From Octopus sinensis (lineage: Eukaryota): a stretch of DNA of 64,000 nt. Shown here piece by piece: positions 1 through 64,000 of this stretch. The notes beneath the pieces were generated by a model. That model did no database searches. It was not told the origin of the DNA and worked only from the letters and a program-made list of their open reading frames with translations. The translations under genes were made by a program, and so were the position numbers. The DNA lies in NCBI RefSeq assembly GCF_006345805.1, contig NC_043013.1:42842001-42906000 (forward strand), written 5' to 3'. Within the stretch, counting starts at the first letter, position 1, and each line of letters begins with the position of its first letter.

Positions 1-5
1 AGGAG

Positions 6-439
6 TCACCAGTCTATGATGCCAGAAATCAATATACCACTAAAACAGACCAAATATCTATCTTCTGACCCCTTCAAAAGCTCACTCTCTTCTTTACCAA
101 CCTTTCTCCATGTTATATCAGCCTTCTTGAGCACCCGGTCAATTAGTTCAATTTCAGCCAACTGTTCTTCAGTCAAAGAACAGACATCAGCTACAATGAA
201 AAAAAAAAAAGAGATTTTTAAAAAATCTGCTCAATGCCAACCATACATAAATTTGGGTAAATTTGATTTCTAGAGAATCAAGAATCATGACATTTTGAAC
301 AAAGCTTGTTACTGGAGAGTAAGAAATTTTTTTTTTTACAAGTTTATGATAGCAATGAAAACAATTCGATAGATACAAGTATGTGTGTGTGTGTAGACAC
401 ATATATCCATACATATGTATGTATACATATACACAGATA

Positions 440-485
<46 letters not shown>

Positions 486-949
486 TATTATTATTATTTG
501 TAAGGTTTATTTGAATCCCTGTTGGTGCAGCGAGATGTGGTTTACCCCAAGTGATGTTTCTTTACAAATATCTTACATCTGACAGCAGTAAAACAAGTAT
601 TCTCCCATGTAATTTCCTGCCAATGCCCACAGAGTTGATACATTAGGTTACTCAGTCTACTGTTGGCAAAGGGAGGAAGTATATCTACAGCGATTGCATC
701 TCAGAGTGTAGCAAACCCCTCTGCATTTTATAAGTAACTAGCAGTATAACCCGGCCTTGCCCGGGATTAAGTTACGATTATTAAGCTAATCAAGTTCTTT
801 ATTTCAAACCAAAACAATAACAAAATAAAAATATCTTACCTTGGTCAGGAAGTGCTAAAGCATTGTTTGTTTGGTTTTTATCCACAACATTTTTATCAGC
901 AATAGTTTCGTTTCTCTTCACCTCACATTCTCCTTTATGACTTAGATAC
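6..949 (-). CDS. Exons of an unidentified gene or pseudogene: 840-949, 577-720 (or 577-684), and 190 down to a stop at 6-8 (or an earlier donor)
   Basis: AG/GT-bounded segments with compatible phases translate to YLSHKGECEVKRNETIADKNVVDKNQTNNALALPDQ / EGFATL*DAIAVDILPPFANSRLSNLMYQLCGHWQEITWENTCFTAVR / SDVCSLTEEQLAEIELIDRVLKKADITWRKVGKEE.... There is an in-frame TGA at 701-703. Family not recognised. Confidence 0.45.
738..775 (-). mobile_element. Helitron-like 3' terminus
   Basis: On the minus strand, a CCCGGGCAAGGCCGGG hairpin lies about 10 nt upstream of CTAG followed by T. The other end was not located. Confidence 0.5.
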
Positions 950-1232
950 CTGCCGTTTTAATGATGATTTATAGTAAACAGCGACGTGTACAGTGAATGA
1001 CATAACAATACGTAGTGATGTCAGTATTTGACAACCTACAATTTTACAATTGCATGCAAGAAAGCGGGGTCACCATCTTGTATGTAAAACGACAAGAAAA
1101 ATAAGAACTTGTGAGATGTTCGTAAGTCATAACATATTTATTATTGGATGTAATGCGTTTACGTATAAGAATGGTTTGAAAGAAAAGGCTTGTAATGTAT
1201 TACATGATCATACTTTGCAACTACATGTCCCA

Positions 1233-1925
1233 ATCATCATCATCACCATCGTTTAACGTCCGCTTTCCATGCTAGCATGGGTTGGACGATTTTGAATGAG
1301 GGCTGGCGAACCAAATGGCTGCACCGGGCTCCAATCTAGATTTGGCAGAGTTTCTACAGCTGGATGCCCTTCTTCACGCCAACCACTCCGAGAGTGTAGT
1401 GCGTGCTTTTTACGCCTAAGAACTGACAGGCAAAGGGAGCGTGAAATTAAAATTGTGTTCTCTTTATATAAGGGATGAACCAGAAGTCTCTGACTTCCTC
1501 ATCATCCAGAAGTTAATTGAAAGCTTCTAGAATATCTGAGAATTTTCAAGAAGGTCGAGGGAGATTCCTCTCACTAGATCCCTTTTTCGTTTTGCTTTCC
1601 TGCTTGACTACAAGGGGTCACTACAAATATCATCATCATCATTTAGCGTCCGCTTTCCATGCTGGCATGGGTTGGACAGTTCAACTGGGGTCTGTGAAAC
1701 CAGAAGGCTGCACCAGGCCCAGTCTGACCTGGCAATGCTTCTACGGCTGGATGCCCTTCCTAACGCCAACCACTCCGTGAGTGTATTGGGTGCCTTTTAC
1801 GTGCCACTGGCACGGGGGCCAGGCGAGGCTGGCAACGGCCACGATTGGATGGTGCATTTTACGTGCCACCAGTACGGGGGCCAGGTGAGGCTGGCAATGG
1901 CCACGATCAGATGGTATAACTAGCA
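1233..1925 (-). mobile_element. Two RTE-type LINE 3' tail fragments (about 1233-1425 and 1627-1925)
   Basis: (CAT)n followed by the recurring cgtccgctttccatgct(a/g)gcatgggttggac motif. The same tail is attached to RTE RT coding sequence at 55.3 kb. Confidence 0.75.
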
Positions 1926-3769
1926 ATTCAAATAAGATTGTTGGTTCAGTTTGTCAAGCAACTTACTGAAGCACTACATCCAAATTCTATATAAAAATGA
2001 AAATATAAGAACGATGACGAGTGTCAGATAAAAATCACAGATGAGAACACAACTGACCACATATAGACACAACAGTAGACAGGTCAAACCTCTTCTGTCC
2101 TATGATATGTACAACATATAGGATACATAATCATTCAGAGATAAACTACTCCACAGTCATCATTATCATGATCTAACATGCGTGCTCCATGCTGGCATGG
2201 GTTGAACAGTTTGATAGGATCTGATGGGCCTAAGGACTGCATTGTTTATTTTGGTTAGGTTTCCATGGCTGACACCCTTCCTATTGCCAACCACTTTGTG
2301 TACTGCATGCTTTTTTTCTCATCCCCTAGTACTAATGAGGTCACTATGCAGCTCGCACAGCTATGAAACTCAAGGTAGGGAAAATTTTGTGTGTAACCAA
2401 AACAAAACATTTTCTGCAGAAGTATGAGTGAACACTCACTCTCATATAAAAATAAAAAGATATACACGTATAGCATTAATTATTTCATTCCAGTTAATTT
2501 TTCAGTCAATAAAATGGCATTAACAAGCTTTGCTATTTACAGAGCTCCATCATGGCCTCTAATTTTTATTTGTACTTTCCCCATAGTCCTATTTCAGCTC
2601 TAACACTGCAATAGCAAATATAAGTACATTGTGATAACTGAATGATGTATGCAAAAAATTCTAAATCAATTGAGATCGATTGCTTCTTGAGGAAAGCAAA
2701 TAGAATCCTAGAATCAATGAGCAGGGGAAATTTTGATCTGTTAGGAGGCAAGCTGAAAACTACAGGATATGTTTCTACTGCTAGTTTTTGTTGTTTTTTT
2801 TTCTTTCTTCAAATATTAAGAACGTTTTTGTACATGTACACCATTCAGTATGTCATCAACTATCCGTATTATCTAAATTATGGCATTGGCCTACATGAGT
2901 TATGTTTCCTTCAACTCACATTTTGGAAATATAACAACTACAGACAAGCCAGTCTCTATGCAGCTGCTCAATCTGCTGCAATAAAGTCAAATATCACCCC
3001 TCCGTGTTGGATAAATCAGTTGCGGCTGATATGTTTTTCATCACAGACCTGTTTTATCAGAGTAGACCTGGAGTGAGACAATAATGATAAATGCAGGTGC
3101 AGACAGCTGTGTGGTAAGAAGCTTGCTTCCCAACCACATAGCTTCAGGTTCAGTCTCAGTGCGTGGCAGCATGGAAAAATGTCTTTTAGTGTAGGCACCG
3201 CACCAACCAAAGCCTTGTGAGTAGATTTAGCAGATGGAAACTGACAGAAGCCTGTCATGTGTGTGTGTGTGTGTGTGTTACTGTCTCCTTGCTTTGACTT
3301 CATGTGATGGCTGAAATGAGTGCCACATCATGCAGGTGTTGTCTGTTTCCAATCTTCCCTGAAAATATGACTGGTCATGTGGAGATATGGTCATGCTTGA
3401 AAATAAGGAGGTTTGGCAACAGAAAGGTCATCTGGCTGTAGAAAATCCACTCTAACAAACTCCATCTGGCCCATGCAAGCACAGAAGAGTGGATGTGAAA
3501 CAATTATGATGATGTTTCCACATAGACAGATGCATGGAGATCTCTTATGCAGACAATGCTGTGAAAAAATTAGTACAGTAAAGCAAGTGAGGATATCATT
3601 CCCCTTACTTCAATATAGAACAACTGGTGGCCTAACTCGAAACAAAACTGCCAAACTTACGCTTTCTTAAATAATTTCTTGTTTTCAATAGACCGACTCT
3701 CCAATTCTTCCTTTTTACCTTCAACATACTGTAAAATGTATTCAAGAACTGAAGTCAATCTGTGGACAA

Positions 3770-3910
3770 AAAATGGAATCATGAAGTTGCCAGAAAGATG
3801 GCAAAAGATCATCAAACAAAATGGAAAATATATAATTGATTAAAGTTCATTCTTTGTATGACTTCTATTTCACAATAAAAAACAGAAATTACTTTCTTGC
3901 CAACCTAATA
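3770..3910 (+). mobile_element. Mariner transposon 3' end
   Basis: Translates to GIMKLPERWQKIIKQNGKYII (mariner transposase C-terminus), followed by a TIR-like ttactttcttgccaacctaata ending in TA. Confidence 0.75.
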
Positions 3911-3999
3911 GTTATCGAATTTAATTGTGTTCTATGTAATGTATGTATTGAATACAGGATAGATAGCATATTTGTATTTTCTTTCTTTTTTTTTCCTAC

Positions 4000-4205
4000 T
4001 CTAGGTACAAGGCACGAAATTTTGAAGGAGGGGGGGCAGTCGATTAGCTCGGCCTCAGTACACAACTGGTACTTAATTTATCAACCCCCGAAAGGATGAA
4101 AGGCAAAGTCGATCTCGGCGGAATTTGAACTCAGAACATAAAGACAGATGAAATACGCTAAGCATTTCGCCAGGCGTGCTAACGTTCCTGCCAGCTCACC
4201 GCCTT
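4000..4205 (-). mobile_element. tRNA-derived SINE, family 2 (ggcggcgagctggcagaaacgttagcacg head)
   Basis: Reverse-complement match to the copy at 6416-6648. Confidence 0.8.
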
Positions 4206-4756
4206 GTATTTTGTATTATTATAAGCCACCAATGTATGGAAGAATATTGTGAACAGACTTCCATAAGAGAAACATTAAAATCAGTAGCAGACCACCTATG
4301 ATCAAAGCATTCCAAGACATTAAAAGCAGCAATAATTCCAATAATGAAACCTAAGAGATAATAAACTGAGTCTACGAACTGTCCCGTGACAGGTGAGCTA
4401 GGCCTGAATACTAAACACAATCAATGACCATAATGAAGCGCATAATAATTGATCTTTTGCGGACTACTTCAACCAGATTCGAAACTGCAGCGCATTCTTC
4501 GAGCAGTTATCTAGACGATCTTCTTTTTCAGGAACAGAGACTCCTTAAAAATGCGACGCTTTCATCTTACCTAGTCAATTTCAGGTTTGCACAGGGACAT
4601 CCTTCTGATTCGCCAACGCTATTCTTTGCGCATACCATAGTCGTTGTCCTATATTTTCGTGTTGACATCAAAAGAGAAGATGAGTCGACAAGTGTCTCTG
4701 TGTGGATCCTGAATCTGCTAGAAATGGCAGCCAAAACCATCTCAAATTACACCCTG

Positions 4757-4978
4757 GGATACACAATATCCGAGAGGATGGGACACTTATGGGATACCCT
4801 ATGATACACAATACCCGAGAGGACGGGTCATTTATGGGATACCCTACGATACACAATACCCGAGAGGATGGGACAGTTATGGGAAACCCTACGATACACA
4901 ATGTCCGAGAGGTCGGGACACTTATGGGATACCCTACGATACACAATATCCGAGAGGACGGGACATTTATAGGATACC
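4757..4978. repeat. 45-bp minisatellite, about 5 copies, plus a further degenerate unit at about 5201-5240
   Basis: gatacacaat recurs at 4758, 4803, 4848, 4893 and 4938. Confidence 0.9.
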
Positions 4979-5200
4979 TATTTCTTTATTACCCACAAGG
5001 GGCTAAACATAGATGGGACAAACAAGGACAGACATAGGTATTAAGTCGATTACATCGACCCCAGTGCGAAACTGGTACTTTATTTATCGACCCCGAAAGG
5101 ATGAAAGGTAAAGTCGACCTCGGCGGAATTTGAACTCAGAACGTAACGACAGACGAAATACCGCTAAGCATTTCGCCCGGCGTGCTAACGTTTCTGCCAG
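4979..5200 (-). mobile_element. SINE family 2 inserted into the minisatellite
   Basis: Reverse complement of the 6416-6648 element, with minisatellite units on both sides. Confidence 0.85.
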
Positions 5201-6415
5201 TACGATACAGAATATTCGAGAGGACGGGACAGTTATGGTTGGAATGCTTTGATCAAAAGTCTATTTGATTAAGGTTGACCTAGAGCTAACACAAAATATT
5301 TGAGTATCGTGAGGATAGCAGTGTGGCGGGAGGTGAAAGTCGAGTTTACACAACCTGAAAAAAGGCGGCTAATTCAAACTTTGAAATGGCGGAATTCTGA
5401 TTTAAGCATGTCATATTTTCCCTCATAACTTTTTGCTTTTCAGAATTTTCAGGAAATTTTTTGCGAATTTGTATTCTACACGTGGGAATTTTCAGTTTTT
5501 CGAATTTTTTTTTTTTTTAATCATAATTTGAAATACAGTCCGAATGTTTTGCATTAAATCCCAGCAATAAATGTTATCAAAGAAAGGAAAACTGCACCGG
5601 ACAAATTATTACGAACATTTTCCCCCCTAAATCTTTGTATTTTAAATACAGTTTTATTCTTTAGCTCTTCGGGTACGTAGAATGTTTTCTTTGTAAAGAT
5701 TACCTCAATGTTGACTTTCTTACAATAAAAAATATAAACGTTTCGCTTCCATTACCGCCTCTAATTTTTGTACTCCGATATTACAAAACTTAAGGCCCCT
5801 TTGGTTTTAACCCAAAGCTTTAAAATCTACCAAAAGTGCGAAGAGGTAAAAATTTGGTAAAAAGTTTGTCTTACTTAGAAATGTGTTTTGTTTTATCTGT
5901 TGAAGAGACATAATCGGCCGTTGCCATATATTCATTAATAGTACTTGCTACGAAGAGATGTGTGCTTATTCACAGGGTGTATCGACGTTAGAAGTGTTGT
6001 AACAGAACATCATTTCATAATAAATATGAATATATTACACAGAGGAATTAATCTTAAATCAGTGTTAAAGCGCTGACATGTTGTAATAACAATGTGACAT
6101 CGCACTCTAGTGGTCACTAGCAACCAAATTAACAAAGGGGAAATAATTAGGTAGTTACAACGGTAACTAATTGAAAAGCAAATTTGGGAATGGGGAATGA
6201 AAGAAACTGAGAAATAAAATTGCCACTTAAAGTAGAATTTTAAAATAGCCCTTAAAATAAATTACTTTAGTCAATTACAACAATACAAATAGGAAATTAA
6301 TCGACGAATTACTTTAAGTTTTCAGACCTTCAAGAGAGGAAGTTCAATTATTAAAAAAAAAAAGCAGAGTTTTACAATGAATGCACCATCTATAAAACAA
6401 CTTAACAACCAAGAA

Positions 6416-6648
6416 GGCGGCAAGCTGGCAGAAACGTTAGCACGCCGGGCGAAATGCGTAGCCGTATTTCGTCTGGCATTACGTTCTGAGTTCAAATTCC
6501 GCCGAGGTCGACTTTACCTTTCATCCTTTCGGGGTCGATAAATTAAGTACCAGTTACGCACTGGGGTCGATATAACCGACTTAATCCGTTTGTCTGTCCT
6601 TGTTTGTCCCCTCTATGTTTAACCCTTTGTGGGTAGTAAACAAATAAT
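6416..6648 (+). mobile_element. tRNA-derived SINE, family 2, near full length
   Basis: ggcggcaagctggcagaaacgttagcacgccgggcgaaatg...gagttcaaattcc (A/B-box-like head). Other copies at 4.0, 5.0 and 52.6 kb. Confidence 0.85.
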
Positions 6649-8289
6649 TAACAAGCAAGACCACCAATATAATCCATGTGGAATAAGGCGAAAGGACAAT
6701 GAAGCAATTAAATGTATCAGAGAACAAAACATAACTAAATGATATCGTAAATGAGTAGAATCCAAAGGAACTAGTGACGTTCTAAATAGGCAAATAATAG
6801 TTTCGAACTTTGGTCAGTAGTTTTAGAGGAGCAGGTTAGTCAATTCCATCAAGCTAGTGGTACATATTTTATCAGCCACGAAAAGAAAAATGGGAAAAAA
6901 AGACAAAGCAGAATTTGAATTCAGAAAGTGAAGTCAAAAGAAATGCCCCTAAACATTTTGTCCGAGGCTCTGACGATTCTGTGGCTCGCTGCCTTACATC
7001 GACAAATAATAAAAGAAATTGTTGTTACATTTGGTAATCGATGAAATTGAATTCAGCTGGACATGTCTAGAGGATGAAGGACGAAACAGTTAACAGGCTG
7101 GATTCCGAAATACCACAAAAGAAACACAGAATGACAATTGTAAGATGAAGGCACAGATGAGGAATTCAAAACCGAAGACTGATGAAATACTGACCACTCA
7201 CACATCTCTAAATACACCTTTGTGGAGGTCTAGCCTGACCCTGCCTGAAATTTGAAACCAAATCCACCGGCTTGTTGCTTATCAAAACGAGCGGGAAATC
7301 CTCCACACTAGATGATTAATGAGGAAACGCTCCACCCGCTAGGACCTGTACTGGTCAAGAAAAGGTCAGTCCCTTGTTTAAGGTTTGACTTACATTACTG
7401 ACCTTAGCCTATATAACAGAGAATTTTCTGTCTCTTCCGCTACTCATCACGCTACAGGGTGATATGCTTGTGACCCTGAGATAGCTGCTGATGATGAAGG
7501 AGGGTTTCCTACATTGCTATGCATTCAGAAACTCTTGCAAAACCTAAGTAGCACCTACCAGTTTCTGTATGGGAGCAAAGCGTCTTCGATGTTTATTTCA
7601 TTTGGACAGTGTGGGAGCCTAGAAGAGTTGCAGACAAAGACGATAATTTGAAAGAGGGTGAAGTGAAATATTTATCCTGAATGCAGGAAGAGATATGGTC
7701 GAATTATTGTTGGTTGGAAGAAATAAGAGCAGCAGAGGAAGGTGTAGCAGGCTAGATTTGATGTGCCATATCAATTCGATATGAGGTAGCCCACTACTAA
7801 ATGTAGCTTCAAGGTTCTCGCGTCGGAGTAACCAGTGAACATCGAAGAATTAACTCCAAGAAGGAAGGTTATTTACAAATATTTATTTGTTTATCCGACT
7901 AGCGAAATACGACAACTTTAACACGAAATAACTTCGAAAATAGAAACTTTTCTCAACAACGCTAAGAGTAAAAGATGTTCTATATGACACATTCTACCAG
8001 TATCCAAAGTTTCAAAGTGTTTAGTTAAAGAAAATTAATTAATTGAGTTGCCCATCAAAAGGTAAAGATCCCGAGATAGTACACCGCATCTTTTGTGTGT
8101 GTGTATGCGTTTGTCATTTAGTCGGGTTGTGTGGTTTTTTTCTTCCGTCAGCTCGGGATCTGCAACTGCTACTGTCTTGTGGGTTATGTGAAGGGCAATT
8201 TTTCATAACCATGAAAAAACAATTTTTTTTTACTCGTTGATATGGACATTTCAATTGAAATGACGGGAAGCTGAAGAATTTGTACTTAC

Positions 8290-9200
8290 CCGAAAGACTT
8301 GAACATACCTTGCGAGCCATCAAACTGTTCTTCCCGATTTGGTGTGCCGGCATTGTGCAGAATCTGAGGTGTTTGCGAAGGTTGAAGCTGACGTTGTTGA
8401 GTCAGTTTGAGAAATGATTGGAATTGATAGTAAATCCTGTTCTAAGAATGCTTTTTTTTTTTAAGCGATCAACAGTGACAGTATTTAGTTTTCCCTTAAT
8501 ATCAAGAACGAAATACTTTGGTTCTTTGTGGGTTACTTTGTAGGGCCTGGAATATGGTGGCCAAAGTCGATAAGATATTCCATCATTTCTGGCGAAAACA
8601 TGCGTCCAAGTATTGATGTCCTTTGGACTTGTGATGTGACGTTCTGTTGTCTGAGGCCTGCAGGGGACAAATGCAACATAGATGTCCGTATTTTGCTAGG
8701 TCGGGAAACTCTTGTGGTGAAACAGGGTCGATCATCTGCCCAGGTAAGACGAGTGCAGTGCCATAGATCAGTTCAGCCGGAGTATGGCCAACTCCCTCCT
8801 TAACCGTTGTAGTGGTTAGGTGTGTATCATGGAAAACAGATGCAAATGGAATGTATATGTCTTTAAAGTAAACAAATGCGTGAACTGATCCATAATCGAA
8901 AATAATGTATTCACTGGACTTGATTTGTTATAGGTACACTTAATTCTTCATTACATACAAAATGTTGACAACTGCTACGAGTTGCTAGAAATATAAACAG
9001 GGTACATTTGTGGAAATCATATATCAGGAATGAATATGTTTGTATGTGTGCGTAGTTTATTTGAGACAGTAGTCTATCGTGGCACTTCGAACATTCTGTG
9101 CGGTCATTCAAAACCTGTTGTGTGGTCGACCTTCCTCGATGCCTGCAGGGATTTTCTTTCTCTTCGTCTCTGTTGATCAGCGTATTTATAATAATCGTGG
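8290..9200 (-). mobile_element. Decayed Ty3/Gypsy LTR retrotransposon integrase fragment
   Basis: Minus-strand translations TTVKEGVGHTPAELIYGTALVLPGQM, WTHVFARNDG...PPYSRPYKV...IKGKLNTVTVDRLK and HTKSGRTV*W match Gypsy integrase C-terminal motifs, with stops and frameshifts. Confidence 0.8.
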
Positions 9201-10792
9201 CAGCTAGAAAGACAGGCATACTGCGACAGAGTTTGTACCTAAATAGGTCAGCTCATGTCCATTTGAACTTCGCCTGACATGGCTGAGGTCGTAGGTCAAA
9301 GGGAGATGATCAATCAATTTTTGACAGGACAAAGAAAACCTTTTTTCGCACCTGTTGATCGTCGTGGTTTGGACGACCGAGAATTCTTAGATTCGCTTTT
9401 GAATCTCGGCTTGGAGAAGGAAGTGTTAATTTTTACATCGTGGATTCAATACCAAGGGAGATGAGTGGAAGATATTCCATTCAGAAATGTAAATAAACCC
9501 ATGTGGGTTTATAATTGGCAGTTATGGTACTTGTACCAAAAGATCGCCACTACTCTGATCGGTTGGTATTGGCACAATTTGTCTCTTACTCGGTCACGCC
9601 AGCTTGCCGTGTATAACTAGTCGGAGGCTCTAAATAGGATCACGGGCGACAGACTTTTTACTACCCTGTTTTAGCCTACAGCTCCTTATAAAAAAAAAAC
9701 TCAGCTTTTCCTCGTTCCAAAGTTTTGGGTTCCAGACCTTTTAAGGTCTAACCACTGACCACAAAGACACAGCTAGTTCCAGCGACAGTACTGACTTGCC
9801 AACTTTGTCACAAGGAGATTTAACAGCATTGTGGTAACCTCTTTCTTCGTTGCCACCATCATGTCCTTAACGTTGTCAACATCATCTCTCTTCGAACACA
9901 GCTCAACAAGCAATTCACCCAGGTTTCAACAGTTCAGTTTGTAAATCATTTCACTACGGATCAACAGCGAATATACAACCTGCATGAACTCCTGTATCAA
10001 GTGACCCAGGCAGCAGCTTCACAGCCACGACTTCACGTACGACATGTACCTGTTACCGGATCAGCAACATGACCACGACTTCTTGATACGGTATTTCACC
10101 TACCGGATACAACTTACTACGAACTGGTATTATCATCTTTCTTGTGTCTATGAACTTCTCACTTCGATGGCAATAGACATTTTTCACTATCTTCTTCACT
10201 TAAATGTTCTTAACACACGCGCATACATCTATGCTTACACAAACACATACATTTCATTCTCATGACGGCCTGTCTATTATTCTGTATACATGACGCACAC
10301 ACATATTAACATCCATAAATGTTCTCTTAATCATTCTTCGCGGTTGTGTTTCTTTTCCACCTGGCATTTATTTGTTCTATCCAATTTCTCTTTATTGTAA
10401 CGGTTTGTGTGATGTGGTACGAAAGAGCCATTCTCGTCACCCCGTATCGCACAGCTCTTACACAATCCTTAATTCTCTACATCAATTAGTTTCATCCCCT
10501 ATATGCATTCCTACACACACACACAACATTCCACTCACAAGGCTTTGGTCAACCCGAGGTTATAGTAGAAGACATTTGCCCAAGGTGCCACGGAGTGGGA
10601 CTGAACCAGGAACCATGTGATCGAAAAACAAACTTCTTTATTTCATTGGACAACAGCAAAAATGAAATGAATGATGAGCAAAATAATGATATTGGTGAGA
10701 GAAACAGACGATGCCTGCCGATCGATGCTTCCCAAGAACATTGTTCTTTTTTTTCTCTTTTATAAAACCAATTGAGGTTATAAACCTCTTAC

Positions 10793-10872
10793 TATACAGA
10801 AGGTCCTTTCAAATGAGGCACTAAGCCTCTTACATTTTTCACAAATGGCCTCCACGTCCTTACAAAAGCCAT
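10793..10872 (-). CDS. Probable first coding exon of the unidentified left-hand gene
   Basis: ATG at 10872 gives MAFVRTWRPFVKNVRGLVPHLKGPSV followed by a gtaaga donor. Basic and acid-free, like a mitochondrial targeting peptide. Linkage to the exons at 6-949 is not demonstrated. Confidence 0.45.
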
Positions 10873-11061
10873 GTCTGTTCCTACTTAAAGAATTTTTTCA
10901 GTTTTCAAACCCACACTGATATAGTTTTGCATACTTTCGACGAAAATTGCATTTATTTTTTCGAAACATTAATAATAAAGAAGTTACAAGCATTTAAATT
11001 GCGTAAATTTTAGCCAAACTATTAAGTCCGGTGTTTTCACAAGCATAAGTAGAAACCGTTT

Positions 11062-11751
11062 GTTGCCATGGCAACTCCAGTGTAGCGTTGTTTACCTTCG
11101 GAACTGTATACAAAGTTTTGAAAATGATAACATACAGGGAACCGTCAAAATTGAATGAAAGGCGAGGTTTTGAAACTAAAAACATTACGGAACCTTAAAT
11201 GTTATATAGTGAATAAAAAAAATTCCAGGTTTTTTTTTTTTTTTAAGATAAATCAAAACAACAACAAGTTTCCATAGTAGCAAGCAAAGCTGTCACCACC
11301 ACAAGTTTCGGCGAACGATTTCACGTTCTTTCAAGAAAAACAATTTTCAATGATTTAAAACTCTCATATTTCAGAAATTGTTGGGTATAATTTTCGACAC
11401 AGAACGGTGAACCACAGCTCTGAGGTTATTAACTTTAAATTAGGATCTATACGCAACAATGTACGTGCCCTTTAAAACGATGGTGTGGTAGCCACCGTTC
11501 TATGGTTGACTCGTATCTTTGCGGGTATACGTGACGCAAAAAGTACGAAAATTCAGACAAACTGTTGGAGTTTATCGAATAATTTATAATTTTCGTTTAA
11601 GAAACTCTGGAGAAGAATTCCGACTGGATCTGGTCAAGGAAATTAAAATGGCTACCGTTTAAAAGCAATATTTTCGTATTTTAATACTAAGGGAAGTAAC
11701 TCACGATCAGTCTATGTGGTAGCATTCACGTTTCACCGTTGCCATGATAAA
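11062..11751. promoter_or_regulatory. Promoter-like region with three RFX X-box motifs
   Basis: Perfect palindrome GTTGCCATGGCAAC at 11062-11075; near matches GTTTCCATAGTAGC (11268-11281) and GTTGCCATGATAAA (11738-11751). Relatively CpG-rich and repeat-free. Confidence 0.6.
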
Positions 11752-12302
11752 ACGTTAATTCTTTACTTAAGTTGTAGATTTGAAGGCTGAAGACAACAGA
11801 GAACAGTTCCAACAAGATGGAATTTCTCATCGGTTAGTCTCTGCTATCTAAGTGGCTAAAAAGAATCAGTAGAAGGGCACCCAGGTGTTATGACGTAGAT
11901 GCAACCAAGCCTTCTTAAGGTTAAGAAGGGGTTTCTTCTCAGAAGACCTACTGTTTAGCTTTCTTGAGAGTTTCATAGCACGAATATTATAATTTATTCG
12001 ATAAACTTCTAGTGCATCTCAAACTTGCGTTTTTGAATTTCTGATTTGTTTACATGAACATTTAAAATATATCTCCCGGTTTGTTTTTTGCTTTTCCACA
12101 AAAAATTAACATTGAGGATTTTGGGGTTTTTTTGTTGTTTTCGTATTTGACCGTTCGTTTCACATGGCTTTATTCATTAAAACTCATTACAGCTTCTCAC
12201 AACATTCGTAATTGCTAACGTACAGCTATCACATCAAGGAAGAGAATGCGCATCTTCCAAATCCTGTTTTCTGATTGGCTAAAAATTATCAAACTTAACA
12301 TA

Positions 12303-12692
12303 CTCTCTTTTTACTCTTTTACTTGTTTCAGTCATTTGACTGCAGCCATGCTGGAGCACCGCCTTCAGTCGAGCAAATAGACCCCAGGACTTATTCTTTG
12401 GAAGCCTAGTACTTATTCTATCGGTCTCTTTTGCCGAACCGCTAAGTTATGAGGACGTAAACATACCACCATCGGTTGTCAAGCGATGTTGGAAGGACAA
12501 ACACAGACACATACACACACATATATATACGACGGGCTTCTTTCAGTTTCTGCCTACTAAATCCACTCACAAGGCTTTGGTTGGCCCGAGGCTATAGTAG
12601 AAGATACTTGCCCAAGGTGTGACACTGTGGGAATGAACCCAGAACCATGTGGTTGGTAAGCAAGCTACTTACCACACAGCCACTCCTGCGCC
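12303..12692 (-). mobile_element. tRNA-derived SINE, family 1, full length
   Basis: Reverse complement of the 26631-27024 element (ggcgcaggagtggctgtgtggtaag head, aaaagagt tail). Confidence 0.9.
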
Positions 12693-15530
12693 TATAACAT
12701 TTTACTAAACTTTTTTCTGATTTAAATGAATCCGTAAATTAGATCCAGCAAGTATACAAAATTTTGAAAATTTTCACTTAATTTCAATTAAAAAATTTCC
12801 AAATCTGTGACAGTAATTGAAAAGATACTAACCCCAGACCGACCAATGCCTTAAAACTGTGGAAGCCTTTCAGATATCTATATCAGTGTGTGTGTGTGTG
12901 TTTCTCAACCACTGCTAAACAATCATTTATCATTTGTTTGCACCTCTGTAACTTATTGGTTTAGCAAGAATCACGATATAACAAGTCCTAGAATTTTAAA
13001 AAATAAGTACTAGGGGTTGATTTGTTTGACTGGGCTGGCCAACCTGAGGTCTGCTTCATACTTTCTTGAAATGGGTTTATTTAAACAAACATTTTTTTTA
13101 ATTTATCAAAAATTAAAGATTGTAATGAAAAGTAAAAAAGAAAGATATTACTGTTTTTGCAACGATAATATTTCATGTTGAATCAACGATCATTCATTCA
13201 TTATTGTAATAATAGCATGAGAAAGCAAAATGCTTTCAATTCAGTATACAAGTGGTCCTCAAAAAATTTCTGATTAAAGTGGCCCACTATGCAATTTGAG
13301 TTGGCCAGGACTGGACTAAACCCTTCAAGGTTGAAACAAGCAAAAAACACAAGTTAAAAGTAGCACTTTTTGAAAATAGCTATTTTTAAACACAGTGTAG
13401 TATGTATACATGAAGCATTTGAAGAGAAATACACATGGAAATAAATAATACATCTGCTTCAAGAGTAAAGAACATATCCAAACTTGTTTACAGTTAGAGC
13501 ACGCCATTTCTTTGTATAGCTAATGCAGGACTTCAATCCATAATGGACTCCTCTAAGTCAGTAGCATCATTAAAGTCAGCTACAAACAATTGCATTCACC
13601 TCTAGTTATGAAATTACTATACTCATCTTGTACTCAGAGTATGCTCTGGCAACCTGTCACCAACAGCTTTATCTTCCTTCCAGCTACTCTCACCTACCCT
13701 TGCAATAATGTGAGGTAGCCATTTATCTCATCTGTAGCAAGACAACTATGCTTGTCCCTCTATCACACCTTTGCCTTCAACACCTGACATAAAGCCAATT
13801 CCCTTCTCTCAAGTACACTCCTATTCAGTGGAGATCTTTTTTCCTTCCTTTACTTCATCTTTGCAAGTTATTTAGTGACATCAGAAGAGCCAGTTTCAGG
13901 AAAAAGGCACCAGTACACTCCATGAACTGGTTGGCATTAGGAAGGGCATCCAGCCACCCAAACCATGCCAAAAAACAACATTGGGGCCAGACATTATTGC
14001 AGCTCGTCAGATCCTTTCAAACCATCCAACCCATGATGCGTGTCTGAACTGATTTGTTCCCTCCAGACTGGACTGTATCTGTTGAATGTTGGCAGCATTA
14101 ATATCCTGCACAATGTGATTTTTGGTAGTTAGGAGAGCACATTCAAAGAGTCGGGCTTAATTTCTATAATTTCGCAAGGAGCTAGGATAAATATTTAATA
14201 GTATTTATTGTAGTATTGATGATTGTATTACAAACTTTTTGTTTGTATTTTCACAATTACGTTCTCAAGTTCATTAGTGGCTGATCATTGTTCCTTACTG
14301 AAGGAAAAGTTTTGCAAATTGGGATACTGACACACAGTTGTTACAAGCAGCACTCAGACATGTAGGAAGATTAAAGTTTTTACTCTTATCTTTAAATATA
14401 AGTTTCTCTGAGACATCCTCTCCACCTGTCAGCTGATGTACTACCTGAGATGATTGTCAGAATTCACCTGAAATCACTAGAGAACAACTTTACTTATGAT
14501 GTGAGTGTTAACTCTGGGAACTTATAAGGTATGATTGAAAGCCTCATGCAAGTCTGAGACATTATGAACTCCTATATTTTCAGTTGGACCTCCTTCTTCA
14601 AATCCTCTGCCAATAATTGCACACAAAAATGTCATTGTGTGCAAGGTTCTGTGGCAGCACATAGCAAAAAAGCCAGGTCGTGATACCTATGAGCAAGGCT
14701 ACAGCAATTCTGGACGAGGCCATCACAGAAGGAATTTGTTTGAATGAATGAACTTTTTGTGAAAATTAAGTTGATAAAAAGTCATCAAAATCAGACTGAT
14801 ACAAAAATAAACATTTTGACTGTTCCACCTGAAACTTCAAGGAAAACAAACAGGGACATGTTAAGATAGAAAGAGAGAGAGAAAGAGGAAAGTTGAGTAA
14901 TATAGAGCAAAACCAGAGAACATAAAGAAAAAATATAGAATAAAGGAAAGTCATGAGGAATACATAGTGAATAAATATAACACTTTGCGAGTGGTTTACA
15001 GTGAATAAAATTTATTTCTCCATATATTACATTCTATGTGGTCTCACTTCTTTATTACATTCTGTGATTGCTCTTCCCCTCTTTAGTAAATACAGCCAAT
15101 CTGGGCTCCACCCCCTCCTCTTTTATTAAAATATATCAACTGTGGGAACTGTATGTGTGTCAATAATAACTAATAAAATATAGCAACAAATATGAAGGAA
15201 ATAAATATATTAAGACAGTAATGTTAGAGGGAGTAGAGTGAAGATAGGGAGACGGCAGTATGTATGTGTGTGTGTGTGGCTGTGCGCGTGAAAGTATAGA
15301 AGGAGAAAAATATGATTGAATGTCCAAGAACCAAACACTAAGTGACAAATGGAATGCAGGATGTGGAAGATATACAGTTGTAGGGCAGGATTTTATTATC
15401 TATCAGATTCCATCTGCCACTCCAAAATCAAATACCTCAACATGACTCTCATACCTTAATCCTCAGTTCGGGTTTCACATAGACCCCATAATGTTGTAAA
15501 CGTCAAAGCTAAGCTCTTGCATACATCCAC

Positions 15531-18500
15531 TCATATACCACCACCACTACCACCCTCGTGTGTAACCATCATGATCCCACTACGTGACTGAGAATTGCCA
15601 AACATGTTACTAGGTCCCAAGTTCTGCCCCACCCCACCACTGTTACCAGGTCTACTATTGTCAACAAATGCCCCACTGGCATCACGCCCCGTTTTGTCCA
15701 TGGGGTTACCAAACCATTGTTCATTCGGTTGGTCCATGTCTCCATGCATGTGAGACCAGTTGTCCATTTTCCTATCTACACTGCCAGAACCCCAAGGAGG
15801 TCTCTGGTCAGGTCCACCACCTAGAAGGAATAAGACAGAGAAAACATTAGTTAATGACACACAAATATGAAAAATAAAGAGTTAAAAGAATTGTATAAGA
15901 GAAGGAATAAAAAAGGAGAATGTTGATTAATATCAAGATTGATGGATACACGGAAGAATAGGGTTTAACCCTTTAGCATTCAGATTATTCAGTCAAAAGT
16001 AATGTTTCTTTATTTATAATGACATTGTAGAGTAGGTGTGAGAACCTAGATCTGGATGAACATAAAACAGGTAGAATATTTGGGCCCAATGTAGCCAATT
16101 TCAATGCTTAAGTGTTAAAAGAAAAAAACAGAGAAGGACAGCTACCAAAAAGTGGAGGATGGGGGTGAGATTTTATTCAAGTGAGAGGGAAAGTGAAATG
16201 ATTAAAACAAGTGTAAGCTTACCAAAAGAATTTCTCACCCTTCCCAATCTATCATGAGCTGATATATTTCGTCGGTCGTGATCACGTCCTCGATCAGGAC
16301 CAACATATCTCCTATCAGGATCCCCACTTGGTCCCATATCTCTTCTTAACTCAAAAGGCATCCTATAAAGAGAGATAAATGAGATACAAAATTAGAAAAT
16401 TATTTCCTAATTGCTTAGAACCGTTGTAAAGGGACAATGTATAGAAGCTGGGCAAATAATAGATATTCACCTTTAAGATGGAACCAACTCAGAGTATATA
16501 GTGGACAACAATGTCGTGATACTGGACAAAATTTAGGCACAGGTGTAGCTGTGTGGTTAAGGACCTCACTCTGCAACCATGTGGTTTCTGGTTCAGTTTT
16601 ACTGTGTGGAAACTTGGCCAAGTGAATTCAATAGACAAACTATGTGGAAGCCCATCACAAACACACATACATACGTGCGCATCTGTGTTTATGTTTGTTC
16701 CCTCCTACTGCTTGACAGTACTTATTTATTTGTTTATGTCCCTATAACTTAGCAGTTCCGCAAAAGACATAGACAGAACACGTGCCAGAGACAATTTATA
16801 TAGCTGAAACCTTCAAGCTGCAGTTTATTGACTGAACTGAAACATGTGAGAAAAAAAACAGCAGCAGGTGTGGGGAAGGAGTAAAAAGATATATAAGAAT
16901 GCATACACTACATTCAGAAGCCAGCGATTGAGAAAGGCAAAAGAAACTTTAATTCAGAAATCAATGACAAAATACTGTCTCTACCACTGGCAACTTACCG
17001 CGATTCATTCTGGAAAGGAAGTTCAAATCTAGAGGGGTTACCAGAACTACTCATCCTGGACCGTTTACGTTCATCCCAGAGGTCATCATCACGTAGGCTA
17101 CTTCGATCATGGGGTCTTTTTGAAGGATGTCTCATATCATCAAACCTGATATTAAAAAAGAAAAAAGAAAAATAACAGTAAAATCAAGTAATTTGCAGCT
17201 GTACTGAATGACATGCAGCTGAAAGATATGATAAAATAGTAAACAACCTTAACTTTCAACAATTAACAACCAGGACACCAGTTGAGCTAACACACCATGC
17301 AGTCATTAAACATACTAGAAACGGCAATCAAAACATCCTCAAATCATCCCCAGCTGTCTTGGAAGAAAAACAAAATGTTGGATGTACTGGATAATGTAGT
17401 CCAACATTATACCCAGAAGAAAACAAAGATCAGAAAGGAAAAAGAAAAAAAGTAGAATGATCATAGCTGGAACACCCTTAATTATAGGTCTGCTCCTTCT
17501 GGGCTGACTTAGGGCTAAACAAACCCATCACCAGTGATTTAATATCCATGTAACAAAAACAAAGCAGTAAACAGCCCCACCAAAAAATTACAGATTACAT
17601 ACCAAAGTAGATAATGGGATTAATTCCTTGCTACTAAGTAGCTAAATACCATCACAGTAAATAATTTCATGTCAATATATAACAATGCTTTGTAGAACTA
17701 CTATTGCCATTTATTGTGACAATGATGTAAAGAATTCCTTCCAGCCATAACCAGTGGAATGTGATGATTTAGTTGTTATTGCTAGCAGATCAAGTGACAA
17801 TACCAAATACATGTTACCTCAAAGTGTTCTATTGTTGTTTTTTATCAGTGTGCCTGTGCCATGCATGAAATATCCATGCTGGTGCCACATAAAAAGGACT
17901 CAGCACATTCTGTCAAGTGGTTGATGTTAGGAAGGACATGCAGCCATAGAAACCATGCCAAAACAGACAACTGGAGCCCAGTGTAGCTATCCAGCTGGCC
18001 AGTTCCTGTCAAACTATCCAATCCATGCCACCGCGGGAAATTGACGTTAAGTGATGATGATGAGTGGTTGTATTTTGGATGTTGGATAATTCAGCTAGGG
18101 GTGGTGTTAGCACCACTGATGCATTGTCTTGCTTCCTCCATTATGAGATCAACACATCAACATTACCATATCTTTCCATGCATATCTTATCATTTTACAC
18201 ATATGAATCTCATTTGAGGTTATTTTCCACTATTACAAAAAATCCTACCTCCTAATTGCCAATCTAACAAACAAAACAAACATGAAATTATCCAAGGGAA
18301 ATAAAATATAATTCAGTAAAAAAAAACACCAAAATAACAGCAATAAGTTTGTCATAAGTATTTAGAAACTTTGGGGGAATGTGAAATAATTCATTTTCAT
18401 ATGTAGAGCTTGAAGAACATGAAGCTACAAATAATAACATGTAAATATTGGCTTAAAAACGCTTACATATAGAAAAAGTCAAAGGCTGCCGGTGGAACAA

Positions 18501-21500
18501 TGGTAGAATGTCTGTTAGATTTACAGAAGATGTAGGTACATGCTCGAGGACAGTCTTTTGGATTTTTCTATCCAAAAGGGGTTCCTAACCCAATATTTAC
18601 ATGCTGTTATTCATGGCTTTATCTACTTTTAAGTTCTACAGATAAAAATGAATCATTAAGTTTACAGCATAGCCTGTCTCACTTACCGCAACATGTCAGC
18701 AGACTGCATCTCTACGTCGCGCCTTTCCATTTCAAAAAGTTCTTTTTCCATCCTGTATCTTAATAATTTCTCTTTCTCCAGCTTCATTCTCTCTAACCTG
18801 AAAAATGTGAAAGAACATAAAGATAGTGTTAAGAATACAAACAGAAAAAAAAAAAGACAATTTCTGCCGACACACACCAACCTGTATGTACCCTAATACA
18901 TGTTCCTCTGCAAGAATACCCAAGACACATTCTTTTGAATCTAGAGGGAATCATATGTTTTTGTCGAAATGTCACTTTACAAACCTCAAATATTAGGAAT
19001 GTCAGATGACATTGATGAATCTACATAAACTATAAAGGTAAGCAGAATAAAGAAAAGCCTCTTGATATAGAATACAAACATATTTCATTCCTTGGAAAAG
19101 AGAAGCAAGTGGACGAAATAATAGAACATCAGTCTGCTAAACAACTGACCAACATCGCTGTGGGATGGACAAAGACATTTAAGTCTTAAGTTAACATTCA
19201 CATAACACCAAATAGGAACCATGCAGAGGTATCATATAACACCTTATCATTTCAAAACACAAACTACAAAGATAATATAGCCGTATAGATAGCCATAAAA
19301 AGTAGAATGGTCACAGTCTCTGATCATAGGTCTGCATCAAAACTAATCAACAACACATTTTACTAAAAGAATCAAGAAACTATGTCTGACAATCATTTCT
19401 TTAATGTTCATTGCTGCTAAGTTCAATTCGTCCTTGAGTTTTGAAAAGGTATTGAGAAAAAGGGCTCAAAATAGGTCATCTTCTCTTTATCTTGAAACGA
19501 AGTTAAAAATTTACAATGATGTCTAGCCAAACCTCTGAATTATCAGATATTAAAAATAAAAATATGAAGAAACTGCTAAAACAATTCAACCAAAGAATAT
19601 AAACAGTAAAAATTTATCACTGAATACATCTTACAAATTCTGATATTCAATTTTCTTCTCATATACACTGAATATTTTCCTTCTTTTACCATTTAAAAAA
19701 AATATCTTTGCCCTACTTTGTGAAAATTTCCAAATTTCTCACACCATTTAAAAGATCTTTAAAATGTTTTTTATAGCTCAAAAAGGAAGCGCAGCACACA
19801 ATGTGTTTATGCAGGGTGTCCACAACTGATTAGAAGAAGGGAAGAAGCTATCCTTAGATTAGGGACCTAACTTGAAAGCTTGAAAATGAGCATACTCTGC
19901 CAAAGGAACCCAAAGACTAGATGTGATCTTAAACTAGACAACATAATTCTACCACCAAAAACAGGGATGCCCCCTGCCCTCAGACAGCTTTTAACATAGT
20001 GTTCATCTATCAAAGCATTGGTCAACCTAAGACTATGTCAGAAAACACCTGTCCAATATGATGCACAATGACACTGAATTTGATATGATGTAGACGTGAA
20101 GTAAACTTCTTACCCACACAGTTAAGCTGTCCTGTCTTAAGCAGTTTAAATGTGAATGCACTTTTAACAAACCTAATCTTCTCTCTAACTTTGTTCAATC
20201 TTATGACCTCCTCCTCCAGTTTCTGTAACAGTATCAACATAATCTGTCTCACTTACCGCAACATCTCAGCAGAACGCATTTCTACATTACGTCTTTCTAT
20301 TTCAAGAAGTTCTTTTTCCATTCTGTATCTTAATAGCTTCTCTTTTTCCAGTTTCATTTTTTCCAATTTCATTTTCTCTAACCTGAAAAGAGTGAAAGAC
20401 TATAAAGATAACGTTTTAAAAGAATTTTAAACAGAAAAAAAAAGTGAGAACCCCTGCCTAATCACACCAACTTGTACACACATGTTACTCTGCAATAATA
20501 CCAGAGTGACATTCCTTCGAACCTAAGAGAAATTATGTATTTGTCGAAATGTCACTTTACGAAACTTAAATGTTAGGAATGTCAGATGATATTGAGAAAT
20601 CTACACAAGAACTATAAAGGTAATCCTGTTGATATAGAATATAAACACATTTCATCCCAGGGGAGAGAGAAGTGAGCAGGGTGGACAAAATAACAGAATA
20701 ACAATCTGCTAAACAATGGACCAACATCACTATGGAATGGATAAAGACACTTAACCCTTTGGCACAAAGATTTCCCTATCAAATGTAATGCATAAGCATT
20801 GTTTGTGAAATGATCTTGGATTATCTCAGAGATTTGACACTTCAACAACGTGATTGTATATTTTTAGATTAACATTAAATGTTAGGATTGTTAGATGATG
20901 TTGAGGAATCTACACACAAACTATAAAGACAGGCAGAATAAAAGCCTCTTCACATATAATATAAACACAATTTGGACAAAGATACTAAAGTCTTACATAA
21001 ACATTCACCCACAACTTAATAAGTACCATGTGAAGGTATCATATAACATCCTATCATTTTAAAACACAAAATACATAGACAATATAGTACTATAGATACC
21101 CAAATATAAAAAAAAAGGAACAGATAAACTTATAATGTCCTTGATCATAGACCTGTAAGATAAATAAACAATAAAACAAAGAAAAGTTCACAAGAATTGA
21201 GGAAATGTTTGTCTGACAATCATTTCCTTAACTTTCATTGCTGCTAAGTTCAATTCTTCTTTGGGTTTTGAAAGGGTATCGAGGAAAACTACTCTAAATA
21301 TATCGTCCTCTCTTTATCCTGAAACAAGAGTCAAAAATTTACAATGGTGTCCAACCAATCCACTGATTATAAAATCTTAACCCTTTTGAAACACATGATG
21401 TTTTGGTATGTGTAGACAAAAGGACCCAACATTTTTTTTTATATTGAGATACATCTACTGGAAGACAATCTCTGATTAGCTATTACATTTCAAAACCAAC

Positions 21501-23907
21501 CATTCACAACGTTTCTTCCATCAGACTGATGGACTGGCCTCAAACTCCTTACAGCTTGTATCATTCAGGTTGATCAATCAGCCTGGGTGTCCCAAGAGGG
21601 TAAAAATGATATCAGGAGATTGCTAAAACAATCTGAAGAAAGAATATAGATAGTAAATATATCATCCAATACATCTTACATATCCTAATCTTTACTTTCC
21701 TTCCCATATATACTGAATATCTTCTTTCATTATTCATTTAAAATAACTTACTCTCAACTTTTGTAACAACTTCCTAATTCCTCATAAGTCACAACTACTA
21801 TCTACAAAAACATCTAAAACAACAGTACTTAAGTCTTTAAGGCATAGCAGTATTTAAAGTGCTTTCTCAGAGTCTCCAAGACCAATTTGAAGAAGGGCAG
21901 AAGTTATCCTTAGATTAGAGACCAGGCCTGAAAGTTTGAAAAAGTGTGTAATGTGGTAAAGGCACCCAAGGACCAGATGTAGTCTTAAACAAGACAACAA
22001 AATAATTCTACCACCAAAAATAGGATTGGGCCTTGAGACAGCTTTTAACATTTGGTATCATGGCGGTGTGAAGTAAACTTCTTTCTCACAAAATCACAAC
22101 ATTCTGTCTAAAACAGTTTAAATGTGAATGCACTTTTCACAAACCTTATCTGCTCTCTGACTTTGCCCAATCTTTTCACCTCCTCCTTCTGTTCTCGTTC
22201 TACATTCTGTTGAAGCATCCGAGCCATATCAAGTTTTTTCAACCGACGCCTCTCCTGTTCCCTACGATTCCTTTGTCTCTGACGTAAACGCTGTCGCTCT
22301 CTTTCCTTCTGTCAAGAAATTTGGTGGGGTTTTGTTTTTATTTTCAAGAATGGAATATGAAAAGAGAATAATTATTACAAAGCAAAGAATAAAACAAACA
22401 TAAAATAAACAAAGAAACCCACACAAAACTAAATAACCGTACCAAATAAGACTACTGATATAATACATAGATGGACATAACAAATTGCAAATCTAAATAC
22501 CACAATAATTTAATACAGACACATCATAGATTTTTGCTATTCTGAATAAAACACAAAAACATCATAATACTCCTGTACCCAGATATAGAAACAAATCTTT
22601 TGTTTTACATAATTTTTCCATGCTACACTAGGAGATACATTTCTCTCTTCTAGCTAACCATTCAACCTTGAAGTAAAAGTGGAATAAATTTTATCAGTTA
22701 AGCAAAGTTGAGTAAGTAGAATTATATAATTTACTACAGTAAATAGGACAAAACATAACAGCTGCAGAAAGATTTGAAATTCTAATCATGTTCCCAGTAG
22801 CCCAGCGCTTCTATTCTAATGAAATAATTGACCTACTTCCACCTAAACTGATTGGAAATTTCTTTACATATTCTATACTGCAACAGCCACCACAATTACT
22901 ATCACAACTATTGTGACTATTGCAGAGTCACATCTGAATCTATCTGCATAATTTAAACAATTTCTTTAGGTTACATCTCAGGCGTGCTACACACTAAGAC
23001 CTTCACTGGAAGACAATGCATTTCAAAGCTAACACACCAGTTTTAAGGCAGGGGAGCTCTATCTCAAGATTTCAAGATGATATCAGGGATGATAAACCCT
23101 TTAAATTTAGGGTCAAATAAGTGGTATCAGCCACTCTAGTTTCAAGGCAAAATTATTTATCTAATTCTACTTCAACTACACACTTTAGCCACATTAAAAA
23201 CACATACATAAAATTGTACTTACTTTTATTTGATCAAATGATAAAATATCTTTCTTGGAAGCAGGGTCACCAGGCCCTCGTGGTTTAGGCTTTGTTGTAC
23301 TGAGAGCTTTCTCCTTGGCTCCTGCTGCTGCCGCAGGCTCTGCACTTTTCTCAGAGCCTTCTTTTGCAGCTGGTTCAGCTGTACTCTTACTTGGTGTAGT
23401 TGCATGAGATTTATCTGAAACAGTGAATCATTTATCACCATCATTTAATGTCCATATTCTTCCTGTAGCCAATTCTCACCTATTTTCAAGCAAGGTGATA
23501 TTTCCCATGACAACACAAATTTTTCACAGATGACTTAAAACCAACAAATTAATCTGTCCAATGGCAATGCTTCTTTACAACCATCTTATGACACCAAGAC
23601 AATGGTATAACATACATAATAGGCTTATTTCAATTTCCATCTACCAAATCCACTCACAAGGCTTAGGGCATCTCAGGGCTAAAGCAGAAGACACTAGCCC
23701 AAGGTACCACACATAACTACAAAACCACACTGGCACTGAAGATCCACCAGTAAATGTATTTCTATAAATCTTGCCAGTCGAACCCAGCACAAATCAGGAA
23801 ATTATTCCAGTACCATATTCTCTTCAGAACAAGCTACTCTTGTACAAAGACAAAACACACACACACGTGACCTTTAGTAAGACTGACCCAAGCTTTTGCA
23901 CAAGGAC

Positions 23908-23948
<41 letters not shown>

Positions 23949-26900
23949 GCGACCGTTAGTAAGACTGACCTGAGCTTTTGTGACGACTTCTGCTGCTCCT
24001 GCTCGTATGTCTTTTGTCATCTCTTCTGCTGGACGTTCTCCTGCTTTTATCATCTTTCTTTGATTCTCTCTTCTCAACTTTCTTATCACCATCTTTTTTT
24101 TCTGCAAACAGCACAAACACACATAGAGACACTATCACAATCTGGAGACTTCAAGGCAATACAGAGTTGCCTATAAGTGTCAACTAATCATTATCATCAT
24201 AGTTTTTAATGTCCACTTTTCCATGATTGCATGGAGAACAGGAAATTAGTTGAGGCAGATTTTGCTATGGACAGATGCACTTCCTGCTATGAACCCTCAT
24301 CTGGTTCCAAGTACAGTAATATGCTCTAATGACCAGGCATGTTTTCATGGAAGATTGGAAACACAGCAAACTGTTTACATCATAGCAACAATTCTTTACA
24401 GCTATCACAAAAAGTCAAGGCAAGGAGACAGCAACATACACACCCAAACACACGGATATGTTTATATATGTACTATATGTACAACAGACTTCTTTCAGTT
24501 TTTGCCTACCAAATCCATTCATGGGGCTTAGGTCAGCCTGGAACTATAGTAGGAAACACTCGCCTAAGGTACCACACAGTGGGACTGAAGCTAAAGCCGT
24601 GTGGTTAGGAAGCAAACTTCTTACCACACAGTCACACCTGATATTTATGATTCTTTGAATACTATTAATACTGTTAAGTAATTGTGAAATGCCAATGGTT
24701 TTATTAAACTAATTACTTGGTTAGTAACATGAAACACTAAGTCCAGCTAACTTCAATGCAAATGACCTATAGAGTCTCTGCATTGGAATTCTAGAGCCAA
24801 ATTCTGTTTAGAGTACAAATATGAAACACTGGAAGAAGTCATACCATCTTTCTTCACTTCAGGCTTTTCTACTTTCTTTTCTCCTGTTTTGGTTTCTGGT
24901 GCTTTAGCCTGAGTTGTAGGTTCTCTTTTAGCCTAAAAAAAAAAAAAACAGGAAATATTACTTATGACACCTCATCTCTAAACCCTTATTAACGATGTAT
25001 TTGTACTGCCTTCAAACACATACATACATTCAACAGTTTATCATCACACATCTCTCTACCAATAGATTATTACTGATATCATTGCACGTTATACATTCAC
25101 ACACACATCATAACTATGACCATCATCAGTCTAGCAGTTAAGATATTCAGGTTGGAGAAGAAAGCAGTGAAACTTCTTTACATCATACATAGCAGGGATA
25201 ATACAATCCATAAGCTTAAATGGGAGTTCAAGGGCTTGAGATAGCAGCTCACAAAGGCAAGAGGGGAGGAAAGGAGACCTCTCAATAAAAGTTCATGGCC
25301 CTTACAGCTGAATAGCAAAGGAGACAATGGACTAGGAAGCAAGCTAATTTTCAAGCAAACACATATGGGTTTACAAAATAGTTGCTGGGGCAAGGGTCAA
25401 ATCACTTGCTCCAGAGGCACAATCGAGTCATATGAGAGTTACTTTAAGAAGTGAGTTCAGGGACCATGACATAAGCCACTTAAAGCCCTTGAGCAATCCA
25501 TCTTCACCAGCTCTGGAATTTGACAACAAAGGACCAAGTTAGAAAGAGGTTTAGGAAATGGTTAAGAAGGTAAAGGGCAGGTTAAGCCCCAGAAGATGAT
25601 CAATACCTTCCAAAGAATTCAGTGAAGCCCTGAAGGTAATATGGAAGAAGATTGGGGTTGCTCATCAGTGGTAGTGTGAAGAAGGGGTGTTGAAAGGACG
25701 TTATTCTTCTGCACTGTTGCTAGCCACCTGACAAATTACCTCCAATGGAACTTCTATGCTGATACTTCAGTTCTGAAAGGACATCAGGGTGTCTAGAGCA
25801 TTCCAGTATGGTTAATCAGTTGATCAGAGAAACCTTCAACAAGAGAACTGGTACTATTGTGGCTGGACCTTACAAATGGCTTTTTAAACAGAACACAAAT
25901 TAAAAGACATCATTCTGAATTACTGCCACAACAGCTTTAGTGTCAGTCAGCTTTACAATATCAGAGTGGCACAAACCCAACAAGTGTACTGTAACTAAAA
26001 AAACATTTCAGTGATCCTTAACACACATGCTATGAAAATACTAAGCTGGTTGATGTGTACAGGACTGCTCACCAACACTGGTGTCTAATAGGTTCCCATT
26101 AAGGACATACTGACTATCCAGGAGGATCTTGAAGGGCTTTGATGAACTGATGACCTGGGTTTGCACCTCCAAGAGTTGAACAACACATATTTTTCTCAAT
26201 AACTGACCATAATTGATGATCTCAACCTTACTCTAAAGATAACCGATATCTATTTCAAATGCTGAGCATGTTTCTAACAGCTGACAATGAAATGCTGATA
26301 ACATTTAATTCAGTAGCTGATAAATGGGTCTGTAAACAAAATAATGAACTTTGGATAACTCACCCTTTCAACTGATATCATACGGCCATGCAGTTCAGTC
26401 TGATTAAAATGTTGAATACATTTAGAAGCTTCATGTGAAGAAGACATAGTTACAAAACCATAACATCGAGCACCAGGGCTTCGTGCATTTGTCACTACTT
26501 TGGCACCAACAACCTGATGTAGACAAAAACAAAAACTAAATTAAATTTTAAACACAAAAATTTACATAGGTAATTATTCAGCCCAATACTCATCAATATT
26601 ACCAATACTAATAAATTATTTCTGAAAATAGGTGCAGGAGTGGCTGTGTGGTAAGTAGCTTGCTTACCAACCACATGGTTCAGGGTTCAGTCCCACTGCA
26701 TGGCACCTTGGGCAAGTGTCTTCTACTACAGCCTCGGGCCGACCAAAGCCTTGTGAGTGGATTTGGTAGACGGAAACTGAAAGAAGCCCGTCGTATATAT
26801 GTATGTGTATGTATATGTTTGTGTGTCCGTCCCCCACCAACATCGCTTGACAACTGATGCTGGTGTGTTTACATCCCTGTAAGTTAGCGGTTCAGCAAAA

Positions 26901-29900
26901 GAGACCGATAGAATAAGTACTAGGCTTACAAAGAATAAGTCCTGGGGTCAATTTGATCGACTGAAGGCAGTGCTCCAGCATGGCCACAGTCAAAATGACT
27001 GAAACACGTAAAAGAGTAAAAGAGAATGATATTGCAGATTAAAAGTAGTAAATGTTTTATATAGAGTTTAAGTAAAACTCTTTACATAAAGGATTTTTAA
27101 AAATTAGTTTGGTCAGTGTGCATGGTCCCTTCCAAATTCTCTAAGACCATGAAAATCTATCAGTGATATTCTGCTTGAATAGTTGCAAATGTCATCTGCC
27201 AGAAAAGGATTCTAGAAAGCTAACATTCTGGGAAAAAGAACTAAGAACAGGGGGTTATTATAGGCTTTAAAGTAGAGTGTACACACAATGTCACTAACAA
27301 AATAAAAGAGAATCAAGCATCACAAAGTGGGGGTGGCACAAGACAAACCAGTTCCAAGGAACAGACTCCAATGCAGAAGGCATAGATAAGGGAAGAGAGA
27401 AAAGACAGCAGGTCCGTCAACTGGAAGCCTGAGTATGTTGACAAAAGTCTTTATACCATTCAGTTGAGTGCCATTTCAGTTGGATGTGGTTTATGAATAG
27501 CAACAGTACTGACACAGATGTGAGAAGAGTACACTATAGGAGGTTTCACCTGAGCTATGTAGAAGGCTAACAGCTGAAGTATTTCCTGGTCCTAAAGAAG
27601 ACAGAATTTGTGATTAAGTCCTTGCTCTTTTGAGGATATGGATTTACCAAGAGAGATCCTTAGCCAGAGCAAGGCCTAATATTTGGAAGGAGCACTCTAC
27701 AGTCCAGTTGCTGCATGTGCTTCATATTCAGAAACCAGAGTGGAAGTGGAGAGTGTCTGTTGAATGTGTCAAAACTAACACACCTTTGTTGAAGAATGTT
27801 TCCAAGAAGTCAGGGCAGGTTTGGCATGTGGTGAATGTGGATGACGTTTGGAGTAAATGATCAGGGATGATTGAAAAGTATCATCTACATAAGGGTGGTA
27901 GGTATTGCTGGAGGTGACTGAAAAAAGGTCATTGATGTATAGACAGAGGGCAAAACTGAACCATGAAGCAAACCAGAAGTTAATGGAATGTAAGTCTGAG
28001 AGAGCTATAGACATGTACATACTGAAGCTCTAGTCACCTTGACAGGAAGCCTCCAATCCAAGAACCCACAGGCAGTTAGATTTACTCAGAGATTTAGGGC
28101 ACATAAATCACAGTTAAATGCTTTGCAACATTGTTTTCTTCAGGTATTTTTCCAAGAGTAAAAACTTACCAACCTACTGATGAATGAAGAAGAACATGTC
28201 TCCAGTAGATTGGCTTTATATAAGCAGTAGTGGAGGTCATCAAGGGGAGAGATGGATTCTGAGTGTTAGAGAAGGTTATTTATGACTATCATCTCTAACA
28301 AATTGAAAGTGAGTGCAATAAGATGATGGTTGGAGTAATTTCCGGCAAATGGGACATATTGTAACAAGAATCCAAAGATTGGGATATATGGAGTCAAACT
28401 GAAGAGTTTGGTGAGGATAGGGTTAGCTACAGATTTCATGGCTAAAGGCATTATTGTTTTGAGGTGATTGGGAGAGATTTTGCATTTGGCATGTACGTGG
28501 TGGAGGAGGGGAAAACAAGTTTTCAGAGAAGATTTACTTAGAGTATGCAATGCAGAGATGGATACAAAGTAAACAATCCCTGTAGAAGCTTCCTGTTGAA
28601 GAGTACTGGTTGCTGAACCAGAGAAGTGGAAGGGAGAAGGATTTTGCAAAGATGACTCAAATCAGTTTTGAAAACAAACAAGATCAGTAGTTGCTTTTGG
28701 AAATGAGAAAGCTTACCAGTTGTACCATACATGGCAGAATCCTTTGCATTTCAGATAGTTTTGCAGATTTCATGAAAGCTGCCTTGTTTGTAAGAGTGCT
28801 TTTTCTCTAAGTATTTCAGGCTGTATGCTTTGCATGAAATGCTACAACACAGCTAAGACTGAACCACTTAGAGAACCTGAGACAATAATTTTGGTTTTGC
28901 ATGGGATATAAAGGGACATGCCAAAGAGTATGTTTTCTGTCACCCACCTAGCTGTCTCTGATGGGTCCAGATTCAAGCATGTATGTCAAAGAAAATAGTG
29001 TAGAACTAGTGGAGTTCTAACCAATCTGCTATAACCTGAAGTGCCAAAGAGTTCGAGTGAGCAGGGAAGGTATGTCAAGCAGTACATGCATATGTTGTGG
29101 ACAACCACACACAAAGCAGAGAGTGGTGGTGGTGGTTTGACAGTGGCTACATTTGGAGAAGAGAAAGTTGTTTAGAGTGTAAACAACACACTAGACTAGT
29201 ATAAATAGTGTGAATATAAGTACTAATTAGTAATAAATATGATTAGTAAAAAATTACATGAAATAGAAGAAACAAATTTTATTCAACATACCTTGCCATA
29301 TTTGGTAAAAAGCACTTTAAGGTCTGTAGCACGGGTACTTGTGGCAAGACCACTGACCCACAGATTTCGATTACTTTGGTCATTGCCTATTAAGTACAGA
29401 AATAAACTAATATGAAAAGATTACCAGGAAACCAGACCCTGTAAGATTAAAATTTCAAATACCTCACATTTAAAACAAAGGCTTAGTGAATAATAAGATT
29501 CAGAACATGTAGAATAATAAAAAAAAACTTACTTCTCATATTCTTGATAACTTTGGGTTTAGAAGCTGAAGAACTGCAACAATAAAACAATCATTGAGAA
29601 ATATCAGAATGATGATTATCACTAATGAATGTCATAGAAGTGTATTGGAACAATTTTTCATCATTCATATGAATTAAATATAATTAGCAAAGTCAAACAA
29701 TATCACTCCATTCTAGGACCCTAACTCTAAATAGATTTGTAGAGATATATATTTAAGAAAACAAATAAGGGCTATGTATGTATGTATATAGACATATACA
29801 TATGCACTTCTTAAAGAAATTCTTATTATGTAAGGGAGAAAGAATGATGCAATAGAATAACTAATATTTAGCAAAGCATAGACGTTCCACACACTATGTA

Positions 29901-32900
29901 GTAATATAAATATTTATATTAACATCATATTGCATATAGGGGAAAGCATAATGATATAAGAAGCTTACCTGCTGCAAAGATGTGTTTTTGTAATAGTCAT
30001 TTATTATCCCCTTTCAGGAATAAATGAATACAAAAGACACTAATTTCAAATGAAGATATTGGTGAAGACAATAAATGGATTACCTAAACTAGCTAACAAC
30101 TGACACCACACATCAGCAACATGTGACCAACACTTATGAAGAAAAATGTACAAAAATACAAGAACTATAGTCTTCATGAAGCTAAAAAGAAGTCAGCAAG
30201 AAATGTGGAATTCCCTAAACATTAACTGCTAATTTAGCAGGAACATGGCTGGAATTCAGGAATCTTAAACTCAGACTTTTTGCTTTCCAAACATCTTCCA
30301 ATTTGTATCTTGTCAAAAACATTTATTATCTAACATTGACTAAGTCCTGTCATTTTATTCTTGGGAACTTCAGGATCCCTCCTCCATCTCCTCTGCTTCA
30401 ATTGTAGTTGCCATCTTCGTCAAAACAGATAATTTGGCTTCTTGATATTGGTTAATTTGTTCCTGTGGAGAATGCGTCAGTAATTTGGTAATCACTTAAC
30501 ATCTGACTCTGAGAATGTGCAATTATATTTCAACTGAGACTCCTGACCCCAGCCAACCCCCGAACACTTTGCTGGCCCTTTTTAGTTCATGAACTATAGT
30601 TTACAATAACCATCTAAAATATGATGAATACTAGCGCAACATTAACTAGCAAACATCCTCATTGGTATCATCCATCACATGTACAATCACAACAATTTAC
30701 ATCAATCTTTTAAGAGACTAAGAAATGACCCAGGAGAAAACATGGGTTTTTAATACATTCCTTTTTGTCTCAAACATGAATAACTAATGGAAATATACCT
30801 CAGATAAGTTCAGGTTAATTACAGCCCAGGCCATGTATTTAATAGTATTTCCAAAGTACAATCTTTACAGTAGATTTTCCTGTTTTATGAAGAAGACTAG
30901 GAAAATGTCTATCATTATTATAATTAGTAGTTTGAACCTGAATCTAACAACCAAACCACACACACTCACATATTCTCTTTTAAAATAACTCACAATTAGC
31001 CATGAGAGGATGTTCTTTGAAGAAAACCTACTTAAACAGGTTAACTTAAGGTTCAAGAAAATCTGTTCCCATTGGCAGTTGTAGACCCCAGTTGCAGTCA
31101 AGATGTCAACATCTGTTACCGAGAAGTAAGATCATTTAACTAATGACATCTTTGAATCAAAGCAGTGGGAAAGATGACATGAAAACCAACCTCTTCGACT
31201 TTACATCTTTATCATCTTTCTTTTCATCAGCCTTCTTCTCAGTTTGCCCTCCTTCTGTTTTACCTTTAGCCCTTTCTTCAACTTTGCTTCCATCTGTTTT
31301 CTTCGCTTCAGTTTTGCCACGCACTTTGTCCTTTGATGCCACAAGATCAGCATCTAAATCATTCTGTGTATCATCAACATGTACAATCAGTGATTCATTT
31401 TCTTCACCCTGTTGAGTGGTGGAAGTGTCCATACTGACTGTGTCTTTTAATGCAAATGGAACTTTATGTGGAACACTCGGTGTTGAAGGTAAATTGTCCG
31501 AAAGAGCTGTTTTGGCCACCTTATCTCCTTTCAGTTCATTACATTTTTGAGATGGAGTTGTGCTTTTCACACTGGCTGACAAGGATTTTTCTTCATTTTC
31601 TTCTTTATTATCATTCTCTGCTGCCGAGGATTTTTCTTCATTATTTTCTTCTTTTGTGTCATTCTCTGCTGATGAGGACTTTTCTTCATTATTTTCTTCT
31701 TTTGTGTCATTCTCTGTTGATGAGGACATTTCACTCTTTTCTTCTTTAGTATTTGTCTCCGCTGACGAAGATGACTGTTCTGGAGGCGCTACAGAAAGTT
31801 AATTTAGAATGAAATAGTTGATACGAAATGAAAACTTGTTAAATCTCACTCCACAACAGACTGTGCTGTGTTGAGAGTTTAAATAAAAAAATTAAGAATG
31901 CAATTAAGAAAACATTACTAATAAAAGCTCTTAGACTGGTAATCCTACAGGATCAATGGACTACAAGCTCTATAGCTGAAATATGGATAATAATTATACT
32001 TCACATAGAAATTTAGCATTAAATATTCACTGCAGATGTCTTCAATGGTATTGCCCACAACATACATTCAAAATACAACTGAAGTACTTGTATAGAACAC
32101 TAGACAAAGCTACAGGCTCTCAGAAATTATGGGATCTGGATATACGTTGGAACATACTATGCTGCTTGTGCAATGGCAAGCAACACATATGCATATATTG
32201 CATCATTTGCCTGTGTAACTACAAGCAGGAGGGTTTTAGTAAATTTCACTGTCTATGCAATGGCAAGTAATTTTATCAGAGATGCAATAAAATGACTGTA
32301 GTAAGGTTTGAAACTCATCACTAAGTCATCAGTCGTTCAGAAAAATAATTTCTCAGTTGTACTGAATGTATATTACATTTTCCACAGATCTATAGAGATT
32401 AGAGTATTCTGTAGCAATAAATGAGGAAAAGAAGAATATTCTGAAATAGGATATCAGTTGGTTGCAAGCCAGATCCCTGGATGCAGAGTTTTTACCAATA
32501 TCAAAATGCACTGAGAGTCACAAATGTGTCCAGCTCAAAGATAAAGCAAAACCACAAGAATATGCTGGTATTTCAATGACCTCTTCCATTAGCTGCTTTG
32601 TATCTGGACATATGAATACAAACACACACAGGGGATGCACATTGTAATTCACAATGAAATTAAGTGTAAAGAAAAACAAAAATAATAGACAGAACATTTT
32701 CAAAAATTCATACACATGTTCAACGGGATATGTTAAAGAAGCAGGTTGTTCACTAAAACCACCCCCAGCCAGCCTCAATGATGGCCTTTATGTGACCACA
32801 GAAAAGACTATGCCAGTATCAGATGGTCCTTAAACATGCTACCAATCACATTCACAAAGGTAGCCTTCAAGGAATCCTTGGTATTGTGGAGCCACCAGTT

Positions 32901-35900
32901 AGTATCTCTCTCAACAATGCCCCTGACACGGTACTCCATGGGAGTCCAAATCAAGAAACCTAGGATATCACATAATCACGAGAATTCTCAGGCAACTACA
33001 CATGGGTTCAAGTGCCACACAGGATGGATCATAGTCCCAGTGGAAGAGCTTACCTCAAGCCCTATGAGAAGAAGCTGAGACAGTGTGGCATGGCCCTCAA
33101 TATTCATGACCCCCAAGGACTATCACAGATGATGTTCATCACCCTAAGTTCTATGCTAGACTTCATGCTAAGCTACCTGTCATTTTCCCCTGTACAGCTT
33201 CTAGTCCTGGTCAACGTTTGTTAAAGAAAAACCAAGGAACGACTGGTTTCTTGGTTTGAGATTGTCCAGCAAGTACTTCAATCAGATTACATGGATCTCC
33301 TAGGTTTTGCCAGACATAAACTGCTCTCTCCTCATCATATTTGGACTTGTACATGACGTCCTCATGCACAACACGTCTTCTAGTGGACACTACCACACTG
33401 AGATGCTTGGCAACAGATCTCATAAATTTGATAGGCATCATCATCATTGTTCATATCCTGGACTTGCTGGATGGATATAGCCATCCTCATGATGTCTGGC
33501 CAGAGAAAATATTTCATATATCCTTGCCAGTGATCTCTAGCTCTTTCCTGATCTTAAACACGAAGGAATTGACCATGTTTAAGAAGCTGTCAGTCTCCAA
33601 GTCACTGTGGTTGGCGGTTAGAGACACAAGAACAGCATGCCTTTATATTTCCTATGTTGGATTGCTGATGTGTCTGAAAGAGAAATGAGAAAGTTAAAAT
33701 GTGGTATACACCGTGTAAAATTGTTAGGTCTTCTTCCAAAACACCTGGCATACCCAGAATATATGTAAATTTGAAATTATCAAGCGGTAGACCTACTCTA
33801 TCGCAAACATTGGAACAAGGTTTCAGTATAACACCAATATCTTAATGTGCTGCTTCAGATTGCAGCTTCCATTGTATAGTGCTATAGTTTGTTAAAGAGT
33901 ACAGATAGAGTATTCCTCCAGTGAAGTGCTGCTACAAGATATAACTGAGGCCTAACCTCATGAATAACACCCCAAGAGGACAGCCTATCTGAAAGAAACA
34001 CACAGACAGTGAATTCCAACAGTGTTACTTAAAGGATCAAATAGTGGTTAGCAACATCTAATTTTTCCACCTTTTACTTCCACCGGCCTATAATGTCTTA
34101 CAAATGTCATTGGTGCAACCTTCCTCTGACTAAACCATAAGAAAATTTCAAAACAGATATATATGTACAAAAGATATAAAGTATAGTCATATTATACATA
34201 CATCTTATCTCTATCCTTATAAAAAACAAAATTTGTCTGTTTGTTTGTACATTGACTGCTGGAAACACTAAATAAAACTGATAATATTTCAGAACTTTTG
34301 TGTTCAGAAGGGGACAGGGGAGTTGGTGGTGTATTGGCTCCTAATTCTAGCAATCCACATACTGTCTATTTCACCATAATGCATTTTAGAGCGTGAAAAA
34401 ATACGCCACTTATCACTCAATCCACCTCAAACTTTCTCTAATTTTATATATTACATTTACTCCTTTGAAGTCACTGTCAGACCATTGCTTTCTCTGTCTC
34501 TAGCTCTCTATCTCCCCCTCTCACACTGGTTATGTGTCTCTCTTCCACTACCTCTACCTCTTTTTCTTTCTAGAGAAAAATATGCGAGACAGAAAGAAAG
34601 TGGGTGAGAGAGAAAAAACAAGTGAGACAGAGGGGGGGGGGATGAAGGTAGCCACGTCTATAAATCTATCAACAAAGTTGTAGATGAGGACGATGCTGTT
34701 CATTATCCTGTTGAATTCCTCAATAGTCTGGAACCATCTAGTATGCTACCACACAATCTTGAATTGAAGAAAGGCATAGTCATCATGCTTCACAGAAACC
34801 TGGTTCAGCCAAGATTGTGCAATGGTACACGTATGGTTGTGACTAAACTACAGACTCACATTATCGAAGTAAAAACCCTCTTGGATGTGGTAAGGGAGAC
34901 ATTGTATTTATACCTAGAACACCACTAATGCATACAGGTGTCCCCTTTCGTTTCAAACGATTGCAATTTCCAGTGAGAGTCAGTTACACATTGACCATTA
35001 ATAAGTCCCAAGGTAAAACACTGCTGATTGTCAGTCTCCATCTAGAAGAGGATGGTCAATTGTATGTAGGTTGTTCCAGAGTAGAAAGCCCACAGGAACT
35101 CTTTATATATGCTCCAAAGAAAAAAGTTAAAAACATTCTGAATACTGAAGTTCTATAAATGTTTTATAATTTTCGTCCAATACTTTTCTCTATTATTATC
35201 TATATTAGTTTCTGTATTTAACTAATTTTGTTAAATTATGTTATGCAATATTTTTTAACAACTTTTATTGTAAGGAAAATGGGCATTACGATAGATGCCA
35301 ATATGTGCCTTATGAATACATTTCAACACCATACAGACAAAGCTGAAAGCTAGTAGGCTGATATCAAACAAGAAGTTTCCAATTACACTGAGCTTATGAA
35401 TGATGATGCCATCCACATGAAATGTTACCTCATCTGACTAAAATATACAAACAACAAAACTAAGACCATTGCATAACTACATCAACATTTCCTTGCAGAA
35501 CTGAGCCTATGTTACAGTGACGTAATGTCGTTAACTCATATTTCTACAATGAAAATGTTTGCATATAAACTTCGTTTATATGGTATTATTTTAAGTAAAT
35601 TAGATTGGTTACCACAGTTCAACTCCATGATTATTATACACTGTTAGAGTATAACAGTTTATGACAAACCCTCTGTATATGTGTGTGTGTGTGTGTATAT
35701 GTATGTATGTATGTGTATATATATATATGCATATACAAATATACACAGCATAACTAGATTCCTGTCCCCGCCCAAATACCAACTCTGGATGATCATAACT
35801 GAGAAAAATGGATATTTTTTAATGAAATTTTTTTTACTAATATATGTTATATCATGCAGATTCCAGATATACAAAACTTTTGGGGGTAAGTGTTTTAGGA

Positions 35901-38900
35901 GGGGATGGGTGGGGAATATCGGAAAATTCACCAGCACCCACTTCAATTCATCTTAACTTTCAAGAAAATAGATGAATTTAGGGGGAAAACAATTAGGGGT
36001 TACTTTTGAGGATCGTTTCCCACTTGGGGAGGGGCGGAACAAGTCGCCCGTATTTGTTTCATTTTCTCCATTTTATGTATCTGCAGATTTCTACTGAAGC
36101 AGCAGGCAATGAAGCTGTCACAAGAAAACTTGTTATGCTAAAAATACCAGCTAAAGGTCTAAACGTTTCTAACAGAAAGACATTGAATAGAATAATTCCC
36201 CATTTGAACATTTTAAATTACATATATATGTGCATGTGAGGACTAGAAATCTACAGACACACAAACAGAGAAAATGAAACAAATATGGACTTGTTCCGAA
36301 ACACCCCCGAGTGGGGAGCAGTCCTCAAAAGTAATCCCCAATTGTTTTCCCCCCAAATTCATGTTCTCGGAATCTACATAGTCCGAGGTATATTTGTAAA
36401 AAATTTCATTAAAAGATATCTATTTTCTTGAAAGTTAAGATGAATTGAAGTGGACACCGGTGAATTTTACGAATTCCCCACCCCATCCCCTCCTAAAACA
36501 CTTTCCTCCAAAAGTTTTGTATATTTGGAGTCTACATGATATAACACATGTTCATAGATAATTACATTAAAAAAATCCATTTTTCTCAGAGTTATGATCA
36601 TCCAAAGTTGGTGGGGCGGGCAGGAATCTGTAGTTATGCCATATACAACACATTCTGAATACAGGTTTCAAAATTTCTGAATTCAAATAATAATTATATT
36701 CCTTGAAAAAAGACCTGTCAACCATTATCTTGAATCAACAATTATTCATCATTTTATTATTTGTGCTAAAATGAACTTTCGCTACTCAGAACCACTTCTG
36801 CAAGTGATGTCATGAATTATTAGAAATTATTTTATGCTATTTTGTAATCATTTTTTCTTCAAACATTAAGAAATTAATTCTCTCACCCATGTAATCAAGT
36901 TCACAACCAAATTTTAATTTTTGTTATCAGAGTGGAATGGCATGAATGAGCTAACATTCCAATTCTTCTTCTTTACATCTCTGGAGTATTTTGCTTATAT
37001 CAGATGACAAATTGATAATACATATGTTAAAGAGGTAAGGATCAGACAACTATCTAGATCCTGGTTTTGTTTCTGTTTCTAAATGATATTTCTATTTTAT
37101 GTTATTGCACTATAAAAAGCATGAGTCTCACACAATCTTATTCCACCTCACCTATAAATGAAGTCACCTTTTGCTTATGTTAAAGCAAAAAAGCAATATT
37201 CAAAATATGGCACGCATCCCCGTGAAAAACTCTGAATTTGATGAAACAAGTAGATATCCAAAATTATACATCTAAATCTAATTTTAACTCAGTCCAAATA
37301 TTCTAGCTGCTTTATGTTCAAACTAGTCAGATCCGGCATCTCACACCTACGCAACAATGCCAATCTAAAAATAACCACATCATCAAAAAAAGTCAAAGTT
37401 ATGAGATAATGAAAGATTAATTCAAAACAATGTGAATAAGTAAGCAGAGTAATCTAATTGCTAAAAATGTTGAACTAAACAAATATAAATATAAAAAAAT
37501 AAAATACATGTGATACGGCAACACATGGTATAAACAATAAAAATATAAACCACTTAACTTAAAGCAACACACACGCACACTATAGTAGAGGAGCCAGAAT
37601 TGACTATCCTTATAAAAAAAAGGTCAAACAATATTTTTGCTTTTACAGCTTTCTACAAAAACAGATACTGCACTATACCAAGAACTGGATATAAACCTTT
37701 CAATTAAACCAATTATAATTTTCAAAACTAAACTGTACAAACCAACTATCAGTGGTGGAATGGCAGTAAACATTTTTTTCAAATAACACCATATGGCAAA
37801 TTAGTAGTTGATTATCATGTATTGAACCAATATAGTTCATCCATAACCAGAAATTTATATGATCTCAATAACACAAACCTTCATTAACAACATATATATC
37901 ATTGGAAAATCACAATCTGTGTGAATATTATATTTAGAGTTGTGTTTTGTTATATTCACTGAAAGATAGAGAAGGACTCAACAGCTGGAGTAAAGTCAAC
38001 CAAAGTATACAACAAGATGATAATTTTAAAAAATTTACCACATGTGAAGGACATACCTGTGGTATCCATTAATGATTCATCAGGTTCTTCCTAAAAAGCA
38101 AAGAAAGAAAATACCTGACATGAGGAACAGCAACAAATGATGATACAAAATACATACAGTAGTATTACATTGCTTCTCTTTATATTTAATGTAATTGTGT
38201 AAATGTGACAAGATATTTGGTTCTCAAAAGGTTTTTTGTTTGAAGAATTATCTGTGAAATTTATAGCTAGTTAACTCTGTTGAATGTAGGTAATTACCAG
38301 ACTCAACAGGAAATATTTTCATACGTATTAAGTTAATAGACAAATCCAACACTAATTATCAAGTAGTGTAATTTAGTTAGTAGAACAATAACTGGAGTAA
38401 ATGTTTATTACCTGCAGAGTACAAGTGTCTTTGTCTGATTCTAAGGTAGAGATAGGTAGTTCTTCTTCAAATTGGTCTTTATCAAAGGTGTTATCTGCCA
38501 ACATATCTGATGGTTTGGTATCACTTGAAAGCAGTTGATCTTCAGAAAGGTCTTCCACAGTTTTATCAGCGGGCAAAGAATATCCATCTGGATTGGTGGT
38601 GTTTAAGAAGACATCTGTTAATGCCACATTAGATGTCTCTGACTCTTTCTGAAAATGAAAACAAAACAGGTTTCTGTTACACCTCAACATTGAACCATCC
38701 TATACTTAACCTTTGCTCACTGTAATATCCTTTAGTATCTTATTCTTCTTGAATACTTGAATTATTACTGTATTCCTTTATTACTATAATGATCTTTATA
38801 GTATTATTATAGAATAATGGTACTTGTTTGAGATTCACAGTGATCATTGCTGTGAGACAGGTAAAGCTCCTTTCAGTTATGAGATTTTACTGTTATTAAT

Positions 38901-41900
38901 AATCAGAATGAATTTGTGTAGTTTAATGGGTTTTTTCATGGATAGCCCCATCAAAGTGACGTTTATATTCTAACAATAGAGTGAACCAACTGAACATATC
39001 ACAGTAGAGTATGAATGAATGAATATTTTAATAATAACCAGTTATGAATTTCTTTTCAAAATAACAACTGGCAAACGTCACCCAAAAAATAGTATGCTAA
39101 ACAGTGATAAATGGAAAATACATACAAGACAGAATTAATCCATAAAAATATGAAAAAATTCACCAACCTCATCCATGTTGATTGTAGTATGTTCGTTTTC
39201 TGGAAATAAAAATATTTCAACACCACATCAGTAATTTCAGGATTATACATAATTCAGTTACGCACACACACACCCTTGTATTACACACATCTGAACACAG
39301 ACTAAAATAGTCTGATAGAGCTGTGTAAGACATAACAGTGAATTAATCACACTACATTACATAATGCTGTTACATGCATCTGACCAGTCTAAAATTCAGT
39401 GAGACAAACCAGAATACAAGAACATTGTATTATACATTAACTAGTAATAAGAACATGAAACAAGTTGCTGTTTTATATCCAATTAACACTTTGACATTGG
39501 CAGGAAAAGTTTTAATGCACTTCTTGCCCATAAGATATATTGCTGTCAGCCGGGAATGGAACTTGTCAGCATAGTAGACAGAAACAAAACAGTTTGGTAA
39601 GGGGAACAACACATCTAATTTATTTACAATCTAAAATTATCATGATTGATACATCTCCCAGTGTTACCACTAACATTCTTGCAAGAATTATCATCAGTGT
39701 CATCACCAATTAACATCCATCTCTGATGCTGGCATAGGTTGAACAGTTTGACAGGATCCAACAGAACCAGAGAACTGTGTCAAGTTACAATGTCAGCCTT
39801 GACATGGTCTCTACATCTTGGATGCCCTTCCAAATGCCAAACCACTTTACAGAGTGTACTGGGTGATTTTTCCATGACACCAACACTAGGGAGGTTACCA
39901 AGTAACTTGAAGACAAAAGAAAAGAACCCAGCATTGAATGGGATTGCAGTAGAGTTGGAAGTTATGCCAGGTGTTGAGAGGCCAGAGTAGAAAATAAGAC
40001 AGTATTAAAAGAGGGGCTTAAGAGAGAGAAACAGATCGACAAAGTGGGGATATACAGCAACAGAGATAAATGTCAGAAGTATGTAGCGGTGGCTATAGAG
40101 AATGGGAGACAAAGGTGTAGGGAGGGTTATGATACGAGACGTTATGACAATGATAGCAGATACAAGAAGGTATTAAAGATAAGGTATGGCAGTCTTAAGA
40201 TATAGCTCAGAAAAGAGGAGAGAAAGCAATAAGTAGAGGCATAAAGAGAGGTGATCAGTCAACAATAAAATTTGAAACACACACCACATAATATATACAC
40301 ACACAGTCTTAACACACATAAATGCATATACAAAATCAGTATCATTAGTTATGTAATTCTGATACTTACTAATATCTTCAGTAGATTGATTTTCTTCCAT
40401 ATATTTCTCTTCACAGAAAGCCTAAAATTGTCAAAATATCAAGTTAACCAACAGAAAAGTCCACATACACATGACATTCTGTATGGCTGCTAAAATGTCT
40501 AGAAAAAGTGACACATAATATAATTTTTTATATGTAATTAGAATGAGATGTGTGTGTGAGAGAGAGGGGGGGGAATTAATGTAGGAAGGAAATGAAAGTA
40601 TTCTTAGAAAAATGCTGATAGAAAACATCTATGAATTCTATTTGAAATCAGATTAATACAATTAACTAACTTTTAATATTTATTTATTTCAGCCATGGGT
40701 TTATTTGAACAAATTGCCCCTAGTATTTACATTTTTAAGTCTTGTACTAATTGTATTGGAGTGATTTGCCAAACTGTAACATTATGGGGATGTAAACAAA
40801 CTAACATTGGCTGTGAAACAGCATGGAATGAGAATGGGGCAAAATTCTTCAATGGTATTTTATGTAATTTAGTGAAATTATTAAGCAAGACTAAGTTGAG
40901 ATAATTACAAGTCCAAAAAAAAACTGTTAGAAAGAAATTTTCATTAAAAAACCAACCCTCACCTCAATTTTTGCCAAAGCAGCTAGATGTTCTGAAAAAT
41001 AATAAGAACATGTGATTAAGAGGAACAAAAATGAATATCAGGTCAGATATGTAATTAAGAATTCAGCTACATATATATACATAGACAAACATATACATAG
41101 ACAAACATATACATAGACAAATATATACATAGACAAATATATACATAGACAAACATATACATAGACAAATATATACATAGACAAATATATACATAGACAA
41201 ATATATACATAGACAAACATATACATAGACAAACATATACATAGACAAATACATACATAGACAAACATACACATAGACAAATATATATATAGACACATAC
41301 ATACATATATGTAAAATGTTTTTGAGTACACCTAGAAAAGCCCCTATGCTACTGTTTATTCATCCCATCTTCCAGAATAATTTTTTGGAAAGATTTTTAG
41401 TCTGGTGCCACTGTAATGGAGGATGAATATACCAGTAACAAGAACTTTTGGATGGGAATTAATAAATCTTTTAATGCATTGCTACATACGTTTCTCCAAA
41501 CCTCATGCTTTAGTTGTTGTATTCTCCATCCATTGGATATTACAAATATGATTTGCAAAATACATAGATTTTAAGGGAAGTATTAATATGTGTTCATTTC
41601 CTCCCTGGGCAAAAGTTACACTCATAAGTTGCAAATTTTGCCTGAGGACACAAACACATGTATTAATATTAATGAAAACTGTAGGGGGAGGATAAGTAGA
41701 TTAGAAGAGATAGAGGAGATGTATCATAAAAGTGTGAGGAGAGCTATTTAGAGATAACAAATGATGTTGAGAGTAACTGGAGGGGCCTGCAATGGGTGGT
41801 AGGGTTTTCGAGGAGACGGGTTGTGAATTTTGCTATGGGACAGGATTGTGAGGGTGAGCTGACAATAAAGAAGTGATACAAGAGCAGTGAAATATTGTAT

Positions 41901-43813
41901 GCACTAATTTCAACTCTCGTTTTTCATAACTGTATTGTTTCTCTCCAGGTAAACTGATAACTAACTGTTCAAAGAAGACTTCAAGAGTAACTAATAGTAA
42001 CTTCAGTTGAAAATGGACAAAATTTGGCATTGTGCTACATAAAGAGTTTAGCTCCCCCAAGTATATTCATGCTGATATGGCTATTACATAAGGGGATGAC
42101 ATTCCAGCTTTATCAAGAGTGCAAAAGTGGGCAACGGAATTTAGGAGAGGAAAGGAGAATCTTGAAGTTGACCTAAGAACTAAATGTCCTGCAACTAGCA
42201 CCACCAACAAAAACATTGACCATGTTCACCAAAAGCTAATGGATGACAGGTGACTGACTATATTGGCATATCCCATGACAGAGTTGAGAATATTCTGCAC
42301 TGGCACGAAAGTGGTTTCTACTACTCAGTGGGTGCTACATTTTCTAATACCTGATCAAAAGCACACCAGGCTGATCGCATCACAGGAAAATCTGACATTA
42401 AAGCAGAACTAGCTGGTTAATTTTTTCTTTTTTAAATTGAAAAAAATTTTTTAGAATCATAATCAGCGTATTTTTTCACGTATTTCGCAAAAAAAGAAAA
42501 AAAATTTGAAAAAGTTTTTTTAAAAAATGAAGAAACTGGGGAAAAGTGACGCTTTAAAATTTTTGCTAATTTTTTTTTCAGATTCGGAATCTCTAGCCGA
42601 AAGCATAGGTTTCTGTAGAAAAAAATAAAAATAAAAAAGCGGAAGGAGGTGTGATAGCGGACCGCCTTGCCCGCCGAAATTTTCTAGATTCCCTTCCGTT
42701 GGTGGTTATTACTATTTATTGTGAAAAGTCTTTTTTCTAGGGATGGGAGGAGAGGAGTTTTGGGAAAATCCGCAGGAGTCCGCTTTGTTTTCTCATAAAT
42801 TGCAGAAAAATCTGTTGTTAATGAAAATTTCTATGAAGACAGTATAAATTACTATGAGAAAACAAAGCGGACTCCTGTGAATTTTCCCAAACTCCTCCCC
42901 TCCCATCCCCAGAAAAATTACTTTTCACGATAAATAGTAACCATCGGAAGAGTATCTGTAGTAAATTTCATTGAAAAATAATCATTACTCTTGAATTTAC
43001 GAGGAAACAAAGTCGTCGGAGGGGGAGAGGCTCACTTCTGTCGGTATGCCAAAATATGGAATATAATAATGAGGGGGGAAATTTTTTTAATTTATTTTTT
43101 AATGGTGATGGTTCTGAGGATACAAGAGTACAACGTTAAAAACAAACTATGTATTTTTTATAAAAGGCTCCCCCCACCCCCCGCTTCCATCATTCTGAAA
43201 TGCGTGGTGCAACAGAAATTTTCAAAAATCCCGGCGGAAAGAGAGAAAATTCAACTTCTGTGGTTGAACTTGTTTCGAAACTCCGCCATTACTCATGTCT
43301 TTCGCCGTCCGTTTACAACTAAGTCACTGACACTGGATTTCCATTCGATTCCCGTAAATAGTGAAATGGTGCAGGTGAACGGGGAACAACACATGTACAA
43401 CGAAGGATGTTCATACTTGATAATAAATAATCAATTATGCTTTTATAAAATAATAACAAGTCATTACATGTTGTGTTTAAAATGGCTACAAATGACTTTT
43501 TCCGACAACGAAACCTTAATTTTCTTTCAATATTCGCATGTTTATTTTGATCTGTTCGACATTTTTGTACGAGTTTTGACGGTCCAAAAAACCTAAACAT
43601 TATTATACATATTGTACTGCTATGCCTTTATATATATTATATATAAACACCGTCGCTGATTATAAGATCTCTCCTACCTTTTCCAGACGTTCCAACAGCA
43701 CAGCCTTTACTCCAGTCTTGTCCAGACCTCGTTTTTTCCAGTCCACTGCGAAGATCCACAAACCTTAAGTCTTTTAACTCGTCACTGGAGATGTCACCAC
43801 CGACACAAGCCAG
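15531..43813 (-). CDS. SAFB: SAFB/SLTM-like gene, copy A (about 930 aa if started at the CTG at 43813; 5' end defective or atypical)
   Basis: Exons 5'->3': 43678-43813 (SAP, frameshifted), 40963-40991, 40370-40421, 39168-39199, 38412-38648, 38057-38090, 31191-31788, 29533-29573, 29292-29386, 26364-26513, 24845-24932, 23970-24101, 23224-23414, 22145-22308, 20257-20382, 18687-18797, 16999-17145, 16223-16362, 15531-15820. All are GT-AG and phase-compatible, total 2793 nt, no internal stop. [52 protein letters not shown]...[11 protein letters not shown] is diagnostic of SAFB; also ILSFDQIK and the E/R coiled coil. Confidence 0.9.
15964..16113. mobile_element. TTAA-flanked MITE (piggyBac-like), present in the last intron of both copies (also about 48920-49108)
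   Basis: ttaaccctttagcattcagatt...gtgttaa ends; related copies near 20.8 and 37.3 kb. Confidence 0.55.
26364..29386 (-). CDS. SAFB: Copy A RRM exons (29292-29386 and 26364-26513)
   Basis: RNP2 NLWVSGL and RNP1 RCYGFVTM, near-canonical SAFB RRM. Confidence 0.95.
26631..27024 (+). mobile_element. tRNA-derived SINE, family 1, full length
   Basis: tRNA-like head (gggttcagtccc B-box-like), internal (TA/TG)n, aaaagagt tail. Partial copies near 3.1, 10.5, 16.5, 24.4, 44.2 and 51.2 kb. Confidence 0.9.
27300..29150 (-). mobile_element. Highly decayed LINE (CR1/L2-like) reverse transcriptase remnant
   Basis: Fragmentary minus-strand translations resemble the RT-upstream and STGD-type motif region; many stops and frameshifts. 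Confidence 0.45.
32760..33650 (-). mobile_element. Decayed Tc1/mariner (maT/DD37D-like) transposase
   Basis: [29 protein letters not shown] (HTH-like) and GIVERDTN...[14 protein letters not shown] (catalytic C-terminal region), both disrupted. Confidence 0.7.
34203..35353 (+). mobile_element. Truncated Helitron with Pif1-like helicase C-terminal remnant (about 34690-35158)
   Basis: [24 protein letters not shown]...[10 protein letters not shown] and [24 protein letters not shown]...[10 protein letters not shown]. The element appears to start at A|TC and end at CTAG|T. Confidence 0.85.
35749..36638. repeat. Long imperfect inverted repeat (foldback/MITE-like), arms about 35749-36095 and 36243-36638
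   Basis: cataactagattcctgtccccgcc... pairs with ...ggggcgggcaggaatctgtagttatg along about 350 bp, with one indel. Confidence 0.85.
41064..41306. repeat. 16-bp minisatellite (a[t/c]atatacatagacaa)n, about 15 copies
   Basis: Directly visible periodicity. Confidence 0.95.
41880..42420 (+). mobile_element. Decayed mariner 5' half
   Basis: From ATG at about 42013 (MDKIWH...), motifs [20 protein letters not shown] and [13 protein letters not shown] correspond to the mariner HTH region. Confidence 0.8.
42676..42969. repeat. Palindromic MITE-like hairpin, arms about 125 bp, loop about 45 bp
   Basis: 42676-42800 is the imperfect reverse complement of 42845-42969. Confidence 0.85.
43678..43813 (-). 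pseudogene. SAFB: SAP-domain exon of copy A with +1 frameshift and no in-frame ATG
   Basis: [15 protein letters not shown], then an extra A in an A6 run, then [18 protein letters not shown] followed by a gtagga donor. An upstream in-frame TGA with no ATG between. Confidence 0.75.
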
Positions 43814-43991
43814 GGTACGATGTATTATTATTATTATGTGCGTAAGTCAACGACGAGAGATGTTGACCCACTGGCTTCACGTTGAAGCAGAAACTTATTA
43901 AGGACGCAATACTGTGTTAATATTTATCCATATATACAACAGTTAACTCCCTTTTGTCGCGGTGACGTTGAAGCTACTTCTTTTGTTGTTG

Positions 43992-44005
43992 CCACCAGAT
44001 GGCAC
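43992..44005 (+). promoter_or_regulatory. CTCF-like motif
   Basis: CCACCAGATGGCAC matches the core consensus CCASYAGRKGGCRS at all positions. Confidence 0.5.
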
Positions 44006-44544
44006 AAGTGTCAAAATTAAATGTATCGTTATGGCAATGATCGTCTGCTTTTTAATAGTCTTCTCATTCTTGCTGCTTATAATGCGTTTCTGAAAATCGT
44101 AAGGTAGAGTTCCTTTACAAGAAACGGGTTATAATTGAGATGCATTCCGATGGACTCTTTTTTTTTGTTTTTATTTTGAAAGAAAAAACTACAAAGCTTT
44201 TTTTTTTTGAGAAGCTTGCTTTACAGCCAAATGGTTCTGGGTTCAGTCCTACGGCGCTGCACTTGGGTAAATGTCTACTACTTTAGCCCCGGAGGAGACC
44301 AATACCTAGTGAATCTGGTGAATGAAAACCGAGGAAGCCCTTCGTTTATCGATATTATGCTTGTGTTTGTCTACGACAGCTTCACAACCGGTGATCATTT
44401 ATTTACGTCCCCTGTAATTTATTGTTCAGCAAAAAGAGCCGCGATTCAATACGTGCCTGGCCTTAAAAAATATGCACTGCGGTTGATTTGTGCCACTAAA
44501 CCCTTCAAAACAGTGCCCCAGCTTTGTAAATAAAAGATCTAAGT

Positions 44545-45091
44545 CAGTGGTTCTCAACCGGGATTCATGTTGCCTCTGAGGGTCTATATAGAATTTTAGG
44601 GGGTCCACGTAATAAAATAGTAAGTTTGGAATTCACAATAATATTTAAAGGGCCCCTGAAGAAATTTTTGATTTAGATGTATGCATTGGTATGTAATGTA
44701 TTCACCTCAATAGACGTCATTAATTGGTTGAAATTGCCGAAATGCAAGAAATTTAACAACAAATAGCTTACAAACTACAGAATTTTCTCAAGAAAGCCAG
44801 GAGAAAAAGATGTTTTATGTAACACATTCTACCAGTACACAAAGTTTAAAAGTATTTAGTTACAAAGAAATTATTTTTTAAATCTGCCGGTCAAAGTGAA
44901 AAGATCCGAAACAGATAGGTTTATTTCTCTAACATTTTACATAGTTTCACCTACACAAGTTAAAATGAAAACCAAAATAGGAATTTTAAAAGAAATTTCT
45001 ATAATCTTAAACATCAAATGGCTATAGGAGCCCACCAGAATAAGATAGTAATGAAAGGGGTCCATAGATAAAATATGGTTGAGAACCCCTG
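44545..45091. mobile_element. hAT (Charlie-like) MITE
   Basis: TIRs CAGTGGTTCTCAACC / GGTTGAGAACCCCTG and an 8-bp TSD atctaagt/atctaaat. The interior resembles the repeat at about 7870-8100. Confidence 0.85.
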
Positions 45092-48000
45092 ATCTAAATA
45101 AAAGTACTTTTATGCAAAAAAAATTTTTAAACGCAATTTAGTGTGTAGACATGAAGCATTTGAAAAGAAATTCATATAGACAGAAATAAGGCTGATATAG
45201 TGCTGTAGAGTACATACTGATCACAAGAAATTGCTGCCGTTTAGTGGGAGAAGATAGAGATCCATCTTCTCCCTCTCAAGTGTATATCAGCAAGATCTAT
45301 TTCGTGGATGAAGAACTTATCCAAACTTGTTCGCAGTTACAGGACCCCCATCTCCTTGTATAGCTAGTGTAAGACTTCAATCTATCATGGACTCCTCGTA
45401 AATTTTATGTTATGTTAACAATTAGGATCATTATCACTAATGACCAGAAAACCTTCCTCTATTGGTGCAACTCCTCAGCCATCTTTTTACAATTTGTATT
45501 ACAATGGTAAGTCTGTAATAAACACTCACGATAATAATTGCTATCTCCTGTAAAACAGCTACTCATTGCTAGAGTTTCTATGTGGTCATTTGGCCTGCTT
45601 GAAATAGCTGCCAAATCTCACTCGAATCAAACCCCATCATTTCAATGTAATCTTACATACAGTTAAAAGAATTCGAATGGTCATGGTGGGAATGCCATTT
45701 ATCATGGGGCTGTTTGAACTAAGCTGACATGGTATTACAAAGCAATTGCTTTCACAATCACTGGTCTTTGTGTTCAGCATTCTTTTTTCACAAAATTTGT
45801 TTGTAAATCTTAGAAGCAAAAAATCTTACCTCAGTACAACCAGTCAGAATGGTAGCTTCAATCACATGGAGCTTAAGAGTTTTTGACAGGTAATCTCGTT
45901 TTATTAGCTTTGTTATCAAATTTGTTAACACCATACTAGATGATTCCAATTTCATTTGAATATCATGAAAGACATCAGTGGGTTGAAGAGAATTGAAAAG
46001 CTGTGTCAGTCAGCAGCATCATTAAACTAAATTACATAAAACTACATTCACCTCTAGTCCAGTTTCTACCCACCTTCCACACTCTTATGAAATTACCCAC
46101 CATTTACTTCCCCATCCCTGATCCACAGTCTATATTCTCCCTTATACTCATCTTCTTGTATCTTGAGAGTATGCTCTAGCATCCAGTCACCAACATCTTT
46201 ATGACTTCCTCCCAGCAACTCTCAGCCATCCTTGTATAATGTGAGATAGCCATTTATTTCCTCTACAGCAAGAGACCTGTGTCTGTCTTTCTATCATATT
46301 TAAGTTTTCAACACCTGGCATAAAGCCACCTCTCCTCTCAGACACACTCCTACACAGTCGAGGGGGGTTTTCCCTTTCTTTTGCAAGTTCTTTGGTGACC
46401 ACACTTGTGCCAATGTTGCAAGAAAAGCATCCAGTACACTTTGTAAAGTGGTTGTCATGAAGAAGGGCACCCAGCCATACAAACCACACCCAAGATAAAA
46501 TTGGAGCCTGACACAGCTTATCAGATACTTTCAAACCATACAATTTGTTGTGGCGAGAATCATCAACACCCCTGGCGGATTGGACAATGGACTAGTCGAA
46601 CTCTTATAAAGAGTAGTAGTGGGGAGAGAATTTTGGTATACTTGGGAAGTACATCCTTTGAACACATTGATTAAACCTCCGCTGCATAATTTTATATATA
46701 CCACCTGTGGCAGGATATAAAGGATACATACACACAAGCAAATAAAGGAACCTTTTTTAAATTTTCATTTATTTGCTTGTGTGTATCATCATCATCATTT
46801 AACGTCCGTTTTCCATGCTAGCATGGGTTGGACGGTTTTGACTGAGGGCTGGCAACCAGATGGCTGCACCAAGCTCCAGTCTTGATCTGGCAGAATTTCT
46901 ACAGCTGGATGCCCTTCCTAATGCCAACCACTCCGAGAGTGTAGTGGGTGCTGTATCTTTTATATCCTGCTACAGGTTGGTATATATAAAATTATGCAGC
47001 GGAGGTTTAATCAATGCGTTCAAACGAGGTACTTCACGAGTCTACCAAAACACTCCCAACTACTACTCTTTATAAGAGTTCGGCTAGTCCATTCTCCAAT
47101 CCACCAGGGGTGTCAATGACTCTCGCCACAACACAATTCATGCCAACATAATAAAAAGATATTAAATGATGATGATGATGACTGTATAAACTGAGTTGTA
47201 CACCTTGGACTGGACTGTATCTGTTGAATAATGGCAGAATACCCTGCACAATGTAATTTTGTGGAGTTAGGATGGATATTTCAAAAAGCCACCCTTAGTT
47301 TCTATAATTTTGCAAGAAGCTAGACTAAATATTTAATAGTATTTCTTAAAATGTTGATGATTGTGTAACAAATTTTTGATTTTGTTTATATTCCCACAAT
47401 TCTATTCTCGGGGTCAGTTAGTAGCTGATGCAGCTCTCATGCTTGTAGGAATAAAAAGTTTTACTCTTATCTTTAAATATAAGTTTATTTGAGACATCCT
47501 CTCCACTCATCAGCAGATGTATTATTCGAGATGATTGTCTGAGTCTGCCTCAAATAACTGGAGAACAATTTTACATATGATGTGGGTGTTACTTCTGTGA
47601 GCTTGTAAGGTATGATTGACAGCCTCAAATGCAAGTCTGTGAGACATCATGCACTCATACTTTTAGTTAGGTCTACTTCAGGATCCCTACTTTTCTAAAT
47701 CATCTGCCAATATTGCATACAGGAGTGTCATTGTGTGCAAGGTTCAGTAACAGCTGATAGCAAAAACAACAGGTCCTGCCACCTGTGAGCAAAGTTGCAG
47801 CAATTCCAAAAGAGGTCACCACAGAAACAATCTCTTTGAGTGAATGAACTTTTTGTGGAAATTAAGTCAAGCAAAAGTTGTCAAAATTAGGTCGATAGCA
47901 AAATCAAACATTTTGACTGTTCTGCCAGAAGCTTCAAGGTAAACAAAACTGTGACATGTTGAAAGAGAGTGAGAAAGAGGATAGATAAAAGAGTGACATG

Positions 48001-48187
48001 GCAAAGCCAGAGGAGGTAAAGAAGAAACATATTGAAAGAAAGGCATGAGGAATACATACAGAATGAATAAAAATGACAAATATAATACCTTACAAGTGTT
48101 TTATAGTGAATAAAATTTTATTTCTCCATATATTAATTTCTATGTGGTCTCTTTCCACTTCCTTATTTGTTGCTCTTCTCTATATAA

Positions 48188-48218
<31 letters not shown>

Positions 48219-48474
48219 CATGACTGTGTGTAAAAATATGGAAGGACAGAAATATGACTGAATGTCCAAGAACCAAGCACCAGGTGGCAATTGGAATGAA
48301 AGACGTGGGTGATGTATGGCTGTAGGGCAGAGTTTTATTGTCTGTCTGAAATTCCATCTGCCACTCCAAAATCAAACACGTCAACATGACTTTCACACCT
48401 CAATCCTCAATTTGGATTTCATATAGACCCAATAATATTATAAATATCAAAACTAGGTTCTTCCATATGTCTAT

Positions 48475-50079
48475 TCATATACCACCACCACCCCTATGTG
48501 AAACCATGAGCCCACTATGCACCTGTGAGTTACCAAACATGTTGCCACGTCCAAAGTACTGCCCCATCCCCCCACTGTTACCACTTCGACTACTGTTAAC
48601 AAATGCTCCGGTGGCATCACGTCCTGTTTTGTTCATGGGGTTATTAAGCCACGGTCCATTGGGTTGGTTCATGCCACTGTTGCCAATGTCTCCATGCATG
48701 TGGGACCAGTTGTCCATTTTTCTATCTACACTGCCGGAATCCCAAGGAGATCTCTGGTCAGGTCCATCACCTAAAAGGAAAAGAACAGAAAAGGTAGCAT
48801 TTAAAGATATACAAATATGAAAAATGAAAAGTTCAATGAATTAACTATAGAACAGAATAAACAGGAGAATGTAGATGAATGAATGCAAAGACAGAGAGAT
48901 ATGGAGGAAAATAGGGCTTTACCCTTTAGCATTCAGATTACTCAGTCAAATGTTTCTTTATTCACATTCTTTTGAATTAATCATGCATTATCTTGTAGCT
49001 TTGAGATTGCAATGAAGTGATTCTATATTTTGAGAATGACATTGTAGAGTTGGTATGAGAAGACAGATATGGTTGAATATAAAACATAATATAGCCAGCT
49101 TAAATGAGAAAACGTTAAAAGAGAAAAATAGAGGGACAGCTACAAAATGGTGGAGGATGGAGGTGAAGCTTTATTTGAGAGAGAAGGAGAGAAAAATGAT
49201 TAAAACAAGCAGAAACTTACCTAAAGAATTTCTGCCCAGTCTATTGTGAGTTGATGTGTTTTGTTGGTCATTATCACATCCTCGGTCGGGACCAATATAT
49301 CTTCTATCAGGTTCTCCACTAGGTCCCGTATCTCTTCTTAACTCAAAGGGCACCCTGGAAATGAATCCATGTATACAAGCTGAGCAATCAATCAACATTC
49401 ACCTATATACTTAGAGCCTTGTGCTTACATCAACACTGACCCATACAGAGACTGGCATACATGCCAACACCAATCCACAATACACCAAAACTGAGCTGTA
49501 TAGAAACTAGTGTATACACCGAGTCTGATTGATATGACGATTGATGTTTATAATAATACATACTAGCAAATGTGATGATCTGTATAAAGGCATAAGATCA
49601 AAACCAAAAATTAAGATCTAAAAAAACAAATTACCAATTGAATTTTTCATCATTTCGAGAATGGTTATCAATTTGTCCTTCACCTCTGACTCGTGTATTG
49701 TGAAAAGGACCCATCTCCATTCTCATCATTTCTCTTTCTTTATGTTCATCACAGCGACTTCCACCTTCCCTTCTATTGTACCGTTCACTTCCATAATCTG
49801 TATTCTCATATTCATTATACCTGAGAACGAAAATGAGAGATGAAATGAGATGTATTTTATATATACATATATATATATATATATACATACATATACATAC
49901 ATATACATACATACATATATATCATCATCATCATCATCATTTAGCGTCCGTTTTCCATGCTAGCATGGGTTGGACGGTTTAACTGGGGTCTGTGAAGCCG
50001 GAAAGCTTCATCAGGCCCAGTCAGATTTGGCAGTGTTTCTACAGCTGGATGCCCTTCCTAACGCCAACTGGCGTATATA

Positions 50080-50174
<95 letters not shown>

Positions 50175-53100
50175 TGCAAGGAAATATGATGACTGTTACA
50201 TTAATGATGCTCATTAAGGCAGAAACATGTTCTGAGCTGCCCTCTTGTTTTCAAAGAAAACAGACTGCCTTTTCCTTAATGGTATATTAATTTGGGAGAA
50301 TTCTTGATTCTTGATATTGTATCTCTTTCTCATTCAGAATCAGTAGCAATTACCAGCAGGTCTTTGTTTACCTTCTCTCAAAGCAAAGATAATTTCTATA
50401 AATCAGAATTGATTTTGTATGATATTTAGAATACTTTTATTCACTTTGTTCTTGAAATTCATGCTACTAACCAGTGAGTTCACACACACACACACACACA
50501 CTCCTCACAGTTACAAACATTATATATCTTGAACATATTTTAACCTCTCATTGCTTAGGATACAGCTGCCTCCATTGTTACTGCAGTCACATTTGGTCAA
50601 ATAAAAAAAAACCCACTTAATCAAAGAAACCATGTCAAAACAGGTACTAGAGCACGATGCAGTCCTTCACTGCACCAGATCCTGTCAATCTGCCCATGTC
50701 AGCATGAAAGATGGATATTAAAAGATGATTACCCTCACCACTGATCAAATCGACCATATTTTAAGAAACAGCTCAATGCAAATACAAATGCAGATGTGAA
50801 ATTTTATTAACCACATAACTGATGCCTGCATGGCTGTGAGGTTAAGAAGCTTACTGCCCAAATCTGTGGTCCTGGGTTCAGTCCTAATACCTCAGGCCCA
50901 TGAAAGCCTTGTGAGTTGATTTCAGAAACTGAACGAAACCAATAGTATATAAATGTGTGTGTGTGTAACTTCTGTTGACATCATGTGATGGTTGTAAATG
51001 AGCATCACCGTCATAACAGGGGTGTTGCTTGTTTCTAGTCTTCCATGAAAAAAACATGCCTCACCAGAGAATCTACCTTAACAAATTCTGTCTGATCCAT
51101 GCAAGCTTCAATATGTGCTTGTATTTCATCAAAAGGCCCAATTAAACATAAGATGGAACCAGATCGATGTATATCATGAAAAATAGTGTTGTGATACTGG
51201 ACAAATTTAGGCACAGAGTAGCTGTGCAGTTTCTGGTTCAGTACTGCTGCGTGAAACTTTGGCCAAGTGTCTTCCACTATACCCTAGCCCAACCAATACA
51301 TTGCAAGTGGATTTGATAAATAAAAACTATGCTGAAGCCTATCATATACATGAACACACACATATGTGTGTATGTGTGTGAGTGTCTTTGTGTCCATCTT
51401 TGTTCTCTATCACTGTTTGACAGCTAGTATTTGTTTATGTCTTTATGTCCTCGTAACTTAGCAGTTCAGCAAAAAACACTGGTAGGATAAGTACCAGAGT
51501 CGATTTGTCCAACTAAATCCATTGAGGCAGTGCTCCAGGTTGGCTGCTTTCTTTTTTGCCTAAACTAAAACAAGAGGCAAGAAAAAAGAAAACCAGTGGG
51601 GGAAGGAACAAAACGATACAGAAGCACACACACACACAAGCCAGGTAATAAGAAATCAATGACAACATATTGCCTCCATTTGCAGCTTACTGTGATTCAT
51701 CCTGGAATGGAAGTTCAAATCTAGACGGGTTACCAGAAGCGCTCATCCTGGATTGTTTATGTTCATCCCAGAGTTCTCTATCATGAAAACCACTTCGATC
51801 ATGAGGTCTTTTGGCGGAATATCTCATTTCTTCAAACCTGATATTAAACAAAAAACAGCAAAATCAAGTAATTAGCAACTGTACTAAATGACAGGCAGCT
51901 AAAAGATAAGGTAGTAAATAACTTTAGCTTTTAACAATTAACAACCAGGACACCAGTTTTGAAAATGTTGCCTCTATGTAGCCATTACACATACTAGAAA
52001 TAGCACCCAAAGCTTCCTCAAATCATCTTCAACTACCTTGAAAGAAAAACAAAATGTTTAATGCATTGGATAATGTAGTCCGACATTATGTCTAGAAGAA
52101 AAACAAAGATCTAAAATAGAAAAGAAAAGTAGAATGACCATAGCTGGAACTCATTTGATTATAGGTTTGCTCCATCTGGGGCTAACTTAGACTAAACAGA
52201 ACCACCACCAATGAGTTAATACCCACGTAACAAAAAACAAGGTAGTAAACATTCCCCAAATGAAGAATACAGACGGCATATCAATGCAGATAATGGGATT
52301 AATGCTAATCCCATTATCTTGCTACTAAGTAGCTAAAGACCATCACAATAAACGATCCCACGCTAATATATAAAATTACTTTGTAGGCTTGCAGTTGTCA
52401 TTGACTATTTAAAACTGATCTAGCAGACATACAATGTAAAGTATTCCCTGCAGTCACGGAATGTGAAGATTTGGCTGTTACTGCTAGCAGATCAAGTAAT
52501 TGCACCACATACATGCTTCCTCAGGCCATCTATAACTATCATTATTATTATTACTAAGGTGGCGAGCTGGCAGAATCATTAGCATGCTGGCCGAAATGCT
52601 TAGCGGTATTTCACCCATCGCTCTCTACCAGGTTCAAATTCCACCAAGGTCGAGTTTGCCGTTCATCCCTTTGGAGTTAATAAAAATAAGTACCAGTTGA
52701 AAACTAGGGTCAATGTAATCAACTCATCCTCTTCCCCCAAAATATCTGCCCTTGGGACAAAATTTGAAACCATTATTATTATTATCATTAGACTGCAGTT
52801 GTGTTAAATATGATGTTGGGTAAGTAAGTCAGAAAGGACATTAGCACCACTGATTCATTGTCTTGCTTCCTCCATTATGAGATCAACAGATGAGCACATT
52901 ACAATATCTTTTCATACATTCGTTATCATCTCACACATGAATCTCATTTGAAGTTACTTTCCACTATTAGGAAAAGTCCTACATCGTAATCATCAATTGT
53001 CGTCATTTAACATCTGCTTTCCATACTAGAATGGGTTGGACGGTTTGACTGTGGGCTAGTGAACCAGATGGCTGCACCAGGCTCCAGTCTTGATCTGGCA

Positions 53101-56100
53101 GAGTTTCTACAGCTGGATGCCCTTCCTAACGCCAACCACTCCGAGAGTGTAGTGGATGCTTTTACATGCCACCAGCACGGGGGCCAGTCAGGTGTTACTG
53201 GCAACGACTGCGCTTGAATTTGTTACACATGCCAACGGCACAGGTGGCAGTAAGGCGATGCTGATAACAATCCCGCTCGAATGGTGCCTCCTACAAGCTA
53301 CCGGCATGGAACCTAGTTAGCCGCTCTGGCAATGATCACGCTCGGATGGTGCTCTTAGCACCCTACTAGCATGGGGCACATGTGCCAGTAAGGCAAAGCT
53401 GGCAACAATCACACTCGAATGGTGCCTTTTATGTGCCACTGGCACGGAAGCTGGTGAGCTGCTCTGTCAACGATCACGCTTGTATGGTGCTCGTGCCCAA
53501 TCTAACAAACAAAACAAACATGAAATTATTCAGGGGGAATAAAATACAATTCAGTCAAATAAGTTGTATCAAAGACACCAAAAAAAAAGCAATGAGTTTA
53601 TGTCATAAGCATTTAGAAACGTTGAGAGAGTGTGAAATAATTTGTTCTCATCTGTACAGCCCACTGTAGATAAAGCTATAAATAATAACAAGTAAATATT
53701 GGCTTAAAAACATTTTTGGATAGAAAAAGGCAAAGTGTGCCTGAGGGACAATGGTAGAATGTCTGTCAAATTTACAGAAGATGTAAGGTCTTGCCCAAGG
53801 GTAGCCTTTTGGCCTTTTCTAACTAAAAGGGTTCTTAACCCAATATTTACATGATACTATTTATGGCTTTAGCTACTTAAAGTTTTACAGTGAAAAATTA
53901 ACCATTAAGTTCACAGTATGACAGTATAACGACATAATCTGTCTAACTCACCGTAACATCTCAGCAGAACGCATCTCTTCTTCATGCCTTTCCATTTCCA
54001 AAAGTTCTTTTTCCAGCCTGTATCTTAATAATTTCTCTTTCTCAAGTTTCATTCTCTCTAACCTGAAAAGTGTGAAAGAATTCAAAGATATCATCAAAAA
54101 TTTAAACAGAAAATAAAAATGAAAATGACAATCCCTGCCTACACTCACCAACTTGTAGATACCCTGACACATGTTACTCTACAAGAATACGCAAGAGACA
54201 TTCTTTTGAATATAGGAGATATTACATATTTGTCCACATGTCATTTTACAAAACTTAAATATTAGGAATGTCAGATGATGCTTATACATTTATATAGAAA
54301 CTATAAAGGTATGCAGAATAAAGAAAAGCCTCTTGATATAGAATATAAACACATTTCATCCCTTGGGAAAAGGAAGTGAGTCAGGGACACAGTAATAGAG
54401 TATCAGACTCCTAAACAATGGACCAACATCACTGTGAGGTGGACAAAGATAAGTACCATGAAGAGGCATCATGTAACAACCTGTCATTTAGAAAAGAAAA
54501 CAAAAACACATAGATACTATAAGTACTATAGAAAGCCAAAAAATGGAATTGTTACACCTGGTAGGTCTTTGATCATAGTTTTGCATAACTAAATACAAAG
54601 AACAGTTCACAACAAGAATTGGGGAACTGTTTGTCCAACAATCGTTTCTTAACCTTTCATTGCTAGGTTCAATTCTTTCATGGGTTTTGAAAGAGCACTG
54701 AGAAAAGCTGCTCCAAATATACCATCCTCCTTTTACCTCACAACAGAGTCTAAAATTTACAATGGTGTCCAACAAACTCACTGGATTATCAAATTTTAAA
54801 AATAATATCAGGAGACTGCTAAAACAATTTAAACGGAGAATCATCATCATCGTTTAACGTCTGCTTTCCATGCTAACATGGGTTGGACGGGTTGATTGAG
54901 GACTGGCAAGCCAGAAGGCTGCACCAGGGTCCAATCTGATCTGGCAAGGTTTCTACAGCTGGATGCCCTTCCTAACGCCAACTGCTCCAAGAGTGTAGCA
55001 GGTGCTTTTTATATGCCAGTCCAGTGGGACTGGCATTGACCATACTTGAATGATGCTTTTTATGTTCCCCCGGCACAGGTGCTAGTCAGGTGGTACTGGC
55101 ATCGGCTACGACAATGATTTCACTTGACTCAACAGGTCTCTCAAGCATAGTTTATTGCCTAATGATTGAAGGGTACTCTTCAAAGGGCTGGTTATGTGAC
55201 ACCAGCATAGGCCATGGTTATGGTCTCATTTGGCTTGCCGGGTCTTCTCAAGCTTAGCTTATCTCCAAAGGTCTCGATCACTTGTCATTGACTCCACGAG
55301 GTCCAACAATCGAAGGTCATGCTTCACCACTTCACCCCAGGTCTTCCTGGGTCTACCTCTTCCACAGGTTTCCTCCACTGTTAGCGTGTGACACTTTTTT
55401 ACACAGCTGTCCTCGTCTATATGCAACACATGACCATACCAGCGCAGTTGTCTCTCTTGCACACTCTATCTGATGCTTCTTATGTCTATGAACTTTGCCC
55501 AGGCTATTCTTATTCTAGCAGCTATGCTTTCAGAGCATCCACCCCCGCTACTGACTTGGTCACTTAGGTAATGGAAGCTATCAACTACTTTCAGTTTTTT
55601 CCCCACTGTGCATCTGCTACACACAAAAACTATCTTCCCAGTTAGCCTTCCTTTGAGATTGCTGCACCTCTTATGTGTCCATAGCTTACACCAGGTACAT
55701 CTTATGAAGTTTCTACCTACGCCTTTTCTACAGATTGAGCAGGGCCATCTACTTGAAGGGATTTGTGATTTGTCTGCCTTCCTATTTATTAAGACTTTGG
55801 TTTTTGCTAGATTGACTCTAAGGCATTGGTCAACCTAAGTCTATGATAGAAAACACCTGTCCAAAATGATTCACAATGACACTGAATTTGATATTATTGA
55901 GGTGTTAAGGAAACTTCTTACCCACACAATCATGCAGTTTTGTCTTAAGCAGTTTAAACGTGAATGCACTTTTAACAAACCTTATCTTCTCTCTAACACT
56001 GTCCAATCTTATGGCCTCCTCCTTCAGTTTCTGTAACAGTAACAACATAATCTGTCTCACTTACCGCAACATCTCAGCAGAATGCATCTCTACATCACGC

Positions 56101-58280
56101 CTTTCCATTTCAAGAAGTTCTTTTTCCATTCTGGATCTTAATAGTTTCTCTTTTTCTAGTTTCATTTTCTCTAGTTTCATTCTCTCTGATCTGAAAAGTG
56201 TGAAGGAATATAAAAATAACATTAAGAATTTAAACGGAAAAAAACAAAAAAAATTTTTTTAACGAAAATCCCTACCTACACACACCAACTTCTATGTACC
56301 CTGACACATGTTATTCTACAAGAATACCCAAGAGATATTCTTTTAAGTCTAGGTGAAATTACGTATTCATCCAAATGTCATTAAATGAAGCTTAAATATT
56401 AGGGATGTCCGATGACAGTGAGGAATCAACACAGAAACTATAAAGGTAAGTAGAATAAAGAATAGCTTCATAATCCAGAATATTTAAGGGATAAAGATAA
56501 AATACAAATACATTTTATCACTTGTAAATGTGTAGTGTATCAGAAGGACAAAATGACCAGAATACTAACATCATTGTGAGCTGGACAAAGACACATAAAT
56601 CTTCAGTTAACATTCACATAACACTTAAATAAGTACCATCAGGTGATATTATATAACACTAGCACTATGACCCGGCGTTGCCAGGTCATAGTGCTAGTGC
56701 ATGCATATACAGCTGCGTGTGTGCGCACATACACACTAGTACTGTCCAAATCTCTGACCAATCCTATACAGTTAGCTGGCATTCAATAGGTGTATCAAGT
56801 TTCGGGCATTTTGATTGGATTTTGGATAGAAAATTCACAAAAAAGTCACTTCTATTGATTTTTTTAATGGTTTTGCAGGGTGACTGGGGAAATGTAAAGA
56901 TGTGCACGACCACCCTTGGATGGTTTTGAATGACTGTAGAAAGTGCGAGCCCTCTAACTAAAAGATTGATTTGTATAAAGGACACACACATAGACAGACA
57001 TTTTGCCGTTTATATATATAGAGATACTATCATTTAGAAAAAATACATAGATAATATAGTCCGATAGATAGCCTTGAAAAGAAGAATGGTTACAGCCTTT
57101 GATCATAGGACAGCATGATAACTAAAGAATAACACAAAGAACAGTTCATCACAACAATCAAGTAACTGTTTGTCTGACAATCATTTCTTTAATTTTCACT
57201 GCTAAGTTCAATTCTTCCTTGGGTTTTGAAAGGATATTGAGGAAAATTACTCCAAATATGTCAGCCTCTCTTTGTCCCAAAACAGAATTAAAAAATTACA
57301 ATGGTGTCCAACAAACCTACAGAGTTATCAGATCTTAAAACTAAAAATACCAAAAGATTGCTAAAACAATTTAAACAAAATATATAAATAATAAATATAT
57401 CACTGAATTCATCTTACATGTTCTGATCTTTAATTTTCTTCTCATATATACTGATTATCTTTCTTCTTTTCCCATTCATTTAAAATAACCAGTGATCAAA
57501 TTCCATATTCCAGATATGCCACAAATACAGTCTAAGAGATCTTTGAAATATCTTTAGAGTTTCATCAGAAGAGAAAGAGCAGTATTTAAAGTGCTTTCTT
57601 GGTGTGTCCAAGGCTATTAGAAGGAGGGAAGAACTTGTCTTTAGATCAGAGACCCATCTTGGAAGTGTGAAAGAGTGTGTACTCAGCTAAAGGCCTCCAA
57701 GAACCAGATGTGGAGTTAAACCAGGTGACAGAAGTATTCTGTCACAAAAACTTGAATAGTCTTTCAGACAAGGTTTAATGTTTCTATCTACAAAAAAATT
57801 TCACTGACAAAGCATTGGTCAACCTGAGCTTATGATACAAGACACTTGCCTGATGTGCTGCACATTGAACCTGAAACAATGTTATTGTTAAATAAATTTA
57901 ACCATACAGTGATGGAATCCAACATTAAAAATTGCAATTTTAGTGGAATTTCAAATAACCTTAACTGCTTCCGCACCATGTCCAATCTTATGGCCTCCGT
58001 CTTCTGTTTTTTTCCCACATTTTTCTGAAGCTTTAAAGCTAACCGATGTTTTTGTGGCCGACCTTTCTCCTGTGCTTTAAGGTCAGGTTTTCTCCGACGT
58101 GTATTCTCTATTCTTCTTTCCTTCAACAAATTTGGTGGAAATTTTATTTTTATTTTCAAAAATGGGAAAAGGAAATGAGAATGATTTTCAAGTAGCAAAG
58201 AATAAAACAACAATATAAAATGCTTAACTCTGCCCCCCCCCCATAAAATGAACCGATTCTACAGAACAAATGCATGTGTG

Positions 58281-58336
<56 letters not shown>

Positions 58337-61300
58337 ATGTGTGTGTGTGTGTGTGTGTATCATCATCATCATCATTTAACGTCCGCTTTCCATGCTAGCA
58401 TGGGTTGAATGATTTGACTGAGGACTGGCAAACTAGATGGCTGGTTTACTAACACACACTGCCCACAGCTGATTTACTAACACACACTGATTTACTAACA
58501 CTCTGCCCACAGCTGAATCTATTAAAAGGAGAAGAGGAACTGACAAAGCTGATCACATATTCTTAATTCAATAGCTGACCATTTGGTTTATAAACAAAAC
58601 AATAAATTGAGGATGTCTCACCCTTTCAACTGTTAATCTCATACCATTCACTTGAGATTTATTCAACCACATTATACATTGCAAAGCTTCAGCCTCAGTA
58701 GACATAGTAACAAAAGCATGACATCGACCGCTACGTTTGTATAACTTTGTAACCTTTTGGCAATCCTCAACCTAATAAAAAATAAAGAATTAAAATTTCA
58801 TACATGAAAAATTCAGTCTGTATTCAGCTCCAGTGTCAGTAGCAGCAGTATCATCCTCACTAACAACATATCAATTCTAAATTATTAGAATGACATTGCA
58901 GATTTAAGTAAAACTCACTTCAGGAAGCAAGGTAAGAGAATAGGGAGATTACCATATTTCATAGCATAAAAGACACATGGACATATTGAATCTGCCTATT
59001 TCAGCAGTAATACCCGCAAGAGAAAGTTTTTAGTGCATTGAAGTAATACAAGCCCAATATTGTATATAGGACTAGAGGTGACTATTTGAGATATTTCTCT
59101 GAAATGCATTTCATATACCATCAAATGCAGTAATTTTTGGTCTAATAATCTGGTCTGGGGGAAAGGGTGGTGCCCATGGCCTTCACAGGTTCTGAAACAA
59201 ATGAAATCTACAAGAGTAATATTTCTTCTGAACAATTTCAACTGACAGCTGTAAGGAAAGAACTGCAGTAAGCCAACATTCTGAGAAAATAAAAGGACTC
59301 GGAATAGAGATTAGTGTGTAGTATGGGGTTAGGTTTAGAAACAAGAACATACAAGTCAGTAAGGGCTGTTCAATTGGAGGTGATACAAGACAAGCCAGCA
59401 CCAAAGAACAAGTTTTGCTGAAGTAACTAACTGTTGTAAAAGCAGAGAAAAGAGTCAGCATATCTTTGGATTAAAGACTGAAGAGTATTGTCAACAGAAT
59501 CAGACAATTTTATTGGGAATGCTTGCAGATTAGAGCAGGAATCAGGGAAGGTAGGGCTGTACTGTAACACAAAGAAAACAGAACTGCAAGTATTCAATCA
59601 CGAAATGCCTGTGTCAGTGAAAATGAGAGACGGTAAGTTGTTCAAGGTAGTTGAAAGTTTCAAATACCTTGGTGTGTGGACATGAAGTACTGAAAAAACA
59701 TCATAGCAAGGAAAGCTCTTGCCTGGAGTGCATGCCATAAATTGAGAAAGGTATGGAGTTTAAAGTTAGCAAAGAAATTGAAAGTGAGGTTCGTTTCTGG
59801 CAACAGTGGAGTCTGTTCTTTTATTCAGGACTGAAACATGGATGCTCACTAAAGCACTGAAGAAACAGTTGGTCGGTTGTTATACGAGGATGCTTAGAAT
59901 GGCAATGTCTCCTGGAAGAGTCATACAACAAACACTGACTTATACCAGGGACTAGCAAAAGTAACACTGAAGATACTGCTATGCTGAAAATATGTGTTCA
60001 CAAGAAGAGAACTTTCTTGACGGTGAAGCTATGCTTTTGCAGAAACTTTAGAAGTTCAGCTGTATGCTCTTCATGCCTAGAGGATGTAAGTGATTTTGTT
60101 TACTTGGTATGTGCAGTGATTATGCCTTTATACTGGAGGAGGAGGAGGAGTCAAGATTGATATAATCCTATTGAAGAATGTTTTCAATGACTCAGTTCAA
60201 GTCAGTACAGGTTTTGTACAATCATACAGACGATGCTTGGGGACAAGCAGTGAGATAGGATCCAATAATACAGACACCTGCGCAGGAATGAGCTCTGTTG
60301 AAGACAATGGAAAGTAAATCACTGATGTATAAAAAGACAAAACTAAACCCTTGGTACACCAATGTTGACAGAATGTGAGTCTAAGAAAGCTCTATATACA
60401 TGGTGACATGTATGAACCCATACATGAATAGAATAGTTGAGAGACTTACAAGTCAAGTACAGTTGAAGGCTTGATTGATGTCAAAGTATAACAATGTTGT
60501 TTCCACCAAATGTTTTCATTAAAAGCAAAATTCCATTGGTGAGAAACATATGAACAGGTCTACAGTTAATATGTCCATTAAAAAGCCTTACTGGTAGCTA
60601 TTAAGGAGCGAGAGACATTTAAACGGCTGGAACAGATGGTTGTTAGGACTTTCTTCATCACATCTGAAATGTTAGAAGTGAGTATAGTTCAACAATTATT
60701 GGTGTTTGTAGCACAATTCCAAAGACTGCAATATATCACAGTGTGCTTGCAACAGAGCAAACTCCATAGAAAGCATAATGATTTTAGGAGTGTACAGTAT
60801 GATGTATTTATTGAATGGAAAGAAAAAGCCAAACACTTTACATGGTCACTCTTTAAATGTGGGAAGACATGACAAATACGAGAATGGTGCGATAATTTGA
60901 TAAATGGAAAATGAAAGAAGCCTCTATGTGTGTGCGTGTGAGCGCATGTTTCTATCTTGACATCATCATCATCATCGTCGTTTATCGTCCGTTTTCCATG
61001 CTAGCATGGGTTGATTGTTGTAAATGAATGCAAAAACATGCCTGGCCATCAGGGAAATATTACCTTGCTTGGAAACAAGGGTTGATGACAGGAAATGCAA
61101 CTGGTTGTAGAAAATCTTCAATAAATTCTATTCAATCCATGAAAACATGGAAAAGTGGATGTTAAAACAATTCTGAAAATCACGACAATCATTATTAATA
61201 AATAACATTTATTGAAAGACATAAAACACATTTCATTCAACATACCTTGCCATACTTGCTAAAAATTGAGATGAGGACTTTATCAGGGATATTTGCAGGA

Positions 61301-61529
61301 AAGCCACAGACCCACAGATTCCGATTGATTTGGTCATTGCCTATTGATATAGGAATGTATCAATAAATACAAAAAGATGATGAGGAAATGCAACCCAGTA
61401 AGGTCAGAATTTCAAATAATTCAAAGAAAAGCAACAAGCTTAGAAAGTAAGCAAAGAGAATGTGAGAAAACATGCAAAAGAAAAAAGAAATTACCTTTTT
61501 TGGCAGCTTTGGGCTCAGAAACCAAAGAA
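48475..61529 (-). CDS. SAFB: SAFB/SLTM-like gene, copy B (3' part, about 479 aa; 5' exons lie beyond the window end)
   Basis: Exons 5'->3': 61495-61529, 61246-61340, 58622-58771, 57960-58120, 56065-56190, 53952-54062, 51691-51837, 49635-49820, 49221-49354, 48475-48770. All are GT-AG, phase-compatible and stop-free. Nine are homologous to copy A exons, and intron homology continues to the window end. Confidence 0.88.
50091..50175. repeat. (AT)n microsatellite; similar (AT)n/(CA)n tracts at about 380-486, 23905-23946, 58279-58358 and 61710-61806
   Basis: Directly visible. Confidence 0.95.
54840..55490 (-). mobile_element. RTE-type LINE 3' fragment with RT C-terminus
   Basis: QERQLRWYGHVLH...CGRGRPRKTWGEVVKHDLR, followed by the 3' UTR and (GAT)n tail. 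Further tails at about 39.7, 46.8, 49.9, 53.0, 58.4, 61.0, 61.8 kb and (plus strand) 62.4-62.7 kb. Confidence 0.9.
56659..57024 (-). mobile_element. Non-autonomous Helitron, copy-B-specific
   Basis: A|TC start, gacctggcaacgccgggtc hairpin and CTAG|T end. The flanks join to match the uninterrupted copy A intron near 21040-21055. Confidence 0.8.
58622..61340 (-). CDS. SAFB: Copy B divergent RRM exons (61246-61340 and 58622-58771)
   Basis: NRNLWVCGFPANIPDKVLISIFSKYGK / VEDCQKVTKLYKRSGRCHAFVTMSTEAEALQCIMWLNKSQVNGMRLTVER. Exon lengths (95 and 150 nt) and splice sites are the same as in A. Confidence 0.9.
59490..59990 (+). mobile_element. Decayed LINE RT C-terminal fragment (RTE-like)
   Basis: KVGLYCNTKKTE...VESFKYLG and TVESVLL...ETWMLTKALKKQLVGCYTRMLRMA. 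Confidence 0.8.
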
Positions 61530-61727
61530 CTGTAACAATAAAATAATTATTTAGAAACAGCATCATCATCATCAATAGAGAATTTTAAAGGACTTTAATG
61601 GATTATAATTTCAACATTGATGCAAGTGAAAACTGGCAAACCTACACCATACAACTTTACATTAATGTGCTTGATCTAAATAAACACAATGTATATCTGT
61701 GTGAGTGCATGTGTGTGTGTGTGTATG

Positions 61728-61797
<70 letters not shown>

Positions 61798-62843
61798 ATA
61801 TATATATCATCATCATCATCATCATCATCATTTAGCGTCCGTTTTCCATGCTAGCATGGGTTGGACGGTTCAACTGGGGTCTGGGGAGCCCGAAGGCTGC
61901 ACCAGGCCAGTCAGATCTGGCAGTGTTTCTACAGCTGGATGCCCTTCCTAACGCCAACCACTCCGAGAGTGTAGTGGGTGATTTTATGTGCCACCGACAC
62001 AGGTGCCAGACGAGGCTGGCGAACGGCCACGCTCGGATGGTGTTTTTATGTGCCACCCAGGGATGTACTGCCTGGGTAGGCAAGGTAGGCAGTACCTACC
62101 CTAAATAAAATAGATCGATAGTAATATTTTCCTTTTCGGCAAAATATGCACCTAATTCAATAAAATTATGAAGGTTACTCTGATTACTATGCAAAAAATA
62201 CAAAATATTTTATTTTTTTGTAGATTAGGTAGGCATAATTTGCCCCTGCCTTTCAATCTCAGTATTAAAGCTACGCATAGAACTGCTGTAGTACACATGC
62301 TGCGTACATTCCTACAACAATGTTTTCTTTACGTGCTATAAGACATGTTGGGGCAAGCGAAATCGAAATCGAATTGAACCAGCCAGGATCCCTGGTCTGG
62401 TGGTACGTAAAAAGCACCATCCGACTCGTAGCCGATGCCAGCACCGCCTCGTCTGGCTTCCGTGCCGGTGGCACATAAAATACACCAATCCGACCGTGGC
62501 CGTTGCCAGCCTCGCCTGGCACCTGTGCAGGTGGCACGTAAAAAGCACCCACTACACTCACGGAGTGGTTGGCGTTAGGAAGGGCATCCAGCTGTAGAAA
62601 CACTGCCAGATAAGACTGGAGCCTGGTGCAGCCTTCTGGCTTCCCAGATCCCCGGTCGAACCGTCCAACCCATGCTAGCATGGAGAACGGACGTTAAACG
62701 ACGATGATGATGATGATGAAAAGAGTAAGTAAATCTGCCCACAACTCCGTCGCATGCCTATGTTTCACATTATTTTTTTATGTGTTTAAATACATAAAGG
62801 CACCAACTGCCTACCCTGAATAATTACTGATGGCACATGCCTG

Positions 62844-62875
<32 letters not shown>

Positions 62876-64000
62876 ATACAGACACAAAAACCTATCTGCA
62901 TTTACATATCTATTAGTTAAAAGACAGCATCAAAGTACATTAGAATGATGTTGCCGTCTTCCTAGTTAGCAAAGCATACTGAATGCTCCACAACATAAGT
63001 TTCTTACCAATACTATCAAATTAATATTGCATGTAATGGAAATATGATGATGAAAGAAGCTTACCTGTTGTAAAGATGTGTTTATGTAGAAGTGATTTAT
63101 TATCACCTTTCAGGAATAAATGAATACAAAAGACACTAATTTCAAATGAAGATATTGGTTATGACGATAAATGGATTACCTAAACTAGCTAACTGTCACT
63201 GCACATCAGCAATGTATGACTAACACTTATGACGAAAGATGTACAGAAATACAGGAACTATAGTCTTCATGAAGCTAAAAAGAGGTCAGCAAGCAATGTG
63301 GAATTCCCTAAATGGTAACTGCTAATTTAGCAGGAACATGGCTGGAATACGAACACAATTAACTTAGTCTTCTGGTTTTCCAAACATCTTCCAATCTGTA
63401 TCTTGTCAGAAAAATTATTAATTATCTAACATCCACTGAGTCATGTCTATATTCTTGGGGACTCAGGATCCCCACCTCCTCTGCTTCAGGTGTTTGTTGT
63501 CATCTTCATCCAAAAAGACATTTTTGGTTCTTGACATGGGTTAATCTGTTCTTGTAGTTAATCTGTCACTAATTCGGTAATCACATCTAACATTGAGCAT
63601 GCGTAATAACACAGTCAAGCCCCAAACAATTTGCTGGCCTCTTTTTATTTCATGAACTATAGTTTATAATAACCAAGTAAAATATGATGAATATTTACTA
63701 ATATAAGTAGTGCAACATTAACTACCAACTATTCATATTGGGATCACCACATGCCCCCACCCAAAACACTACATTAATCTGTTAAGAGACTATAGCAAAT
63801 AAACATGGAGGAAACAGGCTTTAACGAGAAACTAACGGAAAGATATCTTGACATGTTTAGGTCAGTTATGGCCCAGGCTATGTTGTACTTACTTGTACCA
63901 CCACAGTACAATCATTATAGTATATTTTTATGCTTTCTGAAGACTAGAGAGATGTCTACCATATTGTTAGTAGTCTGGAATTCAACCCCACACTCAAACC

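Follow-up and report, generated by a model that had tools for sequence, protein, structure and literature searches.

The 64,000 nucleotides of Octopus sinensis DNA analyzed here (the window) hold two related genes of the SAFB family, copies A and B, and the question raised by this locus is how the pair arose and whether both copies still encode proteins. Comparison of window positions 1-38000 with 38001-64000 by blastn recovered a same-strand collinear chain between A (13355-30957) and B (45099-64000), with blocks of 69%–86% identity, several at E = 0, and an overall identity of ~70%–78% across the collinear regions. Restricting the search to the A and B regions gave 31 blocks and 12,355 aligned bases; block-wise shuffles of B (n = 10) returned zero blocks against A, and a control with unrelated window DNA returned 610 aligned bases, all of them dispersed repeats. 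The head-to-tail pair of SAFB-family genes proposed by the initial annotation is thus borne out by the chain and the empty shuffles, as is its claim that homology spans exons, introns, 3′ UTR, and downstream flank. The proposed start and content of the homologous region also stood, but its end at 31 kb did not, as homology runs on to ~44.5 kb in A. Both genes are encoded on the minus strand, which makes 13.35 kb and 45.1 kb their 3′ flanks, and the 5′ half of A pairs with B at 64-78.7 kb of the cluster, past the window edge (chained blastn: A 44508 down to 13355 versus B 78661 down to 45099). Repeat units are ~31–34 kb in size and only ~600 bp apart, with the 3′ ~19 kb of the B unit inside the window and the remainder extending to ~78.7 kb.

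Exons were located via RefSeq proteins (Table 1). A six-frame comparison of open reading frames between A and B did not distinguish exons from introns, because all frames are alike at this divergence, and scanning the window for Rfam families and tRNAs gave no RNA genes. The exons of A match P0001 at ~97%–100% and those of B match P0009 at 98%–100%; P0001, P0004, and P0136 mapped exactly once non-canonical joins were allowed, and the coding sequence of copy E was rebuilt from exact peptide matches with four codons masked (P0003 had no exact mapping). In the NCBI model of A, two joins are non-canonical: the exon 4/5 junction, where usable canonical sites are available, and a 93-nt gap within the acidic exon; the remaining A and B junctions in the exact maps are canonical AG/GT. 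This acidic exon of A contains an internal repeat (48 bp × 3.2 at 31575-31726) and is 100% identical to that of copy C over 202 nt, and the "YNEYEN..." exon of B-F is deleted in A. Copy B is without the three K/S/R-rich exons, and candidate copy-specific peptides are the "...HEGGSGGGI" end in A and VEDCQKVTKLYKRSGRCHAF in B.

Table 1. Features of copies A and B by window position.
Feature	Position	Strand	Basis
Copy A repeat unit (whole gene plus 5′ and 3′ flanks homologous to B)	13355-44508	-	chained blastn
A: pseudo-exon 1 (SAP domain), ATG to CTG plus 1-bp frame-shifting insertion	43675-43810	-	six-copy alignment
A: exon 4, first usable start codon (ATG at 40400)	40365-40421	-	P0001 mapping, exon alignments
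A: exons 5-7, acidic N-terminal region	39199-39168, 38648-38412, 38090-38057	-	
A: large acidic Ser/Glu-rich exon	31191-31788	-	
A: exon 9	29573-29533	-	
A: RRM first half, RNP2 "NLWVSGL"	29386-29292	-	
A: RRM second half, RNP1 "RCYGFVTM"	26364-26513	-	
A: three K/S/R-rich exons, no copy B counterpart	24932-24845, 24101-23970, 23414-23224	-	
A: conventional E/R coiled-coil exon	22308-22145	-	
A: two tandem copies of derived coiled-coil exon	20382-20257, 18797-18687	-	
A: C-terminal exons	17145-16999, 16362-16223, 15820-15531	-	
A: stop codon, created by 4-bp deletion just upstream	15533-15531	-	
Recent A–E gene-conversion tract	22050-32885	-	94.8% identity over 10.9 kb
Copy B repeat unit, in-window part (3′ flank to intron downstream of big acidic exon)	45099-64000	-	
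B: exon 9	61529-61495	-	exact mapping of P0009
B: RRM first half, "NLWVCGF"	61340-61246	-	exact mapping of P0009
B: RRM second half, divergent RNP1 "RCHAFVTM"	58622-58771	-	
B: (TG)n, marks site of missing K/S/R exons	58275-58358		
B: degenerate first coiled-coil exon, F-like	57960-58120	-	
B: two derived coiled-coil exons	56190-56065, 54062-53952	-	
B: C-terminal exons	51837-51691, 49820-49635, 49354-49221, 48770-48475	-	
B: stop, from same 4-bp deletion as in A	48477-48475	-	

The assignment of both copies to the SAFB family held up, with homology extending beyond a generic RRM. For a draft A protein, E values were 0 against octopus SAFB/SLTM proteins in RefSeq and ~1e-60 against vertebrate SAFB1/2, Pfam RRM_1 was detected in both A (45.8 bits) and B (33.9 bits; cut-off 20.7), both have a Gly-rich C-terminal region, and the six copies described below align collinearly from exon 6 through the C-terminus. 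No Pfam SAP domain was detected in the A or B proteins; SAP and RRM were both found in copies D and F, and SAP also in an Argonauta protein (P0158). The coiled-coil regions are derived relative to the usual E/R-repetitive SAFB sequence, as had been noted from the sequence, and the derived exons are also internally duplicated: A keeps one conventional E/R exon beside two derived ones, and in B the first coil exon is degenerate and both derived exons are conserved.

Six SAFB-family genes lie inside ~250 kb of O. sinensis chromosome CM016875.1, with A, B, and C head to tail on the minus strand and D, E, and F head to tail on the plus strand. Copy A, complete in the window, is RefSeq "SAFB2" (XP_036366415), and copy B, cut by the window edge with its 3′ two-thirds inside, is RefSeq "SLTM isoform X6" and others. 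A third, conventional SAFB had been predicted nearby, and copy D (P0007), which maps to the other strand ~69 kb beyond the window edge, is that gene; the inferred lineage-specific tandem duplication is real, but part of a six-gene array rather than confined to two copies. Chained identities place A closest to E and C (A–E 85.7%, A–C 82.1%, with C–E at 86.3%) and B closest to F (86.6%), with A–B at 75.3%. All six copies have orthologs in Octopus bimaculoides, where the B-then-A order is collinear, tree support for the orthology groups of A, B, C, E, and F is 93%–100%, and the C-B-A interval is of similar length in Octopus vulgaris. The cluster is older than the split between O. sinensis and O. 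bimaculoides. Branching in a protein tree of the N-terminal/RRM region was without resolution because of gene conversion and partial gene models. The initial annotation had counted orthologous pairs elsewhere against its suggestion of an undescribed SAFB cluster, and such pairs occur in other Octopus species; our literature search found no paper describing an Octopus SAFB cluster, although the genes are already present in automatic annotation (RefSeq/ENA). The gene-family expansion is real, and what is new here are the SAP-exon lesions, a shared 4-bp deletion, the signal of purifying selection, the RRM of B, and the gene-conversion mosaics.

Judged from their sequences, A and B are mosaics: by gene conversion, A has recently exchanged sequence with E, and B with F. 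The A–E p-distance is 0.022 over 3354 ungapped columns, and B is closer to F than to its own O. bimaculoides ortholog both in the 3′ part of the big exon (p-distance 0.000 versus 0.037) and in the exon 6 region (0.048 versus 0.093)—that is, paralog tracts are closer within a species than orthologs are between species, as under concerted evolution. Copy B is a chimera on this reading: from exon 6 up to and including the RRM it resembles F, and from the derived coiled-coil exons onward it resembles A/C/E. Ongoing gene conversion between the A–E and B–F partners keeps the cluster partly homogeneous. Tandem expansions of protocadherins and C2H2 zinc fingers were reportedly described in the O. bimaculoides genome paper, and these arrays resemble the SAFB cluster in being lineage specific, on one chromosome, and with signs of concerted evolution. 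In comparison, the SAFB family is much smaller, its units are multi-exon and ~33 kb long, and SAFB is not among the octopus expansions highlighted in the literature searched.

Both A and B retain a homolog of the SAP-coding exon 1, in disabled form. In A, exon 1 has lost its start codon and is frameshifted, and exon 2 is absent (a search of A with C exon 2 gave no match). The ATG-to-CTG change is also found in O. bimaculoides A, and the 1-bp insertion (~43.74 kb), which falls within a homopolymer of A nucleotides and might reflect an assembly error, occurs only in O. sinensis of those two species. Exon 1 of O. bimaculoides A is in frame behind the CTG, in good Kozak context, but exon 2 is missing, and a non-AUG start may be possible there. 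In B, the ATG is deleted, a stop codon and two 1-bp deletions are present, and exons 3-4 are absent; this dead exon 1 has gained extra lesions of its own in each of the two species, the pattern expected of a decaying pseudo-exon. A and B lost their SAP exons through different lesions, partly common to O. bimaculoides. The open, spliceable frames initially read in both copies accordingly begin at exon 4 in A and at exon 5/6 in B and do not include the first exons. At the other end, a 4-bp frameshift deletion in the last exon is common to A, B, and O. bimaculoides B, cutting the Gly-rich region short and taking off the conserved "RMQEPRFDAYNIMGSM" tail. The C-terminal end of O. bimaculoides A reads "...GGSGGGI", and the truncated C-terminus is itself conserved across the two species.

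What remains is an open frame of 838 aa in 18 exons in A and of ~737 aa in 13–14 exons in B, counted from an ATG in exon 5. Comparison of coding sequences points to purifying selection of moderate constraint (omega 0.3–0.5) on these frames. The A–B comparison gives an omega of 0.10 for the derived coil exon and of 0.34 (0.21–0.51) for the C-terminal region; between the B orthologs of O. sinensis and O. bimaculoides, it is 0.49 (0.33–0.76) over 593 codons with no premature stops. At the intron rate, ~9.5 frameshifting indels would be expected between these orthologs and zero were found net of compensation (P ~7e-5), and each B exon that aligns in full has retained its AG/GT sites, the O. bimaculoides big exon acceptor lying in an assembly gap and its first coil exon having no match. 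The RRM of copies A, C, D, and E is highly conserved; that of B evolves almost neutrally, with omega 0.91 between orthologs and ~0.8–1.07 against canonical RRMs. The B RRM is fast-evolving yet, by structure prediction, foldable: the predicted fold is beta1-alpha1-beta2-beta3-alpha2-beta4 with a core pLDDT of ~85–89 and RRM matches in the PDB, from an input alignment that included canonical RRMs, which favors an RRM fold. We infer the expression of A and B, their start sites, and the start codons in use.

On balance, we consider it probable that A and B are doubly truncated (SAP-less and tail-less) but selectively kept members of the six-gene SAFB cluster. Each would encode an RRM, a coiled coil, and a Gly-rich region without the SAP module, and the proteins would presumably still bind RNA. 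Their conserved coiled-coil exons could mediate oligomerization with the SAP-bearing paralogs C-F, and such oligomers would modulate or diversify SAFB ribonucleoprotein complexes, to which B would add an altered RNA-binding surface through the replacement of Tyr-Gly by His-Ala in RNP1.

A simpler history, with A and B as sister genes from one recent two-copy duplication, agrees with their adjacent head-to-tail units, the 4-bp deletion common to both, and a neighbor-joining tree of the 3′ region that groups A with B; sisterhood of the two 3′ ends has this one indel and a bootstrap of 46% behind it, and in the protein tree B falls outside A+C+E. The A–B identity of 75% is at the between-subfamily level as against 82%–87% for A–E, A–C, and B–F, the 3′ K2P distance of 0.25 is ~3.5 times that between O. 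sinensis and O. bimaculoides B (0.072), and a cluster map with six copies contradicts a two-copy event, making this history very improbable. That the duplication is an assembly artifact, either uncollapsed haplotypes or a mis-join, might be suspected from a long-read assembly of a repeat-rich region in which A has a 1-bp homopolymer insertion. Divergence between the copies is ~25%, each has its own O. bimaculoides ortholog, the B-then-A order is repeated in that independent assembly, and the C-B-A interval is matched in length in O. vulgaris. In agreement with the initial annotation, we regard uncollapsed haplotypes as effectively refuted, and the chance of any such artifact as negligible. Slow decay of A and B as unprocessed pseudogenes, with frames open by chance or gene conversion, would fit the several disabling lesions in exons 1-5 and the truncated C-terminus of both copies, the omega of ~0.9–1.0 in the B RRM, and similar nucleotide divergence of exons (6.9%) and introns (7.4%) between B orthologs, and recent conversion tracts could have refreshed parts of the frames. 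Yet the retained frames are free of stops in either species with splice sites conserved, all coding indels are net multiples of three, omega is significantly below 1 outside recent conversion (the values of 0.10, 0.34, and 0.49 above), and the truncated C-terminus is kept in two species. Fully decaying pseudogenes were rejected, as lesions are limited to exons 1-5 and the rest is open with omega < 1, and we find the slow-decay reading very unlikely as a whole.

A further reading is that C, B, and A form one transcription unit, read from the intact C promoter and SAP exons and spliced to the B and A exon blocks, which would explain the decay of the A/B 5′ exons beside conserved downstream exons. 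RefSeq isoforms join C exons 1-5 to B exon 6 (P0009) and C exons 1-17 to the coil exon of B (P0136), with cross-copy junctions that are all canonical and in frame; the O. vulgaris annotation is a single 101-kb gene over the C-B-A interval, with isoforms whose 5′ part is of C type and whose 3′ part is of A type (P0002 and P0141); a SAP-bearing gene model covers the whole B-A locus in O. bimaculoides; and the copies agree in exon phase, which lets splicing between them stay in frame. However, these models are automatic, the paralogs there share stretches of 90%–100% identity, and where paralogs are nearly identical, chimeras are a frequent product of short-read assembly and protein-guided gene prediction. 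The O. vulgaris chimera junctions also sit where A and C are most alike, and RefSeq models A as a separate gene from its own exon 4 as well (P0001). We hold a single transcription unit to be possible but doubtful, and somewhat more tentatively still entertain C-B-A as a compound locus in which the SAP 5′ exons of C, the only intact ones of the three, are alternatively spliced onto C, B, or A bodies. If so, splicing from C, the one route by which A/B products could gain a SAP domain, would restore it, a common DNA-binding head would be combined with different RRM, coiled-coil, and C-terminal modules, and the decayed first exons of A and B would be the footprint of a "shared 5′ end, alternative gene body" architecture that arose by tandem duplication. 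Such an arrangement would resemble the vertebrate clustered protocadherins and UGT1A in having one promoter region, alternative homologous exon blocks, and conserved phases, whereas in those loci the variable exons are 5′ and the constant ones 3′, the reverse of a shared 5′ end with alternative gene bodies.

Whether A and B are retained truncated members, as we favor, or parts of a larger unit, the octopus expansion is separate from that of vertebrates. Vertebrate SAFBs formed a 100% clade in the protein tree and octopus A, B, C, and E a separate one, in line with the initial proposal of a duplication independent of the SAFB1/SAFB2 pair. Human SAFB1 and SAFB2 are divergent, head to head around a bidirectional promoter of ~500 bp (PMC4582101), whereas the octopus copies are head to tail, three per strand. 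A vertebrate-type head-to-head arrangement of A and B was rejected, both being on the same strand; the only head-to-head pair is C and D, ~19 kb apart with a DUF7041 gene in between. Both families are lineage-specific duplications with linked copies, the octopus one being independent and bigger (six copies). Set against the SAFB domain scheme and domain functions (PMC9958909), octopus and vertebrate SAFB1/SAFB2/SLTM proteins have in common the RRM, a conserved pre-RRM block, a Glu/Arg-rich putative coiled-coil region, and a Gly-rich C-terminal part. They differ in that A and B are without the SAP domain and C-terminal tail, B and F have a strongly diverged RRM and no K/S/R-rich exons, and the octopus coiled-coil exon is remodeled and tandemly duplicated. 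A single-copy SAFB is the ancestral state for invertebrates and, to our knowledge, most invertebrates examined have one copy. PHM-2 is described as the sole SAFB ortholog of Caenorhabditis elegans (PMC12767362), compared with the six clustered octopus copies of the same family. At least two SAFB copies were found in Argonauta (P0012 and P0158) and at least two, on one contig, in the cuttlefish Acanthosepion pharaonis (P0010 and P0014); among the matches listed, one copy came from a non-cephalopod mollusc, Haliotis (P0016).

SAFB proteins form a connection between RNA processing and both chromatin and the nuclear scaffold. The mammalian members also hold back the processing of RNA from intronic transposons (PMC10901741). 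Current annotations treat the octopus locus inconsistently, with merged copies and chimeric-looking isoforms; the names SAFB1, SAFB2, and SLTM carry no orthology meaning there, and expression atlases built on these gene models will confuse the paralogs. With gene conversion still under way, two conserved members that lack both SAP and tail, and one subfamily whose RRM is remodeled, the six-copy array would be a natural experiment in the separability of the SAP, RRM, and oligomerization modules, and it may, more speculatively, have a bearing on RNA regulation in the transposon-rich genomes of cephalopods.

The initial annotation's claim that the window holds a head-to-tail tandem duplication of a SAFB/SLTM-family gene was borne out. 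Comparison of the window with itself (blastn) gave a collinear, same-strand chain pairing A (13355-30957) with B (45099-64000) at 69%–86% identity, with E = 0 for several blocks, and a search limited to both regions aligned 12.4 kb in 31 blocks. Ten shuffles of B returned no blocks against A, and the 610 bases matched by unrelated window DNA were all dispersed repeats. Candidate minus-strand exons encode two RRM halves, long acidic, K/S/R-rich, and Glu/Arg coiled-coil segments, and a Gly-rich end, and the draft protein matched RefSeq "scaffold attachment factor B1/B2" and "SLTM" proteins of O. sinensis, O. vulgaris, and O. bimaculoides (E = 0), as well as vertebrate SAFB1/2 (about 1e-60). Exons of A correspond to the RefSeq "SAFB2" model P0001 (XP_036366415) at about 97%–100% and those of B to the RefSeq "SLTM isoform X6" model P0009 (XP_036366413) at 98%–100%; positions on chromosome CM016875.1 equal 42,842,000 plus the window coordinate.

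Overlapping loci, stitched without conflicts, gave 255.8 kb containing six SAFB-family genes (see table). A conventional SAFB had been predicted nearby or elsewhere, and it lies in this same cluster: D (protein P0007) has a conventional E/R coiled-coil and is therefore the copy foreseen. All six genes are already in RefSeq/ENA automatic annotation, and full-text literature on SAFB or "scaffold attachment factor" in octopus, cephalopods, and molluscs yielded no description of the cluster. Human SAFB1 and SAFB2 are arranged head-to-head, with a roughly 500-bp bidirectional promoter between them (PMC4582101), and C. elegans has a single SAFB orthologue (PMC12767362). The product of the gene downstream of A had no Pfam match; since O. 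vulgaris likewise has a 524-aa gene next to the cluster on this side, the flank is conserved. The O. vulgaris annotation fuses the D orthologue and the DUF7041 gene into a 1327-aa model (P0138).

Positions of genes, exons, tracts, and repeats (kb values are cluster coordinates, which continue the window numbering)
Feature	Position	Strand	Remarks
A	13.3-44.5 kb	minus	head-to-tail with B, C
B	45.1-78.7 kb	minus	head-to-tail with A, C
C	81.6-114 kb	minus	head-to-tail with A, B
DUF7041 gene	119.8-127.1 kb (loci L004 1-4156, L002 1-4196)		outside window, between divergent C and D
D	132.9-167.1 kb	plus	head-to-tail with E, F
E	171.8-206.3 kb	plus	head-to-tail with D, F
F	210.6-245.8 kb	plus	head-to-tail with D, E
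A start codon	40400	minus	exon 4
A stop codon	15533-15531	minus	
B stop codon	48477-48475	minus	
A acidic exon	31575-31726	minus	48-bp x3.2 repeat (16-aa units)
O. bimaculoides A exon 1	L006 16825-16991		SAP exon open behind CTG
A-E tract	window 32885-22050		10.9 kb, 94.8% identity
B-F tract	70.6-61.0 kb		about 9.6 kb, roughly 94% identity
Gene 3' of A	1 to about 8309	minus	524-aa product, runs past window edge
45-bp x5 repeat	4751-4978		region of gene 3' of A
ORFs	8405-8927		by eye like end of retroelement integrase; no Pfam match
16-bp x15 minisatellite	41069-41307		between A pseudo-exon 1 and exon 3
(TG)n	58275-58358		exact site where B lacks A's three K/S/R exons
(TA)n	50074-50175, 61724-61807		
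SINE-like repeat	1239-1414, 1601-1930, 13889-13955, 17916-18063, 46784-46951, 49927-50068, 52989-53219, 54840-55111, 58362-58443, 60962-61013, 61818-62057, 62416-62711	both overall	
Pif1-helicase 2B-domain ORF	34626-35155	plus	A long intron 7, antisense to gene
PHD/C1-like zinc finger ORF	55469-55834	minus	B intron between two derived coil exons; no counterpart in A

Exact mapping gave A 18 coding exons, with its ATG in exon 4, and gave B its own exons from exon 6 to the stop. Two joins in the NCBI model of A depart from AG/GT, which holds at the other splice sites: the exon 4/5 junction, where usable canonical sites are present, and a 93-nt gap in the acidic exon. Through this non-canonical GA..CC gap, the RefSeq models P0001 and P0004 skip 93 nt of the acidic repeat, so repeat number differs between model and genome. 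SAFB proteins comprise SAP, RRM, coiled-coil, RE, RG, and Gly-rich regions (PMC9958909), and the SAP-coding exon 1 is intact in C, D, E, and F and disabled in A and B. In A, exon 1 has CTG in place of its ATG and is put out of frame by a 1-bp insertion, exon 2 is missing, and the "YNEYEN..." exon is lost. In B, the exon 1 ATG is removed by an 18-bp deletion, one AAG codon has become TAG, exons 3 and 4 are lost, and exons 2 and 5 each carry a 1-bp deletion, with "ATG GAT GAG" at the end of exon 5 still in frame with exon 6. A 4-bp deletion in the last exon, common to A and B, produces "...GG-I-stop"; the tail "RMQEPRFDAYNIMGSM" is thereby lost, though its sequence can still be recognised downstream in another frame. 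By Pfam, A and B have an RRM but lack SAP; D and F have both domains. Three K/S/R-rich exons are absent from B and likewise from F, and a derived coil exon is present as a tandem duplicate in A, B, and E.

Locus L006 of O. bimaculoides aligns collinearly with B and then A (84%–94% identity). Both species have the ATG-to-CTG change of A and the ATG deletion of B; the 1-bp insertion in A is not in O. bimaculoides, and exon 1 of B has the TAG in O. sinensis alone and a 23-bp deletion in O. bimaculoides alone. Pseudo-exons that had died in a common ancestor and then decayed separately in each species would be expected to look like this, and the pattern rules out assembly error as the source of the key lesions. 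B of O. bimaculoides also carries the 4-bp deletion, and A of that species ends in "...GGSGGGI". The CTG of O. bimaculoides A lies in the context "ACC CTG G", and a non-AUG start is conceivable from this sequence, though exon 2 is apparently missing. In a C-terminal protein tree, orthology groups were recovered for A (98%), B (100%), C (99%), E (93%), and F (100%), with the Octopus copies A, B, C, and E in one clade (77%) and the vertebrate SAFBs in another (100%). In Argonauta, one gene is D-like (P0012) and a second has the B/F-type RNP1 "RCHAFV" (P0158), a shared motif which suggests that the B/F-type RRM may be old. A model from the cuttlefish Acanthosepion pharaonis (P0010) has two consecutive RRMs, probably because two neighbouring SAFB copies were joined into one gene model, a hint that SAFB was tandemly duplicated in decapodiform cephalopods too.

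The cluster genes are mosaics. Chained blastn identities were 85.7% for A-E (24 kb aligned), 86.3% for C-E (22.5 kb), 82.1% for A-C (18.2 kb), 86.6% for B-F (14.9 kb), and 75.3% for A-B (13.7 kb), with remaining pairs at about 75%; the A-E and B-F pairs contain long, highly similar tracts, and in the 3' halves divergence among copies is more even. The p-distance between B and F was 0.000 in the 3' part of the big exon and 0.048 in the exon 6 region, versus 0.037 and 0.093, respectively, between B and its O. bimaculoides orthologue, and that between A and E was 0.022 over 3354 columns. Because some tracts are closer between paralogues than between orthologues, gene conversion took place after speciation. 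B is a chimera with a breakpoint near 57 kb: the part from exon 6 to the first coil exon, RRM included, is F-like, and everything from the derived coil exons onward is A/C/E-like. A tree of the 3' region supported C+E (99%), D+F (100%), and the two B orthologues (100%), with only 46% for A+B, and in this region A and B are separated by K2P 0.25, about 3.5-fold the distance between the B orthologues (0.072).

Between A and B, omega was 0.10 (0.03–0.33) in the derived coil exon and 0.34 (0.21–0.51) in the C-terminal region. Among the RRMs of A, C, D, and E it was about 0.05–0.2 for most pairs, versus 0.8–1.07 when these were compared with the B/F-type RRM. The B orthologues have no premature stops over 593 codons compared, an omega of 0.49 (0.33–0.76) overall and 0.91 for the RRM alone, and AG/GT at 11 of 11 fully aligned exons (an assembly gap covers the acceptor of the big exon, and no match was obtained for the first coil exon). 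Their introns carry 7.9 indels per kb (32% multiples of three), a rate at which about 9.5 frameshifts would be expected in 1785 exonic bases, against zero observed net of compensation (P about 7e-5). Omega, open frames, and this frameshift deficit therefore indicate that the retained frames are kept by selection, under moderate constraint. The B RRM was predicted to adopt a normal RRM fold (core pLDDT about 85–89, top PDB matches all RRMs), an outcome favored by canonical RRMs in the input alignment.

The window also holds at least 14 copies of a SINE-like dispersed repeat of about 170–300 bp, which contains a 62-bp tandem unit, is far commoner in the introns of B than in those of A, and had no tRNA or Rfam match. 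The Pif1 ORF (Pfam E = 2.6e-14) is probably a remnant of a Helitron or Pif1-like transposon, and the zinc finger ORF is probably transposon-derived.

The main alternative reading is that B and A may serve as alternative exon blocks of transcripts initiated at C. RefSeq merges C and B as one gene (XP_036366408-14, with isoforms named SAFB1, SLTM, and SAFB2), the O. vulgaris annotation places a single 101-kb gene over the entire C-B-A interval, and such chimeric models support this explanation, as does a SAP-bearing O. bimaculoides model covering the whole B-A locus. However, chimeric assembly induced by paralogues is an equally ordinary cause of such models. Results here show A and B to be conserved, doubly truncated members, lacking both SAP and tail, of a concertedly evolving six-gene SAFB cluster. 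Their proteins would be RNA-binding and oligomerising without a DNA-binding module, with the RNA-binding surface of B putatively altered by the RNP1 change from Tyr-Gly to His-Ala, and would probably work jointly with the SAP-bearing paralogues.

Follow-up and report, generated by a model that had tools for sequence, protein, structure and literature searches.

Did positive selection rewrite the RRM of one of two neighbouring SAFB genes in an octopus, or did constraint on that copy simply lapse? SAFB proteins, a conserved group, bind both RNA and DNA. Mammalian and fly members attach to purine/adenosine-rich transposon RNA and block its splicing into host messages, and invertebrates are stated to have a single SAFB gene (PMC10901741). 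The window, a 64,000-nucleotide stretch of the Octopus sinensis genome, holds two tandem members of the family, both on the minus strand, with copy B upstream of copy A. A first-pass annotation of this DNA had proposed that the RRM of B diverged faster than its introns through positive selection on an RNA-binding surface, and had suggested conflict with transposons, or germline or neural RNA processing, as possible roles for this copy.

Structure of the two copies

Collinear blocks pair 45.1–64.0 kb (B) with 13.4–31.0 kb (A), and 63024–64000 aligns with 29927–30957, 5′ of RRM exon 1 of A; the 5′ end of B lies beyond the window. Gene models (Table 1) were corrected with full-length Octopus and Argonauta SAFB proteins from a representative search, and canonical Octopus SAFB was represented by O. 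sinensis SAFB1 (XP_036366411.1), O. vulgaris CAI9735056.1 and O. bimaculoides XP_014769865.1. ARAGORN and Rfam scans of the window gave no matches.

Exon by exon, B is collinear with canonical SAFB1, SAFB2 and SLTM, with an RRM divided at the same codon, E/R-rich exons and a Gly-rich end. Its RRM is encoded by the 95- and 150-nt exons of SAFB/SLTM, in the phases found in A, in O. bimaculoides genes C and D and in a distant animal (L002). RRM exon 1 has an AG acceptor and a GTATGT donor and equals A 29386–29292 in phase and length. The RRM exons of both copies are AG/GT-flanked with equal phases, which bears out the earlier claim that exon lengths, splice sites and frame are kept. The E/R-rich region is present, E3–E4 aligning to O. 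sinensis SAFB1 residues 608–705, with E4 84% identical and E3 diverged and K-rich. E5b is shared by B and canonical SAFB but missing from A. Compared with canonical SAFB, B lacks a K/S-rich linker of about 150 residues, encoded in A by three exons, and the last 19 residues. A frameshifting deletion in a (GGT)n run yields the GGGI* ending of B, A and A2; the family's Gly-rich C-terminus (...RMQEPRFDAYNIMGSM) is absent from B, and the tail can be read there only by shifting frame.

The introns between the RRM exons (2,474 nt in B, 2,778 nt in A) can be aligned only in short exon-adjacent stretches, and different repeats fill each. About 59300–60050 of the B intron resembles, by inspection only and on the plus strand, a degraded non-LTR retrotransposon, and 60962–61013 is a SINE-like repeat.

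In the representative library, the nearest single-domain relatives of B were SAFB-type, including Octopus and Argonauta SAFB1 (40–44% identity), and no other B-like RRM was found there. Among solved structures the best matches were generic RRMs (Sxl, ELAV/Hu and PABP), and several changes in B approach the general RRM consensus (RNP1 G to A, giving xAFV; LN(K/G)xxxxGxxLxV). These proteins are no closer to B by descent than other RRMs are, and the exon structure and flanks of B are those of SAFB. A literature search for a link between SAFB and octopus found no paper.

Table 1. Exons and introns of SAFB copies A and B, in window coordinates.
Feature	Position	Strand	Remarks
B RRM exon 1	61246..61340	-	95 nt; NDQINRNLWVCGFPANIPDKVLISIFSKYGK; RNP2 = LWVCGF
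B intron between RRM exons	58772..61245	-	2,474 nt
B RRM exon 2	58622..58771	-	150 nt; VEDCQKVTKLYKRSGRCHAFVTMSTEAEALQCIMWLNKSQVNGMRLTVER; RNP1 = RCHAFVTM
B exon E3	57960..58120	-	E/R- or K-rich; 41% identity to A E3 22308-22145
B exon E4	56065..56190	-	second tandem copy ~54064-53951
B exon E5	51691..51837	-	
B exon E5b	49635..49820	-	186 nt, open, AG/GT
B exon E6	49221..49354	-	
B last coding exon E7	48475..48770	-	ends GGGI* after frameshifting deletion common to A
A RRM exon 1	29292..29386	-	canonical SAFB sequence
A RRM exon 2	26364..26513	-	canonical SAFB sequence; 49/50 identical to O. sinensis SAFB1
A K/S-rich linker exons (n=3)	24932-24846, 24102-23959, 23418-23224 (span 23224..24932)	-	no B counterpart
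A exon E3	22308-22145	-	
A exon E4	20382-20257	-	second copy ~18799-18686
A exon E5	17145-16999	-	
A exon E6	16362-16223	-	
A exon E7	15820-15531	-	
A 5′ exons	31795-31193, 38651-38418, 40421-40344 (span with SAP exon 31193..43813)	-	acidic exon first in list
A SAP exon	43813-43678	-	ATG lost, 1-nt insertion

Divergence of A and B and the history of the cluster

Canonical SAFB RRMs are 74–86% identical from octopus to distant animals, whereas the RRM of B is 43% identical to that of A: the 35 of 81 residues counted earlier were recovered by ungapped BLASTP (E=2e-24). In the 150-nt exon, 56 nt (62.7% identity) and 31/50 residues differ, and 4 of the 19 conserved-residue codons carry a synonymous change, again as claimed. 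Over the whole RRM, 8/35 conserved codons have changed synonymously and 27/35 are identical.

Along the collinear chain 7,685 non-coding columns could be aligned, 19.2% of them mismatched, for an identity of 80.8% (blocks 74–88%; 68–86% per block with gaps counted). An intron identity of 80–85%, as first estimated, is roughly right for aligned positions, but the RRM intron itself is mostly unalignable. At aligned positions the RRM exons are 67% identical, compared with 81% for non-coding DNA. However, this contrast overstates the excess in the RRM, because synonymous sites have diverged about twice as far as aligned introns (4-fold sites, 27/85 or 31.8% different; dS 0.44–0.51), so that neutral yardsticks differ two-fold. 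Pairwise, the RRMs have dN 0.419 and dS 0.486, a ratio of 0.86.

Across exons, dS between A and B is uniform (0.39–0.52; RRM 0.49, E4–E7 0.44), which argues that the RRM is no older than the rest of the gene. Synonymous distances for E5 and E6 are alike between A and C, B and C, and A and B (0.35–0.52), so silent sites have not simply evolved faster in B. E3, the exon following the RRM, is as diverged between the copies as the RRM (41% identity). We rejected a saturated, much older B, since pS, at 0.36, falls well short of saturation and conserved-residue codons are mostly identical, although one likelihood run preferred that solution.

Copy A is not simply the parent of B but a mosaic member of a larger SAFB cluster, near canonical C from R1 to E4 and far from C in E5–E6. 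The O. bimaculoides cluster has at least three SAFB genes, and the history of the family is reticulate. Orthology of B with O. bimaculoides D was considered because D lies upstream of the gene most like the 5′ end of A. It was rejected: D retains an ancestral Argonauta-like E4 region where A, B and C have a derived one, and D is not nearer to B than to A.

Such a history could itself mislead. If the RRM exons of B came from an older paralogue, or were spared a gene conversion that homogenized the introns, exons and introns would differ in age and selection need not be invoked. Non-coding divergence is indeed heterogeneous (chi-square 41.6, 18 df, p=0.001), with mismatches peaking beside RRM exon 1 (26%, mean 19%); A is a mosaic, and by dS the RRM of B lies equally far from A, C and D. 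Against this stand the match in dS between the RRM and E4–E7, the unchanged codons at most conserved residues, the lack of the near-identical A/B tracts that recent conversion would leave, and the derived states common to A and B (the C-terminal deletion and Asn at RRM position 5). We consider an artefact of this kind very unlikely.

Integrity of B and the rate on its branch

Within the window, B is open over 430 codons in eight exons, with AG/GT at every splice site; we saw no stop, frameshift or broken splice site in these exons. Its five coding indels, against about 25 predicted from the non-coding rate, are all in frame, whereas just 18% of the non-coding ones have a length divisible by three (P=1.7e-4). 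The probability of no stop under neutral change is 0.0003–0.012. Pfam RRM_1 (PF00076) matches B with 35.1 bits over profile positions 1–69/70 (A, 47.2 bits; cut-off 20.7). A B-type orthologue occurs in a second species (L001, SRR11869390), with RRM exon 2 82.7% identical in nucleotides and RCHAF(I/V)TMSTEAEALQCIMWLNKS the same apart from V/I. Over the 22 codons of the beta3–alpha2 stretch the two differ by one conservative change. Omega between them is 0.11 in this stretch and 0.34–0.41 on the tips (p=0.02–0.07 against 1).

That B might be unexpressed or dying, with a decaying RRM, fits two observations: its 5′ exons are not within the window, and none of the annotated proteins among 1.84 billion cluster representatives has a B-type RRM, the single counterpart being a genomic ORF. 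Protein searches that took the RRMs of B and A and the last exon of B as queries returned mostly short ORFs among their matches; from a related species they gave only a single B-type sequence (P0001) and a single last exon of A type (P0270). The open exons, sound splice sites, in-frame indels, absence of stops, retained Pfam match and near-unchanged beta3–alpha2 stretch all oppose decay, which we regard as extremely improbable. By these sequence measures B is an intact, constrained gene and not a pseudogene.

How fast the RRM changed depends on the yardstick. Under a clock, non-synonymous divergence on the B branch (about 0.40) is at least as large as any of the neutral yardsticks, for an omega_B of about 1.3–3.5 against a background of 0.03 (p=4e-9 to 5e-12 for the difference). 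The excess is significant against introns (p=3e-14), 4-fold sites (p=2e-5) and dS/2 (p=1e-3), and without the loop (p=2e-10, 1e-3 and 0.02–0.04, respectively). A joint likelihood model with a neutral scale common to the other exons put omega_B at 1.5–2.6 and gave p=4e-5 to 0.13 against an omega of 1, with p=4e-5 to 0.04 in seven of eight settings and the weakest at 0.13. Codon-only tests of omega_B > 1 gave p=0.08–0.18 without a clock and 0.045–0.08 with one. These p values are sensitive to the clock, the codon-frequency model, the exons that calibrate the neutral scale and inclusion of the loop. In a seven-taxon run, stem omega was 1.5–2.1 and not significant, and one run preferred a saturated branch with an omega of 0.18. 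Omega was estimated at about 5 on the B stem and about 0.4 on the tips, the drop following the species split.

In branch tests of the kind that the first-pass annotation had proposed, point estimates of dN/dS for B were above 1 other than in the saturated run, with p=4e-5 to 0.2 over all likelihood tests against 1. The annotation's claim of positive selection on the RRM finds backing in the asymmetry towards B and in the point estimates of omega_B, but the tests against 1 are not robust. Adaptive change in the RRM of B is likely, judged from these rates, though unproven.

These rates bear directly on an explanation that needs no adaptation: after duplication the RRM, released from the specific constraints that RNA and protein partners place on that of SAFB, drifted near-neutrally, foldability holding its core, and a weaker constraint followed later. 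The codon-only tests do not reject an omega_B of 1, and the excess vanishes should the neutral rate lie towards the upper bound of dS. B also has traits that look degenerative, namely the three lost linker exons, a weak E3 acceptor and the C-terminal frameshift shared with A. The excess over the intron, 4-fold and dS/2 yardsticks, the joint model in most settings and the fall in omega from stem to tips weigh the other way. Moreover, if omega over the whole domain is at least 1 while the RRM core is plainly constrained, omega must exceed 1 at the remaining sites. We judge relaxed constraint by itself to be possible but somewhat doubtful.

Positions replaced and a possible new role for B

Polarization of the 46 RRM replacements assigned at least 38 to B and one to A, with seven ambiguous. 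B alters 30 of the 57 positions at which A, O. bimaculoides C and D, Argonauta and two distant animals all agree, and so lacks the near-invariance of these six canonical SAFB RRMs. Secondary structure was placed from an AlphaFold model of a canonical SAFB RRM (pLDDT 84.9). On this placement the central RNP strands, beta1 and beta3, changed least (4/14), and the helices (12/19), loops 1 and 3 (12/13) and edge strands (12/18) changed most. The rewriting of RNP1, RNP2 and the beta2–beta3 loop reads as first described; the idea that changes are focused on the RNA-binding surface did not hold. Relaxed constraint would also give replacements scattered across helices, loops and edge strands and not centred on the RNP face, since changes on every exposed face are expected if specific constraints are lost.

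Residues kept in B are L8, W9, V10, L22, F26, V32, V38, C48, F51, V52, M54, A60, C63, I64, L67 and V79; with positions placed on the canonical model, B retains the buried positions and most RNP residues, and nearly all others are replaced. Canonical RRMs have aromatic residues at RNP2 position 2 and RNP1 positions 3 and 5; of these, the Trp of RNP2 and the Phe at RNP1 position 5 are retained, and RNP1 position 3 is changed from Tyr to His in both B and B2.

On balance, we think it probable that B is a functional, lineage-restricted gene whose RRM underwent a burst of replacement at or above the neutral rate, followed by purifying selection, and was retained with what is probably a new or narrowed job. 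B would have split from the canonical SAFB lineage; its RRM and the following E/R-rich exon would then have accumulated replacements at or above the neutral rate, before purifying selection came to act on the new sequence. Positive selection is most likely the driver of this burst, though unproven. The replaced positions appear to lie at the surface: at the edges of the sheet, in the loops and on both helices. B may still fold as an RRM and contact RNA through the Trp of RNP2 and the Phe of RNP1, and its RNA specificity or affinity may be altered by the RNP1 Tyr-to-His change and the new beta2–beta3 loop. Its protein partners probably differ from those of canonical SAFB. Together with the loss of the K/S-rich linker, the changes in the RRM point to a new or more restricted function for B rather than redundancy with SAFB. 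An unlikely extension of this reading is that B is an adaptively retargeted SAFB from an octopus-specific tandem expansion, now directed at another class of RNA (for example, transcripts of lineage-specific retroelements in this repeat-rich genome) and with a beta2–beta3 loop that would still be diversifying between species.

RRM rewriting to this degree is not known to have been reported for SLTM, like B a diverged duplicate in the SAFB family. The vertebrate SLTM gene is a duplicated SAFB gene that has kept the SAP–RRM–E/R architecture, with partly separate roles and RNA targets that are largely those of SAFB1 and SAFB2 (PMC10901741). The Octopus tandem cluster contrasts with the single invertebrate SAFB gene stated in that work, and in one of its members over half of the domain that the family conserves best has been replaced, yet the copy is still kept by selection. 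If the change in B was adaptive, the locus would be a natural experiment in RRM retargeting, and may be a sign that this defence or RNA-processing system has diversified in cephalopods.

Gene models of A and B

The window is AT-rich (GC 32–41%) and carries two SAFB-like genes on its minus strand, B lying upstream of A. By blastn the duplication is collinear (A at 13.4–31.0 kb vs B at 45.1–64.0 kb) and interrupted by repeats. Gene models were obtained by mapping full-length Octopus SAFB proteins (O. sinensis XP_036366411.1, O. vulgaris and O. bimaculoides, from a representative search) back onto the window. The exons of A run in the order SAP, two small exons, an acidic exon, the first and second RRM exons (R1 and R2), three K/S-rich linker exons, E3, E4 with a second tandem copy, E5, E6 and E7; those of B in the window are R1, R2, E3, E4 with a second copy, E5, E5b, E6 and E7. 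All four RRM exons have AG acceptors, GT donors and identical phases. Exon loss was reciprocal: the three linker exons are missing from B, whereas E5b, kept in B and canonical SAFB, is missing from A. In each gene, a unit comprising the end of E3 and E4 is internally tandem-duplicated, giving two symmetric E4-like exons that could be used alternatively or both be included.

Coordinates of features in the window
Feature	Position	Strand	Remark
A SAP exon	43813-43678	minus	protein mapping
A two small exons	40421-40344, 38651-38418	minus	protein mapping
A acidic exon	31795-31193	minus	protein mapping
A R1	29386-29292	minus	RRM exon
A R2	26513-26364	minus	RRM exon
A K/S-rich linker exons (three)	24932-23224	minus	protein mapping
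A E3-end/E4 units	18.2-19.6, 20.0-21.6 kb		tandem duplication
A (GGT)n deletion	~15531-15545	minus	frameshift
A lost C-terminal tail	15534-15478		other frame
B R1	61340-61246	minus	95 nt; one end of the span studied
B R2	58771-58622	minus	150 nt; other end of the span studied
B R2, first 15 codons	58727-58771		beta2 and loop
B E3-end/E4 units	53.5-54.8, 55.8-57.7 kb		tandem duplication
B E5b	49635-49820
B (GGT)n deletion	~48475-48490	minus	frameshift
B lost C-terminal tail	48478-48422		other frame
RTE-like fragment, B RRM intron	~59300-60050	plus	antisense to gene
SINE-like repeat (examples)	1233-1410, 1629-1850, 46785-46952, 49927-50068, 52988-53163, 54840-55011, 61818-62057, 62416-62711

In A, in B and in the A orthologue from a second species, the terminal (GGT)n run carries a deletion that shifts the reading frame (further loci: L006 and, in O. 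bimaculoides CM046617.1, L008 at ~22800–22900). A stop at GGGI* results, and the conserved last 19 residues are lost; canonical Octopus SAFB continues past GGGI to ...MSGRMQEPRFDAYNIMGSM, and in A and B the missing tail can still be read in another frame. Relative to the O. bimaculoides SAP exons, that of A has CTG for ATG and one inserted nucleotide within an A-run; the SAP domain may be missing from A, the alternative being a homopolymer assembly error.

B is not a pseudogene. Its eight exons hold 430 open codons and a stop, with AG/GT at every splice site, and the probability of a stop-free frame under neutral substitution of 10–20% is 0.012–0.0003. Non-coding A/B alignments contain 22 indel events per kb, only 18% of them multiples of three; over the shared 1,109 coding nt we observed five indels, all in frame (P = 1.7e-4), against ~25 expected. 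A B-type R2 with intact splice sites is also present on a genomic contig of a second species (SRA run SRR11869390), where it reads VVSCQMVSKLRKSGERCHAFITMSTEAEALQCIMWLNKSYVNGMKFTVER. Over the whole Pfam RRM_1 profile B scores 35.1 bits and A 47.2 (cut-off 20.7).

By inspection only, the B RRM intron carries the C-terminal part of a putative non-LTR (RTE-like) reverse transcriptase with stops. A SINE-like repeat of ~175 nt occurs in at least ten copies in the window (70–90% identity). ARAGORN and Rfam gave no matches within the window.

Divergence of the RRM between A and B

The first-pass annotation had held that the RRM of B diverged faster than its introns, and its counts were reproduced: A and B share 35 of 81 RRM residues (gap-free; BLASTP E = 2e-24), R2 differs at 56/150 nt and 31/50 residues, and 4 of the 19 conserved R2 codons carry silent changes (8/35 over the whole RRM). 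RRM exon identity is 67.1% (R1 74.2%, R2 62.7%), whereas the best collinear non-coding chain (7,685 aligned columns) has 19.2% mismatches (K80 = 0.225; 12% to 26% per block), so that the RRM exons are indeed more diverged than aligned introns. The accompanying figure of 80–85% intron identity holds at aligned positions, but blocks fall to 68–86% when gaps are counted. For the R1–R2 intron, which makes up most of the span studied, blastn and the collinear chain gave no A/B alignment beyond short exon-adjacent stretches. A–B silent divergence (4-fold sites 31.8%; dS 0.44–0.51) is roughly double the divergence of aligned non-coding sequence (19.2%); the two agree for A vs its orthologue and for A vs C, the canonical O. 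bimaculoides gene.

Changes were placed on an AlphaFold model of a canonical SAFB RRM (pLDDT 84.9; 81-residue numbering). B is changed at 2/7 positions of beta1 (7–13), 5/5 of loop 1 (14–18), 6/8 of alpha1 (19–26), 5/8 of beta2 (32–39), 7/8 of loop 3 (40–47), 2/7 of beta3 (48–54), 6/11 of alpha2 (57–67), 3/3 of beta4' (70–72) and 4/7 of beta4 (75–81). The fold core is kept, as proposed: L8, W9, V10, L22, F26, V32, V38, C48, F51, V52, M54, A60, C63, I64, L67 and V79 are retained, which we take to be the buried positions together with two of the three RNP aromatics; the remaining aromatic is changed from Tyr to His in B of both species. A rewritten RNA-binding surface is too narrow a description because the change is just as extensive on the helical face, which in canonical RRMs makes no RNA contact.

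Rate of change on the B branch

Polarised with O. bimaculoides C and D (a further SAFB gene), Argonauta and two distant animals, 38 of the 46 A/B RRM differences are B-derived, one is A-derived and seven are ambiguous; 30 B changes fall at positions invariant across all canonical sequences compared. The canonical SAFB RRM background omega is ~0.03, from which the B branch differs (p = 4e-9 to 5e-12).

Pairwise A–B values (Nei-Gojobori) were omega 0.86 for the RRM (dN 0.419, dS 0.486), 0.53 for R1, 1.12 for R2 and 0.29 for E4–E7 (dN 0.126, dS 0.436); E3 gave dN 0.42 with dS ~1.0, unsafe owing to low-complexity alignment. Since exon dS is alike (0.39–0.52), the RRM exons are no older than the remainder, and since nearly all replacements lie on B, the B-branch omega (omega_B) is about twice the pairwise value. 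Taking the neutral depth of B as half the A–B distance, omega_B was 3.5 by the intron yardstick (binomial excess p = 3e-14), 1.9 by 4-fold sites (p = 2e-5) and 1.6 by dS (p = 1e-3). Without seven beta2–beta3 loop codons of doubtful alignment, it was 3.0 (p = 2e-10), 1.65 (p = 1e-3) and 1.3–1.4 (p = 0.02–0.04), respectively. B is not just faster at silent sites, as E5 and E6 dS is alike for A–C, B–C and A–B (0.35–0.52).

In a purpose-written Goldman-Yang-type likelihood program, omega_B was 4–12 with two distant outgroups and no clock (p against 1 = 0.08–0.18), 1.9–2.0 when A and B were given the same neutral depth (p = 0.045–0.08) and 1.5–2.6 with a neutral scale shared with other exons (p = 4e-5 to 0.13; <0.05 in 7/8 settings). 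Adding the second-species B exon gave a stem omega of ~5 (p = 0.008–0.06 with clock) and a tip omega of 0.34–0.41 (p = 0.03–0.07 against 1). A 7-taxon clock tree was unstable, with a non-significant stem omega of 1.5–2.1 and one run favouring a saturated stem (omega 0.18). Given these results, we regard the positive selection first proposed for the B RRM as likely but not demonstrated.

Between B and its second-species orthologue, the first 15 R2 codons are a hypervariable patch (18/45 nt differ, silent sites included), possibly with compensating indels in the beta2–beta3 loop. The other 35 differ at 8/105 nt (dS 0.157, dN 0.062), with omega 0.11 in the beta3–alpha2 block. The flanking introns diverge by 0.132 in the B pair and by 0.16 in the A pair (A-pair dS 0.177). 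Purifying selection thus acts on the new core sequence, while the loop region is still changing.

History of the SAFB cluster

In O. bimaculoides, at least three SAFB genes (C, D and T) lie within 81 kb, in tandem and inverted arrangement (CM046617.1, 46.09–46.17 Mb), and the O. vulgaris SAFB model spans 101 kb and adjoins another SAP+RRM gene. RRM dS is 0.13 for A–C, 0.20 for C–D, 0.27 for A–D and 0.49 from B to each. A is near C in R1–E4 (dS 0.12–0.21), whereas in E5–E6 A and B are equally distant from C; even so, A and B both carry Asn at RRM position 5 as well as the C-terminal deletion. The history is thus reticulate, with gene conversion involving A and the canonical gene as the probable cause, and in our comparisons A represents the canonical RRM, not B's parent. 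The O. bimaculoides sequence read (81 kb) contained no B-type exon.

SAFB proteins bind L1 RNA rich in adenosine or purines and repress its exonisation (PMC10901741); our literature search gave no paper that treats octopus SAFB. The first-pass annotation proposed that B may be in conflict with transposons or be specialised by tissue. The Octopus cluster of at least three genes runs against the single SAFB gene stated for invertebrates (PMC10901741). B is a genuine SAFB paralogue, constrained and lineage-restricted, whose RRM and adjoining exon have been rebuilt at or above the neutral rate.
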